Assembly: GCA_003599335.1 (NCBI GenBank)
Contig: QZJN01000001.1
Span: 6,167 to 70,166 of the forward strand
DNA from: Candidatus Parcubacteria bacterium
GTDB lineage: Bacteria; Patescibacteriota; Minisyncoccia; SURF-38
Direction: 5' to 3'
Length of the DNA stretch: 64,000 nucleotides
Part shown: piece after piece, positions 1 through 64,000 of the stretch
Layout of the letters: each line of letters starts with the position of its first letter
Numbering within the stretch: the first letter of the stretch is position 1
Translations under genes and position numbers: made by a program
The notes under the pieces: generated by a model
The model's database searches: none
What the model was told of the DNA's origin: nothing
What the model saw: the letters and a program-made list of their open reading frames with translations, nothing else

Positions 1-2
1 GC

Positions 3-2045
3 AATACTTTGGTAATGAATGGAACTTCAAAGACTCTTACCAGCGCCGGCAACACGCTTCAAAATCTTACTTTGTCCGGGAGTATAACTTTGGCCAATGC
101 GACTCATACGATCGCTGGTAATTTAAATATGGCTGGCGGGACTATTACTGCCGGTTCTTCAACGATTTTAATGAGCGGAACTTCTAACAACATTACGGGT
201 GGGAGCGCTACATTGAACAACTTAACAATTGATCCCTCATCAGCCGGAACGATCACTCTGCAGACATCGGGCTTAACTGTTTCAGGGACTCTTGATGTGG
301 CAACTTCTGACATTCTTGCAATTAATTCCGGCTTGACATTAACTCATAGCGGTTCAACTTTGACTTTGAGCGGAACTATTTCTGGAGCCGGACGTTTAAC
401 TTACCGTTCTTCAACGGCATTTCCAACGATAGGCACGATTTCTTCAATTTTAAGATTTGATACGAGCGCGAATAATCAAACCATGTCGGCCAGAACTTAT
501 GGCGGAGCTTTGGAGGTTGATAATTCCAGCGGCACCAATGGTCGCACCGTAACCATGGCTACAAGCAGTGGTCAGACTATAACCGCTTCTAATTCTCTAA
601 CCATTTTATCTTCTGGAGGAGGTTCGGTAGAGCTTACTGGTTCTTCAAACAACCCAACAGTAAATATTGCGGGAGATATTACTTATACTTCTGGTGGGGG
701 TACTAAAACCATCACTACTGGTACCGGTGCTTGGACAGCTTCAGGAAACGTTAATTTTACCAACGGCGTTTTTGCACCAACTTCTGGAAATGTCTTTATA
801 ATGAGTGGCACAAATAAATTCGCTACGAGTTCTTCACAGAGTTTCTATGATTTACAGATTAATGGTTCCGTTACTCTCACAGATAATGCCGATATAAATA
901 ACGATTTTACTATTGGCGGTTCTGGCACGGCAACTTCTTCGGCTAAAGTGTTTATTGCCCGCAATTTCACAAATAGCGGCACATTTAACCATAACTCTGG
1001 AGTCGTTCAGTTTGATACTACGACACCATCCGATATTACAGGAACAACGAGTTGGTACAGCTTGCTTTCAACGACATCAAATAAAATACTTCGTTTTCAG
1101 GCCGGAGTAACCCAAACAATAAACGGAGTTTTGACGATTACGGGGGCTTCTGGTAATGAAATTTCTGTTCAATCATCGGCGACCGGCAGTAAGTGGTTTA
1201 TCAATCATCAGGGAACAGAATCTGTAAGTTTTGTTAGGTTGCGAGATTCCGGATGCCATGCTTCAAGCACAAACATAACCATCACTGATTCAATTGACGA
1301 TGGAAATAACGGTTCTTGCTGGGTTTTTCCGGCGGCTGATTTACAACAAATACATTATCGTTGGCGAAATGACGATGGTAATGAAGCGAGCGCCACGTTT
1401 GCTACAGCAACGGATTCGTCTTTAACAAACCAACCAAAGCGAGTTCTTATTAGATTGAGGGTTCAATTTTCTAACGAAGGAAATGCAACTTCTTCCGGAG
1501 AGCAGTATCGTCTTGAGTACGGAGAAGGAGCAAGTTGCGCAGGTGTTTCTACGTGGACGCCCTTAGTGAATACCGGTTCAGTTTCGGATCAACATTGGTC
1601 TTTGGTTAATACTTCTAACGTTTCCGATGGAACTGTTACTACAGATAACGCAGGTATCGTTAATGAAAACGCAAATTTTGTGGCCGGAGAATTTCGTTCG
1701 CAAACGAATCTTACGGGAAGTATAACTTTGTCTTCAACTCAATTTACGGAGCTTGAATGGGCTTTGTGGGCAGAACAGGCGGCAACTGATAATGGTGATT
1801 ATTGCTTCAGGGCCACAAATAACGGAAACATAACCAACTTCAGTTTCAATGTTTGGCCTCAGATACGAGTAAGGCCTGGCGGTGGTAAAGGGAGTGGGGG
1901 CGCTTCTGAAGGTTCTCCGCCGGCAACAACGGCAACCACAGGAGGTACCGGTCAGGGCGGGGGAGGATCTTCCGAAGGCGGATCTGGTGGCGGCGGTCAG
2001 ACTGGCGGAGGCACTGGACAGGGCGGTGGTGGAGGAGCGCCATAA
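3..2045 (+). CDS. Large Thr/Ser/Gly/Asn-rich surface repeat protein. The 5' end probably lies upstream of the window. Ends in a Gly-rich tail (GGxGQGGGG repeats).
   Basis: The ORF is open from the first in-frame codon of the window. Composition is extremely T/S/G/N-rich, typical of beta-helix or adhesin-like extracellular proteins. The last 60 aa are poly-Gly/Gln low complexity. Confidence 0.55.
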   Translation, partial: NTLVMNGTSKTLTSAGNTLQNLTLSGSITLANATHTIAGNLNMAGGTITAGSSTILMSGTSNNITGGSATLNNLTIDPSSAGTITLQTSGLTVSGTLDVATSDILAINSGLTLTHSGSTLTLSGTISGAGRLTYRSSTAFPTIGTISSILRFDTSANNQTMSARTYGGALEVDNSSGTNGRTVTMATSSGQTITASNSLTILSSGGGSVELTGSSNNPTVNIAGDITYTSGGGTKTITTGTGAWTASGNVNFTNGVFAPTSGNVFIMSGTNKFATSSSQSFYDLQINGSVTLTDNADINNDFTIGGSGTATSSAKVFIARNFTNSGTFNHNSGVVQFDTTTPSDITGTTSWYSLLSTTSNKILRFQAGVTQTINGVLTITGASGNEISVQSSATGSKWFINHQGTESVSFVRLRDSGCHASSTNITITDSIDDGNNGSCWVFPAADLQQIHYRWRNDDGNEASATFATATDSSLTNQPKRVLIRLRVQFSNEGNATSSGEQYRLEYGEGASCAGVSTWTPLVNTGSVSDQHWSLVNTSNVSDGTVTTDNAGIVNENANFVAGEFRSQTNLTGSITLSSTQFTELEWALWAEQAATDNGDYCFRATNNGNITNFSFNVWPQIRVRPGGGKGSGGASEGSPPATTATTGGTGQGGGGSSEGGSGGGGQTGGGTGQGGGGGAP

Positions 2046-2047
2046 AA

Positions 2048-2078
2048 TAGTATTTGGTAGTTAGTATTTTGTATTTAG
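2048..2078 (+). repeat. Tandem imperfect TAGTATTT heptamer/octamer array, intergenic, just upstream of gene 2130.
   Basis: Sequence tagtatttggtagttagtattttgtatttag. Near-identical arrays recur at 3185-3220 and, inverted, at 9777-9809. Confidence 0.5.
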
Positions 2079-2129
2079 GGTAAGATGTGTAAGATATATT
2101 AATAACTAAGAATTAAGAATTTTAAATCT

Positions 2130-2576
2130 ATGGAACAAATGGGACAAGAGGTAAAGCAAAGATGGTGGCAGCGGTTTCAAACCCCTCACAATGAATTTTT
2201 CCATTGGCTCTTTATAGCCGTTGGGGGAGTGTTTGTGCTTTTGTTGGTGTGGAACATTTTGAATGGGTTGCAGCCGCAACCGGACAGAAAAAAGGTTCAG
2301 GCGGTTTTTCTAACAAACGGGCAGGTTTACTTTGGGACTATGCAAGTTGTAAATCGTAATTACATAAAACTAGCAAGCGTTTATTATTTGCAGGTTCAAC
2401 AACCGGTTGAGTTGCAGTCTCAGGAAATTACAAATCAGCCAAACATTAATATAGTCAAATTGGGAGGAGAAATTCACGGGCCTGAAGATGCCATGTTTAT
2501 ACCGCAGGATCGTATTTTATTCTGGGAAAATTTGAGAGAGGACTCTAATATAGTGAAGCTCATTCAGAGACAATAA
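2130..2576 (+). CDS. Hypothetical single-pass membrane protein.
   Basis: 148-aa ORF with one hydrophobic segment (FHWLFIAVGGVFVLLLVWNIL) after a basic N-terminus. No recognisable motif. Confidence 0.45.
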   Translation: MEQMGQEVKQRWWQRFQTPHNEFFHWLFIAVGGVFVLLLVWNILNGLQPQPDRKKVQAVFLTNGQVYFGTMQVVNRNYIKLASVYYLQVQQPVELQSQEITNQPNINIVKLGGEIHGPEDAMFIPQDRILFWENLREDSNIVKLIQRQ

Positions 2577-2637
2577 TTCAAAATTGTATTTCCGAAGTCT
2601 TTAAAGGTTATTTTGGTAAAAATGGGAGGGTGGATAA

Positions 2638-3186
2638 ATGAAACCGGGCTTTATAGGAATAGTCATAATTTGGGTGGTGGTTATTTTTAATTTTTTTACA
2701 CCATTGGTTTTAGCGACAGAGTATACATCGCCGTCATTTAAGATTTTAGATCCGGTTTTGGATACCGGTGGAACCCAAAATTCAACATCAAGTTCGGGAA
2801 TTTTACAACTTGGCTCTGTTGGGGAAGTTTCTATTGGAAGGTCAAATTCTTCCAACTTTGAGTTAAGAGCAGGTTTTTTGTTTTTCCCCTCTCTTGTTGT
2901 TGCCACGCCGTCAGCGACAACAACCATTGTAGTTGGCCCTGGTTCTGGAGGAAGGGTTCCCCCGGGTATTTTAAAAAAGCAATTAAGGAGGCCTTCTTGC
3001 GTTGATTTAAACGACGATGGTGATGTCGGCCTGGCCGACGCATCAATTCAATTTTTTAATTGGCTTCCATCGGAAAAGGCCAGAGCCGGTTTTAAGTTGA
3101 AGGATAAAAGGCCGGATTGCAATAACGATAATTTAGTAAATATTATTGATTTATCAATAATGCTTTTTTGGTGGGATGAGAGGTAG
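2638..3186 (+). CDS. Secreted protein with a C-terminal dockerin-like domain made of two Ca-binding-loop/helix repeats.
   Basis: N-terminal signal/TM segment. C-terminus carries DLNDDGDVGLADASIQF and DCNNDNLVNIIDLSIML, matching the dockerin type I repeat pattern D-x-N-x-D-x-x-V-N-x-x-D-x-x-x-L. A GGGAGGG RBS precedes the ATG. Confidence 0.55.
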   Translation: MKPGFIGIVIIWVVVIFNFFTPLVLATEYTSPSFKILDPVLDTGGTQNSTSSSGILQLGSVGEVSIGRSNSSNFELRAGFLFFPSLVVATPSATTTIVVGPGSGGRVPPGILKKQLRRPSCVDLNDDGDVGLADASIQFFNWLPSEKARAGFKLKDKRPDCNNDNLVNIIDLSIMLFWWDER

Positions 3187-3220
3187 TATTTAGTAGTTAG
3201 TATTTTGTATTTAGTATTTG
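3185..3220 (+). repeat. Second copy of the TAGTATTT tandem array. It overlaps the annotated ATG 3205 of the next ORF.
   Basis: Sequence tagtatttagtagttagtattttgtatttagtatttg. Same core as the array at 2048-2078. Confidence 0.5.
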
Positions 3221-3222
3221 AG

Positions 3223-4359
3223 ATGAGCCAAAAAAACAAACTTTTAATAATCGGCATAATAGTTTTAGGTTTTTGCATTTTAGTTCCGGATGCTTTAGCA
3301 GCAAGGCTCTATTTTAAGAACGCTGCCGATACGGTTGTTGTTGGCTCAAGTAGACTTATTGAACTTAGACTTGATACAGAGGGTGAGTACATTAACGCCG
3401 GCGAAGTTGTTGTAAGTTATCAACCTGATTTTTTTGATGCCGTTGAGCTTTATGAAAGTTCTTCTATATTTGATATCTTTATTACCCGGCCCGTTATTTT
3501 GAACAACGAGAAAGTCTTTTTAAGTGGCGGGGCGACTAATGCCTTTCAAGGAGATGGTCTTATTTTAACAACGGCCTTTGTGGCAAAAAAAGTTGGCCAG
3601 ACTCAAATCAGCGCTTCTCAAGCAGAAATGATTATAGCTGATGGTCAGGGAAGTTTAGCCAACCTGAAAATCGAACCTTTAACAATTGATGTAGTAGAAG
3701 AGGATCCTCAAAATATAACCATATCCGGCAAGATCGCTCTTATCGTGTCTTCTCCAACTCATCCCGTGCAAACAAAATTTTATTCTTCAAACCAGGTTGT
3801 ATTGACTTGGAATTTGGAAGATGCTTACGAATATTCTTACGCTTTTTCCAGACAAATTGAAGAACCGGATGATATTCCAGAAGAGAGGGTTAGTTCTGTC
3901 AGTTTTTTTGATTTAGAAGATGGAATTTATTTTTTCAACCTTAAAGCCGTTGAAAAAGATACTGGCCAAAAAGCCGCATTTACGTCTTTTAGGGTGATGG
4001 TTGATACCGAGCCGCCAGAGGCCATAAAAGTTGCTTTTAGTAGGGTTGATGCGACTACCACGCTCGTTGCGGTTAACCCGCAAGATAAAACGAGCGGTGT
4101 TGATATTATAGAGTACAGGTTTGAAGGTGAGGAAAAATTTGAGAGACTTGATCAGTTTTATTTTGTAGCTCCACAAAGCGAGAAAATTATAATTAGGGTT
4201 TATGATAGAGCCGGCAATTTTACCGAACGAGTCTTTGAAGATAAAAAAGATTTGGTTTTTGGCTTATGGGGCTTGATCGGAGGCTTCCTAATAGGGATTA
4301 TTGTTTATTTTGCTGTTCAACATTTGGTAAGACGTAAGCACAATGTCGGTTTGAGCTAA
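3223..4359 (+). CDS. Membrane-anchored surface protein: signal peptide, cohesin-like domain, Fn3/Ig-like domains and a C-terminal TM anchor.
   Basis: Signal peptide LLIIGIIVLGFCILVPDALA. The N-domain (VVVGSSRLIELRLDTEGEYINAGEVVVSYQPDFFDAV) follows the cohesin pattern. It shares SPTHP...DGIYFFNL...VDTEPP and SGVDIIEYRF blocks with the ORF at 4378. C-terminal TM is GLWGLIGGFLIGIIVYFAV. The start was moved from 3205 to ATG 3223 because 3205 lies inside the intergenic repeat. Confidence 0.55.
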   Translation: MSQKNKLLIIGIIVLGFCILVPDALAARLYFKNAADTVVVGSSRLIELRLDTEGEYINAGEVVVSYQPDFFDAVELYESSSIFDIFITRPVILNNEKVFLSGGATNAFQGDGLILTTAFVAKKVGQTQISASQAEMIIADGQGSLANLKIEPLTIDVVEEDPQNITISGKIALIVSSPTHPVQTKFYSSNQVVLTWNLEDAYEYSYAFSRQIEEPDDIPEERVSSVSFFDLEDGIYFFNLKAVEKDTGQKAAFTSFRVMVDTEPPEAIKVAFSRVDATTTLVAVNPQDKTSGVDIIEYRFEGEEKFERLDQFYFVAPQSEKIIIRVYDRAGNFTERVFEDKKDLVFGLWGLIGGFLIGIIVYFAVQHLVRRKHNVGLS

Positions 4360-4377
4360 AAAGAGTTATAATAGATA

Positions 4378-5778
4378 ATGAAAATTCTGCAAAATAACAT
4401 TAGATATAAACTTAATAATAAGCGTTTGGCAACCGCGCGAGCCTTTATTTTGTGCTTTTTGAGCTTGGTTTTGTTTCTTTTACCGCTTAATGTTTTTGCA
4501 CAGAATTCCGACGCTTCTTTATATGCTCAACCGGCGAGTGGATCTATTACTCTTGGGAGCACTTTTAGAGTTTCAATATTTGTTAATACCGGGGGTAGGG
4601 ATATAAACGCGGTTGATGTTAAAGTAAATTTTCCTCCTGATAAACTTCAGGTTGTTTCTCCAACAGCCGGTCAATCCATAGTTTCTGTCTGGATTTCTCA
4701 ACCATATTTTTCCAATACCGACGGAGTTTTAAGATTTCAGGGTGGTATACCCAATCCTGGAATTAATACATCTTCTGGACTTATTGCTTCAATAGTTTTT
4801 AGAGCTCGTCAGTTTGGAGGAGCCCAAATAACTATTGATGATGATTCTAAAGTTTTGTTGAATGATGGTCTTGGGACCAATATTTTGTCAAAAACAGCCG
4901 GAGCCCAATTTAGTATTGTTTTGCCGCCTCCGGCTGGCCCTGAAGTTGTTTCTCCGACGCATCCGGATCAAACTCAATGGTACAAAAATAGGAACCCTCT
5001 TTTGAGATGGGGTTCTGTCGGGAGCGCGCAGGGATTTAGTTACAGTATTAATAAGGATCCTCTTTCTGAGCCAGATTTTTCATCAGAAGGAACAGGAACC
5101 CAGGTTGGTTTTGAGAATTTAAGTGATGGCATTTGGTATTTTCATTTAAGAGCTCTTGGTCCCTCGGGGCCAGGCCCGACAACTCATTTTGCTATTTTAA
5201 TTGATAGTACGCCGCCGGCCGAGTTTGTCCCAGATGTTAAACCAGAACGAAAAACCACGAGGAAAACTCCGATTATAAATTTTATTACAACCGACGCCGC
5301 TTCGGGGGTTGATCATTACGAGCTTAAGTTTATAGAGCAGGATAATCCACAAAATCCAGAACTGACACCATTTTTTATTGAGGCATCTTCTCCTTTTCAG
5401 GCTCCCGAACTTTCGCCAGGCATTTATGATGTTGTAGTCAGGGCTTTTGATAGGGCCCAAAATATAACAGATTCGGTTGTAAGACTTGAGATAATTGATC
5501 CTTTTATTAAGCCGATTTCGGAACTTGGTCTTACTTTTGGTGGTTATTTCATGCCTTGGTGGTTGGTTTATCTTATAGCCGATATTCTGATAGTTTTACT
5601 CGCTTTATTATTGTGGTTCTTGATCAAAAAACATCAATCTGTTGAACAGGTATTGGCCGATGGTTTGCATTGGATTGAGCATGAGATTGTTCATGATATT
5701 TCGTGGTTGAAGGATAGGTTGAGGGGTCGTAAACATATAGATTTCGATATAAGCGACAAGAAAGAAATTCGGCCATGA
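4378..5778 (+). CDS. Paralogous membrane-anchored surface protein with a cohesin-like domain, Fn3/Ig-like domains and a C-terminal TM anchor.
   Basis: Signal peptide, then SITLGSTFRVSIFVNTGGRDINAVDVKVNFPPDKLQVVS, which is strongly cohesin-like. Blocks SPTHPDQTQWY, DGIWYFHLRA, IDSTPP and SGVDHYELKF are shared with the ORF at 3223. C-terminal TM is WWLVYLIADILIVLLALLLWFLI. Confidence 0.55.
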   Translation: MKILQNNIRYKLNNKRLATARAFILCFLSLVLFLLPLNVFAQNSDASLYAQPASGSITLGSTFRVSIFVNTGGRDINAVDVKVNFPPDKLQVVSPTAGQSIVSVWISQPYFSNTDGVLRFQGGIPNPGINTSSGLIASIVFRARQFGGAQITIDDDSKVLLNDGLGTNILSKTAGAQFSIVLPPPAGPEVVSPTHPDQTQWYKNRNPLLRWGSVGSAQGFSYSINKDPLSEPDFSSEGTGTQVGFENLSDGIWYFHLRALGPSGPGPTTHFAILIDSTPPAEFVPDVKPERKTTRKTPIINFITTDAASGVDHYELKFIEQDNPQNPELTPFFIEASSPFQAPELSPGIYDVVVRAFDRAQNITDSVVRLEIIDPFIKPISELGLTFGGYFMPWWLVYLIADILIVLLALLLWFLIKKHQSVEQVLADGLHWIEHEIVHDISWLKDRLRGRKHIDFDISDKKEIRP

Positions 5779-6563
5779 TCAGAAACGATTTTATACATAA
5801 ATATAAATTTGGTATCGGATTCATTCTTACAATCTTCGTTTTAGGTTTTATTGGATTTTCTTTGGCGAGCGCTCAACAGCCATTGCAAATAAATATTTCT
5901 TTGCCCCAGCAAGAAACCAAAATTCAATCACCGACAATCACCGTTTTTCCTCCATCGTTGAATAACAAAGAAATACTTTATCTTGGCGGCACAACCGAGC
6001 CAGGATATACAGTTTTGGTATTTTTGCAGCGGGGAAAGGAGGCTTTGATAACAGCTCAAGTTCAGGCTGATGAGAGCGGAAGTTGGTTTTATGCCCACAA
6101 AGGATTTTTGGCAGAGGGAAAGTATTCTTTCTGGGTAAGGGCAAGAACCCAGGAGGGAATTTTGAGCGAGCCAACACAATCGGCAGAACTTAATGTTCTT
6201 GGAGAAGCTCTGGAAATAGGTTCTTACAGAATAGGCTTTAAGAGTCTTTATGTTTTTGCGGTAGGAGCCTTGAGTATAATTGTAACGATATTTATCATTG
6301 TTATACTGATTATTCATATAAGGATACAATCCAAAAAACGACGCTTGCAAAAAGAGGTTCTTGAGGTTCATAGTTCCGTAAAGAAGGGTTTTGAGATATT
6401 GAAGGATGATATTCACAAAGAACTTGATGTTTTGAGAGAGCTTGAGAAAAACAAACAACTTTCCCCTGAAGAAAAGGCTCGCCAAGCCAAATTACTCACA
6501 GATCTTGATTTTGCCGCTAGATATATTGAAAAGGAAGTTATTGACGTTGAAAAATTAATCTAA
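5775..6563 (+). CDS. Third related surface protein: signal/TM, Fn3-like domain, TM and a C-terminal coiled-coil.
   Basis: N-terminal hydrophobic segment. Motif SGSWFYAHKGFLAEGKYSFWVRARTQEGILSEP resembles the Fn3-like block of the two upstream genes. Internal TM VFAVGALSIIVTIFIIVILII, then a charged heptad-like tail. Start overlaps the upstream gene by 4 bp (translational coupling). Confidence 0.5.
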   Translation: MIRNDFIHKYKFGIGFILTIFVLGFIGFSLASAQQPLQINISLPQQETKIQSPTITVFPPSLNNKEILYLGGTTEPGYTVLVFLQRGKEALITAQVQADESGSWFYAHKGFLAEGKYSFWVRARTQEGILSEPTQSAELNVLGEALEIGSYRIGFKSLYVFAVGALSIIVTIFIIVILIIHIRIQSKKRRLQKEVLEVHSSVKKGFEILKDDIHKELDVLRELEKNKQLSPEEKARQAKLLTDLDFAARYIEKEVIDVEKLI

Positions 6564-6740
6564 CTTTAAGTGTCTATAACTAATGGCTATTGTTGATAGT
6601 CTTAATTTATGTTAGGATTGGTAGGCTTTATAAGCGATAATGGATAAAAAATCAAAGGGCATCGCTTAAATGCAAAGAATAAACTTTTTTGAAAAAAGTT
6701 TATAAAACAATAAATATTATAATTAATTTTAATAAAATAT

Positions 6741-7499
6741 ATGCCACCATTTGATAGGAGTTTAATATCGGGAGCTTTAATAGTTTTAGTAATTCTGATG
6801 GTAGTTTTAACTTTCGGACAGGTGCAGAAGTTAAGACTTGGGGAGCCGCCATCTAATTTAAAAACTGTTGTCGTTCAGGGTGAAGGTAAAATAACTTTTG
6901 TGCCAAATATTGCTCAGACTTCTTTTTCTGTTGTTTCTGAAGGTCTTACTCCTAAGATTGTTCAAGATGCTAACGCTTCAAAAATAAATAAAGTCATAGC
7001 TTTTTTGAAATCCAACGGAGTGGAGGATAAAGATATTCAGACTTCTGGTTATTATCTTTCCCCGAGATATTTCTATCCAAACGACAGGGGCGGTACTCCT
7101 TATATTGACGGCTATACTCTAACCCAGACCCTTGCCGTTAAAGTAAGGGATATCAATAAAACAGGACAGATTATCTCCGGAGTTGTTGAGGCTGGCGTAA
7201 ATCAGACCGGCGGATTGAATTTTACCCTTGATGATGAAATGCTTGAAAAAGTCAGACAAGATGCCAGAATTAAAGCATTTTCAGATGCTAAAGAAAAAGC
7301 GAGAGCGATGTCTCAAGCTGTTGGAGTTAGGCTCGGTCCGATAGTGAGTTTTAGTGAATCTTTTTGGGGAGCGCCGGTTCCATTCTTGGCCGAAGCTGCA
7401 TTTGGCAAGGGGGGAGGGGGCGGTGGGGTTGCTCCTAATATTGAGCCGGGTTCTCAAGAGATAGCGGTTTCTGTTTCTATAACCTACGAGATTCGTTAA
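6741..7499 (+). CDS. SIMPL/DUF541-family periplasmic protein (26-kDa immunogenic protein family).
   Basis: N-terminal TM, then the two-lobed SIMPL pattern (GYTLTQTLAVKVRDINKTGQIISGVVEAGVNQTGGLNF ... DARIKAFSDAKEKARAMSQAVGVRLGPIVSFSE) and a Gly-rich C-terminus. Confidence 0.6.
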   Translation: MPPFDRSLISGALIVLVILMVVLTFGQVQKLRLGEPPSNLKTVVVQGEGKITFVPNIAQTSFSVVSEGLTPKIVQDANASKINKVIAFLKSNGVEDKDIQTSGYYLSPRYFYPNDRGGTPYIDGYTLTQTLAVKVRDINKTGQIISGVVEAGVNQTGGLNFTLDDEMLEKVRQDARIKAFSDAKEKARAMSQAVGVRLGPIVSFSESFWGAPVPFLAEAAFGKGGGGGGVAPNIEPGSQEIAVSVSITYEIR

Positions 7500-7563
7500 A
7501 GTTTGGCATCAAAATCAATAGATGGTTTAATAACAGAAAGCCTGTTTGTTTATTGAGATTGCT

Positions 7564-8145
7564 ATGAATTCAATAGTTTTGGATTTAGAAACAAAAAAAG
7601 ATTTTCGTGAAATAGGCAGTAAGAGAAAGCCCGGTTTACTTGGGGTTTCTGTCGTCGGTATTTATGATTATACCGACAATAAATACAAAACCTTTGAAGA
7701 ATCTCAGATTTGGGAACTTGAGAATATTTTAGTCAGCTCTCCAATGATCATTGGATTTAATATTAAGGGTTTTGATTTTTTGGTTCTAGAGCCTTATTTG
7801 AAGCAAGTCAAAATCAAGGATATAAATTCAGTTGATATAATGGAAGAAATAGCCCGCTACAGCGGTTTTCGCGTTTCTCTTGATTCTGTTTCTATGGCCA
7901 CGCTTAAGCAATCAAAAACAGCTTCGGGCATGGAAGCCCTAAATTTATACAAGCAAGGGAAAATTGAGGAACTGAAAGACTACTGTCTAAACGATGTCAG
8001 GTTAACAAAAGAGATATACGAATTTGGTCTTAAAAATAAATTTGTTTTTATAAAAAGCCGGGATGGAGTTTTGGATCATAAAATACCCGTTAGCTGGTCT
8101 CCGGTCGTTTCTTCGGAAAGATCTTCTCCTTTAAGTTTATTTTAG
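7564..8145 (+). CDS. DEDDy-type 3'-5' exonuclease-like (RNase H-fold) protein.
   Basis: Exo I-like motif LDLET near the N-terminus. Exo III-like Y-x3-D (YCLND) near residue 145. Start placed at MNSIVLDLET rather than the upstream ATG. Confidence 0.4.
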   Translation: MNSIVLDLETKKDFREIGSKRKPGLLGVSVVGIYDYTDNKYKTFEESQIWELENILVSSPMIIGFNIKGFDFLVLEPYLKQVKIKDINSVDIMEEIARYSGFRVSLDSVSMATLKQSKTASGMEALNLYKQGKIEELKDYCLNDVRLTKEIYEFGLKNKFVFIKSRDGVLDHKIPVSWSPVVSSERSSPLSLF

Positions 8146-8154
8146 TAAACCAAC

Positions 8155-9426
8155 ATGGAAGAAGGGAATAATCAAAATCAAAAGATCTTATTGAAAAGAA
8201 GCGTCGTTGGGATTTTGGTTTTAGTTGGAGGCGCTGTTTTAGTCGCAGGATTGGCTACGTATGGCGGTGGTTTTAAAGCCAGCCTGTTGGATTTTTTCTG
8301 GAAAAAGATATCTTCCCCGGCCATAAATATTCCAGAGCCGGTTGTTTCATATCAGTCGGCCTTGGATATTGAACGGGCAGTTATCTCTGTTGTAAAAGGC
8401 AATTCCGATGCGGTTGTGAGTGTTATTCAGACTAAAGATGTTCCAATTTTGGAGCAATGCGTAAGGAGCGAACCTTTTGGCTTTTCTGACGATCCATTTT
8501 TTAGGCAATTTTTTGGAGATATAAGAATTGAAGTTCCTTATATCTGCGAGAAGGGAACTCAGAAGAAAGAAGTCGGCGGCGGAACCGGTTTTGTGATATC
8601 TTCAGACGGTTTGATTGTTACCAACAAACATGTGGTTGTTGATGGTAAATCACAATATACAATTTTAACCAACAGCGGACAGAAATTAGAAGCTAGGGTT
8701 TTGGCTAAAGATCCTTTTCAGGATTTTGCGATTCTAAAAGTTGAAGCCAGTGGTTTGCCAACAGTTATTTTTGGGAATTCAGATAGTATAGAGATAGGAC
8801 AATTTGTCATTGCTATAGGAAATGCTCTTGGCGAGTTTAGAAATACAGTTTCTTTTGGAGTTGTTTCGGGCATAAGAAGGAATATATCGGCTTTTGGACC
8901 TTCTGGCTTTAGGGAGGTTTTAGAAGAGGTTATCCAGACTGATGCTGCTATAAATCCTGGCAATTCCGGTGGGCCGCTTTTAAATTTAAAGGGAGAAGTC
9001 GTTGGCATTAACACAGCGGTTGCTCAAGATGCTCAGAATATTGGATTTACAATACCGATAAACAGAGTTAAAAGGAGTATAGAATCTTTCAAAATTAACG
9101 GGAAAATTGTTTATCCTTATTTGGGAGTTCGTTATGTAACAATTACTCCTCAAATTCAAAAAGAGAGAAATTTGCCCGTTGATAGGGGTGCTTTGCTTGT
9201 TGGTGGAGATGGAGAGCCGGCGGTTGTTAAAGATTCTCCGGCCGAGAAATCTGGTTTTAAGGCCGGTGATATACTACTTGAGGTTAACGGAGAAAGAATA
9301 GTTGAAGAAAATACTTTGAGCAGGCTCTTACAAAAATATCAACCAAAGGAAGTTGTAAGCATCAAGTTTTTGAGGAACAAGGAAGAGAGGTTTTTGGAAG
9401 TTATCTTGGGGGAGCAAGTCAGTTAG
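8155..9426 (+). CDS. htrA: HtrA/DegP-family periplasmic serine protease with a C-terminal PDZ domain.
   Basis: N-terminal TM. Trypsin-fold catalytic-triad context (His in VTNKHVV, Asp in QDFAILKV, Ser in GNSGGPLLN). C-terminal PDZ-like segment with GDILLEVNG. Confidence 0.85.
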   Translation: MEEGNNQNQKILLKRSVVGILVLVGGAVLVAGLATYGGGFKASLLDFFWKKISSPAINIPEPVVSYQSALDIERAVISVVKGNSDAVVSVIQTKDVPILEQCVRSEPFGFSDDPFFRQFFGDIRIEVPYICEKGTQKKEVGGGTGFVISSDGLIVTNKHVVVDGKSQYTILTNSGQKLEARVLAKDPFQDFAILKVEASGLPTVIFGNSDSIEIGQFVIAIGNALGEFRNTVSFGVVSGIRRNISAFGPSGFREVLEEVIQTDAAINPGNSGGPLLNLKGEVVGINTAVAQDAQNIGFTIPINRVKRSIESFKINGKIVYPYLGVRYVTITPQIQKERNLPVDRGALLVGGDGEPAVVKDSPAEKSGFKAGDILLEVNGERIVEENTLSRLLQKYQPKEVVSIKFLRNKEERFLEVILGEQVS

Positions 9427-9740
9427 CCCCCACACCATAACGAGTTTGCGTTGTGTTTTACGTCTATATTCTAAAGAGTCTTAAAGACAAAGATTTGTAC
9501 ATCGGGTTTACTCCAGACTTGCGGAGCAGGTTTAAAAAACACAACGCTGGTTTAGTTCAATCAACCAAATCAAGAAGACCCTCAAGCTTGTGTATATTAT
9601 GAAGCGTATGCCTCAGAAGAAGAAGCAAAACACCGCGAGGATAACCTCAAGCTGCGAGCCAGAGCCCTAAGGCAGCTTCTCAAAAGAACCAAGAAGTCCA
9701 TTAAAAGCTAATGAAAGCTAAAACTCGTTTGGTGTGGGGG
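9427..9740 (+). mobile_element. 314-bp miniature element bounded by ~20-bp terminal inverted repeats and carrying a disrupted GIY-YIG gene.
   Basis: Left arm cccccacaccataacgagttt (9427-9447). Right arm aaactcgtttggtgtggggg (9721-9740) is its reverse complement apart from one base. The element sits exactly between the htrA stop and the clpB regulatory region. Confidence 0.4.
9453..9711 (+). pseudogene. Frameshifted small GIY-YIG nuclease-family gene (UPF0213/YhbQ-like).
   Basis: Frame 0 (GTG start) gives VFYVYILKSLKDKDLYIGFTPDLRSRFKKHNAGLVQSTKSRRPSSLCIL-stop. Frame +1 continues ACVYYEAYASEEEAKHREDNLKLRARALRQLLKRTKKSIKS-stop. Together these match the canonical family pattern YVYIL..KDGxLYIGxTxDLxxRLxEHN..STKxRRPxKLVYYExY. 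Indels near 9580-9597 break the frame. Confidence 0.55.
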
Positions 9741-9767
9741 TTAGCACTCGACCTTTGACATTGCTAA
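9741..9767 (+). promoter_or_regulatory. CIRCE-like (HrcA operator) inverted repeat upstream of clpB.
   Basis: Sequence TTAGCACTC-N9-CATTGCTAA against the consensus TTAGCACTC-N9-GAGTGCTAA. The left arm is perfect and the right arm matches 7/9. It overlaps the predicted -35 box. Confidence 0.4.
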
Positions 9768-9784
9768 TAGATCTCCTATATACT
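9755..9784 (+). promoter_or_regulatory. Sigma70-like promoter for clpB.
   Basis: -35 TTGACA (9755-9760), 18-bp spacer, -10 TATACT (9779-9784), about 30 bp upstream of the clpB ATG. Confidence 0.35.
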
Positions 9785-9809
9785 AAATACCAAATACTAA
9801 ATAGCAAAT
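9777..9809. repeat. Third TAGTATTT-type heptamer array, inverted relative to the two at 2.0 and 3.2 kb. Lies between the clpB promoter and start codon.
   Basis: The reverse complement reads aatttgctatttagtatttggtatttagtatat. It shares the agtatttggta / tatttagtat core with the arrays at 2048-2078 and 3185-3220. Confidence 0.4.
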
Positions 9810-9813
9810 TATC

Positions 9814-12498
9814 GTGATGCAGTTTAATAAATTTACGCTTAAGGCTCAGGAGGCCCTTAGGCATTCTCAGGAGATTGCTTATATGAGGCGCCATCAACAG
9901 ATTGACTCTTTGCATCTTTTGACAGCGCTTTTGAGCGATGATGCCGGTGTCGTGGCTAGCGTTTTAAAAAAGCTTGAAATTGATCCGGAAGAAATAATAA
10001 TGAAGGCCGAAAGATTGCTTGAAAACCACCCAAAAATGTTGGGCGATATTCCTCTTGGTCAGATTTATTTAACTCAAGAGCTTGCTCAAGTTTTGGAGCA
10101 GGCCGTAGTTGAAGCAAATAATATCAAAGATGAATACGTTTCAACGGAGCATTTATTGCTCGCCCTTTTGGGCACGCCCGGAAAAGCAAGAAATCTTCTT
10201 GAATCATTTAAGCTTGATAGAGAGGAGATGCTTCAGGTTTTGAGCGAAGTCAGGGGAGCTTCCAGGGTGACCGATATGGAGCCCGAAGGTAAGTATCAGG
10301 TTTTGGAAAAATACGCGCGCAATCTAACAGAGTTGGCCAGGCAAAAGAAATTAGATCCGGTTATCGGTAGAGAAAACGAAGTTAGAAGAGTAATGCAGGT
10401 TCTTTCCAGAAGAACCAAAAATAACCCGGTTCTTATAGGCGAGCCGGGTACCGGCAAAACCGCCATTGTTGAGGGTTTGGCTCAAAGAATAGTGGCCGGT
10501 GATGTTCCGGAAAGCCTGAAAGACAAAGAGATTGTCGCGCTTGATCTTGGGGCTTTGGTCGCCGGTACAAAATACAGAGGAGAATTTGAAGATAGGTTAA
10601 AAGCCGTCTTGAAAGAAATAGAGCGTCAGGCTGGCAAAATCATTTTGTTTATTGATGAACTACACACGCTTATAGGGGCGGGTGCTGCCGAGGGTGCCAT
10701 AGACGCCGCTAATATGCTCAAACCGGCCTTGGCCAGAGGGGAGTTGCATGCGATTGGTGCAACCACATTGAAAGAGTATCAAAAGCATATTGAAAAGGAC
10801 CCAGCCTTAGAGCGAAGATTTCAGCCTATTTATGTTTCCGAGCCAAATGTTGACGATGCAATAGCTGTTTTGAGAGGCATAAAGGCTAAGTATGAATTGC
10901 ATCACGGAGTAAGGATAAATGATCCTGCAATTATTGCTGCCGTTAATCTTTCTAACAGGTATATAACCGACAGATTTTTGCCAGATAAAGCCATTGATTT
11001 GGTTGATGAAGCCGCGGCGGCTTTAAGGATGGAAATCGACAGTCTGCCTCAGGAGATTGATCAGTTTAAACGAGATTTGATAAAAGCCGAAATTGAAAGA
11101 GAGGCTTTAAAAAAGGAGAAAGACAAGGCTTCAAAAGAAAGATTAAAACAAATCAACAGAAAGATTGCAGACCTCAAAGAGCGCTTTGAGGGACTTGAAC
11201 TTCAATGGCGTCAGGAGAGAGATGTTATAGCTTCTATCAGAGAAACAAAAAAGAACATAGATAGTTTAAAACAAGAAGCGGATATAGCCGAACGAAAAGG
11301 AGATTTACAGAGAGTTGCCGAAATCCGCTACGGAGAGATACCTTTGTTGGATAAAAAAGTTTTGCAATCAAATAAAAAGCTAATTAATCTTCAGAAAAAG
11401 AGGCAATTTTTGACAGAGGAAGTTACGGAAGAACATATCGCTCAAGTCGTCAGCCGATGGACGGGTATTCCTGTAGCCAGAATGCTTGAGGAAGAGGCTG
11501 TGAAGTTGGGCCGGATGGAGGAAGTTTTGAAAAAAAGAGTTGTGGGGCAGGATCATGCCATTGTTGCTATTGCAAACGCTATCAGGCGATCCAGGGCCGG
11601 GTTGTCAGAGGAAAAAAGACCCATCGGTTCATTTATGTTTCTTGGTCCGACCGGGGTCGGTAAAACAGAGCTTGCTAAGGCCCTTGCCGAATTTATGTTT
11701 TCTTCGGAGAGCGCAATTATAAGGGTAGATATGTCGGAGTTTATGGAAAGACATGCTGTTTCGCGCCTGATAGGTTCTCCCCCCGGATACGTGGGCCATG
11801 AAGAGGGTGGGCAGATTTCCGATATGGTTAGGAGGCGTCCTTACAGCGTTGTGTTGTTTGATGAAATCGAAAAAGCTCATCCTGAAGTTTTCAATGTTTT
11901 GTTACAGATATTAGACGAAGGTCATTTAACCGATGCGAAGGGGAGAAAGGTTAACTTCAAAAATACCATTATTATAATGACTTCAAATATCGGTTCAGAG
12001 ATGATCCAAGAGATTGTCCAGCTTGGTTTTTCAACCGCAAAAGACGGCACCCCCAATGCTGAAGCAGCTCGCAAAGAAGAGGTTATAAGAGAAAGAATTA
12101 CGACAGCCCTAAGGGAACGTTTCAAACCCGAATTTCTTAATAGAGTTGATGAAATTGTTATGTTTAGGTCTTTGGTTCCTGAAGATTTGAGTAAAATTGT
12201 TGATTTACAACTTGGCAAAGTTGAAGAGAGGATAAAGGCCAAAAATGTTAGTTTAAAAATTACCCCTGAAGCCAAAAAGTTTTTGGCCGAAAAAGGATAC
12301 GATCCAAATTTTGGCGCAAGGCCCCTATCCCGTATTATTCAACAATTGATATTAGACCCCTTGGCCAAGCAGGTTATTGAAGGCAAGGTAAAAGAGGGAG
12401 AGGTTATAACAATTGATGCGATCGGGGATAATATAAAAATCAGCTCTAAAGGATTGAGGCTTATTGGATCAACGAGAGAGTCTTTGTTAACTAAATAA
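9814..12498 (+). CDS. clpB: ClpB (Hsp104-type) AAA+ disaggregase chaperone.
   Basis: Clp N-domain repeats. Two AAA+ modules with Walker A GEPGTGKT and GPTGVGKT. A long coiled-coil M-domain lies between them. Sensor-2 GARPLSR is present. The 894-aa length is typical. Confidence 0.95.
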
Positions 12499-12518
12499 TA
12501 AGGAGTTTAGAATTTTCA

Positions 12519-12560
12519 AAAACTAAAGGCGGTCTTATTGCGGCCGCCTTTAGTTTTTTG
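12519..12560 (+). terminator. Rho-independent terminator after clpB.
   Basis: Stem aaactaaaggcggcc / ggccgcctttagttt with a short loop, followed by TTTTT. Confidence 0.7.
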
Positions 12561-12598
12561 ACACTTTTTCCTTATTTCCTTATTATTCCACTATTATT

Positions 12599-13138
12599 AT
12601 GACTAATGAGGTTGTAGGTAAACAACTTAGGGATATAAGAGACGTTTTGGCCCAACTCTCTTTTTCTTATGGGGATTTTTCTTCTGAAATATCAGATTTA
12701 GGCATTTTGATAGAATCTTTGGAGAGCGATTTAGAATCTCAATCTGGTTCGTTCAGCCCAGAGCTAAAAGAAAGTATTTATAAAAGACTGGCTTATTTGA
12801 ATGATCGGTCGAAAATAAAACCCGTTAATTTGTTTATTCTTGAAAGAGAGCTTGATTCCTTTTTCTTAAATTTATCAAAATTTTATGAAGTTAGTTCCAA
12901 CAATGAAAAGATGCATAGATTTAACAAAGAAAAAGGACTTTCAAATCGCCAGCGTGCAATTTTGAATCTTTTTTCAGCAGGAGGCCAAATTCAGCTTAAA
13001 GACATTTCTAAACACTTTCCGGACATTACTGATAGAACTTTAAGGTTTGATTTGGCCGATTTAGTTAGCTCTGGTCATTTAATTCAAAGAGGTTTTGGCA
13101 GGGGCAGCTTTTACGAGCTTAATAATAAGGAAAAATAA
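12599..13138 (+). CDS. Hypothetical protein with a C-terminal winged-HTH-like domain.
   Basis: The C-terminal 60 aa (NRQRAILNLFSAGGQIQLKDISKHFPDITDRTLRFDLADLVSSGHLIQRGFGRGSFYEL) fit the wHTH pattern found at Fic/DeoR-type C-termini. The N-terminal half is acidic and helical. Confidence 0.45.
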   Translation: MTNEVVGKQLRDIRDVLAQLSFSYGDFSSEISDLGILIESLESDLESQSGSFSPELKESIYKRLAYLNDRSKIKPVNLFILERELDSFFLNLSKFYEVSSNNEKMHRFNKEKGLSNRQRAILNLFSAGGQIQLKDISKHFPDITDRTLRFDLADLVSSGHLIQRGFGRGSFYELNNKEK

Positions 13139-13625
13139 GGAAATTTCCTCATTACCCTGTTATAAAATATTTCGTATTTCCTTTTCTTTCTTAGTTTTTT
13201 AGATATTGAATTTTATTTTATTACTGATAATATCTTCTTACTGACAGATTATAGTTATTGTTAAATTGGTTTAGGCCATGTTTCAGATGATTTTAGAGTA
13301 TGTTGTCGGGCTTTATAGTCAATTAAAAAGGCTTTTTTAAGCCTTTTTTGGGGATTTGTAGTAAGTATTTGTTCCAAAATTCGTCATATATATTGATTGT
13401 TTTCAGGACCGTTTCTGTTTGTGGTATTTTTCTTGGCTGTTTAAAATAGGTTAAAGAGAAGATGTTGGGGCATAAACATCTAAAGGGTTATTAGTCAAAT
13501 ATAACTTTTGTTAGTCATCTTAATTGATGAATTTTTTTGTTCTTTCAAAATAAAAACCATTTAGTCGCTTAGTTTGTGATCCAAAAATAGTTTCTCGTTT
13601 TTTAAAGGAAATTATTTTTAGGTCA

Positions 13626-13639
13626 TGAACAATTGTTCA
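13626..13639. promoter_or_regulatory. Perfect 14-bp palindrome TGAACAATTGTTCA (GAAC-N4-GTTC, Cheo/LexA-box-like) in the long leader upstream of the giant surface-protein gene.
   Basis: The exact palindrome is seen in the sequence. GAAC-N4-GTTC is the core of the Gram-positive LexA/DinR operator. Confidence 0.3.
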
Positions 13640-13885
13640 AGGGCCTAAATCCGTTTCGTTTAAGCGATTCGGGTGGGAGAGTTGGTCGTTGTGATCCTTA
13701 ATTAATAATACTCGTGTAAAGGTCGACTGTCGTCGTTTTAAGAACCAACGGTTTTTAAGGCGATAGAAATACATGAGTATTTATCCGCGGGCACTACCCC
13801 GGTTAAAAATAGAGGACTCAATGTCTCTCCTAAAACTTAATATGCCCCAACAAACTATTAACTAATTAATAAAATTAACTAAAAA

Positions 13886-16800
13886 ATGTCTATTGCAAAA
13901 AGCAAAACGAGCCGAAAGGTTATCAATTCAGCCCTTTCAGCCGTTTTAGCACTCACCATAACCGTTTGGTTAGGTGGTTTTGCCTTTGTGGCGCCACGCG
14001 CAGAAGCACAAAGTTTGGCTGATTCAATTGCTGCTATTCAAGCGCAGATTGCCGCCCTGACTGCTCAGCTCAATTCTCTTTTGGCTTCATCTGGTTCAAC
14101 CTCAACTACAGTTGGAGGTTTGACCAAGAATTTAAGCCAAGGAGTAACTGATCCTGAAGTCAGTACACTGCAATCTGGTTTGAAGCAGGATCCTTCGGTT
14201 TATCCTGAAGGATTGGTAACGGGATACTTTGGTGGTTTAACCAGAGCTGCCGTTATCCGCTTCCAAGAAAAGTATGCTTCTGAAGTTTTGGCCCCAGTTG
14301 GTTTGTCGTCCGGAACCGGCTTTGTCGGTTCTTCGACAAGGGCAAAATTCAACGCTTTGTATGCAGGCACTGGCACAGGAACAGGATCTGGCCCGGTTGT
14401 TCCAACTGGCAGCCAAATTTTGGTTTCTTTGGCAGCTAATACACCTGCAGCCGGCGTTGCTCCAAAGCTTGCCTCCAATGTTCAATTTTTGGCAGTCAAT
14501 TTAACAGCTCCGTTATCCGGCGCTGTCAGAGTTGATTCCATTATTGTTCATCGAGCAGGCGCTGGTTCTCCATCAGATTTCGACAACGTTTATCTTTATG
14601 AAGGAGATACTCGTTTGACGACAGGAAGATCAGTAAACTCAAGCACAAACAATGCTGAGTTTCATTCGTTGAACTTAAACATCAATGCTGGTCAAACCCG
14701 AACAATTTGGGTTACAGCTGATTTGGCTACTGGTGCGGGAGCTGGTAACCAGAACTACTTTGAGATTGTTTCAGCCTCTTCGGTGGTTGGTTCAGCCTCT
14801 GTAGCTGGTGCTTTCCCAATCCGCGGCAACGCGGTTTCGGTTGCTAATGCTTCAGCCGGCCAGGTAACACTGGATCAAGCGGTTGATGGCACCAACCCGA
14901 AAGTTGGCGAAAAGAACCGAAGCATCGGTTCATTCCGCGTTACAGCTTCTTCGACTGAAGATGTTGAGTTGAGACGAATTGCGTTATTCCAAGCAGGTTC
15001 AGTAAGCCGATCGGCTTTGCAGAATATGAAGCTGAGATACACAGGAACAGATGTTGCATCGGTTGCGGGAGTAAACGACAAAGACCTTGCGGTTTTCGTC
15101 TTTACAACTCCTTTCTTGATAGAGAAGGGAAATTCACGCACCTTTGAAATCTTTGTTGATGTCGCAGCTGGTGCTAAGAATAACGACACCATTAAATTGT
15201 ATGTTGACGAAAAAACAGATGTTTACGCCGTTGGTCGCACATATGGCCGAGGCGTCGCTGTTGTCAATACAGCACTTGATGGTTCGGTTGCAGACACAGA
15301 TGAAGTGGATGTAACAATTGAGGGTGGTCAATTGACCATTACCTTCAACGGCCCAGCCGCCAAAGATTTGGCGCCGGATGCAGAAGATGTGGAGCTTTAT
15401 AACTTCACATTAGCCGCCGGTGTTAATCTTGAGGTTCGCGATTTGGCCCTTGCTGCAACAAGCAGCGTCAACATTAACGATTTTGATGATTTCAAGATTG
15501 TTAACGTTACAAAGGGTATTGTCGTGATGGGTCCAACAGATACATCTGCTGATGCAAGCGCTGCAAACATTACTTTCACAGATCGTTTCACAATGAATGC
15601 TGGCGAGACCAATGTTTTCTCGGTAAGAGCAGACGTGGCTCCAACAGCAGACGTTATTGACGGTCAAACCGTGAGAGTAACCTTGGGTCAGGGAACCGGT
15701 CCTTTTGGTTCAAATTCGGTCAGGAACTTGGATAACAACCAGTTCATTTCCGACATTGTGCCTTCGGGAGATATCACTGGAAACACCCACACAATTCGTG
15801 CAACAGCCTTGACATTGTCTTTGGCTGGTACACCAACTTCACAGAGCTTTGTTCGCGGAACAGGCAATGTGGATATGGTTGGCTTTAACTTTAAAGCTGG
15901 TGTTGCCCAGGATATAACCCTTACCTCGATCAAGGTAACTGGATATGGCGATGACGATACTTCCGGTATCTTCTCAGCCGGTATCTTGTTTGGCGCTTCA
16001 TCTTCAACAGTCAGCGGTAGGACGAATTCTGTTTGGTTGGTTGACCAATCAAACGGCTCGACAGTTGCTGGCCCAGAAGCTGTAAACAGCACCACAGGCG
16101 AAGCCCAGTTTAGCAGCATGAACTTCACAGTTCCTGCAGGCCAAACCAAGACTTTGGTTGTGAGATCAAATCTTGATGCTTCAGCGTTAGCCAACAGCAA
16201 CACTGACCGCATTAAGTTTGATATCGCCGCAGTTGGCGATGTTGTTGCCCGCGATCCGCAGGGTAACTCTGTTTCTGTCGGTTCGGCTGCTCCAAACAGC
16301 ACCACCGCCGATTCAGGAACTCGCATCAGCGTTGTTGACACAGGCTCTATCAGCGTAGCTTTGGCTCCAGATGACACCGAATCAGAAGCTGGTTTGGTTG
16401 TTGCCGGAAAGAGCAACGTTGTTATTGCCAAGTATCGTTACACAGCGCAAAACGAGGAATTGAAAGTTACCAAAGTGCAATTTTCAGTTGCTTCGGGCGC
16501 GTTGGATGAAGTTACACAGCTTTCAGTTTGGGATGGATCTTCGATGCTTGCGAGCATTACACCGACCCTTTCTGGTTCTTCCGGCTCGGCAGCCTTTACC
16601 AACTTGAACTTTGTTGTGCCTAAGGATGCTTCAAAGACTTTGACCGTCAAGGCCAATTTGAACACCACATCGGCTGGCGCCGATACAGGTGATGAAATTC
16701 AAGCTGTCCATGACCAGGCTAACTTTGAGGCTCGCGGTACAGCGGCTGGTTCAAGCACTGTGCTGACAAGCTCCGGAGTTGCTGCAACCGGTCTTAACGC

Positions 16801-17350
16801 GAATACCAAGTATTTCCGCAAGACCGTTCCAACGATCACTTTTGCGGCAGGCGATGCCTTGCTGACAACCGGCGAGAAATCCTTGATGAAGATCACCATT
16901 GCGGCTGATGCTTCTGAACAGGTTTCAGTCCGATCGTTTGAGTTTACGCTTTCAGTTAGCAACGCGACATTCGACACAACCAACGATAATTTCAAGGTTC
17001 GTGAGAGTGGCAACTTGCTGACAAGCACAAGCACCAACACGCAGGCTGCTGCCAACATTACTTTGACATCTGAATCAACCATTCCGGCAGGCGGTTCCAA
17101 GACTTATGAAATCTTGGGTACTGTTACCGGCGCTGGTACTGGTTCGGCTTCAGTAACAATCAAGATGGAACAATCTACAACAGAGGTTGGTCCTTCTAAC
17201 TGGAGCGCGGTCAATAGTGATGCTGGTACGCTTGATTTGGTCTGGTCTGACAATTCAGCCATTCCACATGGTTTGACTTCTGCAGACTGGTACAACGGCT
17301 TTAAGGTAAAGAACTTACCTTCGGGCACAATGGTGTTGAGCAAGAACTAA
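13886..17350 (+). CDS. Giant (1154-aa) cell-surface protein with an N-terminal peptidoglycan-binding domain and long Ig/Fn3-like T/S/A/G/V-rich repeats.
   Basis: N-terminal signal/TM (VLALTITVWLGGFAFVAPRAEA). PG_binding_1-like motif (VSTLQSGLKQDPSVYPEGLVTGYFGGLTRAAVIRFQEKYA). About 1000 aa of low-complexity beta-rich sequence. Flanked by a 750-bp leader and a strong terminator. Confidence 0.7.
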   Translation: MSIAKSKTSRKVINSALSAVLALTITVWLGGFAFVAPRAEAQSLADSIAAIQAQIAALTAQLNSLLASSGSTSTTVGGLTKNLSQGVTDPEVSTLQSGLKQDPSVYPEGLVTGYFGGLTRAAVIRFQEKYASEVLAPVGLSSGTGFVGSSTRAKFNALYAGTGTGTGSGPVVPTGSQILVSLAANTPAAGVAPKLASNVQFLAVNLTAPLSGAVRVDSIIVHRAGAGSPSDFDNVYLYEGDTRLTTGRSVNSSTNNAEFHSLNLNINAGQTRTIWVTADLATGAGAGNQNYFEIVSASSVVGSASVAGAFPIRGNAVSVANASAGQVTLDQAVDGTNPKVGEKNRSIGSFRVTASSTEDVELRRIALFQAGSVSRSALQNMKLRYTGTDVASVAGVNDKDLAVFVFTTPFLIEKGNSRTFEIFVDVAAGAKNNDTIKLYVDEKTDVYAVGRTYGRGVAVVNTALDGSVADTDEVDVTIEGGQLTITFNGPAAKDLAPDAEDVELYNFTLAAGVNLEVRDLALAATSSVNINDFDDFKIVNVTKGIVVMGPTDTSADASAANITFTDRFTMNAGETNVFSVRADVAPTADVIDGQTVRVTLGQGTGPFGSNSVRNLDNNQFISDIVPSGDITGNTHTIRATALTLSLAGTPTSQSFVRGTGNVDMVGFNFKAGVAQDITLTSIKVTGYGDDDTSGIFSAGILFGASSSTVSGRTNSVWLVDQSNGSTVAGPEAVNSTTGEAQFSSMNFTVPAGQTKTLVVRSNLDASALANSNTDRIKFDIAAVGDVVARDPQGNSVSVGSAAPNSTTADSGTRISVVDTGSISVALAPDDTESEAGLVVAGKSNVVIAKYRYTAQNEELKVTKVQFSVASGALDEVTQLSVWDGSSMLASITPTLSGSSGSAAFTNLNFVVPKDASKTLTVKANLNTTSAGADTGDEIQAVHDQANFEARGTAAGSSTVLTSSGVAATGLNANTKYFRKTVPTITFAAGDALLTTGEKSLMKITIAADASEQVSVRSFEFTLSVSNATFDTTNDNFKVRESGNLLTSTSTNTQAAANITLTSESTIPAGGSKTYEILGTVTGAGTGSASVTIKMEQSTTEVGPSNWSAVNSDAGTLDLVWSDNSAIPHGLTSADWYNGFKVKNLPSGTMVLSKN

Positions 17351-17416
17351 AACTAAATAGACCGGCTATCCTACTTGTGTCCGCCAAGGGGCGGAGGGAG
17401 ATGCGCCGGAAAAATC

Positions 17417-17445
17417 AAAAAGCCGCCTTCGGGCGGCTTTTTGAT
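17417..17445 (+). terminator. Rho-independent terminator after the giant surface-protein gene.
   Basis: Sequence aaaagccgccttcgggcggctttttg. GC stem with a ttcg loop and a T-run. Confidence 0.75.
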
Positions 17446-17497
17446 TTCACAAGATATCCCTTGAGAAAAAGAATTGTTTAGGTAATATATAAGGCAC

Positions 17498-19729
17498 ATG
17501 TACAACCAGCTTTCTTATCAAGGCAAGGTTTTGTTTTGGATAATAACCTCTTTGGTTTGGGCGCTTTTATTTGCGCCTTTTATTATTTCTTCACAGACAC
17601 TTTTTCCTTTTCAGGTCGGCAAGGCAATTTATTACAGGATTTTGGTTGAAATAATATTGTTTTTCTACGTCTGGTTGATATTGATTGAGCCGGCAGCCAG
17701 ACCCAAGATCAGTAAGCTTTTTTGGGCAGTTTTTATTTACCTTGGTATACTTTTGCTTTCAACGTTATTTAGTATTCACCCTTATCGTAGTTTTTGGGGA
17801 GATATTGAAAGGATGGAGGGGGTTTTTGGCATTTTGCACGGCGGAGCTTTGTTTTTAGTCCTTTTCAGTCTTTTCAGAAGAAAAGGCGATTGGCTTAAAT
17901 TTTTCAAAGTTTCTTTGTTTTTCAGTTTTTGGGTGGCTATTTATTCTTTACGTCAGAAATACGGATCCGGAGTTTTTGAGGCCGGTTCGATACAGCCGGG
18001 ATCAACTCTTGGCAATCCGGCTTTTAACGCGACGTATGTTTTGTTTCAGATGTTTTTTGCAGCGATCATTTTTTGGTGGGATCGCAATGTTTGGTGGAGA
18101 CTTTATGCCGTTTCGGCTTTTGTCTTGAATTTTATAGTTTTAATACTCACGGCCATAAGGGGAGCGCAGGTCGGTCTTTTTGCCGCTTTAGTGGTTATGG
18201 TTATTTTACTCGCAATTTATTGCACCCGTTCTGCAAGGGCAAGGGTGGCCACCGCAGCTATTCTTGTTGGTTTGTTTTTGATACCAACCGCATTGTTTTT
18301 AGGGAGAGACTCCGGGTGGATAAAAAGTATGCCGCTTGCTTTTCAGCGTTTAGCCAATATATCTCTTGAAAGAGACGCCACATTGAATACGCGCATTATT
18401 TCTTTAGGAATATCTTGGGATGCATTTAAGGAAAACCCAATTTTAGGTTATGGGCCAGAGCATTTTAGAGTTGGCTATAACAAATATTTCAATCCAAAGC
18501 ATTTAACTTTTGAGCAAGCTTGGTTTGATCGAGCACATAATAAAATTTCCGATGTTTTAGTTATGACGGGGGGACTTGGTCTTATAAGTTATCTTGCAAT
18601 TTTTGCTTTGGGTTTTTTGGGCCTCATTGGGTATATAAGACGCTCAGAACAGCAAAGAGATAGAGTTTTGGGAAGCTTGGTTGTCGGTCTTGGTGTTGCC
18701 TATTTTGTTCAAAATATATTCCTTTTTGATATGCCAATGAGTTACATTCTTTTCTTTTCAAGTTTGGCATTTGTTGGGTATTTAACCGATTCAAATAATT
18801 CCCAAAATCAACAAATTGAAGGCTCCAAAAAAGGACCAACCGGATCGTTAAAATCTGTTCATTATTTAATTTTGATAGTCGTTGGGGCTGGGGTGATTAT
18901 TGCCATAGGTTGGGGCAACTGGAAGCCCTATAACACCTCTTATTGGGGTAGGCAGGGTCTTGGAGCTGCAACGCCACAGCAAAGTTTGGATGGTTATAAA
19001 AAAGCCCTTGAATCTGGGGGTTATCCAGCTTCGGAGGTTTTGAGGGTTATGACGGATACCCTTTTGAATTCCGGTGGGGCGCGTTTAGTCGAGTGGAATG
19101 AATTATTTTATTACACAACCAATGAGATGGAAAAGTTTCTGGCAATAGAGCCCCTTGATCCGAGACAATTTATTCGTTTAGGAAAAGTTTACAACGAACA
19201 TACTGCCTTGGAGCCCCAATACACCAAAGACGCCGAAGAAGCCCTTCTTAAAGCTATTGAGCTTGCTCCAAAGCGCCCAGACGCTTATTACGAGCTTGGG
19301 GTGACTTATCTGCAAAGAAACGAAACCGAAGCCGGCCTTGCTTTGTTTCGTAAAGCTTCAGAATTTAATCCCGATAATGCTAGGGGGCATTGGACTTTAG
19401 GTTTGGCATTGATGATAGTTCAAAGGTTTGACGATGGTGTTAGAGAAATAGAGAAAGCCATTGAACTTGGTTATGAGTGGCGAACGCCGGCTGACATGAA
19501 TAATCTAGCAAGAATTTATGGAGTGGTTGGTCGTTTTGATAAGGTTGCCGAGGTTTATGAAGCGGCGATTGAAATTTATTCAAACGAACCAAGTTATCAC
19601 GCAAATTTAGCGAGTGTTTACAGACAACTTGGCAGGCTTGAAGAGGCAAAAAGAGAAGCTCAAAGAGCAGCCGAGCTTGATCCAAATTTTAAAGCAGAAG
19701 CAGAGAAGTTTATTCAAGAGCTTCAATAA
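17498..19729 (+). CDS. Polytopic O-antigen ligase/polymerase-like (Wzy_C family) membrane protein with C-terminal TPR repeats.
   Basis: Ten or more TM helices in the first ~450 aa, including the Wzy_C-like loop region. The C-terminal ~250 aa hold TPR-like repeats (AYYELGVTYLQRNE, ARGHWTLGLALM, YHANLASVYRQLGRLEEA). Confidence 0.7.
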   Translation: MYNQLSYQGKVLFWIITSLVWALLFAPFIISSQTLFPFQVGKAIYYRILVEIILFFYVWLILIEPAARPKISKLFWAVFIYLGILLLSTLFSIHPYRSFWGDIERMEGVFGILHGGALFLVLFSLFRRKGDWLKFFKVSLFFSFWVAIYSLRQKYGSGVFEAGSIQPGSTLGNPAFNATYVLFQMFFAAIIFWWDRNVWWRLYAVSAFVLNFIVLILTAIRGAQVGLFAALVVMVILLAIYCTRSARARVATAAILVGLFLIPTALFLGRDSGWIKSMPLAFQRLANISLERDATLNTRIISLGISWDAFKENPILGYGPEHFRVGYNKYFNPKHLTFEQAWFDRAHNKISDVLVMTGGLGLISYLAIFALGFLGLIGYIRRSEQQRDRVLGSLVVGLGVAYFVQNIFLFDMPMSYILFFSSLAFVGYLTDSNNSQNQQIEGSKKGPTGSLKSVHYLILIVVGAGVIIAIGWGNWKPYNTSYWGRQGLGAATPQQSLDGYKKALESGGYPASEVLRVMTDTLLNSGGARLVEWNELFYYTTNEMEKFLAIEPLDPRQFIRLGKVYNEHTALEPQYTKDAEEALLKAIELAPKRPDAYYELGVTYLQRNETEAGLALFRKASEFNPDNARGHWTLGLALMIVQRFDDGVREIEKAIELGYEWRTPADMNNLARIYGVVGRFDKVAEVYEAAIEIYSNEPSYHANLASVYRQLGRLEEAKREAQRAAELDPNFKAEAEKFIQELQ

Positions 19730-20897
19730 TAAGCTCGCTGAATTGTTGAACCATCAGTTCAATTGAAAATTGGCTCGTTTTATTGTAAGCCTCTTGGGCC
19801 AACACTTGGCGGTAATTTTTATCGCTCAGCAATGATAACATTGCCTGTTCCAAGGCTTCGTTATCGGCCGGTTCTATAAGCAGGCCATTTTTTTTATCTT
19901 CTATTATTTCGGGAATGCCGCCTACGGCGGTGGCTATTATGGGTAATTTTGCCGCCATTGCTTCTATTATTGTCCAAGGAGAACCTTCTTTTAGGGACGG
20001 AAGAACAAAAACATCAAACGCTTTAAGATAAGAAGCTGCATTTGGGATGGCCCCCTTTAATTCAAAAAGATTGTTCAAATCGCGAACGTTTATTTTGCCC
20101 TCGATAAGTTTTTTTTCGGGGCCATCTCCGATTATGACAAAAAGAAGATTTTCTCTTAAAGCAGGGTTTCGTTCAAGTAGATAAAAAGCAGAGTTAACAA
20201 GATTATCCAGGCCCTTATTTCTATAAAAATTGGCAATGGTTCCTATAACGGTTTTGCCTTTGGTTTTTAAGCCCAATTTATTTCTGGCTTCGTCGCGTTC
20301 GTAAAGTATTTTTTGGAAAGTTTTTAAATCTATTCCGTTGCGCACGAGCCTTAATTTATCGGGGTTGGTTATTTTTTTATCTATAGCCAAATCAAAGTTA
20401 TTTTGAGAATTAACGATGATAATATCTTTCAGCCACGATGTTGATTTTTCTATCCAAAGATAGACTAACTTGCGGAGACGACTTAAATCTTCTGTAAAAG
20501 CGAAACCTCCGATTCTGTAAAAAACCTTTAATTTTTTTCCACCAATAATTTTATGGATAATCGAAGCTAAGGACCCGTAAAATCCAGCCTTGGTGCTTAA
20601 AAGGAAAAATATATCAGGACATTCCGATTTTAATAATTTTATTATTTTCAAAAAGGCCCCAATATCTTTTAGGGGAGAAAAATGGGAAGAGGTAAGGTTT
20701 GGAATATTTACAAAACGTATCCCGTTTTTCTGGAGTTCTCCCATGATGTAGCCTTTACCCCCGGCTGCAACCACAATTTCAATTTCCGGATAGGATTTGA
20801 CAAAACGGGGTAAAAATTCGATCAAAAACCTCTGCGCCCCTCCCCAGTCTGACTCGGTTATTAAAAAAACTATTTTTCCTGTTATTTCAAGCTTCAT
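19710..20897 (-). CDS. Glycosyltransferase, GT-B fold (GT4/GT1 family).
   Basis: C-terminal EX7E-type motif region PSLKEGSPWTIIEAMAAKLPIIATAVGGIPEII. The N-terminal domain is GT4-like. Confidence 0.8.
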   Translation of the reverse strand: MKLEITGKIVFLITESDWGGAQRFLIEFLPRFVKSYPEIEIVVAAGGKGYIMGELQKNGIRFVNIPNLTSSHFSPLKDIGAFLKIIKLLKSECPDIFFLLSTKAGFYGSLASIIHKIIGGKKLKVFYRIGGFAFTEDLSRLRKLVYLWIEKSTSWLKDIIIVNSQNNFDLAIDKKITNPDKLRLVRNGIDLKTFQKILYERDEARNKLGLKTKGKTVIGTIANFYRNKGLDNLVNSAFYLLERNPALRENLLFVIIGDGPEKKLIEGKINVRDLNNLFELKGAIPNAASYLKAFDVFVLPSLKEGSPWTIIEAMAAKLPIIATAVGGIPEIIEDKKNGLLIEPADNEALEQAMLSLLSDKNYRQVLAQEAYNKTSQFSIELMVQQFSELIIEALE

Positions 20898-21072
20898 TTA
20901 ATTGATTCAATAATCATTTATATTGTATAGTGGGACATCATTGAATATACCCAGTAGTAGAGCTTTTAATCAAATCAGAACGCGAACTTAGAAAGCTTAA
21001 TATGAAATTGATTTTCAGAACAGCCAGCATTTATTCACTACCGGGCCGGCAATTAACTCGGGTTTAACAAGG

Positions 21073-22911
21073 ATGTGCGGTATAGCGGGTATTTTTAATA
21101 CATCACAAGAAAAAATCAGCCCAGATATTATTCGGGCGATGATAAAGCCGATTATTCACCGAGGCCCAGATAATCAGGATTTTTTTCATGATGGTAATAT
21201 CGCTCTGGGCAGCGCAAGGCTTTCGATTATAGATCTTAAAACCGGCGACCAGCCGGTGTTTAATGAGGATGGCACGATTGCCATAGTCTTTAATGGGGAG
21301 ATTTATAACTTTCATGAAATAAGAGAACGTTTGTTGAAAAAGAACCATTTCTTTAAAACGGCAAGCGACACAGAGACGATTGTTCATTTATACGAAGAAG
21401 TCGGGACTAATTGCCTTTCTGAATTAAACGGCATGTTCGCTTTTGCACTCTGGGATAAAAATAAAGAGAGGCTTTTTGTAGCAAGGGACAGATTGGGAGT
21501 TAAGCCCCTTTACTGGACTTTTCAAAATGGAACTTTTCTTTGCGGTTCAGAGATAGATGCTTTGTTTGGGGGGCTTAATGTAAAACCCGATTTTAATACT
21601 GATTCTTTAGCTTTTTATTTTACTTATGGATTTATTCCTGCCCCACTTACCATTTATAAAGAGATTTTTAAATTGGAGCCTGGGCATTTTCTGACAATTG
21701 ATAAATTCGGTGTTAAAAAACAAAGGTACTGGCAAGCGCCAAGAGAAATTAATAATAATTTTGAACAAGAAGAAATAGCTCCGACAATTTATAAACTGAC
21801 AAAAGATGCTGTTGAGCGGAGGTTAATTTCCGATGTTTCTTTGGGGGCTTTTTTAAGCGGGGGGTTTGATTCCAGCGTTGTTGTCGGTTTTATGAAAGAG
21901 TTGGCTGGTTCAGCCGAAACTTTCAGCATTGGGTTTGAGGGAGTGGGATTTTTTAACGAATTACCTCAAGCCAAAATGGTCGCAAAATATTTTGGGGTTA
22001 AAAATAACAGCGAAGTAATAAGTCAGAAAACCATAAAGGAATTAATCCCCGAAGTTCTTTCTGAAATTGATGACCCGTTTGCCGATTCTTCAATAATTCC
22101 AACCTTTTTGTTATCCAAAATAACAAGAAAGAAAGTTAAGGTTGCTTTGTCGGGCGATGGGGGAGACGAAATTTTTGTCGGCTACAACAAATATAGAGGG
22201 CATATTTTTGGTAGGAATTCATTAGTTGGTCTTCTTTCAAAGGCTGCATCTTTTTTGCCAGTAAGCAGAGAGAGTCGTTTTGGCGAATTGATTCGTAAGG
22301 CAGAAAAATTCAGGCAGGGATCTTCATCATCTTTGGCAGAGAGGCATTTTATATGGACATCAATTTTTTCAGAAACGGACAAACTTTTAATAGGTTTGAA
22401 ATTACATCCCAAAAAAGAATATCTCTCATTTTTTAAGGAGGAAGGATCTTTGGAAGAAGCTTTGCTTGTCGATTTGGAGTTTTCTTTGCCAAATGACATG
22501 CTCACAAAAGTTGATTTGGCAAGTATGTGGAATTCTCTGGAAGTCAGATCTCCTTTCTTGGATTATAGGCTCTGTGAGTATATGTTTAGGATTCCAGCTT
22601 CAATTCGGTTTAAAAACGGCAAATTGAAAAATCTCGGGAAACTCGCTTTTGAAAGTTTGTTGCCAGATTTCGTTTTAAATTACAGAAAGCAGGGATTTGA
22701 AATCCCCATTGGAGAATGGTTCCGCCAGGATTTGGGGAAAAGTCTTTTGGATTTAATGGGTGGAGCAAAAACACAGTGGGGAGGGATAATTAATTTTAAC
22801 GAGGTGGACAGATTGTTTGCAGAACATAAAAATAAAAAGGCAGATAATTCAAAAATTTTATGGGCTCTTTATACTTTATTTTTTTGGTCCATAAAAAATA
22901 AACACCCATGA
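21073..22911 (+). CDS. asnB: Asparagine synthetase B-type glutamine amidotransferase (copy 1 of 2).
   Basis: N-terminal MCGIAG (Cys2 Ntn nucleophile). GATase-2 domain. PP-loop SGGxDSS (LSGGFDSSVVV) in the synthetase domain. Confidence 0.85.
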   Translation: MCGIAGIFNTSQEKISPDIIRAMIKPIIHRGPDNQDFFHDGNIALGSARLSIIDLKTGDQPVFNEDGTIAIVFNGEIYNFHEIRERLLKKNHFFKTASDTETIVHLYEEVGTNCLSELNGMFAFALWDKNKERLFVARDRLGVKPLYWTFQNGTFLCGSEIDALFGGLNVKPDFNTDSLAFYFTYGFIPAPLTIYKEIFKLEPGHFLTIDKFGVKKQRYWQAPREINNNFEQEEIAPTIYKLTKDAVERRLISDVSLGAFLSGGFDSSVVVGFMKELAGSAETFSIGFEGVGFFNELPQAKMVAKYFGVKNNSEVISQKTIKELIPEVLSEIDDPFADSSIIPTFLLSKITRKKVKVALSGDGGDEIFVGYNKYRGHIFGRNSLVGLLSKAASFLPVSRESRFGELIRKAEKFRQGSSSSLAERHFIWTSIFSETDKLLIGLKLHPKKEYLSFFKEEGSLEEALLVDLEFSLPNDMLTKVDLASMWNSLEVRSPFLDYRLCEYMFRIPASIRFKNGKLKNLGKLAFESLLPDFVLNYRKQGFEIPIGEWFRQDLGKSLLDLMGGAKTQWGGIINFNEVDRLFAEHKNKKADNSKILWALYTLFFWSIKNKHP

Positions 22912-24050
22912 GTTTCAATCAAAAGGGCGAAAAAAAGAGAATTTTGATTGTTTCTACTGCTTATTTACCTCTAATTGGTGGGGCTGAACTTGCGGTTAGA
23001 GAAATTACCGACCGTCTGGGCGACAACTATGATTTTAGTCTAATCTGTGCCAGATTAGACTCAAAACTTCCCTCAAAAGAAAGGATTGGATCGGTCGCAA
23101 TTGAAAGGGTTGGGTTTGGTTCTTCCTTTGATAAGATCATTTTGCCGTTTGCTGTTTTTCTGAAAGCCTTTAGAGAGAAAAGGCCAGATGTTTTATGGGT
23201 TATCATGGCTGTGCAGGGAGCCTTTGGAGCATTATTTTTTAAGATTGTAAGGCCTAAAACAAAAATGTTATTAACGCTGCAGGAGGGAGATCCGGAAGAA
23301 CTTATTTTAAAAAAGATAGGTATATTTTATCCGTTGTGGCGCCAAATTTTCAGACGCGCAGATTACATTCAAGTTATTAGCAGATATCTTAAGAATTTTG
23401 CCATTCGGCATGGCGCCGTAACGACCATTGAGGTTATTCCCAATGGGGTGGATTTTCAAAAAATTAAAAACACTTCTGTCTTCAAAAAATTTAAAGCTAA
23501 AAAGAACGAAGCTTTGATAATTAGCACATCACGCTTGGCCTACAAAAACGGTATGGATACTCTTATTGAGGCTATGGGCATTTTAGTTGCTGATGGGCAT
23601 AGGGATTTGAGACTTGCTATAGCCGGCAGCGGGCCAGACGAGTCCAAATTGCGAGACTTAGCCAAAAGGCTTAAGATTGAAAGTTTTGTTGATTTTCTTG
23701 GTTTAATAGAACCGGATGATGTTGCTTCTTTTCTAAAAGCCGGTGATGTATTTGTCCGTCCTTCCAGAGCCGAGGGTCTTGGGAGTTCTTTTTTAGAGGC
23801 TATGGCGGTAGGATTGCCTGTTATCGGAACAAGGGTTGGCGGGATACCAGATTTTTTGGAAGATCAAAAAACAGGTCTTTTTTGTAAGGTTGATGATCCT
23901 AAAGATTTAGCATCTAAAATAAAGCTCTTGTTATCAAATAAGAAGCTTTATGAAAATATAGCGTTGGGCGGTAAAAATTTAGTTGACTCAAATTATGATT
24001 GGAGTAATATTGCTATGCGAATGAAAAAAATATTCGATTCAATGACATGA
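22908..24050 (+). CDS. Glycosyltransferase, GT4 family.
   Basis: Motif region PSRAEGLGSSFLEAMAVGLPVIGTRVGGIPDFL. Start overlaps the asnB stop (ATGA coupling). Confidence 0.8.
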   Translation: MSFNQKGEKKRILIVSTAYLPLIGGAELAVREITDRLGDNYDFSLICARLDSKLPSKERIGSVAIERVGFGSSFDKIILPFAVFLKAFREKRPDVLWVIMAVQGAFGALFFKIVRPKTKMLLTLQEGDPEELILKKIGIFYPLWRQIFRRADYIQVISRYLKNFAIRHGAVTTIEVIPNGVDFQKIKNTSVFKKFKAKKNEALIISTSRLAYKNGMDTLIEAMGILVADGHRDLRLAIAGSGPDESKLRDLAKRLKIESFVDFLGLIEPDDVASFLKAGDVFVRPSRAEGLGSSFLEAMAVGLPVIGTRVGGIPDFLEDQKTGLFCKVDDPKDLASKIKLLLSNKKLYENIALGGKNLVDSNYDWSNIAMRMKKIFDSMT

Positions 24051-25144
24051 AGATCGCAGTAGTAGGAGCTGGGATTTTTGGCGTTACGGCGGCCACAAGA
24101 TTGGCCAAAAGTGGTCATTCCGTTGATTTATTCGAAAAACACGGCGATATCTTGCAGGCAGCTTCCGGTATAAATCAGTTCAGGCTCCATAGGGGATATC
24201 ATTATCCAAGAAGCCCAGAAACAATAAGAGAATCTTTATCAGCTCAAGAGTCTTTTGCCGGTGAATATAGGCCAGCTATTATTGATGATTTTGATCATCA
24301 TTATTGTATTGCTAAAGAAAAAAGTTTTGTTTCCGGGGACCAATTTATGAAAACATGTTTGGAGTATGGACTTGAACATGAACATTGCGAGTTGGGATTA
24401 GTCAGCGATACGAAGGTTGGCGCTAAGTTAAAGGTTAAAGAGTCTCTCGTTGATTTAGAAAAGTTAAAAGAGCTTTGCTGGAAAAAATTAAACGCATCAA
24501 GAGTTAGAGTTTTATTGAACACCAAGGCTGACGCTCAGTCTATCAAAAAATATGATTTTATTGTTTTGTGCATGTACGCAGATAATAATGAGTTTACAGA
24601 GAGCCTTGGAATACCGTCTCAAGATTATCAATATGAACTTTGTGAGAAAATAGTTATAAAGCTACCCGATCAGTTTAAGAATAAAAGCATAGTTATAATG
24701 GATGGACCATTTATGTGCGTTGATCCTTTTGGAAAGACAAATTTGTTTTTGATGGGCAACGTCGTTCATGCAATTCATCATAGTAATGTCGGTAAGCACC
24801 CGGAAATACCATCTGAATTTATACCCTTGTTAAATCGAGGGGTAATTAAAAATCCACCCATAACGAACTTTTCTTTATTTATAGATTCAGCCGCCGAGTT
24901 TATTCCTGCGATAAAACAAGCCGAGCATGTCGGTTCTATGTATACTGTCAGAACAGTTTTGGCTAACGTTGATAAAACAGATAAAAGACCAACTTTGGTT
25001 GATAGGGTTGCTCCAAATATAGTAAGGGTTTTTTCTGGTAAAATAGGAACTTGCGTTCAGGCAGCCCAAGAAGTTGAAAGAATAATCAACGAAATGGAAG
25101 GGGTTGAAAAGAGGGTGGCTAACGAGAGGGTTGCTTTATCTTAG
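24047..25144 (+). CDS. FAD/NAD(P)-binding Rossmann-fold oxidoreductase.
   Basis: N-terminal dinucleotide-binding motif MKIAVVGAGIFGVTAATRLAKSGHSVDLFEK (GxGxxG). The substrate is not inferable. Confidence 0.5.
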   Translation: MKIAVVGAGIFGVTAATRLAKSGHSVDLFEKHGDILQAASGINQFRLHRGYHYPRSPETIRESLSAQESFAGEYRPAIIDDFDHHYCIAKEKSFVSGDQFMKTCLEYGLEHEHCELGLVSDTKVGAKLKVKESLVDLEKLKELCWKKLNASRVRVLLNTKADAQSIKKYDFIVLCMYADNNEFTESLGIPSQDYQYELCEKIVIKLPDQFKNKSIVIMDGPFMCVDPFGKTNLFLMGNVVHAIHHSNVGKHPEIPSEFIPLLNRGVIKNPPITNFSLFIDSAAEFIPAIKQAEHVGSMYTVRTVLANVDKTDKRPTLVDRVAPNIVRVFSGKIGTCVQAAQEVERIINEMEGVEKRVANERVALS

Positions 25145-26039
25145 CGAGGGTTTCTACAACGGCTAAGCCAAATGCTCCATTTGAAAGAGCATTTTTTTGT
25201 TGTTTAAGAGATTCAACAAAATTGCTGCATTCAAGTTCAAGGGGAGTTTTAGCCGTTTTATATATTTTTTTAATATTTCCGCTTCTGTCTAAACTATAAA
25301 GTTCGTCGTTTTCCCAGATAAAACAATTTTTTTTGGTTATAATCACGGCAGTTTTATTTTTTATGTTGGAAACTCGGTTTATATTGATAAAGAAATTCTT
25401 ATTTTTTCCGGAACTGCCTTTTATTGAAATAATATCGCTTGGACTAATAAACCCATTTGAATTAATAATAGAAAGTTTGGTTGGTCTGCCAAGTAAATAG
25501 GAAATTACGGCAATGTCATGACAGGCAAGGTTCCAAAGAATATCTTCATGGAAGCTTCCGAGCTTATTCCAGTTGAAATAACAACTTATGGCATCTTCAT
25601 TTGCTAGGAGTTTTTTTAACTTTTCAGTTATTTCATGATAAACAAATGTGTGACCGACAAAAAGAAGCCGTTTTTTTGTTTTGGCCAACAGAACAAGCTT
25701 TTTTGCTTTGGATACATCGTTTGTTAGTGGTTTTTCAACAAAAACATTTTTGCCGGCCTCAAGGGCTTTTCTTGCAAGTTCAAAATGGGTTCTTATGGGA
25801 GTGGCTATAACAAGAGCATTTATAGATTTATCTTTCAAAAGGGAAGTATAATCCGTGGTTAATTTTATACCGGGATAATTTTTTTTCATCCATTCGATTT
25901 CTTGTTTATTTCCGCGATTACAACAAGCCGAAATCTTTGTTAATTTATCAAATTCTCTTATTAAATTTTTTCCCCACCTTCCAATTCCAACTATTGCGAC
26001 GGTTGGCTTTGGGGCTTTATTTTTAAGGTTTTGTGGCAT
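25119..26039 (-). CDS. Gfo/Idh/MocA-family NAD(P)-dependent sugar dehydrogenase/oxidoreductase.
   Basis: N-terminal Rossmann motif VAIVGIGRWGKNLIREF, with the family's typical EKP motif (VFVEKPL). Confidence 0.7.
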   Translation of the reverse strand: MPQNLKNKAPKPTVAIVGIGRWGKNLIREFDKLTKISACCNRGNKQEIEWMKKNYPGIKLTTDYTSLLKDKSINALVIATPIRTHFELARKALEAGKNVFVEKPLTNDVSKAKKLVLLAKTKKRLLFVGHTFVYHEITEKLKKLLANEDAISCYFNWNKLGSFHEDILWNLACHDIAVISYLLGRPTKLSIINSNGFISPSDIISIKGSSGKNKNFFININRVSNIKNKTAVIITKKNCFIWENDELYSLDRSGNIKKIYKTAKTPLELECSNFVESLKQQKNALSNGAFGLAVVETLAKIKQPSR

Positions 26040-26070
26040 AGTATTACTTAATATATAAGCACACGAATAT

Positions 26071-27207
26071 ATGTTTAATCAAATGAAGATTGTTTTGGCA
26101 ACGGGGGTTTTTTATCCAGATGTTGGTGGTCCAGCTATACATTGTCGCAAGATTGCAGAGATGCTTACCGAAAGGGGATTCAAAGTTGTTGTGGTGACTT
26201 ATGGAGAAAACCCTGAAGGTGATAATTTTAAATTTTCGGTAAAGAGAATTTCAAGGAAAATATTTAAACCTTTACGTTGGTTTATTTATTCGGTAAAGGT
26301 TTTTTTCTCTTCATTTGATGCTTCGGTCATTTATGCTTTTGATGTGACAGCGGCTGGAATGCCGGCGTTTCTTACGGCCAAACTTTTTGGGAAAAGATTT
26401 ATTGTCCGCATTGGGGGCGATCCGATATGGGAGAGGGTTGTGGAAAAGGGAAAGAGGTTTGTTTCTATTACAAAATATTATAAAGATAAATTTTATCTGG
26501 TGGATAAGCCTTATTTGTTTAGGGCAATTCGGTTTATGCTTGGTAGGACCGATAAAATTGTCACATACTGTTTTTTATTAAGGGATCTTTATGTGAACTA
26601 TTATGAAATATCAAAAGATAAAATTGAGCTTATATTTAACCCTTTTCTGAAAAAAGAATCTTTATCGGCTTCTTTAAAGCGCCAACCTAAAGTTTTATTT
26701 GCCGGCAGGTTTGTTTCTTACAAAAATTTATATTTAGTGATTGGGGTGTTCGAAAGGATTCGTAAAAGTCTTGGGAAGGGCGAGTTGGTCTTGATTGGTG
26801 ATGGCCCCGATGAAGAGATTTTAAAGGGAATGATTAAAAAAAGTAAGTTTTCGCAAGCCATGCGCATATTGCCAAAAATGCCTCAAGAAAAGTTGTTTGA
26901 GCATATTCAATCGTCGTTGGTGTGCGTTGGTCCGGCACTGACAGAGTTTAATCCAAATTTCATTCTTGAGAGCTTATCTTTAGGAAAGCCGGTCTTGCTA
27001 AGCAAAGAAAATGGGTTAACGGTTAAACTTCCCGAAGAATTTTTATTTGATCCGAATAATGAAGATGAGTTTAAGATGAAGCTTGAAAGATTTTTTGACG
27101 ATAATTTTTATAAAGAGGCGGTTGGGAAGGTTAAAAGTTTATCCATGGATCAGACTTGGGAAGAGGTATTAGATATGCATTGGAAATTAATAAATAAGCT
27201 TCTATGA
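26071..27207 (+). CDS. Glycosyltransferase, GT-B fold (GT4-like).
   Basis: The N-terminus MKIVLATGVFYPDVGGPAIH is typical of GT4. The C-terminal domain carries a nucleotide-sugar-binding region. Confidence 0.65.
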   Translation: MFNQMKIVLATGVFYPDVGGPAIHCRKIAEMLTERGFKVVVVTYGENPEGDNFKFSVKRISRKIFKPLRWFIYSVKVFFSSFDASVIYAFDVTAAGMPAFLTAKLFGKRFIVRIGGDPIWERVVEKGKRFVSITKYYKDKFYLVDKPYLFRAIRFMLGRTDKIVTYCFLLRDLYVNYYEISKDKIELIFNPFLKKESLSASLKRQPKVLFAGRFVSYKNLYLVIGVFERIRKSLGKGELVLIGDGPDEEILKGMIKKSKFSQAMRILPKMPQEKLFEHIQSSLVCVGPALTEFNPNFILESLSLGKPVLLSKENGLTVKLPEEFLFDPNNEDEFKMKLERFFDDNFYKEAVGKVKSLSMDQTWEEVLDMHWKLINKLL

Positions 27208-27935
27208 ACCCGAAAGTTTTGGTTGTGCAAAAAATAGAGACTTTTATAACCCCAAATAAGCCATTCAGAATTCTTGAGCTTGGAGTTGGCTCAACAACCC
27301 CATTTGAATATTTAGTTAAAAAATATCCTCTTGTCGAATACGTTGGAGTTGAGCCGATTGGATTTGGCCCAAAAGACAGCCTTAAGGATTTTAGGAAATT
27401 AGCGAATGTAAAGTTTTTTAATCAATTTGGGGAGGAAAGACTTAGGGCGTATACAGCTGGTTATTTTGATGTTTGCGCTTCTTTTAGCGTTTTAGAACAT
27501 GTTAAAAATCTTGAAGCTTTTTTAAAAAACAGCATTGATTATGTTAAAACCAATGGTCGTATTGTTCATTTTTATGATCGCGGTCATTCAATGAGGCCGT
27601 CTTCTTTTAGAGAAAGGCTTCATGTTTTTTTTGGAAATTATTTGCCGTTTTTGCTTCCGGCCAAAAAGTTTGTGCGTCATCTTGATGAAAAAAAAGTTGA
27701 TAATTTGATCAGAAAATACGGGACGGAAATTGAAGAAATCACTTATCATAATATGCCAGATCATAAGCAGTTTATTAAGAATTTGGATAGAAATGACAGT
27801 TTATCTAAGAAACTTGCGGCCGATTTGTCGAGTTGGGAATTTTTAGTTTCAAAATATGTCAGGGCAATGCCAGACGATATTCGAGAAAGATTCTTTTTAA
27901 GCGTTTGTTTTTGGGCTAAAAAGAAAATCACATGA
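27204..27935 (+). CDS. Class I SAM-dependent methyltransferase.
   Basis: Motif I-like ILELGVGSTTP. Motif FDVCASFSVLEHV is typical of Methyltransf_11/23. Coupled by ATGA overlap. Confidence 0.6.
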   Translation: MNPKVLVVQKIETFITPNKPFRILELGVGSTTPFEYLVKKYPLVEYVGVEPIGFGPKDSLKDFRKLANVKFFNQFGEERLRAYTAGYFDVCASFSVLEHVKNLEAFLKNSIDYVKTNGRIVHFYDRGHSMRPSSFRERLHVFFGNYLPFLLPAKKFVRHLDEKKVDNLIRKYGTEIEEITYHNMPDHKQFIKNLDRNDSLSKKLAADLSSWEFLVSKYVRAMPDDIRERFFLSVCFWAKKKIT

Positions 27936-29062
27936 GGGTTTTAGTTGTAAGTTCGGATATTGGTTTTTTTAATCCTCAAGGCGGTGGAGATGTTTTGGAT
28001 CGTCATATTGCCTATGCCAATGGTTGCGAAAAGTTGATTGTTTTGGTAAAGGCCCCAAAAAATAAATACTCATTTAAAATTATCGGAAATCTAATTATAA
28101 TTCCTTCGGGAGGTTCTGGATCATTGAGTATTTTTTTAAGCTTACTCAAAAAAGCTATTAAAGCGGTTCTGGATTACAAAATTGACGTTGTAAATACCCA
28201 GGACCCGATGATATATGGGATTGTCGGTTATTTTTTGAAATTACGTTTTGGCGTTCCTTTGATTGTAAATTGGCATGGAGATTTTTTAAACAATAATTAT
28301 TGGATAAATGAAAGGCTTATAAACAGGCCTTTATTGATTATTGGCAAATTTATTTCAAGAAGAGCTGATTGCGTCAGGGTTGTTAGTCCGGTTATAAAAG
28401 AAAAGCTTAAAACAATAGGAGTTGATGAGGAGAAGGTTTTTGTCATTCCTACGCCGGTTGATTTAGAAAAATTTAAGATCAAAAATAAAGAATCTAAAAA
28501 ATCAAATCCCAACGAGAAAAAGATAATTTTTGTAGGGAGATTGGTTAAATTAAAAAATATTGATTTTCTCTTGAGGGTTATAAAAAAATTAGCAAATGAT
28601 ATAGATAAAGTCCGTTTGGTTATTGTCGGAGACGGCCCGGAAACTAATAGTCTGAAAGAATATTCTAAAAAGTTAGATATACAAAAACTAATTTCGTTTG
28701 TAGGTTTGGTGCCTCATGGGGTTTTGATGGATTATTATTCAACGGCTTTGATTGCTGTTTTGCCTTCTTTGCATGAGAGTTTTGGTAAGGTGATTATAGA
28801 AGCCGCGATGGCTGGCGTGCCGACCTTGGCGTCCCGCACAACCGGCGCCGTTTCTATAATTAAAGACGAGAGGCTTTTATTTGATATTAACGACGAAGCT
28901 ACTTGCGTTTCAAAGTTAAAAACACTCTTGGAGAATGAAACTTTAAGAACAACATTGCTAAAAGATTTGATTAAAAACATAGAAGACAAATTTGGGTGGG
29001 ATAAAAGCGTTAATACAATTATTAATATGTGGCAAAGAGCCGTTATTAAAAATAGAAGGTAG
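27932..29062 (+). CDS. Glycosyltransferase, GT4 family.
   Basis: Motif region PSLHESFGKVIIEAAMAGVPTLASRTTGA. Confidence 0.8.
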   Translation: MRVLVVSSDIGFFNPQGGGDVLDRHIAYANGCEKLIVLVKAPKNKYSFKIIGNLIIIPSGGSGSLSIFLSLLKKAIKAVLDYKIDVVNTQDPMIYGIVGYFLKLRFGVPLIVNWHGDFLNNNYWINERLINRPLLIIGKFISRRADCVRVVSPVIKEKLKTIGVDEEKVFVIPTPVDLEKFKIKNKESKKSNPNEKKIIFVGRLVKLKNIDFLLRVIKKLANDIDKVRLVIVGDGPETNSLKEYSKKLDIQKLISFVGLVPHGVLMDYYSTALIAVLPSLHESFGKVIIEAAMAGVPTLASRTTGAVSIIKDERLLFDINDEATCVSKLKTLLENETLRTTLLKDLIKNIEDKFGWDKSVNTIINMWQRAVIKNRR

Positions 29063-29064
29063 AT

Positions 29065-30966
29065 ATGTGCGGGATTGCGGGACAATTTAGGTTTGATTCT
29101 TTACCTGATCGTTCCCTGGTTGAGAAGATGGCCAAGGCTTTAATTCATCGCGGTCCGGACAGCGACGGTTTTTATTTTTCTGATAGGGTTGGACTCGGCA
29201 TTAGGCGTTTAAAGATTATTGATTTAAAAACCGGAGATCAACCCATACACAACGAAGATAAAACAATTTGGGTTGTTTTTAACGGAGAGATATACAATTT
29301 CAAAGAATTAAGAGATTTACTGGAAAAAAGAGGGCATTCTTTTTACACAAGATCCGATACGGAAACCATTGTTCATTTATACGAGGAATATAAGGAAGAT
29401 TTTGTTTCTTATTTGAATGGTATGTTTGCGATAGCTTTATGGGATGATAAAAACAAGAAATTGATTCTTGCCAGAGATAGAGTTGGCGAAAAACCTTTGT
29501 ATTATTTCCACAATAAAAAAGAGATAATCTTTGCTTCTGAGATGAAAGCTCTTCTTGAAAATAAAACGGTCAGTCGTGATATTAATCCAGAAGCACTACA
29601 TTATTATCTTGTCCTTGGCAGAGTTCCGGCTCCATATGCAATTATAAACGGCATTCAGAAGCTGGAGCCTGCACATATAGTGGTTGTAAATAAAGAAGGG
29701 GTGGTCGGTATTAAAAAATACTGGGAACTTTCTTTTAAACCAAAAGCCAATTTTAGCGAAGAAGAAGCAAAGGCTAAGCTTAGAGAAAAACTTGAAGAAT
29801 CTGTCGTTTCTCGGATGGTGGCCGACGTGCCTTTAGGAGCTTTTCTTTCTGGCGGAGTTGATTCAAGCGCTGTGGTTGCAATGATGGCTCAAAATTCTTC
29901 TAAGCCTGTTGAAACTTTTTCCGTCGGTTTTGACGAAAAAGATTTTTCAGAACTTGCCTACGCTTCTATTGTCGCAAAAAGATTTTCAACCAATCATCAC
30001 GAGTTTATTATAAAGCCGGATGTTTTTAAGATTTTACCTAAATTAGTTTGGTATCTTGATGAGCCATTTGCCGATGCTTCAATAATTCCAACGTATTATG
30101 TTGCCCAAGCAACCCGTAGTCATGTTACAGCTGCCCTTACCGGAGACGGGGGAGACGAACTTTTCGCTGGGTATGAGTGGTATAAGGCTTTAAAACTTGC
30201 GCGTCTTTATGTTGCGATGCCAAAGATTTTGCGTGGTTTTTTATCCGCTTTAAGCAGTTTTATTCCAAACATCGATGAAAGGGAAAGTTCCATTCGATAC
30301 CTTCATAAGTTAAAGAGGTTTTTTGAAACTCAAGCCAAAACCAATAAATCGCCACTTGATATTTTTATGAGTATGACCGGCGGTTTTACAGAAGAAATTT
30401 TACATTCTTTTATTTACGACAAGAACTTCAGTAAATCTATAAAAAATATAAGCGCTAGGAATCTGCGTCAAGAAAAAATAGACGAATATGATGGGGATGA
30501 TCCTTTGGAGGCCTTATCGTTTGAACAGTTTTCTTCATTGCTGCCGGATATGTTTTTTACGAAAGTTGATAGATGCACAATGAGCGTTTCGCTTGAATCC
30601 AGGGCTCCGTTAGTTGATTACAAATTCGTTGAGTTTATTGCCAAACTGCCTTTTTCTTACAAGCTTCGTGGTTTTAAGACGAAATACATATTTAAAGAAG
30701 CCATGAGGGGCATTTTGCCCGAAGAGATTTTATTTAGGCCAAAAAAGGGTTTTGCAATTCCTTTACATAGATGGATAAAAGAAGATCCCTTAAAAAAAGA
30801 GATAACCAGAGTTCTTTTAGACGAGGGTTTTATCAAACTCGGTTATTTTAATAAAAGCGCGGTCTCAAATCTTGTTTTAGAGCATATGGATGGCAAAAAA
30901 AACAATTTTGAGAAGATTTGGAGACTTTATGTGTTCGCTTTATGGTATAAGCAATTTTGTATTTAA
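29065..30966 (+). CDS. asnB: Asparagine synthetase B-type glutamine amidotransferase (copy 2 of 2).
   Basis: Motifs MCGIAGQF, the GATase-2 domain and LSGGVDSSAVVA. A paralog of the gene at 21073. Confidence 0.85.
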   Translation: MCGIAGQFRFDSLPDRSLVEKMAKALIHRGPDSDGFYFSDRVGLGIRRLKIIDLKTGDQPIHNEDKTIWVVFNGEIYNFKELRDLLEKRGHSFYTRSDTETIVHLYEEYKEDFVSYLNGMFAIALWDDKNKKLILARDRVGEKPLYYFHNKKEIIFASEMKALLENKTVSRDINPEALHYYLVLGRVPAPYAIINGIQKLEPAHIVVVNKEGVVGIKKYWELSFKPKANFSEEEAKAKLREKLEESVVSRMVADVPLGAFLSGGVDSSAVVAMMAQNSSKPVETFSVGFDEKDFSELAYASIVAKRFSTNHHEFIIKPDVFKILPKLVWYLDEPFADASIIPTYYVAQATRSHVTAALTGDGGDELFAGYEWYKALKLARLYVAMPKILRGFLSALSSFIPNIDERESSIRYLHKLKRFFETQAKTNKSPLDIFMSMTGGFTEEILHSFIYDKNFSKSIKNISARNLRQEKIDEYDGDDPLEALSFEQFSSLLPDMFFTKVDRCTMSVSLESRAPLVDYKFVEFIAKLPFSYKLRGFKTKYIFKEAMRGILPEEILFRPKKGFAIPLHRWIKEDPLKKEITRVLLDEGFIKLGYFNKSAVSNLVLEHMDGKKNNFEKIWRLYVFALWYKQFCI

Positions 30967-30970
30967 AAAG

Positions 30971-32008
30971 ATGCGTTTGCTTATTCTTACACAGACGATT
31001 CATAAGGATGACAATTTGTTGGGTTTTTTTCACTCCTGGCTTGAGAGATTTTCAACAAAATTTTCTTCGCTTGTTGCCATTTGTTTATTTATGGGTAGGG
31101 TAGAGCTTCCAAATAATGTTAAAGTTCTTTCTTTAGGAAAAGAGCATCGTTCTTCAAAGTTGTCGCGCATACTCAAATTTTATAAATATATTTGGGAAGA
31201 AAGAAAAAATTACGACGCCGTTTTCGTTCATATGAACCAGATTTATGTTTTGCTGGGAGGTTTGCTTTGGAAAGTTTTGGGTAAAAGAATCTACTTATGG
31301 AGAAACCATACTGAGGGTAATATTTTGACAAATATCGCGGTTATTCTTTCGGATAAAGTTTTTTGTACATCACCTTTTTCCTACACCGCTCGTTTTAAGA
31401 AAACACAGATAATGCCTGCTGGGGTTGACACGGCTGTATTTAAAAAAGATTTTAAGGCAGATAAATTTAAAAATTCGGTGCTTTGTTTTGGAAGAATTAG
31501 TCCTGTAAAGAAGATTGAGGTTTTGATTGAAGCGGCAAAAGAACTTAAAGAAAGGGCAGTTTTATTTGAAGCTCATATTATTGGCGACACTCTTTTGAGA
31601 GATAAAAAATATCTTAAATTTTTGAAGGAGATGGTTAAGATTTACAAACTTTCAGAGAGGGTTTTCTTTAGGGATGGCGTGCCGTATTCAAAGGCAAATG
31701 CCTTATACAATGGATACAAGATATATGTTAATTTTACGGCCTCGGGCTCTCTTGATAAGACAATTTTGGAGGCTATGAGTTGTGAGATGCCGGTGCTTGT
31801 TTCTAATAAATCCTTTGAGGGGGTTATAGACGAGCGATGCATTTTTTCGGAAGGAGATAGTCATGATTTAGCTTTAAAACTAGAAAGACTTTTTGATTTA
31901 AACAAGGAAGAGGAAGAGCTGCTTGGGGAAAAACTCCGTGATTATGTTATTAAAAACCACAGTTTAGACGCTCTTATAGATCGTCTGACACCAATACTCA
32001 ATGGATAA
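30971..32008 (+). CDS. Glycosyltransferase (GT4/GT1-like).
   Basis: C-terminal KTILEAMSCEMPVLVSN motif region. Start moved to MRLLILTQ, after the asnB stop. Confidence 0.6.
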   Translation: MRLLILTQTIHKDDNLLGFFHSWLERFSTKFSSLVAICLFMGRVELPNNVKVLSLGKEHRSSKLSRILKFYKYIWEERKNYDAVFVHMNQIYVLLGGLLWKVLGKRIYLWRNHTEGNILTNIAVILSDKVFCTSPFSYTARFKKTQIMPAGVDTAVFKKDFKADKFKNSVLCFGRISPVKKIEVLIEAAKELKERAVLFEAHIIGDTLLRDKKYLKFLKEMVKIYKLSERVFFRDGVPYSKANALYNGYKIYVNFTASGSLDKTILEAMSCEMPVLVSNKSFEGVIDERCIFSEGDSHDLALKLERLFDLNKEEEELLGEKLRDYVIKNHSLDALIDRLTPILNG

Positions 32009-32921
32009 CAATTCAAGCTCATTTCATAATTTAAACGCTGATAAGGGTTTGAAAATATGGCAAAAGCCAATTTATCTTTTAGTTAATGTGATTAATAATT
32101 TGTTGCCAAATTTGAATGGCGATCCAAGGTTGAAGCCAATTTCGTTTAGGCCAAAGGTTTCAAAAGAAGATTGGTTCTCCATAGAAAAAACTGCGTCTAT
32201 GGCCCGAAAATGGTCTCATTTATTTTGGATGAGTTTGCCTTGGGACAAATTCTCTAAAAAAATAGGCAGTTTGAATATTCTTGATATCGGGTGTGGCCCG
32301 GGTGGTTATGGGCCACGCTTTCTTAAATGGGGAGGCAAAAACATATCTTCTTACCTTGGGGTTGATCCTTTGCCAAAAAGACAAGATAGATGGAATTTGC
32401 TTATGAAGCAAGATCCTCGCTTAAAATATAAAGTCGGTACGGCCGGAGATATAGAGAGCCTGCTTGAAGGTCAAATAAATATGGTTGTTTCTCAATCGGC
32501 CCTGGAACATATTGATTACGATATTTTGTTTTTCCGGCGCATAGCGGAATCTTTAAAGAAAAATCCAAAGCCGTTTTTGCAAATTCATCTTATCCCAGCT
32601 GCTTCAACTTTGGCTTTGTATCTTTTTCACGGCATTCGTCAGTATACGCCAAGCACAATATCAAAGATTACCAAATTGTTTCCAGATGCGGATGTGAAGC
32701 TTTATGGCCTTGGCGGTTGGTCAAGCTGGTTTTTACACTGGAAGGTTTTGACTTGGCCTTTGCTTATAAAGCGTAAGGAAAATCTTACAAACCGAGCAGA
32801 TTATCCCGGAAGATCGTGGTCGGCTTTTTCTGAAGATGTAAAGAAAAGTTCTGGGCCGGCATTATTTTATGCCTTGGTAATAGCTTCTGGTATTAATAAA
32901 AGTATTTTTAACCAAAAATAG
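32001..32921 (+). CDS. Class I SAM-dependent methyltransferase.
   Basis: Motif I ILDIGCGPGGYG. Downstream acidic motif II. Confidence 0.65.
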   Translation: MDNNSSSFHNLNADKGLKIWQKPIYLLVNVINNLLPNLNGDPRLKPISFRPKVSKEDWFSIEKTASMARKWSHLFWMSLPWDKFSKKIGSLNILDIGCGPGGYGPRFLKWGGKNISSYLGVDPLPKRQDRWNLLMKQDPRLKYKVGTAGDIESLLEGQINMVVSQSALEHIDYDILFFRRIAESLKKNPKPFLQIHLIPAASTLALYLFHGIRQYTPSTISKITKLFPDADVKLYGLGGWSSWFLHWKVLTWPLLIKRKENLTNRADYPGRSWSAFSEDVKKSSGPALFYALVIASGINKSIFNQK

Positions 32922-33849
32922 ATCTTTTGGCGGTTCTGAAGATTAACGAAGCCACGATACGCAGGAGTGTTGGGGCTTCTTTAAGATTGACAGTCTCTTT
33001 GCGATAAAATTCAAAGAAAAGTTTCAGGCAAAGAATGAAAAAAATAAACCATTGGTCAAGCGAGAGGGGATAACCGCTTCGGTATTTTTTAACGGTGTCA
33101 ATCTCTTGCTCGGAAAGTTTGGTGTACCTTTGCATATTTTGGAGAGTGATATTTGAAACGGTATCAAGATTTGTTTTGCCGGCTTTCTTGGTAAAAGATT
33201 CTTTATGAATTTTGTATGTTAGAAGCGGTTGGTGCAGATTTGTAATTTTTAATCCATCGGCAAGCATTCTGCTCCAGATATCATAATCTTCAGATCGTGG
33301 CAAAGATTCATTATAGCCGTATCTTTTTATGATTTCCGAGCGGCACATTGCCGTTGGATGAAATATTGGCGTTTCAAATAATGAAATAAATTTTGTTGCA
33401 ACCGGAGTTTTTGGTCTCCAGGAAATTTTAGAAACGTTTTTATCATCAAATACGGCAATTATTCTAGTGCCGACGCAGGAAATTAGGGGATTGTTATCCA
33501 AAAATTCTTTCTGAAGTTTTAGGCGTTCTGGCAGGCTTTCATCGTCTGCATCCATTCTGGCTATATAAAGCCCATTGCTTTCTTTAAGACCAATATTAAG
33601 AGTTTTTTGTAAACCAAGGTGTTGGTTTCTGATGAGTTTGATTCTTTTATCCTTAAATTGATTTATGACATCTACAGTATTGTCGGTTGAGCCATCGTCG
33701 ACAATAACAAACTCAAAATCTTTGTAGCTTTGATTGAGGATGCTCTTGATAGCATTTCCAACAAATTTAGCTCCGTTGTAGACGGGCATCATTACGCTTA
33801 TTTGAGGCGCGTTAGTTGGTTTTGAGGACACGTTTGAAGATTTCCTCAT
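32908..33849 (-). CDS. Glycosyltransferase family 2 (GT-A fold).
   Basis: ISVMMPVYNGAKFVGNAIKSILNQSY...FEFVIVDDGSTDNT (DxD/DDG) is typical of GT2. The start is uncertain (33906, 33849 or 33792). Confidence 0.75.
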   Translation of the reverse strand: MRKSSNVSSKPTNAPQISVMMPVYNGAKFVGNAIKSILNQSYKDFEFVIVDDGSTDNTVDVINQFKDKRIKLIRNQHLGLQKTLNIGLKESNGLYIARMDADDESLPERLKLQKEFLDNNPLISCVGTRIIAVFDDKNVSKISWRPKTPVATKFISLFETPIFHPTAMCRSEIIKRYGYNESLPRSEDYDIWSRMLADGLKITNLHQPLLTYKIHKESFTKKAGKTNLDTVSNITLQNMQRYTKLSEQEIDTVKKYRSGYPLSLDQWFIFFILCLKLFFEFYRKETVNLKEAPTLLRIVASLIFRTAKRSIFG

Positions 33850-34942
33850 GTTTATCAACCCATTGGATAGAGTCAAAGTTTGCGACAGCATGTTTTCTTG
33901 CGCCAATACTCCATTTTTGCAAATCTTTTGAGATTAACTCAACCGCATCGGCCACGGCTTCCGGTTTTGGATAATAAAGTTTTTCCCAAGATAAAGGCAC
34001 GTCTAATAAAATGCCGGCTGTTGGGGCGATCCATTCTGCGACGCCACCGCTTTTTGATCCTATAACTGGCAGACCCGAACTCATGGCTTCAAGTATCGCC
34101 GTTGGCGATGAATCCATATGTTTTAGATGGATAAAAATATGTGATGTTCTGTAAAGCTCTGGAGCTTCATGTTGAAGGAATTTTCCGCGTCTCAAAACTT
34201 TATTTTCTAGTCTCAATTCCGATATTTTTTTGGTTATGTCATTTTCTGCATCTTTCCACTCGGAAGGCCCTATTATTGCAAGGGTTGCTTCCAAACCCCG
34301 ATTTAAAAGGATTCTTAACGTTTCAAGAGGTATAAAAACTTTTTCTTTTGTCATGTGGGTGCCCATTATGAGCAGTTTGATTGGTTTTTGAGGTAAATTA
34401 TTTTCTGGCGGTCTGAAAAGTTTTGTATCTACACAGTTTGTTACTATGTCATAAGGACTTTTAGTTTGTATTACCCATTCATCCGCGCATTTTTTTGCAA
34501 AGCGGCTTTGGTATGCCACGAAATCTGCCTGGGCTAAAGGTTTCATTGTTTCGTTAATGCTTTGCCAAGTTTTTGGGGCCCATGCCGGATAACCAATTCC
34601 GTTTTGATTCCATACGATTTTTACACCGGCTTTTTTTGCTTCAGAAACCCAAATGTCAGGAAATCCAGGCAGGGTGCTTGACACTAAATATAAAATATTG
34701 AAGTTTCTTTGATATTCACCAAACCTTTTTCGCAGATGAGTTAGTTTTACCTTACCCCCTCTTATAAACGAACCCTCTTTTGGAAGTATGCCAGCAAAGC
34801 TGATGCGGGGGGTGTCTTTCTTGCCAGGGCAGTCTCGCATTATTAATTTCAAGTATAGATGCAAGCCGGCTCTTTTTAGTTTTTTCGGCATCAATACGCG
34901 TATAAATCTTGGAATTTTGTTTATTATCATTGATTTTGGCAT
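33812..34942 (-). CDS. Glycosyltransferase, GT4 family.
   Basis: Motif region SPTAILEAMSSGLPVIGSKSGGVAEWI. Confidence 0.75.
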   Translation of the reverse strand: MPKSMIINKIPRFIRVLMPKKLKRAGLHLYLKLIMRDCPGKKDTPRISFAGILPKEGSFIRGGKVKLTHLRKRFGEYQRNFNILYLVSSTLPGFPDIWVSEAKKAGVKIVWNQNGIGYPAWAPKTWQSINETMKPLAQADFVAYQSRFAKKCADEWVIQTKSPYDIVTNCVDTKLFRPPENNLPQKPIKLLIMGTHMTKEKVFIPLETLRILLNRGLEATLAIIGPSEWKDAENDITKKISELRLENKVLRRGKFLQHEAPELYRTSHIFIHLKHMDSSPTAILEAMSSGLPVIGSKSGGVAEWIAPTAGILLDVPLSWEKLYYPKPEAVADAVELISKDLQKWSIGARKHAVANFDSIQWVDKHEEIFKRVLKTN

Positions 34943-35877
34943 AAAATCTCTAAATATTTTTTTGCAGTCTCCGATAAGTTGGAAAGATTTATTTTGTTCC
35001 TATACGAGTCAATTTTTTTAGATATTTTTTCTACGGCTTCTAAAAGGCTTGGCCCGTCATTAAAGGCAACTCCGGCTTCTTTAACTATCTCGGGATGTCC
35101 GCCGGAAGAGCGGTATGCGGCAGGTAATCCGCAGGCCAAAGCTTCCAAGAGAGCATTGCTGCAAGGGTCGTCTTCGCTTGCAGCTATATAGATATCGTGT
35201 TGCTTTAGTATATTTGCAACTTCTTCGGATGGCACCGGCGGCAAGACTTTAGCCTGGCGGAAAGCGGCTTTTGTACGGCCGACAAATGTAAGCTCGTATC
35301 GGTTTTGGTTTAAATTTTTATCTAACCATTCAAGAATCGGTCCGCCCTTTTTTGGATTATCTGACCAAGCCGTGGCTATAAGCTTAATTTTTCTTTTGCC
35401 ATCGGGCGCGGTAATTCGTTCTTTTTGATTAAAAATTTCAGGATCAATGGTGTTTATAATTACTCTTGGATTTTTGAATTTGAGACCAATCTCCATATAC
35501 TTGTTTGCGCTAAAATTTGAAATAAAAATAGTTGCATCTGCAAATTCGCTGTTAATTTTTTGAGTTTGTTTATCTATTTTTATGTCTGTTCCTCTATAAA
35601 TCCCTATTGGACCGCCGAGTCTGTGAACTATATGTAGGTTTGGGAATACTTTCTTCCATCTTTTTGGCAGCGACTGGTCAAAATTAAAAGAGTTCATTAA
35701 AACAGCTTTGGTTTTCGAGCCTGGAGAGCTGCCGATAGAATAGCCTTGTTTTATTATTTCTTTTCTCAATGCTAAAAGAAATTGATTGCCACCCCCATAA
35801 GGCGGTTTGTGGAACTCGTATAAAAAGACAATATCTGGCCCTGATTTTAATTTTAGAAAATAATCAAAAAACGACAT
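34927..35877 (-). CDS. Glycosyltransferase (GT4-like).
   Basis: Motif region CSNALLEALACGLPAAYRSSGGHPEIV. Confidence 0.65.
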   Translation of the reverse strand: MSFFDYFLKLKSGPDIVFLYEFHKPPYGGGNQFLLALRKEIIKQGYSIGSSPGSKTKAVLMNSFNFDQSLPKRWKKVFPNLHIVHRLGGPIGIYRGTDIKIDKQTQKINSEFADATIFISNFSANKYMEIGLKFKNPRVIINTIDPEIFNQKERITAPDGKRKIKLIATAWSDNPKKGGPILEWLDKNLNQNRYELTFVGRTKAAFRQAKVLPPVPSEEVANILKQHDIYIAASEDDPCSNALLEALACGLPAAYRSSGGHPEIVKEAGVAFNDGPSLLEAVEKISKKIDSYRNKINLSNLSETAKKYLEILCQNQ

Positions 35878-36946
35878 GTTCGTTGAAAATTTTTCTCCAT
35901 AAATTGTCCAAGTTTTCGTGGGTGTATTTTTCTGCTATAAAGCGGCCTTCTGCGATTAAACTTATTTTTTCAGACTCGTTCATCTGCGATACTAAAATAA
36001 GATTTTCATTTAGGGTTGCTATATCTTCCGGATCTGACAAAAGAGCATTTTTGCCGTGGGTTGCCAGATCAAAGACTTGCCCCACACGTGTTGAAACCAG
36101 TGGTATGCCAGAAGCTAGGGATTCTAAAAAGGCCTTTGGCCCGCCTTCATCCCGAGAAGAAATTAAGTAAGCATCCAGGGCTTGGTAGAGCCTGCTAATA
36201 TCCTTGTATTTTGAAGGATAAGAATGTTTAAAGGGAATATTTATCTTTCTTAATCCGTTTTTAATATAACCCCTTGCTGGTCCCGATAAAAGCACAAATA
36301 GGTTCGGAATATATTTTTTTGCTTTGGATAGGGTTTCTAAAAAAACATCCGGCCCTTTGATCATTTTTGGCTCAAGGCCCTCGTTCCAACCTATGCCGTC
36401 TTTTTGAAATGATCCGACAACAAAAGAATCTTCTGGGATATCTAGTTCTTTTCGCGATTTTTGACGCATAAGCATGGTTGTAAGAGGAAACCACTCTATC
36501 CTAATTCCAATCGGTATCCGATAAATAATATTTTTTGAAGCTCCAGCGTTTAGAATCCATTGTTCTGTTAGAGAATTGGATACGCGCACGCGTAAAGATT
36601 CTCCGGGAAAATTTAGCAAAGCCTCCAGGGGTTTTTCAAAATTTTCCTGTAATCCCGAATAGCCATGGAAAAAATCAACAGACATTCTTTTGCTCATGGT
36701 TGTAAAAGCTGGGTAGGAAAACAAAAATTGCGATGTTATATGCACGCATTGTTTTGTTTTCCATGGTCTTGGTTCAACAACATAAGACCCAATACCAATT
36801 CTTTTTGCCGCGTCAGCTGTTTCCTTGGCGTCTATGTCAAGGCTCCAGCCAGAGCCTTCTGACATAACCATTAGCCTTGAGTAGGGTTTTTCGAGGCCGG
36901 CCCGCAAGTGAGAAATAATTGTTTTGGAGAGTTTAAAAATATTCAT
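35864..36946 (-). CDS. Glycosyltransferase, GT4 family.
   Basis: Motif region GGPKAFLESLASGIPLVSTRVGQVFDL. Confidence 0.7.
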   Translation of the reverse strand: MNIFKLSKTIISHLRAGLEKPYSRLMVMSEGSGWSLDIDAKETADAAKRIGIGSYVVEPRPWKTKQCVHITSQFLFSYPAFTTMSKRMSVDFFHGYSGLQENFEKPLEALLNFPGESLRVRVSNSLTEQWILNAGASKNIIYRIPIGIRIEWFPLTTMLMRQKSRKELDIPEDSFVVGSFQKDGIGWNEGLEPKMIKGPDVFLETLSKAKKYIPNLFVLLSGPARGYIKNGLRKINIPFKHSYPSKYKDISRLYQALDAYLISSRDEGGPKAFLESLASGIPLVSTRVGQVFDLATHGKNALLSDPEDIATLNENLILVSQMNESEKISLIAEGRFIAEKYTHENLDNLWRKIFNEHVVF

Positions 36947-37711
36947 TTATTTTGGGATGGCTTCACACCAAAATTCACCCCACCTAGATTCAACATATTT
37001 AATTTTAAGGCCCGCTTGGCTTAATTCGGCCTCAAGGGTTTCTGGCGTGTATTCAATGAAGTGAGTATTATCGAGCCTGGAATCAATACCAAGTTCGTCC
37101 ATTAGAGGTACAAGCCATTCTCTGTCGTATCTTGGTATTCGTAAGAGCCAGCGCTTGGGCCTTAGTTGCGCCTGGGCTTTTTTGAGAAAACCAACTCTAT
37201 CTTTAAAATGTTCAAGGACATTGGACATAACCGCGGTATCAAAGGTTTCGTTGGGGAGGCTTTTTAGGGCATCCCCAAGAATATAAGTTACCAAAGGATG
37301 TGAAAATTCTTTTTCCGCCTGTTTTAGATTTTTAGGAGAAAGTTCCATGCCAACAACCCTAGCCTTGCCATGTTTGGCCATATCATATGCTAAAGCGCCT
37401 ATGCCAGAACCGATATCTATTACTCGTTCTTCTGGTTTTAGTCTGGAATAAAAAAAACGATGATAATCCATCAGGCGATGTTTTGGATGAACCCCTTTGT
37501 TATAGCGGGTTGCCTGGAAGCTTATTTGTTCCTGTAAAAATTTATACATCATTGTTAAGAGATGTACTCCATCCTTTGGTTTTAGGCCCCAGGAGATTTC
37601 TTTCCAAAGAATCAATGATAGTTTTGCTATTCGTTCCGCAACCGGCAGTTTGATTACTCTTGAGGCTGCAGAGGCGGATTTTCTGATTAAAAATTGTATG
37701 ATTCTTTTCAT
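36947..37711 (-). CDS. Class I SAM-dependent methyltransferase.
   Basis: Motif I VIDIGSGIGALAYDMAKHG. Motif DTAVMSNVLEHF. Confidence 0.7.
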   Translation of the reverse strand: MKRIIQFLIRKSASAASRVIKLPVAERIAKLSLILWKEISWGLKPKDGVHLLTMMYKFLQEQISFQATRYNKGVHPKHRLMDYHRFFYSRLKPEERVIDIGSGIGALAYDMAKHGKARVVGMELSPKNLKQAEKEFSHPLVTYILGDALKSLPNETFDTAVMSNVLEHFKDRVGFLKKAQAQLRPKRWLLRIPRYDREWLVPLMDELGIDSRLDNTHFIEYTPETLEAELSQAGLKIKYVESRWGEFWCEAIPK

Positions 37712-37717
37712 TTTTGC

Positions 37718-39499
37718 TTATATTTTATTTAAAAGCTTTTCGTTGCCAGGAGCAACAAACAATTCATTATTGATCAAAACCATATCCAGTTTTGTTTTTG
37801 TCAACATTTCCAACCCCACGGAGCAATAATTTAGTATTGGCTCTCCGGCCGGGTTGAAGGATGTATTTAACAAAATTGGAACGCCGGCTATTTTTTCAAA
37901 AGCCTTTAGGGTGTCGTACAAGAATTGATTATGAGGTCGTCTTACTGTTTGTATCCGAGCCGAGCCGTCAACGTGGGTTATGGATGGTAATTTTTTCTGC
38001 CACTCCGGTTTTGTATAACATATGACAGACATATAAGGCACATCATTTTGAGCCGTAAAATATTTATGAGAATCTTCGGCGGTTACAACCGGAGCAAAAG
38101 GACGATACCATTCTCTATGCTTCACTTTATCGTTTAAAATATCACGCATATCCGGATTTAACGGATTGCATAAAATAGAGCGATTCCCTAAGGCTCTTGG
38201 CCCGACTTCGTAGCGGCCTCTTATAACTCCGACAATGATGTCTTGCGATAACAGTTTGGCAAGAATATCTGGGAGATTTTTTTCATCAATAATCTTGCTT
38301 GGGTATTGGTTTTTTAGCTTTGGCAGTTCTGCTAAATCAAAAGCTTCAAGACCAAGGTAGGGAGAAAAATACTCCCCGTAGCCATTGAATTTTTCGCCGG
38401 AAATTTTCCAATAGGTGTGAAGCGCGGCTCCTGAAGCAAGGCCACAATCTGTTGGATTTGGCAGAAAGTGAATATTTTTAAACATCCCAGATTGTTCTAT
38501 CGCATAATTTGTTATTCCGTTTAGAGCACATCCTCCTATAACACAAAGGTTTTCGGAGACTCCTTCACATTTTTTTAGGAGTTTAAGAACTTCATCTGTC
38601 CAGGCGTGCTGGACGGTTTGGGCTAAATCCTGGGCATCTTTATTGTCTAGGTTCGGGAATTCAAAATTTTTATTTGAAACTCTTCCTAAAAATTGATAAG
38701 AGAACCATTTAAACCAACTAAGTGAATCTGGTTTTGAGGTTGGCCTTGTGTATTTAGAAAGTTCAGGAATATCCGCAAGGGCGACGGCATTTGAACGGAA
38801 AAATTTTCCATAACTATTTAATTCTTTATTTGGATTATCAAGGTAGGGTAGTTTAAGGTATTTTTCGATGTATTTTTTGGCGTAGGGCAGCCATTCTTTT
38901 CGTACTTGGCCATAAGAACAAAGCCCCATTGTCTTGCCGGAAGTTGTGCCGCAAATTTCAGGTTTTATTCCCAGGAGATATCCAAGATTGTTGTAATTCT
39001 TTCCAAATTCAATTGAATTATTTTCCAAATATTTTAATCCCGAAGCGTTGTCTGCAGAAAATACAATTGTGTGGCCGTCATTGCCCGAGCCGTCATAGCT
39101 TAGTATAAGAGCCTTGGTAAATGGCGACGTATAGAAAGCAAGAGAGCCGTGGCTTAGATGATGATCAATGTGGTTAAAATTTAACCATGAGAAGCCCAAT
39201 TTCTTTAAAATTATCTTAAAATTTTCAAATTCTTCTTTTCTGCCTTGGTTTTGTACTGCTATAGCATCAAAGTTTTTACCCCACCTTGGCGTAAGCTCGT
39301 TTTTTAAAAAGGACTCAAGCTCGGCTGTATCTACATACTGAAAGGTGCTTTGGATTTTTTTTGGTTCAAGTGTAAGACAATTTAGTTTATAACGTTTTCT
39401 CCTAAAATATCTTTCGGCTTCTATTGCGGCTTTTACCTTACCATCTTCAACGATGGCAAAATTTGTATCATGTCCAAGCGATATGCCAAGAACTTTCAT
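37718..39499 (-). CDS. Carbamoyltransferase of the NodU/CmcH/TobZ family.
   Basis: N-terminus MKVLGISLGHDTNFAIVEDGKVKAAIEAERYFRRKRYK matches the family N-terminal ASKHA-fold signature (ILGIS..HD.aAaLv.DG.iv.A..EER..R.K). The ~590-aa length is typical. Confidence 0.8.
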   Translation of the reverse strand: MKVLGISLGHDTNFAIVEDGKVKAAIEAERYFRRKRYKLNCLTLEPKKIQSTFQYVDTAELESFLKNELTPRWGKNFDAIAVQNQGRKEEFENFKIILKKLGFSWLNFNHIDHHLSHGSLAFYTSPFTKALILSYDGSGNDGHTIVFSADNASGLKYLENNSIEFGKNYNNLGYLLGIKPEICGTTSGKTMGLCSYGQVRKEWLPYAKKYIEKYLKLPYLDNPNKELNSYGKFFRSNAVALADIPELSKYTRPTSKPDSLSWFKWFSYQFLGRVSNKNFEFPNLDNKDAQDLAQTVQHAWTDEVLKLLKKCEGVSENLCVIGGCALNGITNYAIEQSGMFKNIHFLPNPTDCGLASGAALHTYWKISGEKFNGYGEYFSPYLGLEAFDLAELPKLKNQYPSKIIDEKNLPDILAKLLSQDIIVGVIRGRYEVGPRALGNRSILCNPLNPDMRDILNDKVKHREWYRPFAPVVTAEDSHKYFTAQNDVPYMSVICYTKPEWQKKLPSITHVDGSARIQTVRRPHNQFLYDTLKAFEKIAGVPILLNTSFNPAGEPILNYCSVGLEMLTKTKLDMVLINNELFVAPGNEKLLNKI

Positions 39500-39500
39500 T

Positions 39501-40322
39501 TTATTTGAAGCAATGGTAAACGACGTGCGGGACGTCTGTGTTGGTTTTGAAATTTTTCAGATTGAATCTCGAAACAATTTCAACCTTTGAAAACCCGCTT
39601 GCCAACGCGAGTTTTTTGAAAGCCTCTGGGGAAAAGTGAAAGAAAGTTCCACCCCTGTCTCCCCAATAAGTTACAATCCTATCTTTAAAAGAAGGGCTTA
39701 GATTTAAAAGTTTGAGCCACCAATTGGCTTTTTTTGATCCCGACAATGTTGCAAGGGTTATTATGCAAAGTTTTTTTGTTGCAAGATACAACTGCTCCGT
39801 TGCTTCTACGGGGTTTTTTAGGTGTTCAATCAGGTCTCCGCAAAAAACAAGGTCAAATGATCGTTTTAAGTTAACGAGATCGTATATTGAGTAATTTTGA
39901 TAATTTATAGAAGAGTTAAGAAGTTTTTTGGCCATTAAAATGAGGTGGACTTCTTTAAGGCCAAGTCTTTTTGCTAAGCCTAAAAATTTTGAATTTTGAT
40001 TCTGTCGAGAGAGATACTTTTCATCAAACGACTTTATTTGTCCTAAAGAAGGGGATATTGCCGTTGTGCCATCAGATTTGTTTGTATCAACCGCCAATAC
40101 TTCTTTGGCGCCTTTTTTTTCAAATTCAAACGAAAAGAATCCATCGGCACATCCAACGTCCAAAACACTCATTTCTTTAAGGGATTGGGGTATTTTATAA
40201 AAGCGAAGATGTTCCCTGTGGTCATAAACCCCTTTTGAGGTTAGGCCCTTTGGAAATTCTAAGGTGTGGTACCACGTTGCGTTTTCCAAGAAACTTTTTA
40301 TTTCGTCTTCTTTTATATCCAT
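39501..40322 (-). CDS. Class I SAM-dependent methyltransferase.
   Basis: Motif I VLDVGCADGFFSFEFEKKGAKEVLAVD. Motif DLVFCGDLIEHL. Confidence 0.65.
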   Translation of the reverse strand: MDIKEDEIKSFLENATWYHTLEFPKGLTSKGVYDHREHLRFYKIPQSLKEMSVLDVGCADGFFSFEFEKKGAKEVLAVDTNKSDGTTAISPSLGQIKSFDEKYLSRQNQNSKFLGLAKRLGLKEVHLILMAKKLLNSSINYQNYSIYDLVNLKRSFDLVFCGDLIEHLKNPVEATEQLYLATKKLCIITLATLSGSKKANWWLKLLNLSPSFKDRIVTYWGDRGGTFFHFSPEAFKKLALASGFSKVEIVSRFNLKNFKTNTDVPHVVYHCFK

Positions 40323-40325
40323 AAT

Positions 40326-41006
40326 TTATTTTAAAAAGGTAAGGCCGTATCCGGTAGTCCAGGCTTGCAGAGATTCTGCTTTACATTTTTTATCAAGCCA
40401 CATAAGTATTTTCAGGAAAGGATTTTCAAATATGCGGCGGATTATTTTTTTAAAAATAATACCAATTGAACTTGTTGTTGGCGCGAGGAATAAGTGCTGC
40501 ATTGCAAGGGCTAAAACGGCAAAGATTGTGCCTTGTTTTTCTATTTCAGCTTTGGAAAATCCAGTTTTTAGGGCAGCCTCTAGCCAGTAATTTTCTGTAT
40601 AGCGTCCAAAGTCATAAGGATCGGCGTGTATAGGATACATAAAGGGGGTGGTGGCTAGCAATACTCCTCCTTTTTTTAGTAATCTGTTAGCTTCTTTCAA
40701 AACCTCCATTGGCTCTGCTACGTGTTCTAAAAGTTCTCCCATAATGGCAATGTCACAGGACTCATCTGCTAAGGGTATGTTCGAAGCATCGGCGACAATA
40801 TCCGGCTTTGATCTTGGATCAAGGTTCACATAAATAACTTTTGCTCCGTAAGAATCTATGTTAAATAATCCGCGCTTTTTATCACGCTTGCCGCCAATGT
40901 CAATTATCTGGGAAGTTTTGTTTATAAAACCTCTTTTTGCGAAGAAAAATTCATCAATGAAATGTCTTCGGACGGAAAAAGATAAAGAAGTTCTTTGTTT
41001 TCTCAT
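40326..41006 (-). CDS. Class I SAM-dependent methyltransferase.
   Basis: Motifs IIDIGG, IAIMGELLEHV and GGVLLATTPF. Start moved to MRKQRTS (41006), which abuts the flippase stop. Confidence 0.6.
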   Translation of the reverse strand: MRKQRTSLSFSVRRHFIDEFFFAKRGFINKTSQIIDIGGKRDKKRGLFNIDSYGAKVIYVNLDPRSKPDIVADASNIPLADESCDIAIMGELLEHVAEPMEVLKEANRLLKKGGVLLATTPFMYPIHADPYDFGRYTENYWLEAALKTGFSKAEIEKQGTIFAVLALAMQHLFLAPTTSSIGIIFKKIIRRIFENPFLKILMWLDKKCKAESLQAWTTGYGLTFLK

Positions 41007-42337
41007 TCTTTGTTTGAAGAAATTAAACGTCGAGATTCTATTTCCCAAATAATAATATTGGAAATGGCGGTTATAATATAAGAGGCAATAGAAGCTACAA
41101 CCAGCCCCCATATATGCCATCGCCATCCAAGGATTATAAAAAGTAAGATTCTTAAAGCCTGACTAATGATGCCATTGGCATAAAGAGCCCGCAGCATATT
41201 TTGTCCGTAAAAAACATTTCCTATGAAGATCGATGCAGGAACTACAATCAGTCCCAAGGCATAAACTTGAGAATATATAACGGCTTCAAGATATTGAGGT
41301 AAAAGCAGGTTGAATAGCAAGGGGCTTAAAATAATATACCCCAAAGCGAGGATGACCCCGACGAGTAAAGAGAAAGCAATGCGACGATAAAAAACAGAAC
41401 GGATTTCACCGATATTCTTTTCGGTTAAGCGGGGTAAAGATATGCTGGCCCAATTTTTTGCAAGACCCTTTAATCTTTCCGGTCCGGCAATAGCAAAACC
41501 ATAAATGGCCAGAGAAACAGGGCCCGCCGCTTGAAACAGAACTATTTTATCAAGGTATTGAGCCAAGGCTCCTATTATTCCAACGGCTGTAATATGAAAA
41601 CCGGTTCTTTTTAATTCGGAGATTGACTCTTGGTCCGGTTCTCCTTTTGTGAGAAATTTTTTTGTGTACAGATAAGCAATGATATTTGGTACAAGATTTA
41701 CCAGTGAGTATATCGAGATGATGGTAATGATATTTTTTGTATAAAAAAGAGCAATGATTGTTATTACTGCCGCTACAAAAGAGGAAATACCCCCAACCAA
41801 ACTTAAAAGATCAAAACGTTTTTTTCCTATAAAGACTGATTCGTATGTATGGTAAACGGCGCTTATCGGAACGGCAATTGCAAGCAATCCCAGAGATATC
41901 GCAAAAATTGCATTACCTTTAATTGCGTAATAGGCAGCTATGCCCCCAATGGCCACAACGGTAAATAAGTTATAGCGGAGTTGAAGTTTTATGGAGTAGG
42001 GCACAACGCTGTCTCTGCCCAAAGCAACAGCCCTTATCACGCTTGTGCCCATCCCGGTGAGGGTTAAAAAACCCAAAGAGCCGGCCAGTGAAAGAAGATA
42101 ATTGTATATGCCGTAGGTTTCTTTTGGAAGAAGATTACCGAAAGCTATCCCGGTTCCTATTGCCGCTATTATTCCTATTGTAAATCTTAGGGTTGTCCAA
42201 AATCCGCCCTTGGCTAGGTAGATGTTATCCATGCCGGTGTATCTTTGGGCGTCTATAAGTTTTTCCTTTAACCATCTCTTGACACCAGTACCCATAGTTG
42301 ATTTAAGATAGCATAGCGCTTGGTATTTTTCCAACAA
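41003..42337 (-). CDS. Wzx-type polysaccharide flippase (MOP/PST superfamily).
   Basis: 444 aa with about 12 TM helices throughout. Located in the glycan locus next to the priming transferase. Confidence 0.75.
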   Translation of the reverse strand: MLEKYQALCYLKSTMGTGVKRWLKEKLIDAQRYTGMDNIYLAKGGFWTTLRFTIGIIAAIGTGIAFGNLLPKETYGIYNYLLSLAGSLGFLTLTGMGTSVIRAVALGRDSVVPYSIKLQLRYNLFTVVAIGGIAAYYAIKGNAIFAISLGLLAIAVPISAVYHTYESVFIGKKRFDLLSLVGGISSFVAAVITIIALFYTKNIITIISIYSLVNLVPNIIAYLYTKKFLTKGEPDQESISELKRTGFHITAVGIIGALAQYLDKIVLFQAAGPVSLAIYGFAIAGPERLKGLAKNWASISLPRLTEKNIGEIRSVFYRRIAFSLLVGVILALGYIILSPLLFNLLLPQYLEAVIYSQVYALGLIVVPASIFIGNVFYGQNMLRALYANGIISQALRILLFIILGWRWHIWGLVVASIASYIITAISNIIIWEIESRRLISSNKE

Positions 42338-42363
42338 CTAAGCGCATTAATATTGATTGTTTT

Positions 42364-43281
42364 ATGTTAAATAAAAAACAAAAAGTTCTGGTAACGGGAG
42401 GGGCTGGATTCATTGGCTCTCATTTGGTTGATGCCCTCGTAAAAGAAGGTCATAAGGTTGTTGTGCTTGATAGTATGATAGGAGGTAAAAAAGACCATAT
42501 AAATCCAAAAGTTAAGTTTTATAAAGCGGATATCAGAAATCTAAATAAAATCAAACCGCTATTTAAAGGGATTGACTGCGTTTTTCACGTTGCTGCCGTG
42601 CCTAGGGTTCCTGTTTCTGTTAAATATCCAGAAATGACTCATCAGCATAATGCGGTCGGCACCCTGAATGTTTTAATTGCTGCCAGAGATGCCAAGGTGA
42701 AAAGGCTTGTTTATTCTTCTTCCTCGTCTGTTTACGGAGAACAAAATTCACTACCATTACATGAAGAAATGCCAACAAGGCCGATAAGTCCTTATGGTCA
42801 TCAGAAGTTAATAGGAGAACACTATTCCCGTATTTTCAGCCGTCTGTATGGTCTTGAAACGGTTATGCTGCGGTATTTCAATGTTTATGGTCCAAGACTT
42901 GATCCCAACGGCGCATACGCAATGGCAATCGGTAAGTTTTTAAAGCAGGCAAAAGAAAATCAACCACTAACTATTTTTGGTAATGGCAAACAAAGCAGAG
43001 ATTTTACCCACGTTAGAGATGTGGTTGGGGCAAATATATTAGCGATGAAATCAAAGCAGGTTGGAAAAGGAGAGGCTATAAATATAGGGGGAGGAAATAA
43101 CCATACGATTTTGGCTGTTGCAAAAATGATAAGCCCAAATTTAAAATTTTTGCCGCCCCGTCTTGGCGATCCGCTTCACACTTTAGCTTCCATAAAAAAA
43201 GCAAAAAAGCTTTTAGGTTGGCAACCCGAAGTTAAGTTAAGCGATGGTATAGAGGAGCTAAAGCAAATTATGCTTTCTTAG
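42364..43281 (+). CDS. NAD-dependent nucleotide-sugar epimerase/dehydratase (SDR, GalE/WbpP-like).
   Basis: Motif VLVTGGAGFIGSHLVDAL (GxxGxxG). Catalytic YxxxK (YGHQK). Confidence 0.85.
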   Translation: MLNKKQKVLVTGGAGFIGSHLVDALVKEGHKVVVLDSMIGGKKDHINPKVKFYKADIRNLNKIKPLFKGIDCVFHVAAVPRVPVSVKYPEMTHQHNAVGTLNVLIAARDAKVKRLVYSSSSSVYGEQNSLPLHEEMPTRPISPYGHQKLIGEHYSRIFSRLYGLETVMLRYFNVYGPRLDPNGAYAMAIGKFLKQAKENQPLTIFGNGKQSRDFTHVRDVVGANILAMKSKQVGKGEAINIGGGNNHTILAVAKMISPNLKFLPPRLGDPLHTLASIKKAKKLLGWQPEVKLSDGIEELKQIMLS

Positions 43282-44630
43282 CGTCCGGCTTGAGAGAGAA
43301 TTGTTTTTATAGTTTTTAATATAATCGCTAAATCAAGAATAAAAGATCTGTTCTTGATGTAATAAATTTCATATTGAAGTTTTTTGTAAGCTTCTTCAAG
43401 GGATGTACCAAAGATGTTGTTAATCTGGGCCCAGCCGCTTAAACCGGGCTTGATAAGATGGCGCGTTGAGTAATATTGTATCTGACTTTCAAATTGCGCA
43501 ACAAATTCTGGCCTTTCTGGTCTTGGTCCAACCAATGACAAATCTCCTTTAAGAAGTGACCAAAGTTGGGGTAATTCGTCTAATCTTGTTTTTCTTAACC
43601 AGCCTCCAATTCTTGTAACTCTGGGATCGTTTTCATCCGCAAATTGAGGGCCATTTTTCTCGGCGTCAACTTTCATGGTTCTGAATTTTTTTATTTCGAT
43701 GATTTTGTTGTTTTGTCCAACGCGTCTTTGCCTATAAAAAATTGGCCCGCCATCGTCTAATTTAATCGCAAGTATTATTAGGGGGTAAAAGATAAGAGAA
43801 ATAATGCCCCCAATAAGACCGGCAATAATATCTATGGTTCTTTTCATAAAATCATAAGGGCTTTTTATTTGGGTTGATATGTGTTGTAAGAACCATGCCT
43901 GTTTGACTATTGAGATTGGTATTTTGCCGGTTGTTGTTTCATAAAACTGCGCAGTGTCGTAGAATTTCACCCCCTTAAAGATGTGGCTAAAAAGCTTTGA
44001 GGTTTGTTTATCGTTGCTAAGATGGGCGACTATAGCGTCTACTTCGTTATTATTTATTAAATCCTCAAGTTTATTTAGCTTGTGAACTGTCATTTCTTTA
44101 ACTTCCGCCGGTTTGTTCGTAAAAATACCGACAATTTCATACCCAAATTGCGGATTGTTTTTAAAGCTTTTGATCAACTCTTTCGTCTCCTCGTTTATAT
44201 CTGTGAAAGCCAGTTTTTCTTTTAGCCAGCCACCGCCAACAATGGATCGGGTAAAAAGTCGCCAGAAGAAAAGTATAATGGTGGAAATGCCAAGAACAAG
44301 GAGTAGATTTGTTTTTGGGGTGATTATAAAGATTGGAAAAATATAAAACACCGTTATTGATATAAGGCCGTTTATTGCCTGGAGTCTGAAGAGTCTTTGG
44401 AGTATGCCGATTTTATTGCTCAAGGTGAGAGGGCTGTAAAGATCTCCTATATAAAAAGTTATGAGCCAGATAGAAAAAATAATTGTGAATGGCAAAAGAT
44501 GTATATTCCAAACCTCTTCATTTGGTTGAGATAAATAACGAAGCAATAAAGCAAGCCACAAAGAGACATATAGCAAAAATATATCCCCAGCGAACATTAA
44601 AAAGTTTTGAAAACGAGCCCTTGTTCTCAT
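43278..44630 (-). CDS. Polyprenyl-phosphate sugar-1-phosphate transferase (WbaP/CpsE-type 'bacterial sugar transferase').
   Basis: Four N-terminal TM helices. The C-terminal catalytic domain carries PIFYRQRRVGQNNKIIEIKKFRTM and DELPQLWSLLKGDLSLVGPRP, hallmarks of the family. Confidence 0.85.
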   Translation of the reverse strand: MRTRARFQNFLMFAGDIFLLYVSLWLALLLRYLSQPNEEVWNIHLLPFTIIFSIWLITFYIGDLYSPLTLSNKIGILQRLFRLQAINGLISITVFYIFPIFIITPKTNLLLVLGISTIILFFWRLFTRSIVGGGWLKEKLAFTDINEETKELIKSFKNNPQFGYEIVGIFTNKPAEVKEMTVHKLNKLEDLINNNEVDAIVAHLSNDKQTSKLFSHIFKGVKFYDTAQFYETTTGKIPISIVKQAWFLQHISTQIKSPYDFMKRTIDIIAGLIGGIISLIFYPLIILAIKLDDGGPIFYRQRRVGQNNKIIEIKKFRTMKVDAEKNGPQFADENDPRVTRIGGWLRKTRLDELPQLWSLLKGDLSLVGPRPERPEFVAQFESQIQYYSTRHLIKPGLSGWAQINNIFGTSLEEAYKKLQYEIYYIKNRSFILDLAIILKTIKTILSQAGR

Positions 44631-44734
44631 TTTATTTTTCTGTATTTCTAATATAGTCTATACTATAGGTCGGAGGATTATTTAAGCAAATCCTCCTTGA
44701 TTTTTAATTAGTTTGTGTTATATTATTCACCACG

Positions 44735-45418
44735 ATGAAAAATATAATTGAAGTTATAAAGGCTGACAAGCGCATTATAGTTTTTATTGGCATTGCCGTT
44801 GTTATTATTCTGGGCGGCTCTATTTATGCTTACTATAATTCCGAGGAAAAGGTTATAGAAAGGCTTGTTAAGGAAAATCCGCGCGGTGAAGAGTTTGCTA
44901 AGATAATTGCCGATTCTCAAAGTAAATTAAATGAATCCGGTTTAAGTCTAAAGGAAAAAATTGACGCCTTGCTTTCAAGCGCCGTGGCAAAAGAAGCCCT
45001 TGGTGACAGGAAAGGCGCCATAGAAGATTATAAAGCCGTGCTTGAATTAAACACCGCTCATCCGATAGCCCGTAATAATCTTGCCGGTTTGTATACGCTT
45101 ATGGGCCGCTACGAAGATGCCGAGTATCAGTATTTGGCTATTATTGCGACTCAGCCAAAAATTTTTGAGGGTTATATAAAATTAGCAGAACTTTACAGCG
45201 GATATTTTAAAGAGAAAGAAAGTTTGGTTCCAGCTGTTTTGAGTTATGCTATTGAACAGAATGGAACTCAACCGGCTTTTGTAGAAAAGTTAGCTCAATA
45301 TTATTATGATAAGCAACTTTACGTTCAGGCTCTCGAGCAGGTTGAGAGGCTTCTTCAAATTGATCCTTCAAGCGAATTCGGGAAAGCCATGATAGAAGAT
45401 ATACGTCAAAAAAGCTAA
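44735..45418 (+). CDS. TPR-repeat protein with an N-terminal TM anchor.
   Basis: TM segment IIVFIGIAVVIILGGSIYAYY. TPR-like repeats (AIEDYKAVLELNTAHPIARNNLAGLYTLMGRYEDAEYQY). Confidence 0.6.
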   Translation: MKNIIEVIKADKRIIVFIGIAVVIILGGSIYAYYNSEEKVIERLVKENPRGEEFAKIIADSQSKLNESGLSLKEKIDALLSSAVAKEALGDRKGAIEDYKAVLELNTAHPIARNNLAGLYTLMGRYEDAEYQYLAIIATQPKIFEGYIKLAELYSGYFKEKESLVPAVLSYAIEQNGTQPAFVEKLAQYYYDKQLYVQALEQVERLLQIDPSSEFGKAMIEDIRQKS

Positions 45419-45505
45419 TCCCTTGACTTTTTAATAACCAAGTGCTAAGCTTATAAAAGATGGGTTTTTCCTTTCACTAGGAAACCTCTTCCATTGTCGG
45501 CAACA

Positions 45506-45540
45506 GACCTCGTGGTTTTCCCGAGGTCTTTTGCTTTTTG
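45506..45540 (+). terminator. Rho-independent terminator after the TPR gene.
   Basis: Stem gacctcg...cgaggtc, followed by ttttgcttttt. Confidence 0.5.
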
Positions 45541-45716
45541 GAGAGTTTATTTTTTGGAGTTTTTTAAGATTTTGGAACTTATATTATTGTCGTTATATAC
45601 TACAAGTGGGTCGGGGATACCCATCTAAAGACTTTGGAATTGGGGTACATCTCCCCGGCCCGTTTTTAACTGCCGCCTTGCTGGGGCGGTTTTTTGTTGG
45701 ATGCTACAATAATCGT

Positions 45717-46673
45717 GTGAAGCTGATAAATATCCAACAAAAAACTAAATTGGCGCCCCTTACTTCATTTAGGGTTGGGGGAGATGCCAAATTTTTCTTT
45801 GAAGCTAAAACCAACGAAGAAGTTGGTTTGGCTATGATGTATGCATATGAGGAGAGTCTGCCTCTGTTTATACTCGGCGGGGGGACCAATATTTTGGTTT
45901 CAGATGGGGGTTTTGATGGGATTGCGATAAAACCCAACATTAAAAATATTAAGCCCGGTGAAGATTTCTTGAGTGTTGGCTCCGGAGCTTCTATGGAGAG
46001 TGTTCTAGATTATTGTCTTGAAAGGGGATTTTCTGGTCTGGAGTGGTCCGGTGGTTTGCCGGGAACAATCGGGGGAGCGGTCAGGGGCAATGCCGGAGCT
46101 TTTGGCGGGGAAATTTCAAATATAATCTCTGAAGTTTTGAGCATAAATGTTATTGGGGTTCAACCAAAGTTGATTCGTCGTTCGAGCAAAGATTGTAATT
46201 TTAGTTATCGTTCAAGCCTTTTTAAAACAAAAGAAGAAAAAGAAATTATTACCGAGGTTGTTTTGAGGTTTGATCACAAAAATAAAGATGAGCTTCGTAG
46301 GGTTGCTCAAGAAAAAATTCAATATCGGGCGGCAAATCATCCGCTTGAGTATCCAAACGCCGGCAGTATTTTTAAAAATATAAAAGCCCAAGATGCCCCG
46401 GAAGAGCTTTTCGAGCGAGCCCAAAAACTCGGTAAATTAAAAGGCAGGCCGGAAAGGATGATGATGCCAACAGCCTTCGTGATCGAAGAAACTGATCTTA
46501 AGGGTTTTAGTATTGGCGGGGCAGAAATTTCAACCAAGCATGCGAATTTTATAGTAAATAAAGGAAGGGCCACTGCCAAAGACATTTTTTCTTTGATAAA
46601 TCTTGTTAAGGAAAAAGTTGCCAAAAAATGGAAACTTGACTTAGAGGAAGAAATTCAGTATTTGGGTTTTTGA
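45717..46673 (+). CDS. murB: UDP-N-acetylenolpyruvoylglucosamine reductase MurB.
   Basis: FAD-binding domain (LTSFRVGGDAKFFFEAKTNEE ... LFILGGGTNILVSD). The C-terminal MurB_C shows KWKLDLEEEIQYLG. Start placed at GTG 45717. The 186 bp upstream, in the longer ORF 45531, contain terminator-like hairpins and no MurB homology. Confidence 0.75.
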   Translation: MKLINIQQKTKLAPLTSFRVGGDAKFFFEAKTNEEVGLAMMYAYEESLPLFILGGGTNILVSDGGFDGIAIKPNIKNIKPGEDFLSVGSGASMESVLDYCLERGFSGLEWSGGLPGTIGGAVRGNAGAFGGEISNIISEVLSINVIGVQPKLIRRSSKDCNFSYRSSLFKTKEEKEIITEVVLRFDHKNKDELRRVAQEKIQYRAANHPLEYPNAGSIFKNIKAQDAPEELFERAQKLGKLKGRPERMMMPTAFVIEETDLKGFSIGGAEISTKHANFIVNKGRATAKDIFSLINLVKEKVAKKWKLDLEEEIQYLGF

Positions 46674-47014
46674 AAAAACTTTGACACTTATCAGACTTTG
46701 TTTTCTAAATCAATCAATGGTCATCGGTTTTAGAGGGAGCTTTAATTTTTCTTGACCATCTTTATTATTGGTATGCCCGGCGCCACAACCTTATGTTGGG
46801 CGGTTATGACACCGGGTGGTTAAAGGTCAAGAGCCAAAGCATTCCTCAAAAAAAATAATGAAGAATGCATATACATGCCACGCAGAAAGAAGGCCGGCAG
46901 CGAAGAGATGAAATAAGAAATACCTCGGTATTTCTTGAATTTCCGTCGTTCGCCCACAACGAAAAATATATTTTCGTTTGGGTTCGCTCGGAAATATAAT
47001 CGCTGCATGAAGCA

Positions 47015-47044
47015 AAAGCCCCGTCATAACGGGGCTTTTGTTAT
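47015..47044 (+). terminator. Terminator-like hairpin closing the 340-bp gene-free interval between murB and hpf.
   Basis: Sequence aaagccccgtcataacggggcttttgtt. A T-run follows on the + strand. Confidence 0.4.
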
Positions 47045-47049
47045 TCAAA

Positions 47050-47078
47050 TTGCGCTCTTTGTGGTAAAAATGTAGAAT
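47050..47078 (+). promoter_or_regulatory. Sigma70-like promoter with an extended -10, serving hpf-secA.
   Basis: -35 TTGCGC (47050-47055), 17-bp spacer, TG-TAGAAT (47071-47078), 15 bp upstream of the hpf ATG. Confidence 0.5.
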
Positions 47079-47092
47079 GATTCATTGCCATT

Positions 47093-47515
47093 ATGAAAGT
47101 TATAATTTCAACGAGAAATCTTTCTTTAACCAAAGCATTGCAGGATTATATTGATAAAAAAATCAATAGCCTTGAGCATTTTATTGAAGCTTCTGCCAAG
47201 TTTAACTCGCAAGCTTTAGCCAGAGTTGAGATTGAAAAAATGACCCAACATCATAAAAAGGGAGATTATTTTAAAGCTTCAGCGATTTTAACTTTATCAA
47301 GTTATCGTTTCAGGGCAGAGAGTTTAGGCCCGGATCTTTACGCGGCTGTAGATGAGTTAAAAGATGAACTTGCTCGGCAGCTGAAGCACGATCGCGGTAA
47401 AAAAACAGCCAAGTACTTAAGAGGCGCAAGGTTTTTCAAGCACATAGTTAAATTTTCTCCCTTAGCTTGGTTTAAAAACAAAAAAGGCCATCGCGAACGA
47501 GAGGAGGGTTTTTAA
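47093..47515 (+). CDS. hpf: Ribosome hibernation-promoting factor (HPF/RaiA family).
   Basis: The N-terminus MKVIISTRNLSLTKALQDYIDKKINSLEHF... is the conserved HPF start. Sits in the conserved hpf-secA gene pair. Confidence 0.8.
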   Translation: MKVIISTRNLSLTKALQDYIDKKINSLEHFIEASAKFNSQALARVEIEKMTQHHKKGDYFKASAILTLSSYRFRAESLGPDLYAAVDELKDELARQLKHDRGKKTAKYLRGARFFKHIVKFSPLAWFKNKKGHREREEGF

Positions 47516-47523
47516 ATCAATCA

Positions 47524-50166
47524 ATGCTGAATTTTTTATTCGGAGATTCAAACGAGAGGGTGATAAAAAGACTCCGTCCAATTGCCGAACGTATTGGGGA
47601 GTTTGAACAAAAAACCGAAAAGTTATCTAATGAAGAATTAAAACAAAAAACTCAAACCTTTAAGGGAAGTTTGAGTTCGGGGATATCTTTGGAAGATATT
47701 TTGCCAGAGGCTTTTGCTCTTGTTAGAGAAGCCGCTAAAAGAACTTTGAAACAAAGACACTTTGATGTCCAGCTTATGGGCGGGGTGGTTTTGCATGAAG
47801 GTAATATAGCCGAGATGAAAACCGGCGAAGGCAAGACTTTGGTTGCGACTTTATCTGCCTATCTGAATTCTTTATCGGGAGAAGGAGTTCATGTTGTGAC
47901 GGTCAATGACTATTTGGCCAGACGCGATAGCGTTTGGATGGGACAGATTTATCATATGCTCGGCCTTAAGGTTGCATGCATAAATCATGACGCCTCATAT
48001 CTTTATGATCCGACACATATTGAAAAACAAGAAGAAAAAGACAAAGAACGCGATATTTTAGGCAGCTTCAAGGTTATATATGAATTTTTAAAGCCGATAT
48101 CGCGCAAGGAGGCCTATGAGGCTGATATTGTTTATGGAACAAATTCGGAATTCGGATTTGATTATTTAAGAGATAATTTAAGTTATGATAAAAACCAAGT
48201 CGTTCAACGGGGACACCATTACGCAATTGTTGATGAAATTGACTCAATTTTAATTGATGAGGCGCGAACACCCCTTATTATTTCAGCGCCAGACGAAGAG
48301 GCCGGCGAGCTTTATCGTAAATTTGCACAAGTGGCTAAGTATCTTAAACCGGGGACCCATTATCTCGTTGATGAAAAACGTCGGGCGACAACAATTACCG
48401 ACGAAGGCATAGAGGAGGCCCAAAGAAGAGCAGGAATTGGAAATATCTATGAAGCTGGGAATATTCGCTATGCCCACCATTTGGAGCAGGCGGTTCGGGC
48501 TGAAGCTTTATTTAAGCGTGATAAGGATTATGTGGTAAGAGATGGCGATATAGTGATAGTTGATGAATTCACTGGTAGGCTTTTGCCGGGCAGGCGTTAT
48601 TCAGAGGGGCTTCATCAGGCTATTGAAGCAAAAGAGGGTGTTAAAGTGCAAAGAGAATCAAAAACAGTAGCAACAATAACTTTTCAGAATTATTTCAGAT
48701 TATATAAGAAACTTTCCGGAATGACGGGTACGGCTTTAACCAGCGCCCAGGAATTTCATAAAGTTTACAATATTGAAGTTGTGGTAATACCTCCAAATAA
48801 GGCCTTGGCGCGCAAGGATTTGTCAGATGTTATTTATAAAACAGAACAGGCTAAATGGCGTGCCGTTGTAGAAGAGATAAAGTTGCGTCAGCAAACGGGT
48901 CAACCTGTTTTGTGCGGTACAACTTCAATTGAAAAAAACGAAAAATTGAGTGCCATGCTTAAAGTTGCCGGTGTGCAGCACAAAGTTTTAAACGCAAAAA
49001 ATCACGAACAGGATGGTGAAATTATTGCTCAAGCTGGCAAAGCCGGCGCGGTGACTGTCGCGACAAATATCGCTGGAAGAGGAGTTGATATTATCCTTGG
49101 GGGAAATCCGGCTTCGGCCGAGGAAGCCGAGCTGGTGAAAGCCGCAGGCGGCCTACATGTTATTGGAACTGAAAGGCACGAAGCCAGGCGTATTGATAAC
49201 CAACTTCGCGGGCGGGCCGGCAGGCAAGGAGACCCAGGTTCATCGCAATTTTTTGTTTCTTTGGAAGACGATGTTATTAGGGTTTTTGGCGGTGAACGCA
49301 TTAAGGGGTTTATGGAGACGCTGGGTCTGCCAGAAGATGTTCCGATTACTCATGGCATGGTTAGTAAGGCAATTGAATCAGCTCAAGCCAAAATAGAATC
49401 TTTTAATTTTGACGCCCGAAAATATGTTCTTGAGTTTGACGACGTAATGAACAAGCAGCGTCAGTATCTTTATAAATTACGTAGAGATATCGTTGAATCA
49501 GCATCGCAAAACCCTCAAAAAATAAAAGAGCTTGTTTTGGAATATATAAAATCTCAAACAAGAAAGTTGGTTGAATTTCACTTTTCTCAAGAGGGAGGGT
49601 TAAACAAAGACGAATTTAATAAGGTTTTGGTTGCTTGGGCAGGAGATCGGGGCTGGCAGAATATAGTTGAGAAAAATAATAGTGATTTAGAAGCGATCAT
49701 AGAAAGACTAACGGAAAAGTTTAATATCTTATATGAACAAAAAGAAAAAGAAGCCGGAAAAGATATTTTTTTTCAAACACAGAAAAACCTTTTGTTGCAG
49801 GTTATAGACACTTTATGGACCGAGCATATAAATAATATGGAGCATTTAAGAGATTCGGTGCGCTTGAGAGCTTACGGGCAAAGAGATCCCCTTGTTGAAT
49901 ACAAAAAAGAAGGACTAGAATTGTTTAAGCAATTAAAAGAAGCAATTCCGGGATTATTTGTGGCAAATATATTTAAAGTAGGAATGGCGAGTGGAACACA
50001 GAAAGCACAACAACAAGCCGTAGGCTATAAACCTGTAAGCCATAAGAGTTCTACGGCTTACGGCTCGACGTCTGTTAAGGCTGGGGACAAAAAAGTTGGT
50101 CGGAATGATCCGTGCTGGTGCGGTAGTGGTAAAAAGTTCAAGAAGTGTCACGGCAAGGGGAACTAG
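47524..50166 (+). CDS. secA: Preprotein translocase ATPase SecA.
   Basis: DEAD-like motor (KTGEGKTLVATL, DEID). PPXD and helical scaffold domains. C-terminal zinc-binding tail CWCGSGKKFKKCHG. Confidence 0.95.
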   Translation: MLNFLFGDSNERVIKRLRPIAERIGEFEQKTEKLSNEELKQKTQTFKGSLSSGISLEDILPEAFALVREAAKRTLKQRHFDVQLMGGVVLHEGNIAEMKTGEGKTLVATLSAYLNSLSGEGVHVVTVNDYLARRDSVWMGQIYHMLGLKVACINHDASYLYDPTHIEKQEEKDKERDILGSFKVIYEFLKPISRKEAYEADIVYGTNSEFGFDYLRDNLSYDKNQVVQRGHHYAIVDEIDSILIDEARTPLIISAPDEEAGELYRKFAQVAKYLKPGTHYLVDEKRRATTITDEGIEEAQRRAGIGNIYEAGNIRYAHHLEQAVRAEALFKRDKDYVVRDGDIVIVDEFTGRLLPGRRYSEGLHQAIEAKEGVKVQRESKTVATITFQNYFRLYKKLSGMTGTALTSAQEFHKVYNIEVVVIPPNKALARKDLSDVIYKTEQAKWRAVVEEIKLRQQTGQPVLCGTTSIEKNEKLSAMLKVAGVQHKVLNAKNHEQDGEIIAQAGKAGAVTVATNIAGRGVDIILGGNPASAEEAELVKAAGGLHVIGTERHEARRIDNQLRGRAGRQGDPGSSQFFVSLEDDVIRVFGGERIKGFMETLGLPEDVPITHGMVSKAIESAQAKIESFNFDARKYVLEFDDVMNKQRQYLYKLRRDIVESASQNPQKIKELVLEYIKSQTRKLVEFHFSQEGGLNKDEFNKVLVAWAGDRGWQNIVEKNNSDLEAIIERLTEKFNILYEQKEKEAGKDIFFQTQKNLLLQVIDTLWTEHINNMEHLRDSVRLRAYGQRDPLVEYKKEGLELFKQLKEAIPGLFVANIFKVGMASGTQKAQQQAVGYKPVSHKSSTAYGSTSVKAGDKKVGRNDPCWCGSGKKFKKCHGKGN

Positions 50167-51755
50167 AGGATAAAGTCGATCTCCACACGGCCTTCTCCTG
50201 CGCGAATTTCCTTGATAATACTGCGTAGAATCAACTTTCGCTCATCCAGCTCCATAGCCGCCCAAGCAGTATCAAAATCTCTCATCGAAGCCACCAGTTT
50301 TTGGATAGAGGCACCTTTTTGTGCGGTCAGGGACGATAGTGTCGCCAAGCGATCCCGCTCCGTGCGGCTTTTCCCAGTTTCCTCTCGAATTTTCTCAATT
50401 CGCGCTTGGTATTCCTCGATCGTGGAAATACCTCTTTCGTAGGCATCGTGTTGGCGCTGTATCTTGATTGGTTCGAGTGCTATCTCTCGCTCTAAGCGTA
50501 CAATCTCTTTTTCTCGATCCTGCTCGTCTTGCCCCTTTTCCTCGTAGACGATCTTTTCCTGAACTTTAGGATGCGAGTATAGGTTTTTTATGTGATCGAG
50601 TACATCAGCTTCCAATCTCGTGGCGCTCATTACTCGTTGTGAGCAAATGCCTTTGTATTTGTAGCCAGTGCAGATGTACTCAAATGTGATCGTGTTTTTC
50701 CAATTTGGATTTTTCTTTGATCTTGAATGGTATCGTTTTTGGTATCCCACGCCATTTCCGCATCGGATGCATTTAGCGAGGCCTGTAAGGAGCCCGTGTG
50801 ATCGTGCAGCTGCCCCGCGTGCGCTTCTTGTGCGACCGTTACGGATCTCTTGAACTTTATTAAATAGAGGCGGATCGATTATTGGTGTGTGGTTTCCATC
50901 GCCAATGTATCCGAGTTTGCCTCTGCGTCGCCACTCTTTTGTTTTCCTATATTCAGCGTGTCGCCAGCCCCACCACACTTTGCCCATGTAGGTTGGATTG
51001 CACAAAATGTATCGAAGAGCGGCTTTTGACCAGTCGCCACCTCTGCGAGCTTTCCAGCCCTTGCGATTCATTTCAATGACTATCTTCCTGTCTCCTATGC
51101 CTCGTGCGTATTCGTTGAAGATATATTTCACCCGCGTGGCTTCTTCTTCGTTCACAACCACTGTTCTCTTGATTCGTGCGCCGTCTAGTTCTCGTTTAAC
51201 CTCGTAACCATAGGGAACTCGGTTTGGAATGCTTCCAGCTTTTGCTTTTCCCAGCTTTCCCATTTTCATACGCTGGATAATTGCCTTACGCTCCATGTCC
51301 GATCTTAGGTCGGACATTGCCTCAACCATTGTTCCCATTTGGTCTTCGTCGGGTTCATACTCACCAGTTGATTTTGGTTCAAAGGGCGTATTGAGGGCGT
51401 AAGTTTGAATGCTTAATTCTTTGAGTTCGCCTCTTATAACGCCAGCGGCATCTTTGTTTCTGGCAAAGCGATCATAATCTTTGACCACGATGAGATCGAA
51501 TTTGTGTTCACGCGCATCTCGCAACATTGACTGAAGACCGTTTCGCTCCTCGGTAAGGTGACCGCTGATGCCCTCGTCTTTGTATTCTTGGATAAACGAC
51601 CATCCCTTTTCGTTGATGCTTTTGTGACAGCGTTCCAGCTGATCGGGAATGGACGCTTTGCCCTGGGCCTGTTCTTGGGTGCTTACGCGAACGTAAATGA
51701 CCGCTCGTAAGACTTGGGGCTTCTTGTCGATATTCGGTTGGGTCAGATTAAGCAT
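50163..51755 (-). CDS. Large serine recombinase (resolvase/invertase catalytic domain, recombinase domain and zinc ribbon).
   Basis: N-terminus AVIYVRVSTQEQ (catalytic Ser). The ~530-aa length, the central recombinase domain, and Cys clusters (CIRCGNGVGY ... CTGYKYKGICS) are typical of phage/ICE serine integrases. Confidence 0.85.
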   Translation of the reverse strand: MLNLTQPNIDKKPQVLRAVIYVRVSTQEQAQGKASIPDQLERCHKSINEKGWSFIQEYKDEGISGHLTEERNGLQSMLRDAREHKFDLIVVKDYDRFARNKDAAGVIRGELKELSIQTYALNTPFEPKSTGEYEPDEDQMGTMVEAMSDLRSDMERKAIIQRMKMGKLGKAKAGSIPNRVPYGYEVKRELDGARIKRTVVVNEEEATRVKYIFNEYARGIGDRKIVIEMNRKGWKARRGGDWSKAALRYILCNPTYMGKVWWGWRHAEYRKTKEWRRRGKLGYIGDGNHTPIIDPPLFNKVQEIRNGRTRSARGAAARSHGLLTGLAKCIRCGNGVGYQKRYHSRSKKNPNWKNTITFEYICTGYKYKGICSQRVMSATRLEADVLDHIKNLYSHPKVQEKIVYEEKGQDEQDREKEIVRLEREIALEPIKIQRQHDAYERGISTIEEYQARIEKIREETGKSRTERDRLATLSSLTAQKGASIQKLVASMRDFDTAWAAMELDERKLILRSIIKEIRAGEGRVEIDFIL

Positions 51756-51846
51756 GGAATTGTGAGATTTTGTCGGGCAACGAACATTATGGCGTTAACG
51801 TCGGGTAAGCCAAGCTCGAGATGTCCACATTGGGAAAACGTTATAA

Positions 51847-52278
51847 TCATTGGCTCCAGCGCGACAGCTTCCTTTGGTTATATGGAGACTTGGTATATGG
51901 GAGTCGATAACACTTTCGACACATGGGCGATTCGAGGTAGGTATGAAAATAGAGGAATTTAACTCGTCGTCCGCAACTGTTGCAGATGAAGTAAAAGAGG
52001 TATCCTCGGCTTCTGCCAAGATTCGATGGAATGCAGTCGACCTTTTGGTGCTTCCAGTAAGGTTGTTCATTGCGAATGTCCTCCAATGACTTGAAAGTCG
52101 TGTTCGCTGGTATGTTCATCAGATCTCTTACTCGTAAGGCATCGAGCTCTGTTTTGATTTCGGTTTGCTTTTCTTCTTTGTTCGATAATTCACGCAAAAA
52201 AGTTCTCAGATAGTCATAGATATCTATCCGTTCGATTAGGCGTTCCTCGTCTGGTATCTGTATTTGCTTAATAGGCAT
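51847..52278 (-). CDS. Hypothetical zinc-ribbon protein co-oriented upstream of the recombinase (possible recombination directionality or accessory factor).
   Basis: 143 aa. Pattern CNSCGRRV...CRKCYR (C-x2-C ... C-x2-C). Lies 91 bp upstream of the recombinase start. Confidence 0.4.
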   Translation of the reverse strand: MPIKQIQIPDEERLIERIDIYDYLRTFLRELSNKEEKQTEIKTELDALRVRDLMNIPANTTFKSLEDIRNEQPYWKHQKVDCIPSNLGRSRGYLFYFICNSCGRRVKFLYFHTYLESPMCRKCYRLPYTKSPYNQRKLSRWSQ

Positions 52279-52818
52279 AATCTCTAATAATTTCTATTGT
52301 TTTCTTTTGCTTTGCTCATAGCTTTCCTAAAAGCCCGTTTGTGAACGTGTCAGGCTGGCTCGCAGTCTTTGGTCGGTTGTTTCTCCGAGACCGCTACCTC
52401 TCACTGTCGGACGGAGTCCCGCTCGGGCTCGCCGCTGATGTTATATCGCCAAGAGGATTAGCCCAACGATATAAGTGATCCCCATAGTGTTTTCTTTTGC
52501 TTACGCTCAAGGAGATTTCCACGGCGTCTCCTCACGCCGAACCTATGAAGTCCGCGCTTTTAATGGCATCCAGAGGGAGGTATATCGCGCGGTTCGCCCA
52601 CCTTCCCCTCCAGCTTTTGTTTTTGATCCCGAGCTTGAACAATCCTTTCCTTTTCTCTTTTCATTACTGCAGGCAAAACGGTCGAGATTGCTTCGGCCAG
52701 TTTGTCTGCAAGGATTGTTTTCTGATCTTGGGACATGGATTAAACAAATAACCACCAGCGCGATGACGTGACGCTGGCGGTTATTTGTTGACGACGTCAT
52801 CGCCGATCGCAATAAAAA

Positions 52819-52845
52819 ACTACGATCTTGTTTTGATCGTAGCTT
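52819..52845 (-). terminator. Rho-independent terminator for the minus-strand gene 52895-53575.
   Basis: On the minus strand: ctacgatcaaaacaagatcgtag followed by TTTTTT. Confidence 0.45.
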
Positions 52846-52894
52846 TCTGTGAAGCGCCCGTCGTATTCCTTTTAGTCGCGACTTACGAGAAACA

Positions 52895-53575
52895 TTATTC
52901 TTTTTGATTGGCTACTTTACGGATGTACCCGCCGCTTAATTCTTTTGTAGTTAGGCCGCGTTTGACGAGAATCCTTGAGACTAGCAAATCTCTTTCTTTG
53001 GTGGTGGACCCAGCTTCTTTTTGGAGTACCCCAAGGTTGGTGCGCCATAGTTCACGAATCGTGCGGTTTTGTTCTTTGTGGGTTGTTTTGCGAACGCGAT
53101 GAGTTTTGTTAATGTTTTTGTTTAGTGTGAGCTCGATCTCTCTCCAGTTCTTTTTTATGAATTCCAGCACCTTTTCTTGTGTGGCATTTCCAAAAAGAAG
53201 CAGTTTTGCTGTGGGTTCGTACATGCCATCGTAAAGATCCTCAAGCTCTTTCGTGGGGGAAAGAAGGGCTACTGGAGACTTCTTCTTCGGCGCGTTTACT
53301 GGCTTTCCGAAGAAAATGTAATCATCAATGAATTCGAAATAGGGCGTAGGCACTTTGTATTTTGTTTTTAAATGTAGTTCTGTTCCGAGGAGTTCAATGA
53401 CGTTTGCTTTCTTATATTCAATCCAGAGTTTTTCTCTGGTTTGGGGATCCATATAACCAGAAGGGGTAATTCCAAGATGTTTCCTCGCCTCGGCAAGATC
53501 GTTTTGGAATTCAGGCTTGAGCGAGAGTTTATAAAAAAACTCCACGCCTGAGTTTATTTCGTCATCTTTCGTCAT
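52895..53575 (-). CDS. Hypothetical protein (element cargo).
   Basis: 226-aa ORF with normal amino-acid composition and no recognisable motif. Has its own terminator. Confidence 0.45.
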   Translation of the reverse strand: MTKDDEINSGVEFFYKLSLKPEFQNDLAEARKHLGITPSGYMDPQTREKLWIEYKKANVIELLGTELHLKTKYKVPTPYFEFIDDYIFFGKPVNAPKKKSPVALLSPTKELEDLYDGMYEPTAKLLLFGNATQEKVLEFIKKNWREIELTLNKNINKTHRVRKTTHKEQNRTIRELWRTNLGVLQKEAGSTTKERDLLVSRILVKRGLTTKELSGGYIRKVANQKE

Positions 53576-53819
53576 ACTTTCACATTCTGCGTAAAATACT
53601 CGTTTTATTCAAGTTTGCCGAGCGGCCGCCTACGCATTTCCATCAAGTTATGGTATTATTTTTACGACAATTGAATATTCGCCTAAACTCGTCGATTTCT
53701 CGGCGGGCATGGTATCAAGACCGATAAAGCATAAAAAACCCGTCATGGGGTTGCTTTATCGGCCGTATGGGGAAACCTGTACGTCTTGCGCAAGCGAGAG
53801 ACCCGTGGCGGGCTTTTTG

Positions 53820-53964
53820 TATGAACATAATAATTTTACTTGTAGCACTAATAGCAATCGCGATCATATTTGGTCGACGACCAGCGCAAGCTATCGTATT
53901 GTGGGGTGGCGGGATTATTCTTGCAGTCATACTGATATATTTTTTCTGGTACTTCTTCTTGTGA
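53820..53964 (+). CDS. Small two-TM membrane protein (speculative).
   Basis: MNIIILLVALIAIAIIFGRRPAQAIVLWGGGIILAVILIYFFWYFFL. Two hydrophobic helices. Confidence 0.25.
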
Positions 53965-54068
53965 TTTTTTGTTTTAGTGATGGAAATGTGGGCATGACAA
54001 AACATGCCATTTTTTGACATGGCGAAATTTTATTGCTATGCTGAAATAACTTTAATCATTTTAAAAGC

Positions 54069-54257
54069 ATGTCAGAGGAAAAACTTCTAACAATCGAAGA
54101 GGTGGCAGAGAAGCTCCGTGTTAGTACACGGACGATTATTCGCTATATCGAATCAGGTCGACTTAAGGCATCAAAAATCGGTGTGTGGCGCATTAAGGAA
54201 TCTGATCTAGCCCACTTCCTTGAGGAGTCGAGCAACGTTAAGCGCAAGAAGAAATAA
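54069..54257 (+). CDS. Excisionase/MerR-type HTH DNA-binding protein.
   Basis: LLTIEEVAEKLRVSTRTIIRYIESGRLKASKIGVWRIKESDL matches the HTH_17 / excisionase-family helix-turn-helix. Confidence 0.65.
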   Translation: MSEEKLLTIEEVAEKLRVSTRTIIRYIESGRLKASKIGVWRIKESDLAHFLEESSNVKRKKK

Positions 54258-54258
54258 T

Positions 54259-56613
54259 ATGCCTGACAAATCCTTATCAGAACGAGATATTTGCACCAAA
54301 TTCATCACACCCGCGATCACGAAAGCAGGATGGGATTTGCAGCACCAGATTCGAGAAGAGGTATCTTTTACCGCTGGACGTATTAATGTCCGCGGAAAGA
54401 CTATTTCGAGGGGAGAGAGGAAGCGTGCCGATTATATTTTGTATTATAAAAACAATCTTCCGATCGCTCTTATTGAGGCAAAAGACGCAAGTCATTCCGT
54501 CGGCGATGGTATGCAGCAGGCTCTCGGGTATGGGCAGGTGCTTGATATCCCGTTTGTATATAGCTCAAATGGTTCGGGGTTTCTTGAGCACGATTTTTTT
54601 AGTGGTTCTGAAAAGGAGATTTCTATTGATGCCTTTCCTGATCCCGCCGAGCTTTATCGCAGATATCGAGAGCAAAAGAAGCTAACCCCAGAAATAGAAG
54701 AGGCGGTTCTTCAGGATTATTATCAGGGTTTAACATCGCATGAGCCGCGATATTACCAGCGCGTAGCAATAAATCGCGCTGTTGAGGCGGTAGCACGGAA
54801 TCAGAAGCGGATTTTGTTGGTAATGGCTACTGGAACTGGAAAGACCTATACCGCCTTTCAGATAATCTGGCGGCTTTGGAAAGCACGGAAGAAAAAGCGA
54901 ATACTTTTCCTTGTTGATCGCACAGCTCTCGCAACGCAGACCATGCAGGGCGATTTTCGCCACTTTGGCGATAAGATGACGAAGATTGAAGGGCGAATCG
55001 CCGATCCCTCCTATGAGGTCTACATTGCTTTATATCAGGGACTCACAAGCCATGAAGAGCAGAATAAGCTTTTTAAACAATTTTCTTCCGATTTTTTTGA
55101 TCTCGTTGTCGTTGATGAGTGTCACAGGGGAAGCGCAAAAGAGAATTCTGTGTGGCGTGAAATTCTCGAATACTATTCCGACGCAACTCAAATTGGTCTG
55201 ACTGCTACGCCAAAAGAGACGAAGGATATCAGCACGCAAGACTACTTTGGGGATGCGGTATACACCTATTCTTTAAAACAGGGAATCGAGGATGGATTCT
55301 TGGCTCCCTACAAAGTTATTCGTTATGTTCTCGATAAAGATATTGAGTGGCGGCCGAATGAATTAGTGCGCGATCAGCACGGAAATCCGATTGAGGATCG
55401 TGTATATAATGCTTCCGATTACGATCGCAACATTGTTATCAAGAATCGAACTAAGCTCGTTGCGCAAAAGATTACCGAATTTGTGCGGGATACTGATCCG
55501 ATGCAAAAGGCGATTATTTTTTGCGTTGATATTGATCATGCCGAACGAATGCGGGAAGAACTGGTAAACGCCAACAGCGAATACGTATCCAAGAATCATC
55601 GCTATGTGGTACGCATCACGGGCGATAATGACGAGGGTAAAAAGGAGATTGAGAATTTCATCAACCCCGAGTCGCCATACCCAGTATTGGTTACAACTTC
55701 CAAGCTTCTAACTACTGGTGTCGATGCTCAAACATGTAAACTCATTGTTCTCGATGCTCCCATAAATTCGATGAGCGAATTCAAGCAGATTATTGGTCGT
55801 GGGACTCGCGTGAACGAGGATTACGGCAAGTTTTATTTCACGATCATGGATTTTCGAGGCGTAACGCGGCTGTTCGCTGATCCTAACTTTGATGGAGAGC
55901 CTGTAAAGATCTACGAACCAGATGATAAGACGACCATCGGGCAACACATTGAGGAAGAAACAGTTGATCCGAGTGAAATTAAAGAAGAGAATCCGCAGGA
56001 GGAAATTTTGATTGACCCTACTCTTGAGGAAGGAGAGAAGAAGGAGAAGGTGGTAGTCACGCGAGGAGTTGAATTCGATGTGGCGACAAAAATGATTCAG
56101 TATATTGACCCTGCCACGGGCAAACTTATTGCAGAGAATCTTACGGATTACTCCAAGAAGCAGATTTTAGGTACGTTGCCATCGCTCGATGCATTTATTA
56201 AAGAGTGGTCTGCCGCGGAGCGCAAAGATGCGATTATTCAGGAGTTAGAAAGCAGAGGTGTGCCGCTGGAAGAACTGCGAAAGGAGATAGGGTTAAATGT
56301 CGATGTTTTTGATTTGGTGCTACACGTGGCTTATAACCGAAAGCCGCTCACACGCTCAGAACGGGTGGCAAACGTGCGCAAAGGGGATTATTTTGCCAAA
56401 TACGAGGGTAGGGCGCGGCAGGTTATCGAGGCATTACTTGATAAGTACGCTGACCAAGGTAGTATCGCCATCGACGATATTGGCGATCTTGAAGTTTCGC
56501 CATTTGCAGAAATAGGGACTCCTGTTGAGATAGTTAATGATATTTTTGGTGGCCGAGAGCAATACTTTGGAGTTTTGAAAACTTTACAAGAAAAACTCTA
56601 CGCACTTAACTAG
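54259..56613 (+). CDS. hsdR: Type I restriction enzyme R subunit (HsdR).
   Basis: N-terminal PD-(D/E)xK nuclease (ICTKFITPAI...GW; IALIEAKD). SF2 helicase motifs I LLVMATGTGKT and II DECHR. The hsdM and hsdS genes lie immediately downstream. Start placed at MPDKS. Confidence 0.8.
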   Translation: MPDKSLSERDICTKFITPAITKAGWDLQHQIREEVSFTAGRINVRGKTISRGERKRADYILYYKNNLPIALIEAKDASHSVGDGMQQALGYGQVLDIPFVYSSNGSGFLEHDFFSGSEKEISIDAFPDPAELYRRYREQKKLTPEIEEAVLQDYYQGLTSHEPRYYQRVAINRAVEAVARNQKRILLVMATGTGKTYTAFQIIWRLWKARKKKRILFLVDRTALATQTMQGDFRHFGDKMTKIEGRIADPSYEVYIALYQGLTSHEEQNKLFKQFSSDFFDLVVVDECHRGSAKENSVWREILEYYSDATQIGLTATPKETKDISTQDYFGDAVYTYSLKQGIEDGFLAPYKVIRYVLDKDIEWRPNELVRDQHGNPIEDRVYNASDYDRNIVIKNRTKLVAQKITEFVRDTDPMQKAIIFCVDIDHAERMREELVNANSEYVSKNHRYVVRITGDNDEGKKEIENFINPESPYPVLVTTSKLLTTGVDAQTCKLIVLDAPINSMSEFKQIIGRGTRVNEDYGKFYFTIMDFRGVTRLFADPNFDGEPVKIYEPDDKTTIGQHIEEETVDPSEIKEENPQEEILIDPTLEEGEKKEKVVVTRGVEFDVATKMIQYIDPATGKLIAENLTDYSKKQILGTLPSLDAFIKEWSAAERKDAIIQELESRGVPLEELRKEIGLNVDVFDLVLHVAYNRKPLTRSERVANVRKGDYFAKYEGRARQVIEALLDKYADQGSIAIDDIGDLEVSPFAEIGTPVEIVNDIFGGREQYFGVLKTLQEKLYALN

Positions 56614-56621
56614 ACTAACTT

Positions 56622-58046
56622 ATGCCGATCGAAAATCTTATCAAAACAATCCAAAATATAATGCGCAAAGACCAGGGCGTTGCTGGTGATGGTCAGCGCA
56701 TTGAGCAGATAGTGTGGATGTTATTTCTGAAGATTTTTGATGATCAGGAAAAGTATTACGAGCTTCGAGATCAGAAGTATCGTTCTCCAATACCCGAGAA
56801 GCTTCGTTGGAGAAATTGGGCGGCAAACCCCGAAGGAATCACAGGCGATGAGTTATTGGAATTTGTAAACCAAAAGCTCTTTCCAGGTCTCAAGAATCTC
56901 TCAGTTGATTCCAGTGATAGGCGCGGCCTTCTTGTTCGTACCGCTTTTGAGGATGCCTATAACTACATGAAATCAGGGACGCTGATTCGACAGGTGGTAA
57001 ACAGGATCAATGAGATTGATTTCAACAAGAAGTCAGACCGTCACTTACTTAATGATATCTACGAGAAGCTTCTGAAAGAACTTCAGGGTGCGGGTAATTA
57101 CGGCGAGTTTTATACGCCTCGGCCGCTTACAAAGTTTATTGTTGAGATGATCGACCCGAAGCTTGGTGAAAAGGTGCTCGACCCCTCGTGTGGTACTGGC
57201 GGTTTCTTGGTGAATACGATTGAGTATGTCCGTGAGAATTATGTAAAGAGCCATGCAGATGAAAAGAAACTCCATGATTCGATTCATGGTGTTGAGCTCA
57301 AGTCATTGCCACATCTTCTAGCACTTACAAACATGATTCTTCATGGGATTGAGTTGCCCGACAATGTTCGTCGCGATGATATGCTTTCTCGGCCACTAAC
57401 GGAATATGGCCCTAAGGATCGTGTCGATGTAATTGTGGCGAATCCTCCCTTTGGTGCTTCGGTTAAGGACGGAACTGAGAAGAATTTTCCAAGTGAAATG
57501 CGCACCAAAGAAACTGCCGATCTCTTTTTGATTTTATTCATTCATCTTTTGAAAGATGGTGGCCGAGCGGGCATCGTATTGCCCGACGGATCGCTTTCTG
57601 GTGAAGGTGTTAAGGCTCGGATTAAAGAAAAATTGCTTGCAGAATGTAATGTACACACAATTGTTCGGTTGCCACAGGGTGTGTTTAGTCCCTATGCTGG
57701 TGTAAACACCAACCTCGTCTTTTTTGAGAAGGGGAAACCGACTAAGGAAATTTGGTACTACCAGTTGCCGCTTCCAGAAGGAATTAAGCAATACACAAAG
57801 GGGCGTGGCATTACGCACGATGAATTTGATTCTGTTCGAAAATGGTGGAAGAAGCGCGTTACGAACGAGAACGCTTGGAAAGTCTCAATAGATAAAATAA
57901 AAGAACGCAATTACAACATTGACATTAAAAATCCCAATGGTGGTACTTCGGTTAACTTCGGAGACCCTGTGGATGTTCTTGAAAAAATCGTTAACTCCGA
58001 GAAAGAAATCATTGCGCTTTTGAATGAAATTAAGAAAGAATTATGA
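56622..58046 (+). CDS. hsdM: Type I R-M N6-adenine DNA methyltransferase (HsdM).
   Basis: Motif I DPSCGTGGFL. Motif IV NPPFG. N-terminal HsdM_N region. Confidence 0.9.
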   Translation: MPIENLIKTIQNIMRKDQGVAGDGQRIEQIVWMLFLKIFDDQEKYYELRDQKYRSPIPEKLRWRNWAANPEGITGDELLEFVNQKLFPGLKNLSVDSSDRRGLLVRTAFEDAYNYMKSGTLIRQVVNRINEIDFNKKSDRHLLNDIYEKLLKELQGAGNYGEFYTPRPLTKFIVEMIDPKLGEKVLDPSCGTGGFLVNTIEYVRENYVKSHADEKKLHDSIHGVELKSLPHLLALTNMILHGIELPDNVRRDDMLSRPLTEYGPKDRVDVIVANPPFGASVKDGTEKNFPSEMRTKETADLFLILFIHLLKDGGRAGIVLPDGSLSGEGVKARIKEKLLAECNVHTIVRLPQGVFSPYAGVNTNLVFFEKGKPTKEIWYYQLPLPEGIKQYTKGRGITHDEFDSVRKWWKKRVTNENAWKVSIDKIKERNYNIDIKNPNGGTSVNFGDPVDVLEKIVNSEKEIIALLNEIKKEL

Positions 58047-59236
58047 ATCATTGGCCGCTTAAAAAATTAGGTGATGAATCGATCCTCATGATGACTAGCG
58101 GTGGAACTCCATCTCGCTCTAAATCTGAATTTTATGGAGGTAAGATTCTTTGGCTAAAATCTGGTGAATTGAATGATAATCAAAAGATTTCCGATTCAGA
58201 AGAAAAGATCACTGATCAAGCGGTTAAGAACTCTAGTGCCAAACTTTTCCCGCCTCATACAGTGCTTTTTGCAATGTATGGAGCTACCGCAGGAAAATTA
58301 GGCATATTAGATGTAGAAGCAACCACAAATCAAGCAGTTGCAGGAATGATTTGTAACGACAGCGTTCTATTTTATAAGTACCTTTTTTATTTTTTGCTAT
58401 ACACACGAGAAAAAATCATTGCTAATGCTTGGGGAGGAGCGCAACCAAATTTAAGCCAGACAATAATCAAGAAGTTTGAAATACCTGTTCCGTCTATTTC
58501 AGAACAAAAGAAAATAGTTACGAAACTTGAAAGTTTACTCGCGAAGGAAAATCAGGTAAAGCAACTACGAGAACAAACACAAGTCGATACGGACAGTTTA
58601 ATTTTCGCAGAACTACATAAGATTTTTAAGGAAGGCAAAGCAAAAGGATGGGAAGAAAAAGATTTGGGCAATGTGCTAGAAAAGATTGTTGGTGGTGGAA
58701 CTCCGTCAAAGGCTAACCCCTTATATTGGGACGGAGATATTCCCTGGGCAAGCGTGAAGGATATTAAAGAGGGCCAGTACACATTAGCCGAAACACAAGA
58801 TTTTATAACCAAGGAGGGACTGCAAAATAGTGCTTCAAATATTGTCCCCGCTGGATCACTGATTATTTCAACAAGAATGGGACTTGGTCGTATTGTTAAA
58901 ACAGAGATTGATGTTGCTATAAATCAAGATCTAAAGGCCTTATACCCAAAAAAAGAATTAAACAATGATTACCTGCTTTGGTTCTATATTAGCAAGGCCC
59001 AGGAAGTAATCGCTAGTGGAACTGGGGCAACCGTTTCTGGTGTTCGTTTGGACGACATTAAGAGCATAAAAATTCTATTACCATCTCTGACGGATCAAAA
59101 GAAAATTGTTGATCATCTCACCCTGCTTTTGGAGAAAATTAAAAACACCAAGTCTTTACAGGATGTAACTTATAGTGAGATTGGTATTTTAGAACAATCA
59201 ATTTTATCAAAAGCATTTAGCGGAAGCTTTGTTTAA
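58043..59236 (+). CDS. hsdS: Type I R-M specificity subunit (HsdS) with two target-recognition domains.
   Basis: Duplicated TRD pattern (…SGGTPSRSKSEFYGGKILWLKSGEL… and …GGGTPSKANPLYWDGDIPWASVKDI…) separated by conserved helical spacers. Start overlaps the hsdM stop (ATGA). Confidence 0.8.
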   Translation: MNHWPLKKLGDESILMMTSGGTPSRSKSEFYGGKILWLKSGELNDNQKISDSEEKITDQAVKNSSAKLFPPHTVLFAMYGATAGKLGILDVEATTNQAVAGMICNDSVLFYKYLFYFLLYTREKIIANAWGGAQPNLSQTIIKKFEIPVPSISEQKKIVTKLESLLAKENQVKQLREQTQVDTDSLIFAELHKIFKEGKAKGWEEKDLGNVLEKIVGGGTPSKANPLYWDGDIPWASVKDIKEGQYTLAETQDFITKEGLQNSASNIVPAGSLIISTRMGLGRIVKTEIDVAINQDLKALYPKKELNNDYLLWFYISKAQEVIASGTGATVSGVRLDDIKSIKILLPSLTDQKKIVDHLTLLLEKIKNTKSLQDVTYSEIGILEQSILSKAFSGSFV

Positions 59237-59240
59237 TTTC

Positions 59241-59402
59241 ATGGAACTTTCTAAGAAAACAGTTGAAGAATTCAGAGAGATATTCAAGAAAGAATACGGC
59301 GTTGAGTATTCGGATCAGGAAGCTTGGGAAGCAGCGCATAATCTTGTAGGCTTTTTTGATTTGCTCTTAAAAATTGATCACAGGCAGAAAGAGGGTCAAT
59401 AA
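59241..59402 (+). CDS. Small 53-aa hypothetical ORF between hsdS and the 967-aa gene.
   Basis: MELSKKTVEEFREIFKKEYGVEYSDQEAWEAAHNLVGFFDLLLKIDHRQKEGQ. Tightly packed (4 bp after the hsdS stop, 14 bp before the next gene). No motif. Confidence 0.3.
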   Translation: MELSKKTVEEFREIFKKEYGVEYSDQEAWEAAHNLVGFFDLLLKIDHRQKEGQ

Positions 59403-59416
59403 TAATCATTTTCGAT

Positions 59417-62320
59417 ATGTCTTCGTTACGACAATTAAAGCAACAAATAAAATTCAGTTTAAACAATTTGAAAGCTGAAAACTCCCATCATGATTTTGAG
59501 GCTATTTGTCGACATTTTGCACGAAAACGATTAGGCCTGAATATAATTCCCGCTACAGGGCCCGTTTCAGCTGGAGGAGACCAGGGGAGAGATTTCGAAA
59601 CTTATGAAATATTACCAGAGGCAGTTCCAGAACTTCGAGGAACAAGACAGGTTATAGACAAGAAAGCCGCTTTTGCTTGCACTACGCAGGCCGAAGGTCT
59701 TTTATCCAAGATAAAAGCGGATGTTAATAAAATTATTACTCAAGGTAATAGGGTTGATATAGTTTATTTTTTTTCAGTGCAGGATCTACCTGTGTCCGAG
59801 CGGCACGATCTGCAAAAGTGGGCACTAGAAACACATAAAATTACCTTAGAAGTTTTTGATGGCGAAGCGCTTTCTGAAGACCTGACTGAGAGAGACTTAT
59901 TTTGGGTAGCCCAGGAATATTTACATATTCCTGCCGAGTTATTCCCACCCGTTGATAATATTGATTACTTGAAGCTGAAAGAAAAGTGGGAAACGAGAGA
60001 GTTGTCAGTTCCCAATTACGCCGAATTCGACGAGATAAAAAGCTTAGCTAGGAAATCATTATTCGATAAATCCCTGAATCAAGATATTCCATTTTGGTTA
60101 GATAAGTTGGCAAAGTTCGCAGCAATTAAAGATATTTCCTCGGAATTTAAGAGGAAAGCTCTTTATGAGTTAATAGCCATTCGCATGAGGGGCATGCGCG
60201 ACATGGTTGGTTGGGAGCATTACACGCACGAATACTTTGCAGCTCATGAGAGTTTTAACCATCAAGTTGAAGCGCAAGAGGCCACGGTTGTTTTAGGGTA
60301 TGCCTTCGGGGCATCAGTAAGAGGGGCGGCAAATTTTGAAGAGAGTCAATTAAAGACGTGGATCAAGCTTATCGAGGATTATACGGATCACGAGCTAAGT
60401 AAAGATTATCCCGTTGCAATAAGGGCAGTTTTATACGAATTAAAAGGTCATCAACTACTTACTAATCCGTACAATAGGAAAATTGATGAAGGGTTGGATT
60501 GGTGGCTCAAGCTTGTTGATCTTATTGAGCAATCACCATTATTCCCACTTGAAAGATTTTCTGATGTTCTGACCGTTCTCATTCCGCTTATAGGTGACCA
60601 TCCAAAATTTGAAGAATTGAAAATCAAAACCGATGCTCTTATCGCACAACGAATAGGTGGTTTTGCGGTTGCTGATAAATGCAGAGATAGAGCAATTGAG
60701 TATAGAAAAAACGATGAATTGTTAAAAGCCCTTCGAGAATTTCATAGTGCCAAGATAAATTGGTTTGCAAACGAAACTCTATATGGATCATTGCTTTCAA
60801 TGATGATCATATCGGAGACCTACTTTGAGCTAGGTCTTTTATTTGCGGCAAAATACTACGCTATGGCAGTTACTTTTGTTGCGAGTCGTTCTCCAGATGA
60901 CAAAATAAAGCCATTCATTACCAGAGGGCTTTCACAGGTTGCGGAAATCGAATACGGCAATGGCGAATGGGGTCATTTTATGGAACACGCCGATCTAAGC
61001 CTGAGGTCTTTAGGTGTACACTCGAAGACCATTGAAGATCCAATTTCTGAAAAGATTTATGAGAAAACACTGTTTTACTCTTCAATGGTTTATGTTTTTG
61101 CGAAGGTACTTGATGGTAAGAAACTTTTTAATTATGTGGCAGATAGAGTTAAGAAATGGAATATTTCTGAGCTTAACGATGATTTGATTCCGATAGCAGA
61201 GAAAACCTGGGCAGAGGTTAAAGCAGAAAATATGCTTGAGAAAATCAAAGCCTCGCTTGAGGGCAGACCGTTTAATGATGTTGGATCTACCCGATCTGTT
61301 TTGTGGGAAGCATGCGGGATTAGTTGGAAGTGTTCTTGGAACAATACGTTAAGGGGATGCGCGAGAGCAGAACATTTTATATCGCTAGTCCAAATAATTC
61401 TTGCGGATATCGCAGATAGAGATTTTTACTTATTAAAAACAGACGCACAAATAAAGTTCATTTTCACAGATAAGTTTCATATCGAGCGGGTGCCTACAAA
61501 TGATTATGTCGCGTGGGATATATATCTTCCAACGCATAATCCAGATGGAAGGAGGGAAATTGAGGAATATCATGCGCAAATTCTAAGTATGGCAGCTGCA
61601 GTCATTGCTGATTTGTCTTTGTTACCATCCGAACAGACACTAGAGAAAATCAAGGATTTATATAAGCAAGGTCTTGTGTCGAAAGCGCTGTCAGGAAATT
61701 CTTATGAAGTTTTGTACATCGACTTGAACCCCGAAGAGTTATTTAATGAACTGATCTCATTACCACAATTAGACTATTTGCAGTCTATGGAGATAGGGAA
61801 TAAGCCCCATAAATTACTAAACTGGGAGAGCTCTTTATTAAAAGGATACAGCCCAAAAGAAGAGCGTGAGAAGATTGAAAATAGGTATACGCGATCAATA
61901 TTGCCAATAAGGAAGACTATTGAAAAATTAAAGAAGGACCCAAAATTTCAAGAGATGGTAAAGAGATTAAGGTCGGATGGATGGAAAGATTGGCACATTC
62001 TTATGTCATTGGGGATGATTGCTGTAAATTTTCGCGTTAATAAGATAGGCTACAAGTCGTTTGAATCCATGCGAGAACTATTTGTTAAGGAGATGAACAC
62101 TGAAGAAACGAATGATTCAACCCCAGTTCCCCTTGAAGAATTCAACGAAAAAGCACTTAGACTGTCACTGTTCATGAGTATGCCGTCGACTCTCAAAATC
62201 TTTGGGCTTGAGATTAAGACTCAAACACCAAATTCCAAGGCACTTGAGCATTTTTTGGCAAAGAGGCTTAATTATTGGAATAACGATATCGAGCACAAAG
62301 ATATCCTTGCTGTTTCTTAG
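59417..62320 (+). CDS. Uncharacterised 967-aa protein with an N-terminal Mrr-like PD-(D/E)xK restriction-endonuclease-type motif. Candidate defence gene.
   Basis: The N-terminal ~150 aa contain HDFE...GGDQGRDFE...(FACTTQ), resembling the Mrr_cat D...GDxGxD...(Q)xK arrangement. The remaining ~800 aa are largely helical with no P-loop and no recognisable motif. Sits directly 3' of a complete Type I R-M operon. Confidence 0.6.
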   Translation: MSSLRQLKQQIKFSLNNLKAENSHHDFEAICRHFARKRLGLNIIPATGPVSAGGDQGRDFETYEILPEAVPELRGTRQVIDKKAAFACTTQAEGLLSKIKADVNKIITQGNRVDIVYFFSVQDLPVSERHDLQKWALETHKITLEVFDGEALSEDLTERDLFWVAQEYLHIPAELFPPVDNIDYLKLKEKWETRELSVPNYAEFDEIKSLARKSLFDKSLNQDIPFWLDKLAKFAAIKDISSEFKRKALYELIAIRMRGMRDMVGWEHYTHEYFAAHESFNHQVEAQEATVVLGYAFGASVRGAANFEESQLKTWIKLIEDYTDHELSKDYPVAIRAVLYELKGHQLLTNPYNRKIDEGLDWWLKLVDLIEQSPLFPLERFSDVLTVLIPLIGDHPKFEELKIKTDALIAQRIGGFAVADKCRDRAIEYRKNDELLKALREFHSAKINWFANETLYGSLLSMMIISETYFELGLLFAAKYYAMAVTFVASRSPDDKIKPFITRGLSQVAEIEYGNGEWGHFMEHADLSLRSLGVHSKTIEDPISEKIYEKTLFYSSMVYVFAKVLDGKKLFNYVADRVKKWNISELNDDLIPIAEKTWAEVKAENMLEKIKASLEGRPFNDVGSTRSVLWEACGISWKCSWNNTLRGCARAEHFISLVQIILADIADRDFYLLKTDAQIKFIFTDKFHIERVPTNDYVAWDIYLPTHNPDGRREIEEYHAQILSMAAAVIADLSLLPSEQTLEKIKDLYKQGLVSKALSGNSYEVLYIDLNPEELFNELISLPQLDYLQSMEIGNKPHKLLNWESSLLKGYSPKEEREKIENRYTRSILPIRKTIEKLKKDPKFQEMVKRLRSDGWKDWHILMSLGMIAVNFRVNKIGYKSFESMRELFVKEMNTEETNDSTPVPLEEFNEKALRLSLFMSMPSTLKIFGLEIKTQTPNSKALEHFLAKRLNYWNNDIEHKDILAVS

Positions 62321-62329
62321 AATATTCAA

Positions 62330-62521
62330 ATGAGTAGACGATCATTTCATGGCAACTTAGGTTCATTACTCAACAAGCTGTTTACGCTGGTCATTTTTCT
62401 GATTCTGTTCAAGCTTTTTGGAGATTCGGTTTTAGATGCCGCTGTGATAGGATTGATATCATTAGCGGTTTATCCTTTAGTCGGAATGCTTTTAAGAGCC
62501 GTCGGGATATGGCGTTACTAA
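62330..62521 (+). CDS. Small two-TM membrane protein (speculative).
   Basis: 63 aa: LFTLVIFLILFKLF ... VIGLISLAVYPLVGMLL. Confidence 0.3.
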   Translation: MSRRSFHGNLGSLLNKLFTLVIFLILFKLFGDSVLDAAVIGLISLAVYPLVGMLLRAVGIWRY

Positions 62522-62537
62522 CGGCAAAGATACAAAT

Positions 62538-62702
62538 ATGGGTATAATGGCACCAAAAATTGAAAGCGCGGAAGCTCTTAAGGCTATAGCAAAAGAGGCT
62601 AGTAAGGCTTGGTATTTGAAGCCTGAAATTTGGATAGGAATTGTGGCCAATGTAATTGCCATCGGTGCGCTGGTCGTTGCCGTAATTGCCTTGCAGAAAT
62701 GA
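62538..62702 (+). CDS. Small membrane protein (speculative).
   Basis: 54 aa: amphipathic N-terminus then IWIGIVANVIAIGALVVAVIAL. Below the ORF-track cutoff. Confidence 0.25.
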   Translation: MGIMAPKIESAEALKAIAKEASKAWYLKPEIWIGIVANVIAIGALVVAVIALQK

Positions 62703-62750
62703 CCTTCCCATTGGTATCGCATATCAAAAAATGCCATGGGAAATGATCAT

Positions 62751-62900
62751 ATGAGATGTCCAAAATGTAGCCAAGAAATGTTTATAAAACGAGAAGATAC
62801 AAGTTCTGATTCCAGAAATAATAAGCAATACGACCGTAAAGTGTACTGGTGTAAAAAGGATGATGTATGGGTCAGCATCGAGATTCCGAAAGAAGTATAA
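62751..62900 (+). CDS. Small zinc-ribbon protein (speculative).
   Basis: MRCPKCSQEM...VYWCKKDD: C-x2-C ... C pattern. Shares the upstream motif aaaaat(g/a)ccatgggaaat with the SET gene. Confidence 0.35.
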   Translation: MRCPKCSQEMFIKREDTSSDSRNNKQYDRKVYWCKKDDVWVSIEIPKEV

Positions 62901-62908
62901 AAAATACC

Positions 62909-63397
62909 ATGGGAAATAGAGAACTTTTAGTAGTAAAGAAGAATAAGAAAGGTTATGGAGTGTACGCTGGTAGGATGTATAAAAAGGGAGAGGTAATTTG
63001 TGTAATGCATGGTAAAAAGAAAACACCTCATACACTTCATTACCATGGGGCAAGTTTTCGTGAAGCCCAAATAAACCCTCTCCAGATTGGCCCAAAAACA
63101 TACTTGGAGCTGCGAGCGCCTTATCGGTATTTCAATCATTCTTGCCAGCCCAATGCTGGAGTACAAGATTCTTCAAAACTTTTTGCATTAAAGCCCATTA
63201 AGAAGGGTGAAGAAGTTACTTTTGACTACTCTACAACAATTGATGAAAGTTTCTTCTGTAAATGCGGTTCTAAAAGATGTCGTGGAGTTATTGCCGACTT
63301 TTTTGCTCTTCCGTTAAAATTACAGAAGTTTTACATTCGGCAGAAAGCAGTGCCGGCGTTTATTGAAAAGAAATACAAAGTTCGTTATGGAAAGTAA
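62909..63397 (+). CDS. SET-domain protein (putative protein-lysine methyltransferase).
   Basis: Core SET motifs RYFNHSCQPN and EEVTFDY. Post-SET Cys cluster CKCGSKRCRG. Start placed at MGNRELL (62909); the ORF track begins at 62867. Confidence 0.8.
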   Translation: MGNRELLVVKKNKKGYGVYAGRMYKKGEVICVMHGKKKTPHTLHYHGASFREAQINPLQIGPKTYLELRAPYRYFNHSCQPNAGVQDSSKLFALKPIKKGEEVTFDYSTTIDESFFCKCGSKRCRGVIADFFALPLKLQKFYIRQKAVPAFIEKKYKVRYGK

Positions 63398-63737
63398 AAA
63401 ATACACCCTAAGATTTCGGAGGGTAAATCGGGATACTTTTTTGCAAATAAAGAAAGGCACGAAAAAAGTTGAAACTCGGGCCGCAACCAAAAAGTATAAA
63501 GATATTAAGGTTGGCGATACATTAGTTTTTGCATGCGAAAAAGAAAGGTTTCAACGAAAAGCAAAGAGGGTTAATTATTTTAAATCGGTTTTGGCAATGC
63601 TGAAAAAATACAAGGTTAAAGACGTAGAGCCTAAGCTTTCAAAAAAAGATGATTTGGAGGAGAAATATAATAGCTACCCCAAATATAAAGAAAAAATTAA
63701 GAAGTTCGGCTTAGTAGCTTTAGAGTTAAAAAAATAA
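63387..63737 (+). CDS. ASCH-domain (PUA-like beta-barrel) protein.
   Basis: Carries the ASCH signature GxKxxExR (IKKGTKKVETR). About 115 aa, typical of stand-alone ASCH proteins. Overlaps the SET gene end by 11 bp (translational coupling). Confidence 0.7.
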   Translation: MESKKYTLRFRRVNRDTFLQIKKGTKKVETRAATKKYKDIKVGDTLVFACEKERFQRKAKRVNYFKSVLAMLKKYKVKDVEPKLSKKDDLEEKYNSYPKYKEKIKKFGLVALELKK

Positions 63738-63749
63738 CAAAGGGCCAGT

Positions 63750-63998
63750 ATGAAACATATCAAGAGTATAATTATTTTGGTTTTATTACAGGTTGGATTA
63801 GATGTTTTGTTTGTAAAACTATACCCCTCAGTGAATCCTATACGGGCGACTTTTATTGGCATTAGTGCGTTTTTGGTCTTATGGATTTTTAGACGATACA
63901 ATTTTGTAAATCCATTGGTTGGGTTTGCCTCAATATACTCTTCGGCATTGTTCGGTGCACTTTTGGTTCAAGCTGGAGTGTTAATTTCAAAATCTTTT
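63750..63998 (+). CDS. Membrane protein, 3'-truncated by the window end.
   Basis: MKHIKSIIILVLLQVGLDVLFVKLY..., with at least three hydrophobic helices before the window ends. Confidence 0.3.
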   Translation, partial: MKHIKSIIILVLLQVGLDVLFVKLYPSVNPIRATFIGISAFLVLWIFRRYNFVNPLVGFASIYSSALFGALLVQAGVLISKSF

Positions 63999-64000
63999 TT

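Follow-up and report, generated by a model that had tools for sequence, protein, structure and literature searches.

The window analysed here is a 64-kb stretch of a Candidatus Parcubacteria MAG, an origin in keeping with the original prediction, made from sequence, of a reduced-genome symbiont. That prediction placed four ORFs (O1 to O4) between positions 2638 and 6563, and all four are found there. The unit reaches upstream to a small gene, S148, and probably also includes the giant gene that precedes it. The features are as follows.

9–2045, + strand: C-terminal part (678 aa) of a giant gene, cut by the window start
2130–2576, + strand: S148, small TM protein with an N-terminal TM helix and an ectodomain of ∼100 aa
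2638–3186, + strand: O1, secreted two-ended adaptor of 182 aa (signal peptide, N-module, linker, dockerin)
2713–2895, + strand: N-module of O1 (residues 26–86), matched by the NCBIfam PamT model NF058579
2989–3183, + strand: dockerin of O1 (residues 118–182), two Ca-loops with a helix after each
3205–4359, + strand: O2, membrane-anchored cohesin protein of 384 aa, identified by paralogy to O3 and a cohesin HMM
4378–5778, + strand: O3, membrane-anchored cohesin protein of 466 aa, identified by Pfam Cohesin, AF2 and Foldseek
5775–6563, + strand: O4, protein of 262 aa with a Big_13-type Ig domain, a TM helix and a cytoplasmic helical tail; not a cohesin

A Shine-Dalgarno sequence, GGGAGG, lies 8 nt 5' of O1, and gaps of 18 nt separate both O1 from O2 and O2 from O3. 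O3 and O4 overlap in the sequence ATGA, which couples translation of O4 to that of O3.

After its signal peptide (residues 1–25), N-module and linker, O1 ends in two Ca-loops, D123–D134 (3004–3039) and D160–D171 (3115–3150), each followed by a helix. When ORFs of 90 aa or more in all six frames of the window are considered, the strict Ca-loop pattern occurs just twice, both times in O1 (residues 123 and 160), and the two terminal repeats originally proposed for this secreted protein are thus real rather than a chance resemblance. Residues D123, N125, D127, D134, D160 and D171 are invariant across the O1 family. On its own, O1 falls below the Pfam Dockerin_1 cutoff (10.2 bits versus 22.9), but at the family level the profile check came out in favour of a dockerin: Dockerin_1 is the top family for all nine O1-family members searched (best E = 2.7e-9), and the family profile has 14 PDB matches, of which 11, among them the top eight, are cellulosomal dockerins, led by 1daq (E = 2.7e-4). 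Profile searches link at least 253 proteins to O1, nearly all of them with PF00404 at the C-terminus. The AF2 model of residues ∼110–180 is confident (pLDDT 83–94), and its sole meaningful Foldseek match is a dockerin, 2y3n_B (prob 1.0, TM 0.71), so the predicted fold agrees. The C-terminal domain of O1 is a divergent but genuine dockerin, and the only one in the window. Its recognition positions 10–11 are hydrophobic in sequence (L-A and I-I in the two repeats), unlike the canonical Ser-Thr pair of clostridial type I dockerins.

O1 does not consist of a dockerin alone but is a two-ended adaptor. Its N-module consists of three S-[ST]-S-[FY]-x-[LIV] β-strand repeats and matches model positions 6–78 of 241 in NF058579 (E = 4e-9), with a score of 36 bits against a PamT cutoff of 240. 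The N-modules of all 10 further proteins tested likewise match the PamT N-terminus (11 of 11 with O1). At the level of sequence, the homology with PamT covers the N-terminal ∼78 positions of the model. PamT belongs, with PamA/B/E, PamC/D and PamR, to the Pam pilus of CPR bacteria, where it is proposed to be the tip subunit and not the base; the pilus was described in Saccharimonadia and Microgenomatia, not in Parcubacteria, and the preprint nowhere mentions cohesin or dockerin (Troman et al. 2026 preprint, 10.64898/2026.03.03.709456). The N-module occurs in at least 1,572 representative clusters, beginning within about the first 60 residues in nearly all matches listed, and 103 among the best 143 matches end in a dockerin. 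The architecture of these proteins is regular: the N-module directly follows the signal peptide, the dockerin sits at the extreme C-terminus, and the two are separated by anything from no spacer to one of ∼300 aa, made of Big_6 Ig domains where Pfam annotates it. Any binding mode given to the N-module is a guess, because AF2 models it at low confidence (pLDDT 50–60, no confident fold alone) and Foldseek returned no structural match for it.

O2 and O3 are true paralogs (27% identity over 332 aa, E = 8e-31), each with a cohesin, two Ig/FnIII domains and a C-terminal TM helix. In O3, the cohesin (residues 45–184; 4510–4929) follows the signal peptide and precedes Ig/FnIII domains at residues 188–278 and 279–374, a stalk, and a TM and cytoplasmic helix (residues 394–451, from 5557). 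O3 exceeds the Pfam Cohesin cutoff (27.9 bits versus 24.1), at least 674 homologs were found, nearly all with PF00963 annotation, and the O3-family profile matches solved PDB cohesins, 4uyp_A among them. Its AF2 model (pLDDT 86) has the cohesin jelly-roll and can be overlaid on many cohesins of known structure (Foldseek TM 0.70–0.79, rmsd 2.3–3.5 Å). O2 has no Pfam cohesin match; its N-terminal domain (residues ∼33–150; 3301–3654, after the signal peptide) is recognised by the O3-family cohesin HMM (E = 8.5e-14), which together with the paralogy bears out the N-terminal cohesins and common Fn3/Ig blocks originally ascribed to both proteins. It continues with an Ig/FnIII domain (residues ∼181–268; E = 1e-18), a second Ig-like domain, and a TM helix (residues ∼350–371; 4252–4317); an OmpL47-type domain is matched at residues 286–341. 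The ATG at 3223 is possibly its true start. In one protein (P0012), O2-like and O3-like sequences are fused.

The cohesin–dockerin pair of Clostridium perfringens works outside cellulose degradation, and the best structural match of O3 is the cohesin-FnIII part of GH84C from this organism (2w1n, E = 2.3e-11), in which, as in O3, FnIII directly follows the cohesin. There, secreted glycoside hydrolases and toxins carry the cohesins and dockerins, which link one enzyme to another, whereas the cohesins in the window sit on enzyme-free proteins with C-terminal TM anchors, and O1 has no catalytic domain. A second likeness is to the anchoring scaffoldins of cellulosomes (C. thermocellum OlpA/OlpC/SdbA, A. 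cellulolyticus ScaC), whose surface cohesin captures a dockerin partner and ties it to the envelope. The fold of O3 matches these at TM 0.72–0.79 (PDB 4dh2, 3ul4, 4uyp), with 4uyp_A also a profile match. Anchoring scaffoldins use SLH domains or sortase to hold enzyme-loaded scaffoldins at the Gram-positive wall, whereas in O2 and O3 the anchor is a TM helix near the C-terminus, followed by a cytoplasmic tail, and no SLH, LPXTG, CBM or GH was found anywhere in the locus.

O4 had been taken for a third, shorter relative of O2 and O3, translationally coupled to its neighbor. The coupling stands, and O2 and O3 are indeed paralogs, but O4 is not a third: it contains no cohesin and shows no detectable similarity to either (E = 0.12–0.48), and we rejected it as a cohesin paralog. 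It comprises a signal peptide, a Big_13-type Ig domain (residues ∼71–131), a TM helix (residues ∼157–183) and a cytoplasmic, helical tail that is probably a coiled-coil. Because its counterpart is fused to O3 in another protein (P0053; 34% identity, E = 3e-37), and O3+O4 fusions account for 59 of 120 O3 homologs, O4 is functionally tied to O3.

The genes upstream are less familiar. S148 has a conserved ectodomain of ∼100 aa (QAVFLTNGQVYFG...NLVKLGGELHGPED) with no match in Pfam, NCBIfam or PDB. A homolog lies directly 5' of 7 of 15 N-module genes, and also in four close relatives, and none was found in any locus lacking an N-module gene; S148 is genetically linked to N-module-dockerin genes. 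The giant gene encodes a secreted repeat protein, 1,388–2,129 aa long in relatives, that includes a 'YRWRNDDG' domain as well as a Gly-rich tail. Pfam and NCBIfam give no match to it, and it has no recognisable pilin or dockerin domain. It is syntenic in close relatives, and homologs lie upstream of further N-module loci (L091, L087, L048 and L061). Weak similarity (E = 0.006) links the 'YRW' domain to the cargo domain in a dockerin protein (L006:6182-7111). The giant protein is probably displayed cargo or fibre, and we infer that it belongs to the unit.

We then compared 57 independent GTDB species-level Parcubacteria loci with enough upstream sequence. A dockerin-ending ORF directly precedes the first cohesin ORF in 54 of them (95%), with a gap of −66 to +86 nt in 45 of the 54. 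Synteny is kept in four close relatives and in 6 of 6 distant loci, three of which were reached from the dockerin side. Most Parcubacteria thus keep the pair, usually as the closing part of a Pam-type pilus operon: in 37 loci, Pam-type pilin genes and a WxLIP/PapD-like membrane chaperone gene are followed by dockerin and cohesins. In 12 others, which resemble the window, the dockerin protein carries the N-module shared with PamT, often with S148 upstream, and there is no chaperone gene. The two configurations are mutually exclusive (overlap 0). Four of seven pilin genes near the module match NF058581 (best E = 9.5e-22), and the chaperone family matches both EfmWxLIP1 (profile E = 2.4e-5) and Pfam WxLIP_PGBD. 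WxL operons of Enterococcus and Lactobacillus (EfmWxLIP1, PDB 9i25/9i1y) are likewise multi-gene loci for surface complexes in monoderms, and their components include proteins with a C-terminal TM anchor; they are not known to contain cohesin or dockerin. No Pam pilin, chaperone or WxLIP-like gene was found in the 64-kb window. Since a dockerin-ending gene precedes the cohesin genes in nearly every locus, comparative genomics strongly supports a functional pair; such adjacency speaks to functional linkage, which is distinct from physical binding. We found no published description of this cohesin–dockerin module.

On balance, we think it probable that the operon is a surface anchoring device in which the O1 dockerin, seated in an O2/O3(/O4) scaffold, holds a fibre or giant protein. 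Positions 2130–6563, probably with the giant gene (9–2045), would form one operon of a monoderm CPR bacterium. O2 and O3 would be type-I membrane proteins, their cohesins held off the membrane by two Ig/FnIII spacers, and O4 would join O3 in the membrane, the two being a single polypeptide in half of the relatives; together the three would make a membrane-embedded scaffold with cytoplasmic helical tails. O1 would be exported by Sec, lose its signal peptide, and plug its Ca-binding dockerin into the cohesin of O2 and/or O3. Its N-module would engage a partner, most likely by β-strand complementation; a surface fibre, the giant protein encoded upstream and the S148 ectodomain are the probable candidates. 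The outcome would be an extracellular filament or giant adhesin held at the cytoplasmic membrane by non-covalent contacts. Where the pair lies at the 3' end of a Pam-type operon, as in the commoner sister configuration, it plausibly anchors the pilus.

An unlikely alternative is that O2, O3 and O4 are Pam-type assembly or anchor proteins like PamR, with the cohesin fold serving as a generic nine-strand β-sandwich (e.g. a strand-exchange platform) that makes no dockerin contact; the dockerin-like segment of O1 would then be a Ca-stabilised structural cap, and the genes would be linked through one pathway. Pam pilin N-terminal domains are nine-strand β-sandwiches, and PamR consists of two FnIII domains and a C-terminal TM helix (10.64898/2026.03.03.709456), a layout shared by O2 and O3. 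The module follows Pam-pilin (NF058581) and membrane-anchored chaperone-like genes in the 37 related loci, the recognition positions of O1 are not Ser-Thr, and dockerin–cohesin binding is inferred. Against this, two families known to bind each other co-occur with 95% adjacency in deep lineages, which makes non-interacting co-option unparsimonious, the dockerin keeps its place at the very C-terminus regardless of the cargo, just as it does in proteins with established dockerin tags, and the Ca-ligand positions are invariant. One caveat for the anchoring model is that a dockerin-tagged N-module would be membrane-proximal, and a membrane-docked PamT-like module sits awkwardly with PamT at the pilus tip.

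That the cohesins bind dockerin-like or other ligands of a host cell, or that released O1 bridges to a host surface, so that the pair would act from cell to cell instead of inside one envelope, we regard as improbable. Attachment was part of the original prediction, CPR bacteria are typically epibionts, and an essential dockerin-domain envelope protein of a Saccharibacterium has been speculated to target host glycans (PMC10633639). However, both partners are co-inherited in one operon of one genome, which is easier to reconcile with an intracellular-envelope pair than with one acting between cells, and no host ligand appears among the data. Very improbable is cellulosome-like display, in which cohesin scaffoldins would recruit dockerin-tagged hydrolases encoded elsewhere, O1 being one client, to act on host or environmental polysaccharides: the homology to cohesins and dockerins is genuine, the O1 profile search finds CPR dockerin proteins by the hundred, their N-terminal cargo diverse, so that several clients per scaffold are conceivable, and our view of the genome spans 64 kb, but no GH or CBM occurs in that window, the dockerin proteins of the loci examined have Big_6/Big_13 Ig-like cargo, Cys-rich repeats, the N-module or the 'YRW' domain and in no case a CBM or catalytic domain, the stoichiometry is inverted (one dockerin gene per one to six cohesin genes in a locus), and the near-obligate adjacency indicates a dedicated partner.

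The profiles, folds, gene order and lack of glycoside hydrolases or CBMs thus uphold the core of the original prediction, a self-contained, non-cellulosomal docking module. Neither outcome named beforehand as speaking against it, a lack of profile matches or a different predicted fold, was seen. For the anchoring model, the Pam-type operon context points to surface-fibre anchoring as the immediate role of this module, and attachment to other cells or to a host would be a downstream consequence of it.

Four consecutive plus-strand ORFs (O1 to O4) lie exactly where the original prediction placed a cohesin–dockerin module. They are preceded by a gene for a small TM protein, S148, and by the last part of a gene for a giant repeat protein:

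9-2045 (+), giant protein, C-terminal 678 aa, cut by the window start
2130-2576 (+), S148, small TM protein, upstream of O1
2638-3186 (+), O1, dockerin protein, 182 aa, locus tag C4553_00020
3205-4359 (+), O2, cohesin protein, 384 aa
4378-5778 (+), O3, cohesin protein, 466 aa, locus tag C4553_00030
5775-6563 (+), O4, Ig and TM protein, 262 aa

The genes are tightly packed, with 18 nt between O1 and O2, 18 nt between O2 and O3, and an ATGA overlap of O3 and O4; O1 has the Shine-Dalgarno sequence GGGAGG. The listed start codon of O2 is a TTG at 3205, and an in-frame ATG occurs at 3223 (MSQKNKLL...). The latter is probably the true start, because it gives a more typical signal peptide. Promoter and terminator scans returned counts equal to the shuffled expectation and hence were uninformative. 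Downstream of O4 are housekeeping genes (SIMPL, an RNase_H_2-like exonuclease, HtrA and ClpB). Exact matches to O1 and O3 trace the sequence to a Candidatus Parcubacteria MAG, where it lies on an 82.9-kb contig.

O1 alone scores 10.2 bits against Pfam Dockerin_1 (PF00404), below the cutoff of 22.9, and the two dockerin repeats originally recognized by pattern therefore needed testing at the level of the family. When O1 was analyzed with eight homologs, Dockerin_1 was the top Pfam family for all nine (best E = 2.7e-9), and the homologous segments from two related loci, L008 and L007, scored 31.6 and 23.1 bits. Cellulosomal dockerins accounted for 11 of the 14 PDB matches to the O1-family profile, including the eight best (1daq, E = 2.7e-4). 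A profile search linked O1 to at least 253 proteins, nearly all of them carrying a PF00404 annotation at the C-terminus. Both Ca loops (D123-L-N-D-D-G-D-V-G-L-A-D134 and D160-C-N-N-D-N-L-V-N-I-I-D171) fit D1-x-N3-x-D5...D12 exactly and lead into helices (132-140 and 169-177, respectively); the ligand positions are invariant across the family. The repeats are identical at 9 of 22 positions and share D.SI..F.W. Among all six-frame ORFs of at least 90 aa in the window, only the two repeats of O1 show a strict Ca-loop pattern. In the AF2 model, residues ~110-180 have pLDDT values of 83-94, and the top Foldseek match in the PDB, which is also the sole meaningful structural neighbour, is the dockerin 2y3n_B (probability 1.00, TM 0.71 normalised to the target, 64 columns); its modest E-value (0.045) reflects the small size of the domain. 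Thus both predicted repeats are real, matched by the dockerin profile at the family level rather than by O1 alone, and the C-terminus of O1 is a divergent yet genuine dockerin. Given the symmetry of the repeats, a dual binding mode is possible.

A conserved cysteine marks the start of each repeat: C121 (~2998-3000), two residues before Ca loop 1, and C161 (~3118-3120), at position 2 of Ca loop 2. Cysteines near each repeat are also found in more distant family members, such as the homolog P0009. This placement suggests a putative C121-C161 disulfide clasp joining the two repeats.

For the cohesin side, O3 exceeds the gathering score of Pfam Cohesin PF00963 (27.9 versus 24.1 bits, residues 60-173), and six solved cohesins rank first when the O3-family profile is compared with the PDB. 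O3 has at least 674 homologs, almost all annotated with PF00963 and from Parcubacteria lineages. In its AF2 model (mean pLDDT 86), the cohesin domain (46-181) is followed by a pair of Ig/FnIII domains (190-275 and 286-372), then a short stalk and a long helix with TM and cytoplasmic parts. Foldseek superimposes residues 46-181 on dozens of solved cohesins (TM 0.70-0.79, rmsd 2.3-3.5 A, ~147 columns), and the model also matches the cohesin–FnIII pair of C. perfringens GH84C (2w1n, E = 2e-11). The predicted structures thus show the nine-stranded β-sandwich (jelly-roll) of cohesins in O3 and the dockerin fold in O1, as the original prediction implied. The cohesin of O2 itself has no Pfam match. 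Its N-terminal domain is recognized by the O3-family cohesin HMM (E = 8.5e-14), and O2 aligns to O3 with 27% identity over 332 aa (E = 8e-31), which identifies it, by sequence comparison, as a true paralog.

O4, proposed as a third cohesin/Fn3 paralog, is not one. It shows no BLAST similarity to O2 or O3 and no match to the cohesin HMM, so that the proposed trio reduces to two membrane-anchored cohesin proteins, O2 and O3. In O4, a signal peptide precedes a Big_13-type Ig domain (26.9 bits in orthologs, cutoff 27), a TM helix and a cytoplasmic helical tail. Gene fusions nonetheless show that O4 is functionally bound to O3. In the 702-aa homolog P0053, O3 aligns to residues 36-424 (48%) and O4 to residues 451-700 (34%, E = 3e-37), and a fused O4 unit is present in 59 of the 120 best O3 homologs. 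Another homolog, P0012, fuses an O2-like and an O3-like unit. The topology of the fusions, out-TM-in-TM-out-TM-in, is consistent with that of the separate proteins.

The remainder of O1, a secreted protein, provides a link to CPR pili. Residues 26-86 form a module of ~60 aa (N-module) with three S-[ST]-S-[FY]-x-[LIV] strands. This module matches the NCBIfam model of the pilus protein PamT (NF058579) over positions 6-78 of 241 (E = 4e-9), and all ten N-module proteins checked match the same N-terminal stretch of PamT. The score of O1 (36.2 bits) falls far short of the equivalog cutoff of 240, and the relation between the two proteins is a common module, not orthology. By an exhaustive profile search, at least 1,572 representative clusters contain it, and in nearly all of the listed matches it starts within about the first 60 residues. 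Among the top 143 matches, 103 end in a dockerin, and about half of the others are shorter than 150 aa and fragment-like. Between N-module and dockerin lies anything from no insert to ~300 aa, with Big_6 Ig domains where Pfam annotates the segment, and O1 is the minimal form of this architecture. The module is modelled with pLDDT values of 50-60, and a Foldseek search with the AF2 model yielded no structural match for it. This is compatible with, though not proof of, a module that may fold solely with a partner.

How well is this arrangement conserved? The order giant protein–S148–O1–O2–O3–O4 is kept in close relatives. In all six distant loci inspected, of which three were reached through their cohesins and three through their dockerins, a dockerin-ending gene lies upstream of two to three cohesin-Ig(-Ig) genes. 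No other gene separates the dockerin gene from the cohesin genes in four of the six; L008 has a Wzy_C gene in between, and L011 has three small forward-strand genes plus one opposite-strand gene (~2.5 kb). We then considered one genome per GTDB species, using the cohesin alignment as query, and found at least 132 relatives of O3. The best 80 of these 132 loci belong to Colwell-, Lipton-, Nealson-, Doudna-, Portnoy-, Buchanan- and Jorgensen-bacteria, Moraniibacteriota, Minisyncoccia and others; part of the ‘Saccharibacteria’ names in the GTDB records were assigned by depositors and may be imprecise. In 57 loci the sequence reaches at least 1.5 kb beyond the 5' side of the first cohesin ORF, and in 54 of these (95%) an ORF ending in a dockerin lies upstream of it in the same orientation, as scored on stop-to-stop ORFs with home-made HMMs (E <= 1e-4) for families built from few seeds. 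Dockerin and cohesin ORFs abut in 45 of the 54, with gaps of -66 to +86 nt. These data show near-obligate co-inheritance of the dockerin and cohesin genes.

The loci fall into two mutually exclusive configurations (37 versus 12 loci, overlap 0). In configuration (i), seen in 37 of the 54, the dockerin protein lacks the N-module and is immediately preceded by a chaperone-like gene. The latter encodes a protein of ~310-380 aa with a C-terminal TM helix and usually an ‘AEPGGHY’ motif, and its family profile matches EfmWxLIP1, a solved Enterococcus WxL-interacting protein (E = 2.4e-5), as well as Pfam WxLIP_PGBD. Thr/Ser-rich proteins are usually encoded before the chaperone-like gene, and four of seven match the Pam-pilin C-domain NF058581 (best E = 9.5e-22); giant ORFs that end C-terminally in a Pam-pilin domain also occur. 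In configuration (ii), comprising 12 loci and this window, the dockerin protein bears the N-module, and no chaperone-like gene is found in up to 9.4 kb of upstream sequence. Genetically, the dockerin–cohesin module thus goes with either Pam-type pilus genes or a PamT-like module.

Two chaperone-type loci carry a second dockerin gene with an N-module (L013:2-370 and L040:554-1255), in both cases upstream of a giant Pam-pilin-domain gene, and L040 also contains S148. One cluster can therefore hold both adaptor types, with fibre genes between them. In L011, a cluster of dockerin, cohesin, Pam-pilin-like and WxLIP-like genes resides on a 1.19-Mb contig with COX1, COX2 and UbiA. To find these three in CPR would be unusual; the module may therefore extend beyond typical Parcubacteria, or be present in an atypical aerobic lineage.

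S148 has an N-terminal TM anchor and a very conserved ectodomain motif, QAVFLTNGQVYFG...YYLQV...NLVKLGGELHGPED...ILFWE. Searches of its family against Pfam, NCBIfam and PDB profiles gave nothing significant, the best hits being glucansucrase repeat regions at E ~0.1. Of the 15 N-module genes with enough upstream sequence, 7 have an S148-like gene immediately before them, as is also the case in close relatives, and loci without an N-module gene yielded none. S148 may be a partner or chaperone of the N-module. The giant protein is secreted and built of repeats; in relatives it measures 1,388-2,129 aa. Its long C-terminal tail is Gly-rich, and it has no family match in Pfam or NCBIfam. Its homologs recur upstream of N-module loci, and its ‘YRWRNDDG’ domain shows weak similarity (E = 0.006) to the cargo domain that dockerin proteins of other Parcubacteria carry:

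L006:6182-7111, dockerin protein with a cargo domain of this kind
L007:5707-7107, dockerin protein with a cargo domain of this kind

The locus is not a cellulosome, since the defining features, dockerin-tagged enzymes and a CBM-bearing scaffoldin, were looked for in the window and are absent from it. Neither O1-O4 and their neighbours nor the remaining large ORFs of the window gave a match to any GH, CE, PL or CBM family, and no dockerin other than that of O1 is present in it, in keeping with the non-cellulosomal role originally suggested. The analysis covered these 64 kb, and the rest of the genome may encode further dockerin clients or Pam genes. Non-cellulosomal cohesin–dockerin pairs are known from the toxin/glycosidase complexes of C. 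perfringens and the amylosome of R. bromii. Several features set the Parcubacterial locus apart from the known systems. Its cohesins sit on a C-terminal TM helix with a cytoplasmic tail, without an SLH domain or sortase signal; the locus is enzyme-free; a single dedicated dockerin gene accompanies 1-6 cohesin genes, an inverted stoichiometry; its product is an adaptor with two ends; and the module is integrated with Pam-type pilus genes.

Nor is the locus a Pam operon in the strict sense, because pilin and chaperone genes are missing and O1 lies far under the PamT cutoff. BLAST and HMMs from related loci detected no Pam pilin or PapD/WxLIP-like chaperone genes in the window or in close relatives. 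Downstream of the cohesin, O2 and O3 are laid out as PamR is (two FnIII domains and a C-terminal TM helix) and are candidate PamR-type anchors; NCBIfam returned no match to support this. The Pam preprint (10.64898/2026.03.03.709456) mentions neither cohesin nor dockerin, and Parcubacteria are outside its coverage. Our literature search found no paper tying cohesin or dockerin to Parcubacteria, and database labels for CPR proteins already include ‘cohesin domain-containing’ and ‘dockerin type I domain-containing’. An essential dockerin-domain protein of a Saccharibacterium has been mentioned in passing (PMC10633639); dockerin-like repeats in giant proteins of Omnitrophota are unrelated.

Elsewhere in the window, a gene 11 kb downstream (17498-19729, +) encodes an IctB/O-antigen-ligase-like membrane protein of 743 aa that carries a TPR region at its C-terminus, and a similar Wzy_C+TPR gene (L008:4503-6857) lies inside the dockerin–cohesin cluster of L008. 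These O-antigen-ligase-like genes hint at a tie to surface glycan or glycosylation. Two large ORFs without NCBIfam matches, 13886-17350 (+; 1,154 aa) and 59417-62320 (+; 967 aa), may encode further surface proteins; the former stretch is G+C-rich (0.47), like the giant surface protein. A large serine recombinase gene (50163-51755, -), CcrB/XisF-like, adjoins a complete type I restriction-modification system:

54220-56613, hsdR
56622-58046, hsdM
58043-59236, hsdS

The region 50163-59236 has a raised G+C content (0.44-0.48 versus ~0.38) and is probably a mobile defence island.

What might the module do? We favour, with some reserve, a mechanism in which the dockerin plugs into these cohesins and anchors something at the cell surface. 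The O1 dockerin is predicted to dock, in a Ca-dependent manner, into the cohesin of O2 and/or O3. O2, O3 and O4 would form a membrane scaffold whose Ig/FnIII spacers raise the cohesins off the membrane, and the N-module of O1 may, through strand complementation, engage either a fibre, the giant protein or the ectodomain of S148. Together, these steps would tie a filament or adhesin at the cell surface to the cytoplasmic membrane, in a bacterium that has no outer membrane.

A bolder version, which we consider rather unlikely as a whole, holds that the membrane-attachment device so far missing for Pam-type pili and related giant fibres across Parcubacteria is this cohesin–dockerin pair. PamT-like N-module proteins would then be base adaptors, not tip pilins, capturing the fibre by β-strand complementation and plugging it into the TM-anchored cohesin scaffold; S148 would be a dedicated mini-chaperone/receptor that replaces the WxLIP/PapD-like chaperone in the N-module configuration. 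If this were true, the published model of Pam assembly would have to be revised, and the pair would be the first of its kind shown to anchor a pilus.

The domains involved are small and defined (~70 aa for the dockerin, ~140 aa for the cohesin), which suits them to binding assays, and they may offer a new orthogonal cohesin–dockerin specificity for protein engineering. CPR bacteria (Patescibacteria), which account for a large part of bacterial diversity, live attached to other cells. [quoted passage not shown] The plug-and-socket made famous by cellulosomes appears in Parcubacteria as an operon-encoded, membrane-anchored docking device, and it provides a concrete, testable hypothesis for how pili or fibres may be anchored in monoderm ultrasmall bacteria.

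Follow-up and report, generated by a model that had tools for sequence, protein, structure and literature searches.

What is the 314-bp segment that separates an HtrA-type protease gene from a ClpB gene on this Candidatus Parcubacteria contig, and could it have arrived there as a mobile element? A preliminary description proposed either a miniature mobile element that used a GIY-YIG nuclease or a long structural stem enclosing a pseudogene. The analysis covers the whole 64-kb stretch of DNA, referred to here as the window, together with related loci from other genomes. It points, at somewhat better than even confidence, to a selfish GIY-YIG module of about 0.3 kb that is widespread in Patescibacteria and would act by Ssn-like nicking of single-stranded DNA hairpins, the window holding a dead copy.

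The element spans 9427-9740. Its first base directly follows the TAG stop codon (9424-9426) of the protease gene on its left (htrA, 8155-9426), and its last base, 9740, abuts a CIRCE-like operator that begins at 9741, ahead of the ClpB gene on its right (clpB, 9814-12498); the boundaries first read from the sequence, just after the htrA stop and at the operator, therefore stand. A 21-nt left arm and a 20-nt right arm are complementary at 20 of 20 positions, with a single extra T on the left side, in line with the near-perfect reverse-complement arms of about 20 bp described earlier. They enclose a GIY-YIG gene (9453-9711), which is the sole open reading frame (ORF) of the element. The features of the locus are, in order:

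9423-9426, no strand: left flanking TTAG, which contains the htrA stop and is repeated at 9741-9744; candidate target-site duplication
9427-9447, plus strand: left arm CCCCCACACCATAACGAGTTT; its outer 11 nt are the core conserved across the family, and T9438 is the extra, unpaired base
9448-9459, plus strand: 5' half of an internal inverted repeat, GCGTTGTGTTTT, spanning the GTG start at 9453
9453-9581, plus strand: GIY-YIG pseudogene segment 1, residues 1-43 (VFYVYILKS...STKSRRP), with a 1-nt deletion at 9581/9582
9536-9547, plus strand: 3' half of the internal inverted repeat, AAAACACAACGC, covering codons K-K-H-N-A; the CAC of His30 pairs with the GTG start
9582-9595, plus strand: pseudogene segment 2, (C)TC AAG CTT GTG TAT, encoding LKLVY and readable only in the -1 frame
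9596-9597, plus strand: 2-nt insertion AT, the second frameshift
9598-9711, plus strand: pseudogene segment 3, YEAYASEEEAKHREDNLKLRARALRQLLKRTKKSIKS, with stop TAA at 9709-9711
9712-9720, plus strand: extra tail of ~10 nt after the pseudogene stop, missing from homologues
9721-9740, plus strand: right arm AAACTCGTTTGGTGTGGGGG, pairing with the left arm
9741-9744, no strand: right flanking TTAG, which repeats 9423-9426 and is at the same time the start of the native CIRCE-like operator (its first 4 nt)
9741-9767, plus strand: CIRCE-like operator TTAGCACTC-N9-CATTGCTAA, upstream of clpB; context outside the element
9755-9784, plus strand: promoter-like TTGACA-18-TATACT, overlapping the CIRCE-like operator; context outside the element

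Neither arm is self-complementary, and the pairing runs from arm to arm across about 270 nt. When the DNA is folded as a single strand, this long-range stem is present in both the minimum-energy and the centroid structures (z = -3.8). No second arm copy occurs in the window with up to three mismatches, where chance predicts 0.01 occurrences of a 21-mer per 64 kb, or with the core 11-mer. Searches of the same 64 kb found no further element (blastn), no further nuclease gene (tblastn) and no solo hairpin with the element's arms. Rfam gives no match at the element, its sole match in the window being a distant LOOT RNA, and no tRNA genes were found in the 64 kb.

Between the arms, the frame opened at 9453 ends at a stop at 9602, and the conserved remainder can be read only with two frame changes. 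Nucleotide alignment with intact relatives places these at 9581/9582, where one nucleotide is lost (CCNCTC to CCCTC), and at 9596-9597, where AT is gained, so the break reported around 9580-9597 is real in the sequence as assembled. The alignment also reveals a third lesion, a duplication of ~10 nt 3' of the stop codon. Once stitched, the product (...SRRP/LKLVY/YEAY..., from 9453-9711) is 85 aa long and matches Pfam PF01541 (GIY-YIG) over residues 1-71 with E = 3e-16, which upholds the original family assignment. It aligns without gaps to 26 intact homologues of 81-86 aa at 64-77% identity.

One could suppose that the gene is intact and the element live, with both frameshifts introduced during assembly or sequencing where the DNA is prone to slippage. 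The indels do sit in short repeats, CCC at 9579-9581 and TATAT at 9593-9597, and the arms and the start-codon stem of this copy are perfectly kept. Such errors would have to explain two independent indels inside 16 nt as well as the ~10-nt 3' duplication, and none of the other ORFs examined nearby is broken, which makes a live element quite improbable. Judged by its sequence, the window copy is a dead, decayed member of a larger family. Its arms are now at most a passive cis site, on which only a paralogue from another part of the genome could act.

This family of GIY-YIG genes between arms is widespread in Patescibacteria. A protein search returned 515 clusters of close homologues, nearly all 81-86 aa long, and the few clusters with a named source come almost entirely from Patescibacteria. 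At least 580 homologue loci turned up when one genome per species was scanned, and the best 80 of them were examined. Among these 80 plus the window, the ORF lies directly between the same inverted arms in about 68 of 81 loci, in units of 279-339 bp with the pattern (TTNA)CCCCCACACCA...TGGTGTGGGGG(TNAA). Over 53 distinct arm pairs, the outer core CCCCCACACCA shows little or no variation, and it stays while the ORFs diverge to 53% amino-acid identity. The inner 8-12 nt vary by lineage, always matching the partner arm. The extra left-arm T is common to 34 family loci, including the window, and where the unit is most compact, start and stop codon fall inside the arms. The further arm copies that the preliminary description proposed to search for are thus present in relatives, in dozens of genomes, but not in the rest of the window. 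A tRNA-like reading of the arm (...CACCA) was considered and dropped because divergent arm types lack this ending. The literature searched holds no description of an arm-bounded GIY-YIG element in Patescibacteria, and the family is apparently undescribed.

The genomic contexts of the units differ in nearly every genome and include tRNA genes. This diversity bears on the idea that the gene is a free-standing homing endonuclease of the phage Seg/Tev type, which would spread by cutting alleles lacking it and for which the arms would be incidental. The GIY-YIG domain, the intergenic placement between conserved genes and a weak PHROG "homing endonuclease" match (E = 4.6e-5, confined to the N-terminal 41 residues) are what such a gene would offer. 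The idea is barely credible: homing GIY-YIG enzymes are two-domain proteins, whereas this one has 85 aa and no C-terminal DNA-binding domain; the arms are conserved across phyla and covary; insertion sites differ among genomes, with no single cognate site; and the gene-sized arm pattern has no match in viral contigs. A phage or defence origin was likewise rejected on the empty viral contigs, the weak N-terminal PHROG match and the lack of a PADLOC match for the nuclease. NCBIfam gave nothing above its cut-off.

The two arms covary. Across the family, 93.9% of arm-pairing cells are complementary, compared with 76.0% in shuffles, and sliding the arms out of register lowers pairing to 49% or less. 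Compensatory changes occur at 16 of 21 pairs, a level reached by none of 500 shuffles. The mismatches include 11 GT and 12 AC; this lack of a G:T excess argues for a constraint at the DNA level, on both strands, rather than for a stem in mRNA.

A second stem lies within the gene. In the window, 9448-9459 is complementary to 9536-9547 at 12 of 12 positions and couples the start-codon region to Lys/Glu-His-Asn codons about 85 nt downstream. The GTG start of the window copy faces a CAC histidine codon, while in other members ATG faces CAT. The stem reaches at least 12 bp in 33 of 75 family members, and its non-coding side covaries with the codon after His-Asn. Its mismatches show a weak G:U excess (118, against 86 A:C). 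Occlusion of the start codon by this stem may keep the nuclease scarce.

These features give some purchase to a different explanation, in which the GIY-YIG gene is an immobile host gene, its mRNA is closed off by a long-range stem that serves processing, stability or control of translation, and the window holds a decayed host gene. The arms enclose precisely the ORF, in many loci the inner part of the left arm reaches over the start codon or the ribosome-binding region, the second stem covers the start codon in the members just counted, and two homologues stay at fixed loci across many samples. Such a gene is highly improbable on the remaining evidence, which includes gene-less copies of the arms, identical copies in unrelated flanks, absence of the gene from the orthologous site in all relatives examined, diverse contexts that include tRNA genes, enriched flanking direct repeats and arms free of any G:U over A:C excess. 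The long stem around a pseudogene that the preliminary description had offered as an alternative therefore survives as anatomy and falls as a separate explanation, since the stem consists of the element's own ends.

Several observations suggest that the family unit behaves as a discrete, occasionally mobile insertion. At least 16 family loci contain gene-less hairpins or MITE-like copies that keep the core arms and have loops of 4-130 nt, about 20 gene-less arm pairs were found in 836 kb of related loci, and units stand in tandem in one locus (L016). Two contigs of one metagenome-assembled genome (L021 and L026) share 312 nt that are 100% identical. This shared segment consists of ATGAA, the unit and TGAA; there is no similarity outside it, and the flanks are unrelated.

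Comparison with relatives of the window locus supplies the empty site that had been sought. The gene order SIMPL-RNaseH-htrA-clpB is kept in relatives whose HtrA is 56-62% identical, and in element-free relatives the htrA-clpB gap measures 18, 35 or 186 nt. Among 85 related htrA loci (421 kb), htrA adjoins clpB in 24, and the GIY-YIG gene has no match in any of the 85. The empty junction is seen in L082, L084/85, L086 and about 20 further loci. One of these, L084, carries the same variant CIRCE-like operator upstream of clpB, which makes the operator a host feature rather than part of the element. At other intergenic positions of this syntenic region, L082 has a gene-less arm pair downstream of clpB, and another locus (L083) has one upstream of htrA with TTGA on both sides. 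A metagenome scan with HtrA found no relative above 67% identity; the two closest contigs stop before or right at the htrA-clpB junction. The preliminary description had named one pattern that would speak against mobility, a locus shared with its frameshift by distant relatives and arms unique in the genome. Distant relatives share neither locus nor frameshift, and the arms are unique in the 64 kb.

The flanks carry a further signature of insertion. Direct repeats of at least 4 nt flank 17 of 55 independent loci, compared with 1.45 expected, and a permutation test reached a maximum of 6 in 2000 permutations; the count leaves out nine related elements with TGAA on both sides, as well as duplicate loci. 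The repeats are diverse in sequence and 4-7 nt long, the commonest length being 4 nt (11 of 55), while 26 of 55 loci have none. In the window the flanks read TTAG...TTAG. The possibility that one identical protein occupies many insertion sites was checked and rejected for two well-sampled homologues, P0029 and P0068, each of which stays at one fixed locus across many samples. These fixed loci and the low copy number of the unit count against high activity.

Much of this evidence would also suit a conventional insertion sequence that moves as double-stranded DNA by cut-and-paste or copying, with the arms as duplex-bound terminal inverted repeats and the 85-aa GIY-YIG protein as a transposase making staggered cuts and a 4-bp target duplication. 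Inverted ends with a conserved outer core, the prevalence of 4-nt flanking repeats, two identical sharp-ended copies, empty sites in relatives and gene-less MITE-like derivatives are all features of that kind, and a duplex-binding transposase would likewise be expected to produce co-varying inverted ends. To our knowledge, no prokaryotic insertion-sequence family uses a GIY-YIG transposase. The protein is a single domain of 85 aa without a separate DNA-binding domain, and the flanking repeats vary in length from 0 to 7 nt. The inner arms are free to change as long as they stay complementary, which suits a stem better than two independent protein sites, and one arm has a conserved unpaired T of a kind typical of hairpin substrates. 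The characterised homologues, the Ssn nucleases, leave duplex DNA untouched (PMC11893778). A duplex insertion sequence is, on this balance, unlikely. A DNA stem accounts better than duplex sites or an mRNA stem for the freedom of the inner arms to vary, for the unpaired T that is conserved and for the lack of strand bias.

Some units are linked to tRNA genes. In 8 of 66 loci, the G-run of the right arm forms the first 1-3 nt of a same-strand tRNA gene, and in these loci the left flank repeats the first 7-10 nt of the tRNA. At a single locus, it is the 3' end of a tRNA that the left arm overlaps. The 5'-end insertions suggest a target preference in which the tRNA gene is rebuilt upon insertion; the repeat varies in length (4 or 7 nt).

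In the nuclease, the tyrosines, arginine, His-Asn pair and glutamate (Tyr, Tyr, Arg, His-Asn, Glu) expected as catalytic-type residues do not vary among intact members. The intact homologue P0001, modelled with AlphaFold2, shows a GIY-YIG fold (pLDDT 97.3), and a Pfam search and the model agree on a single domain with no second one. Among solved structures, the closest to it are UPF0213 BH0048 and the structure-specific nuclease domain of Slx1 (TM 0.63-0.68, rmsd 1.2-2.1 A), and the I-TevI catalytic domain is a more distant match. Slx1 cuts branched and stem-loop DNA. A C-terminal NLKLRARALRQLL helix is specific to the Patescibacteria clade.

Sequence comparison connects the family to the Ssn nucleases, which are accompanied by NTS/SRM hairpin repeats (Chenal et al., Nat Commun 2025, PMC11893778). 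In 2025 they were introduced as the first enzymes to combine site specificity with cleavage restricted to single-stranded DNA. Alignment of the family with N. gonorrhoeae SsnA by hhalign gives a probability of 97.6% and E = 3e-12, with 40% identity over 70 columns. In pairwise BLASTP, the family consensus matches the same protein at E = 5e-15 (42% identity, 76 of 91 residues covered) and a bona fide, SRM-flanked Ssn of Azospirillum at 48% identity (59.7 bits). Family scores are nearly equal against Ssn (46-60 bits) and housekeeping UPF0213 proteins (49-54 bits). Measured by these alignments, the Patescibacteria nucleases are homologous to Neisseria SsnA, and the homology most likely points to their biochemical mechanism. 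Ssn proteins are single-domain GIY-YIG nucleases of ~94 aa that bind the NTS/SRM hairpin repeat and, in vitro, cleave single-stranded DNA only, a few nucleotides 5' of the hairpin (PMC11893778). The loop is dispensable in vitro, and a stem built from two separate oligonucleotides is still cut (PMC11893778).

From the anatomy of the unit, its conservation and covariation across the family, the identical copies, the empty sites and the SsnA homology, all of them observed, we infer single-stranded hairpin cleavage and, with it, each of the following steps of movement. The module comprises one 85-aa nuclease gene, two mutually pairing arms of ~20 nt, the outer core 5'-TTNA-CCCCCACACCA and the second stem over the start codon. 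When replication, repair or DNA uptake leaves the region single-stranded, the two arms could pair into a stem. The element's own nuclease would then recognise this stem with its 5' TTNA flank and nick just outside it. Because the stem is nearly symmetrical, both strands would present the same substrate, and TTNA is available on both since the right flank reads TNAA. Nicking on either strand would define both ends of the unit and open a route to excision, copying or re-insertion, which may sometimes leave a short flanking duplication.

Applied to the window, this scheme would place the insertion at ...CAGTTAG/CACTC..., between the htrA stop and the clpB operator. The htrA stop would previously have overlapped the first bases of the operator, and the 4-nt duplication would have kept both intact. 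The nuclease gene would have decayed afterwards while the arms stayed intact. Several observations count against a hairpin element: each arm is only half a hairpin, with the halves ~270 nt apart; the SRM motif is absent, and similarity to UPF0213 is about equal to that to Ssn; and copy number is low, P0029 and P0068 occupy fixed loci, and 26 of 55 loci are free of flanking repeats. The mobile element with a GIY-YIG nuclease that the preliminary description envisaged is nevertheless the better supported of its two options, through arms in dozens of genomes, covariation, gene-less copies, identical copies and empty junctions.

A bolder version is possible but, for now, rather doubtful. The unit would then be an autonomous transposable element of ~0.3 kb, under half the length of the smallest insertion sequences known, whose GIY-YIG "transposase" cuts the single-stranded hairpin formed by its own ends. 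It would represent a new mechanistic class with a liking for tRNA 5' ends, where the gene is rebuilt, and the Ssn proteins of Neisseria, Wolbachia and others would be domesticated descendants. If the nuclease does act on its own ends, the family would include the smallest self-contained mobile element known in bacteria and provide a natural source of new nuclease-hairpin pairs for single-stranded DNA tools. For the annotation of Patescibacteria genomes, the family accounts for hundreds of genes labelled "GIY-YIG nuclease family protein" and for the conserved CCCCCACACC core hairpins near genes and tRNAs. The window insertion spared the htrA stop codon and the clpB operator; its interest lies in the family, a possible 0.3-kb autonomous mobile element.

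Among known systems, Ssn is the closest. Its members are defined by blastp E < 1e-10 to SsnA at a coverage of at least 75% and by CDD cd10448, and the SRM motif, HGTCWYN(0-2)YYVSBRHN(0-5)WNVSBRGN(0-2)RNCYNB, occurs on both sides of the gene (PMC11893778). Both systems use a single-domain GIY-YIG protein (~85-97 aa, < 150 aa, 40-48% identity) bracketed by inverted, stem-forming repeats that are found without the gene as well, and in both the nuclease and the repeat appear to co-evolve. The split, loop-less stem that is an Ssn substrate in vitro is exactly what the Patescibacteria layout requires.

The differences lie in sequence, architecture and number. The arm sequence is unrelated to SRM: the SRM pattern matches 8 times within the 3.2 kb that surround ssnA of N. 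gonorrhoeae and 4 times within 1.4 kb around the Azospirillum gene, and nowhere in the 64-kb window or in 415 kb of family loci. The 3.2-kb N. gonorrhoeae ssnA locus contains 10 dRS3/NTS repeats, and the Azospirillum gene sits between sufB and sufC with four SRMs. The N. gonorrhoeae locus came from a chromosome filed as a plasmid. Ssn genes often have several complete hairpins of ~28 nt per side, whereas the Patescibacteria units have half a hairpin per side and the gene as the loop; the architecture differs because the gene lies within one split hairpin. Hairpins complete in themselves, the form expected of Ssn flanking repeats (inverted repeats of 20-50 nt), are built from these arms at other family loci, though not at the window locus. 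Ssn repeats number hundreds, in contrast to the low copy number of the unit in the loci covered. The Ssn authors speculated that the repeat-gene-repeat layout, which resembles an insertion sequence, derives from a mobile element, and their paper does not mention Patescibacteria as hosts (PMC11893778). That paper gives no evidence of mobility (PMC11893778), whereas the Patescibacteria family has identical copies, empty sites and flanking repeats. It thereby supplies what the speculation lacked, a discrete, sharp-ended unit of gene and hairpin in minimal form. With its own arm sequence in place of the SRM motif and its split-hairpin layout, the family varies the Ssn nuclease-hairpin theme in a new way, in architecture as well as in sequence.

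The UPF0213/YazA proteins (PDB 1zg2, 1ywl) and the Slx1 domain share the fold and size and are the best solved-structure matches. UPF0213 genes of Listeria and Radiobacillus lie in a fixed operon, between a tRNA methyltransferase gene and rsmI, without flanking repeats, whereas the family shows diverse contexts and has arms. Like insertion sequences, it has terminal inverted ends, identical copies (seen in the genome of L021 and L026) and empty orthologous sites; its only ORF is GIY-YIG, unlike the recognised transposase classes (DDE, HUH, serine, tyrosine).

REP/BIME-RAYT and IS200/IS605 systems offer a functional parallel. They too combine a small nuclease gene with flanking palindromic repeats that are its presumed targets, and the same repeats are scattered as gene-less hairpins. 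Recognition of single-stranded hairpins, with unpaired bases as strand markers, and a short conserved tetranucleotide beside the cleavage point would be further shared features if the Patescibacteria nuclease works as proposed. In IS200, a stem occludes the start codon and ribosome-binding site, as read here for the Patescibacteria unit. The enzyme in these systems is an HUH/Y1 transposase instead of a GIY-YIG protein, each end has a subterminal hairpin instead of a share in one long-range stem, and IS200, at ~0.7 kb, is more than twice as long as the ~0.3-kb unit. Bacterial MITEs such as the Correia elements of Neisseria are similar in being short and intergenic, with terminal inverted repeats of ~20-26 nt, a short flanking duplication and presence or absence that varies among relatives. 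MITEs are non-coding and take their transposase from elsewhere, whereas the Patescibacteria unit carries its own presumed enzyme, with gene-less versions alongside.

Some of the elements that enclose GIY-YIG nuclease genes adjoin tRNA genes. In 8 of 66 loci, the terminal G-run of the right arm coincides with nucleotides 1-3 of a same-strand tRNA gene, and the first 7-10 nt of that tRNA recur in the left flank, with a direct repeat of 4 or 7 nt after the G-run. The arrangement suggests that the elements insert into tRNA 5' ends and that the tRNA gene is rebuilt.

Family loci with an arm beside a tRNA gene
L033, L034, L036, L045, L050, L073, L076 and L078: right arm adjoining the tRNA 5' end
L038: left arm adjoining the 3' end of tRNA-Phe

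The same CCCCCACAC... arms also occur without the gene, as hairpins or MITE-like units whose loops span 4-130 nt, and relatives of the window's organism hold some of these at intergenic sites that are vacant in the window.

Gene-less arm units
L082, 9222-9322: unit at an htrA locus of a relative
L083, 2802-2868: unit at an htrA locus of a relative
L094, 780-842: gene-less unit
L015, L019, L025, L033, L042, L046, L048, L049, L055, L064, L068 and L076: further units

At one family locus (L053, 2974-3277), it is the right arm, not the left, that carries the conserved extra T, which reverses the asymmetry of the arms with respect to the gene.

Inside the element, the start-codon region is complementary to Lys/Glu-His-Asn codons that follow about 85 nt later, and the two form an internal inverted repeat, seen in the window and among the family loci (L001-L080).

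Internal stem
Window 9448-9459 and 9536-9547: two halves of the inverted repeat

In the family, the partner of the ATG start is the catalytic His codon CAT, and the window's version places CAC opposite a GTG start. The stem reaches at least 12 bp in 33 of 75 members, covariation is seen on its non-coding side, and it probably occludes the start codon.

Next to the element lie putative control sequences of clpB.

Upstream of clpB
Window 9741-9784: CIRCE-like variant operator and promoter-like site

The operator, TTAGCACTC-N9-CATTGCTAA, overlaps the promoter-like site TTGACA-18-TATACT. The same variant is kept in a relative (L084, 6344-6370), and in both it differs from the canonical second half-site by two mismatches. 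Directly 3' of the promoter-like -10 element, the clpB leader (9780-9807) contains a tandem 14-nt repeat, ATACTAAATACCAA / ATACTAAATAGCAA. Elsewhere in the window, the segment 53680-53799 (plus strand) matches the Rfam family LOOT RNA (RF03000) over its full length (87.9 bits, E = 2.6e-15).

Comparison was made with loci of the single-domain Ssn nucleases. Two PLSDB plasmid entries, NZ_CP119142.1 (L081) and NZ_CP119140.1, are 2.17-Mb Neisseria gonorrhoeae chromosomes, and the L081 ssnA appears to be frameshifted near the start of its reading frame.

Ssn locus
L167, Azospirillum lipoferum plasmid AZO_p3, 255506-255799: bona fide Ssn gene

Its product shares 59% identity with N. gonorrhoeae SsnA, and the gene is accompanied by two inverted SRM pairs and flanked by sufB and sufC, an operon-internal, insertion-like position.

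Follow-up and report, generated by a model that had tools for sequence, protein, structure and literature searches.

The stretch analyzed here (the window, 64 kb in full) contains, at positions 17498 to 44630, a genuine 27-kb glycan-assembly island in the genome of a Candidatus Parcubacteria (CPR) bacterium. The presence of a phosphoglycosyltransferase (PGT), nine glycosyltransferases (GTs), a Wzx flippase, and a Wzy_C enzyme supports a coherent locus for glycan assembly on a lipid carrier. Comparison with relatives separates a conserved backbone from ~21.5 kb (g03–g21) that reads, at the sequence level, as replaceable cargo. We tentatively favor a model in which a decorated, lipid-linked oligosaccharide would be flipped by Wzx and moved en bloc by g01 to a protein, most likely the adjacent surface protein g00.

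All 23 ORFs predicted between 17498 and 44630 were confirmed, and the domains proposed for them were matched by Pfam. The Pfam/NCBIfam tally agrees exactly with the gene content given in an earlier, sequence-only reading of this DNA: eight GT4 enzymes, one GT2, five SAM methyltransferases (MTs), one carbamoyltransferase, and two AsnB amidotransferases, with the remainder made up of an SDR, a Gfo/Idh/MocA protein, an FAD protein, Wzx, a large phosphoglycosyltransferase, and a Wzy_C protein with TPRs. That reading had also supposed a small-genome organism, and the source is indeed a CPR bacterium. The genes are listed below with g00, which lies outside the segment that the sequence-only reading had delimited, and g24.

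13886..17350, +: g00, 1154-aa secreted peptidoglycan-binding Ig-repeat surface protein
17498..19729, +: g01, Wzy_C (WaaL/PglL-fold) membrane enzyme with extracytoplasmic C-terminal TPR (Wzy_C 57.2 bits, TPR families)
19710..20897, −: g02, backbone GT4, convergent with g01 (Glycos_transf_1 125 bits)
21073..22911, +: g03, first AsnB-type glutamine amidotransferase (Asn_synthase 266 bits, GATase_7 158 bits)
22908..24050, +: g04, GT4 (Glycos_transf_1 141 bits)
24047..25144, +: g05, FAD/NAD(P)-binding protein (N-terminal dinucleotide-binding motif only; DAO 43 bits)
25119..26039, −: g06, Gfo/Idh/MocA sugar dehydrogenase or ketoreductase (GFO_IDH_MocA 85.5 bits)
26071..27207, +: g07, GT4 (Glycos_transf_1 67 bits)
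27204..27935, +: g08, class I SAM methyltransferase (Methyltransf_23, _11, _12; ATGA overlaps on both sides)
27932..29062, +: g09, GT4 (Glycos_transf_1 122.5 bits)
29065..30966, +: g10, second AsnB-type glutamine amidotransferase (Asn_synthase 335 bits)
30890..32008, +: g11, GT4 of the recurrent module (Glycos_transf_1 65 bits; likely start ATG 30971)
32001..32921, +: g12, class I SAM methyltransferase of the recurrent module (Methyltransf_25, _11)
32908..33906, −: g13, GT2 of the recurrent module (Glycos_transf_2 115.6 bits)
33812..34942, −: g14, GT4 of the recurrent module (Glycos_transf_1 61.6 bits)
34927..35877, −: g15, short GT4-like protein, C-terminal half domain only (Glyco_trans_1_4 40 bits)
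35864..36946, −: g16, GT4 of the recurrent module (Glycos_transf_1 57 bits)
36947..37711, −: g17, class I SAM methyltransferase, optional module member (Methyltransf_23 62.6 bits)
37718..39499, −: g18, NodU/CmcH/TobZ-family O-carbamoyltransferase (Carbam_trans_C 203.6 bits, Carbam_trans_N 99.9 bits)
39501..40322, −: g19, class I SAM methyltransferase (Methyltransf_23 44 bits)
40326..41126, −: g20, class I SAM methyltransferase (Methyltransf_11 47.9 bits; 124-nt overlap with g21)
41003..42337, −: g21, Wzx-type (Polysacc_synt/MOP) flippase, polytopic (PF01943 63.1 bits vs cut-off 28.2)
42364..43281, +: g22, SDR nucleotide-sugar 4-epimerase-like protein, backbone (Epimerase 230 bits)
43278..44630, −: g23, large polyprenyl-phosphate glycosylphosphotransferase, initiating enzyme, backbone (Bac_transf 217 bits)
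44735..45418, +: g24, small membrane-anchored TPR protein adjoining the PGT (one N-terminal TM helix at 14–32, TPR_19/TPR_16)

The source genome is a Candidatus Parcubacteria MAG, and the locus proteins (RJQ14841.1–RJQ14859.1) all lie on one 82.9-kb NCBI/JGI contig. A chimeric assembly artifact, raised in the sequence-only reading as a possible undoing of its case, is disfavored by uniform GC content across the locus (0.34–0.41), by the lack of flanking repeats and IS elements at the island junctions, and by synteny of both flanks with other contigs. On the left, synteny with relatives extends as far as g02, a fourth relative (L107) keeps the surface-protein and Wzy_C-TPR genes there, and the right-flank order PGT...MurB-HPF-SecA is also present in another CPR contig. 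Large convergent blocks (g07–g12 and g13–g21) dominate the island, as in the "two convergent operons" first described, but there are eight strand blocks in all: + g01; − g02; + g03–g05; − g06; + g07–g12; − g13–g21; + g22; − g23. Likewise, ATGA coupling holds at only four junctions (g03/g04, g04/g05, g07/g08, and g08/g09), the others being 8–16-nt overlaps or 0–6-nt gaps. The maximal ORFs of g11, g13, and g20 overlap their upstream neighbors by 77–124 nt, and these genes probably start at internal ATGs. It is highly improbable that the island encodes no single pathway and is instead either an assembly chimera or a mosaic in which each GT works independently and glycosylates lipids or proteins directly. 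The eight strand switches and the sharing of cargo pieces with different genomes would suit such a mosaic, but most junctions are tightly coupled (ATGA overlap or gap ≤6 nt), and module order is kept in 12 independent MAG contigs, in addition to the evidence on composition, junctions, and flanks given above.

The backbone consists of g00, g01, the GT4 g02, the SDR g22, and the phosphoglycosyltransferase g23. In four close relatives (L018/L022, L019, L106, and L107), the run of ClpB, an ~1150-aa peptidoglycan-binding surface protein, and a Wzy_C-TPR protein is kept, with a GT4 next in three. Across these four, homologues are 45–78% identical to g00 and 52–68% identical to g01; ClpB is 75–80% identical in L018 and L019, where g02 reaches 55–62%, and a GT4 occupies the same position in L106. 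Downstream of the backbone, the relatives encode different pathways (≤32% identity), including NeuB/CMP-transferase, DegT aminotransferases, and a TPP enzyme. Given that the genes after the conserved backbone are wholly different among relatives, the locus is a hypervariable cargo site, and the strain comparison recommended in the sequence-only reading thus came out positive. Backbone pieces recur more widely in Patescibacteria, as g00-g01(-g02) in close relatives and as g01/GT4/PGT, sometimes with the SDR, in distant contigs. For example, g01, GT4, and PGT are contiguous beside SecA/MurB in L034, L035, L038, L048, L067, and L090; a g02-like GT4 adjoins both PGT and Wzy_C-TPR in L034, L038, L048, L067, and L090; and g22 homologues (53–56% identity) sit beside PGT/GT4 in L031, L063, L067, L090, and L099. 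Overall, PGT adjoins Wzy_C-TPR in 16 of 80 loci.

Within the cargo, a sub-module with the order Wzx-MT-carbamoyltransferase-GT4x3-GT2...MT-GT4 recurs at 38–63% identity in distant Patescibacteria. Its most conserved GT is g15 (55–63% in 13 loci), and g20, always located between Wzx and the carbamoyltransferase, is 50–58% identical in 12 loci. Identities are 44–51% for g11 (L001–L009), 40–43% for g12 (L001–L011), and, across module loci, 38–46% for g13, 38–56% for g14, 41–45% for g16, and 46–56% for g21. Homologues of g17 occur in L008 and L015 only, and those of g05 (51–53%) adjoin a GFO gene in L001, L009, L013, and L064.

The O-methyl, carbamoyl, and amide decorations predicted earlier are supported by intact methyltransferase, TobZ/NodU-family, and AsnB-type enzymes, whose families suggest the chemistry of each decoration. 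Annotated as a "hypothetical protein" (RJQ14859.1), g18 aligns over its full length to TobZ 3ven (1.5e-38) and over its C-terminal half to 7xb6 (7e-47). It shares the two-domain architecture of TobZ/NodU/CmcH O-carbamoyltransferases but falls well short of the NodU equivalog cut-off (176 vs 1000), and its substrate is presumably a glycan hydroxyl. The amidotransferase g03 exceeds the TIGR01536 cut-off (454 vs 267) and retains the Cys2 nucleophile and SGGxDS loop; g10, 39% identical to g03, also passes TIGR01536 (500 vs 267) and falls below TIGR03108 (610 vs 817). The best NCBIfam match of g06, UDP-GlcNAc 3-dehydrogenase, is below cut-off (102 vs 450 bits), and g22 scores 192 against GalE (cut-off 262) and 167 against TviC. 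The description of g23 as "WbaP-type" holds in a broad sense only, since the model it satisfies is the general one, EPS_sugtrans (TIGR03025, 365.6 bits vs cut-off 295.55), and it falls below the cut-offs of the WbaP (211 vs 403) and WcaJ (306 vs 411) models. It has N-terminal TM helices plus a TM segment at 268–286, and the adjoining g24 may be an accessory protein.

The AF2 model of g01 (pLDDT 94.7, pTM 0.91) comprises 12 TM helices, a loop at 269–348, TM13 at 453–488, and TPRs to residue 742. In this model the core is a WaaL-like 12-TM unit, and the extra TM13 places the TPR arm outside the cell. The best fold match of the TM part is WaaL 7tpg_B (Foldseek TM-score 0.64 on target), and its profile matches 7tpg at 2.7e-15 and 9rmk ("Oligosaccharyltransferase") at 5.5e-10, WaaL scoring above the OTase chain (59 vs 42 bits) in searches that do not separate ligase, OTase, and polymerase. 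Of the three residues R221, R299, and H347 of g01, the last two are invariant and the first nearly so; in this order they correspond to R215/R288/H338 of WaaL and R224/R298/H349 of PglL (PMC3643930). Thus, g01 has in common with WaaL (7tpg/7tpj) and PglL-type O-oligosaccharyltransferases a 12-TM fold and an Arg/Arg/His catalytic set on outward-facing loops (PMC3643930), and differs from them in TM13 and an ~270-residue extracytoplasmic TPR superhelix. Beyond the Wzy_C core, it has no sequence-level relation to characterized OTases; a Pfam search did not detect the PglL_A motif (PF15864), and the acceptor of WaaL, lipid A-core, is absent from the Parcubacterium.

The sequence-only reading had proposed a Wzx/Wzy-dependent heteropolysaccharide. 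Its lipid-carrier locus, decorations, and hypervariability stand, but Wzy polymerization is not established: g01, the sole Wzy_C protein of the locus, is backbone rather than cargo, and the 64-kb window showed no further multi-TM protein that might act as polymerase, nor any Wzz/PCP or LCP, although the rest of the genome may encode a chain-length regulator, polymerase, or LCP ligase. A classical capsule, EPS, or wall heteropolysaccharide strikes us as somewhat unlikely; g01 would then be the repeat-unit polymerase, with its TPR serving as an integral co-polymerase or scaffold, and enzymes from other loci would release or attach the polymer. The Wzy_C family does take in true polymerases, and many Gram-positive Wzy proteins match PF04932. 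The clustering of a PGT with Wzx and a Wzy_C protein is the classic hallmark of such systems, and hypervariable, low-GC GT/modification cargo at a fixed chromosomal site is shared with Wzx/Wzy O-antigen and capsule clusters. Chain capping by a methyltransferase, as in S-layer and O8/O9 systems, would also be in keeping (PMC2943079). Unlike those clusters, however, the island has no Wzz/PCP, OPX, or LCP, and its Wzy_C gene is conserved rather than variable. Polymerases normally track repeat-unit structure, so the 52–68% identity of g01 among relatives with unrelated glycan genes is not expected of a repeat-unit-specific polymerase. Nine GTs are many for a repeat unit, and together with the PGT they are equally compatible with one large oligosaccharide. 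Furthermore, the short, TPR-less Wzy_C of some relatives (L018/L022 and L105), additional to the long form, better fits a polymerase role. We propose that g01 is a glycan ligase/O-oligosaccharyltransferase.

As to the acceptor, g00 (100% identical to RJQ14841.1) has a signal/TM segment at 12–36 and a PG_binding_1 domain at 89–130. In its AF2 model (pLDDT 84.9), ~9 beta-sandwich domains come after a helical anchor, and a fold search with g00 returned generic Ig-domain arrays only; the protein is acidic, lacks Cys, and is 22% Ser+Thr. The family has 259 matches across Patescibacteria, some with SLH (PF00395) in place of PG_binding_1. These features mark g00 as a candidate S-layer protein, and S-layers have been seen on CPR cells by cryo-TEM (10.1101/2020.05.14.094862). 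A g00 homologue is directly upstream of Wzy_C-TPR in 5/5 closer relatives (L018, L019, L105, L106, and L107) and in 11/80 deeply divergent metagenome loci; two homologues examined from the S-layer side had no Wzy_C within 8 kb. O-OTase genes often adjoin the target gene (PMC3643930), but the g00–g01 adjacency sits in a longer conserved run (HtrA-ClpB-x-g00-g01) and so may be inherited synteny rather than functional coupling. We infer that g00, as a candidate, is the most likely acceptor of the island glycan.

Ligation by g01 to peptidoglycan or a membrane glycolipid, as non-protein acceptors in a monoderm-like CPR envelope, is improbable; if true, the product would be a secondary cell-wall glycopolymer bound by g00 or its SLH-bearing relatives. 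The wall-polymer-binding modules (PG_binding_1 or SLH) of g00 homologues are consistent with this, as are the GT4-PGT-Wzy_C-TPR trio beside murB/secA in many CPR contigs and the identity of the closest solved relative of g01, a lipid-A-core ligase. In known monoderms, however, ligation to peptidoglycan is the work of LCP enzymes, and the literature retrieved offered no case of a Wzy_C enzyme doing it. Protein binding is the usual function of TPR arms, and WsfB, of the same architecture, has been assigned to protein transfer.

In the favored en bloc transfer to protein, g23 would prime polyprenyl phosphate, and up to nine GTs, working on the cytoplasmic side, would build on it an oligosaccharide of at most ~ten sugars. 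O-methyl (five MTs), O-carbamoyl (g18), and carboxamide or amidino groups (two AsnB paralogues) would be added at the nucleotide-sugar or lipid-linked stage, and Wzx would flip the decorated product. With its outward WaaL/PglL-type catalytic loop and TPR arm, g01 would then transfer the glycan en bloc, with little or no polymerization, to Ser/Thr/Tyr of an extracytoplasmic protein, most likely the S-layer-like g00.

Known S-layer glycosylation systems offer the closest parallels. The slg loci of Paenibacillus alvei and Geobacillus stearothermophilus resemble the island in a WbaP-like PGT for initiation, several GTs in a row, a methyltransferase, GC content below the genome average, and overlapping start/stop codons (PMC2943079). 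A Wzy_C membrane transferase is encoded there too. In P. alvei it is WsfB, a predicted S-layer O-OTase with a TPR at its C-terminus; WsaB, another predicted O-OTase, has the TPR protein WsaA next door, comparable to g24 beside the PGT (PMC2943079). In Geobacillus, an S-layer gene is close by, as is the candidate S-layer gene g00 in the island. These Firmicute loci use Wzm/Wzt ABC export and make processive polymeric glycans, whereas the island has a Wzx flippase and no ABC transporter. The Tannerella forsythia O-glycosylation cluster is nearly the same size (27 kb), similar in content (wzx, five Gtfs, three Mtfs, asnB, and sugar-nucleotide genes), and likewise strain-variable (PMC6120980). It differs in belonging to a diderm Bacteroidete with an unidentified OTase, in having no counterpart to the carbamoyltransferase g18, and in building only the species-specific outer part of a glycan on a conserved core; its product is a complex methylated O-decasaccharide on S-layer proteins (PMC6120980). 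An S-layer glycan, which the sequence-only reading had mentioned in passing, is the better-supported interpretation. By analogy with WsfB and the slg loci and with the T. forsythia decasaccharide, we favor an O-OTase role for the Wzy_C-TPR enzyme at the S-layer of this Parcubacterium.

The gene content that the sequence-only reading had assigned to 17498-44630 was fully reproduced by an ORF listing combined with Pfam scans. This interval encodes one Wzy_C-TPR protein, nine glycosyltransferases (eight GT4 and one GT2), and five class I SAM methyltransferases. Also present are a carbamoyltransferase with two domains, a pair of AsnB-type amidotransferases, an FAD/NAD-binding protein, and a Gfo/Idh/MocA oxidoreductase, together with a flippase of the Polysacc_synt (Wzx) family, an SDR epimerase, and a large phosphoglycosyltransferase (PGT) with a Bac_transf domain. 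The layout proposed earlier needs adjustment. The two convergent operons correspond to the dominant forward (g07-g12) and reverse (g13-g21) gene runs within a total of eight strand blocks, and ATGA coupling, claimed for many genes, occurs at four junctions only, the others having 8-16-nt overlaps or 0-6-nt gaps. The PGT, previously termed WbaP-type, passed the general EPS_sugtrans model and failed the WbaP and WcaJ models; it scored 217 bits for Bac_transf and 365.6 for TIGR03025 (cut-off 295.55). Some maximal ORFs of the locus probably start at internal ATGs, and no glycosyltransferase or methyltransferase received an equivalog-level NCBIfam name. GC content is 0.34-0.41 in the locus versus 0.40-0.48 in its flanks. 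No repeats or IS elements were found at the locus borders, nor any direct or inverted repeats bounding the block of exchangeable genes (g03-g21, hereafter cargo). Three genes at the left side of the locus are referred to below by handle:

13886-17350 (+), ~1150-aa peptidoglycan (PG)-binding protein with Ig repeats (g00)
17498-19729 (+), Wzy_C-TPR protein (g01)
19710-20897 (-), GT4 glycosyltransferase (g02)

The sequence-only reading had proposed comparing related strains for hypervariability. Four closest relatives were retrieved via their Wzy_C-TPR homologues (68, 62, 55, and 52% identity). Three of them retain the run HtrA-ClpB-small protein-~1150-aa PG-binding protein-Wzy_C-TPR-GT4(-), within which the g00-g01 adjacency is embedded; the fourth (L107), situated at a contig end, retains both the PG-binding protein and Wzy_C-TPR, but no GT4 follows. 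By tblastn against L018 and L019, ClpB is 75-80%, the ~1150-aa protein 60-75%, and the GT4 55-62% identical, and g00 homologues are 45-78% identical across the four relatives. Downstream of this backbone run, the relatives carry unrelated genes (≤32% identity), and the check for hypervariability is therefore positive. One relative encodes a further Wzy_C-TPR and an additional short Wzy_C, together with an RfbT-like methyltransferase and a NeuB/CMP-transferase nonulosonic-acid pathway; a second carries amino-sugar genes of the DegT aminotransferase, acetyltransferase, and SDR types; and a third has two aminotransferases plus a TPP enzyme.

The backbone also recurs at greater distance. Among 80 metagenome loci seeded on Wzy_C-TPR, this gene adjoins a PGT in 16, a g02-like GT4 in 12, and SecA in 15. 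The GT4-PGT-Wzy_C-TPR trio is contiguous in three loci (L034, L038, and L048), and a further locus, L035, has the order Wzy_C-TPR...GT4-PGT...MurB-HPF-SecA, in which both ends of the window locus are joined. Given this contiguity elsewhere, the window locus can be described as the trio plus the SDR gene, split by ~21.5 kb of cargo. L035 was considered as an empty site and rejected, as Pfam annotation places cargo of its own on the other side of Wzy_C-TPR. That cargo (L035 positions 1-9917) comprises a NeuC-like 2-epimerase, two NeuB proteins, a PseB-like dehydratase, and a CMP-transferase, constituting a nonulosonic-acid pathway; the exporter beside Wzy_C-TPR is a PglK/MsbA-type ABC protein in place of Wzx, and a 320-aa PG_binding_1 protein lies between Wzy_C-TPR and the GT4. 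A MurB-seeded metagenome scan gave no matches. Another retrieved locus, L030 (Ga0172379_10003506), displays a mirror image (g00-WzyC-WzyC / WzyC-WzyC-g00) with the same HSP statistics on both arms; this probably reflects a fold-back during assembly rather than a true palindrome.

The g01 protein was modeled with AlphaFold 2 from a 60-sequence alignment (pLDDT 94.7, pTM 0.91). In the model, a large loop (269-348) separates TM9 from TM10 within a core of 12 TM helices; a basic linker of low confidence then leads to TM13 (453-488) and a TPR superhelix up to residue 742. Because TM13 follows the 12-TM core, the TPR domain is predicted to be extracytoplasmic, next to the catalytic loop. The full-length Foldseek list consists mostly of TPR matches; the best non-TPR match is WaaL (7tpg_B), and the 12-TM core is WaaL-like. 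A single-sequence search of the TM domain against the PDB returned nothing, and only the family profile reached WaaL (best, 2.7e-15) and then 9rmk_A, an "Oligosaccharyltransferase" (5.5e-10). Within the family, R299 and H347 are invariant and R221 is nearly so; their counterparts are R215/R288/H338 in WaaL and R224/R298/H349 in PglL (PMC3643930). The Pfam scan of g01 gave no PglL_A (PF15864) match at E≤1e-3, and PilO is likewise devoid of the PglL-specific flanking motifs (PMC3643930).

Fold and profile do not separate a ligase, an O-oligosaccharyltransferase (O-OTase), and a polymerase, but context can. The earlier proposal was a polysaccharide polymerized by Wzy after Wzx export, and two members of that pathway, the initiating PGT (g23) and the Wzx flippase (g21), are indeed present. 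The sole Wzy_C or other polytopic polymerase candidate in the locus, however, is g01, which is kept at 52-68% identity in relatives whose glycan genes are unrelated, and Pfam detected no Wzz/PCP, CpsC/D, or LCP family in any ORF of ≥120 aa in the 64-kb window. We rank the polymerized reading second and regard it as rather unlikely. A ligase or OTase role for g01 is favored because this gene stays constant while the glycan genes change completely, because the locus encodes no other polytopic polymerase candidate and the 64 kb are devoid of Wzz/PCP and LCP, because a short TPR-less Wzy_C, where present (L018/L022, L105), accompanies the long form without replacing it, and because WsfB of P. alvei, a predicted S-layer O-OTase, likewise joins Wzy_C to a C-terminal TPR (PMC2943079).

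CPR contigs often carry Wzy_C-TPR genes as tandem duplicates (L018/L022, L105, L031, L033, L036, L073, L087, and L094-L096). In L018/L022 and L105, the gene adjoining the long form encodes a short Wzy_C of 440-446 aa that lacks TPRs. Judged by their sequences, such pairs hint at a division of labor between a polymerase and a ligase/OTase.

If g01 transfers glycan, its neighbor g00, which ends 147 bp before g01 in the same orientation, is the nearest candidate acceptor. This protein has approximately nine β-sandwich domains (AF2 pLDDT 84.9) in addition to a signal/TM segment, a PG_binding_1 domain, and a short coiled coil, and its composition is acidic and cysteine-free (Ser+Thr 22%, Ala 12%). 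Its family comprises 259 matches of 1100-1550 aa in Parcubacteria, Jorgensenbacteria, Uhrbacteria, Veblenbacteria, and Microgenomates, several of which carry SLH in place of PG_binding_1. The anchor, repeats, composition, and SLH-bearing homologues are hallmarks of S-layer proteins and mark g00 as a candidate. Foldseek retrieved generic multi-Ig proteins only, and the one archaeal S-layer protein among them, at rank 49, is not diagnostic. S-layers are visible on CPR cells by cryo-TEM (10.1101/2020.05.14.094862), and S-layer proteins have been computationally predicted within the phylum. A g00 homologue lies directly upstream of Wzy_C-TPR on the same strand in 5 closer relatives and, among the 80 deeply divergent loci, in 11; a strict criterion gives 7 of the 47 loci having ≥3 kb of upstream sequence. 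A Jorgensenbacteria contig has this arrangement as well. The association is recurrent and not universal, since two other g00 homologues had no Wzy_C nearby. A promoter and terminator scan of the g00-g01 spacer performed no better than shuffled controls.

The cargo itself includes a recurrent arrangement. The order Wzx-methyltransferase (g20)-[methyltransferase]-carbamoyltransferase-GT4-GT4-GT4-GT2-[FAD/GFO]-methyltransferase-GT4 is the same in 12 distant Patescibacteria contigs at 38-63% identity. The carbamoyltransferase family has at least 4,496 matches with a flat identity distribution of 54-62%, and none of the best 120 comes from contigs of the closest relatives. In species-representative genomes, relatives of this enzyme belong mostly to Patescibacteria MAGs and in a few cases to other phyla. 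On these comparisons, the block looks like a shared, mobile module. The Wzx protein is polytopic and scores 63.1 bits for PF01943 (cut-off 28.2). The carbamoyltransferase (g18) has the two-domain architecture of NodU/CmcH/TobZ, with Carbam_trans_N (ASKHA/Kae1-like, 99.9 bits) and Carbam_trans_C (YrdC-like, 203.6 bits), and aligns to TobZ over residues 10-575; its NodU equivalog score, however, is far below the cut-off (176 versus 1000). Both AsnB paralogues start with MCGIAG, indicative of the N-terminal Cys nucleophile domain, and contain the SGG(F/V)DSS motif of the Asn_synthase PP-loop domain; they score above the cut-off for TIGR01536 and below it for the XrtA-associated TIGR03108. The FAD/NAD-binding gene (g05) and the divergently oriented Gfo/Idh/MocA gene (g06) form a pair at 24047-26039 that is kept in L001, L009, L013, and L064, with 51-53% identity for g05 and 32-42% for g06. 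Past residue ~55, g05 matched nothing in Pfam or the PDB. Its assignment to the UDP-galactopyranose mutases or similar enzymes was rejected, as only the dinucleotide-binding motif matched (permissive Pfam; 5-sequence profile versus PDB).

In the pathway that we envisage, the PGT would prime polyprenyl phosphate, and the nine glycosyltransferases would build an oligosaccharide of up to ~10 sugars. The SDR, GFO, and FAD enzymes may tailor precursors, while the methyltransferases, the TobZ/NodU-family carbamoyltransferase (acting presumably on a glycan hydroxyl), and the two intact AsnB paralogues are predicted to add O-methyl, O-carbamoyl, and amide or amidino groups. Wzx would flip the glycan, and Wzy_C-TPR would then transfer it outside the membrane. 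En bloc transfer to the S-layer-like g00 is the reading we favor, tentatively; attachment to the wall or to a lipid ranks third and seems improbable.

Gene content by itself does not discriminate between these readings. The S-layer O-decasaccharide cluster of T. forsythia is likewise 27 kb long and contains wzx and asnB along with five Gtfs and three Mtfs (PMC6120980). Systems of the PglL/PilO/WsfB type share with g01 and g00 the WaaL/PglL fold, the Arg-Arg-His residues, and an adjacent candidate acceptor. A TPR protein is encoded next door to WsaB (PMC2943079), and a small anchored TPR protein likewise lies beside the PGT at 44735-45418. Whereas Firmicute slg clusters export through Wzm/Wzt ABC transporters, Pfam found no ABC transporter in the window locus, which has Wzx instead.

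Other parts of the window also contain distinctive elements:

9-6563 (+), six co-directional ORFs for secreted or membrane-anchored proteins nearly without Pfam matches; the first encodes a repeat protein rich in Thr/Ser/Gly/Asn, and ORF 4378-5778 has a Cohesin domain
50163-53575, large serine recombinase (50163-51755, -) and two Pfam-less ORFs
53680-53799 (+), full-length LOOT RNA (RF03000, 87.9 bits)
54220-59236, type I R-M operon hsdR-hsdM-hsdS
59417-62320, 967-aa ORF without a Pfam match
62867-63397, SET-domain protein near the window end

The first group, upstream of SIMPL-RNaseH-like-HtrA-ClpB, looks like a second, uncharacterized surface-structure operon. The LOOT RNA is flanked on one side by the recombinase group and on the other by the R-M operon; at 50-53 kb, GC increases to 0.44-0.48 and AT skew falls to -0.2. 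This region, directly after secA, may be an integrated element.

The window proteins (RJQ14841.1, RJQ14842.1, and RJQ14859.1 among them) belong to a Candidatus Parcubacteria MAG and derive from one 82.9-kb contig, in keeping with the small-genome organism assumed earlier. CPR bacteria, or Patescibacteria, are ultra-small, mostly uncultivated episymbionts whose cell surface serves host attachment and is exposed to phage. Since CPR genomes are ~1 Mb, the ~27 kb devoted to one glycan represents a few percent of the genome. We know of no characterized CPR S-layer protein or surface glycan, and literature searches returned no paper on this cluster, on a glycoprotein from CPR bacteria, or on a characterized Wzy_C-TPR from them.

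Glycan clusters of such composition are common, and all of the enzyme families are already known. What the analysis contributes is the CPR context, the backbone/cargo anatomy, the conserved outward-facing Wzy_C-TPR family, and a named S-layer candidate adjoining it, none of which the literature searches brought up. A bolder proposal, which we consider doubtful, is that the Wzy_C-TPR/PGT/GT4 trio, often with a g00-type protein, is an ancestral machine for S-layer O-glycosylation shared by the whole phylum Patescibacteria. Its TPR arm would recognize the S-layer protein, a downstream plug-in site would swap whole glycan pathways, and the S-layer glycan would be the main variable determinant for host attachment and phage recognition; the window would be the methyl-, carbamoyl-, and amide-decorated version of this cargo. 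If the glycan is instead polymerized, the locus would be another variable capsule or O-antigen-like cluster. Under en bloc transfer, the candidate S-layer protein RJQ14841.1, the conserved Wzy_C-TPR transferase RJQ14842.1, and the hypervariable glycan cargo form a testable triad that would offer glycoproteomic targets and a candidate family of relaxed-specificity O-oligosaccharyltransferases, and would explain the strain-level diversity of CPR surfaces.
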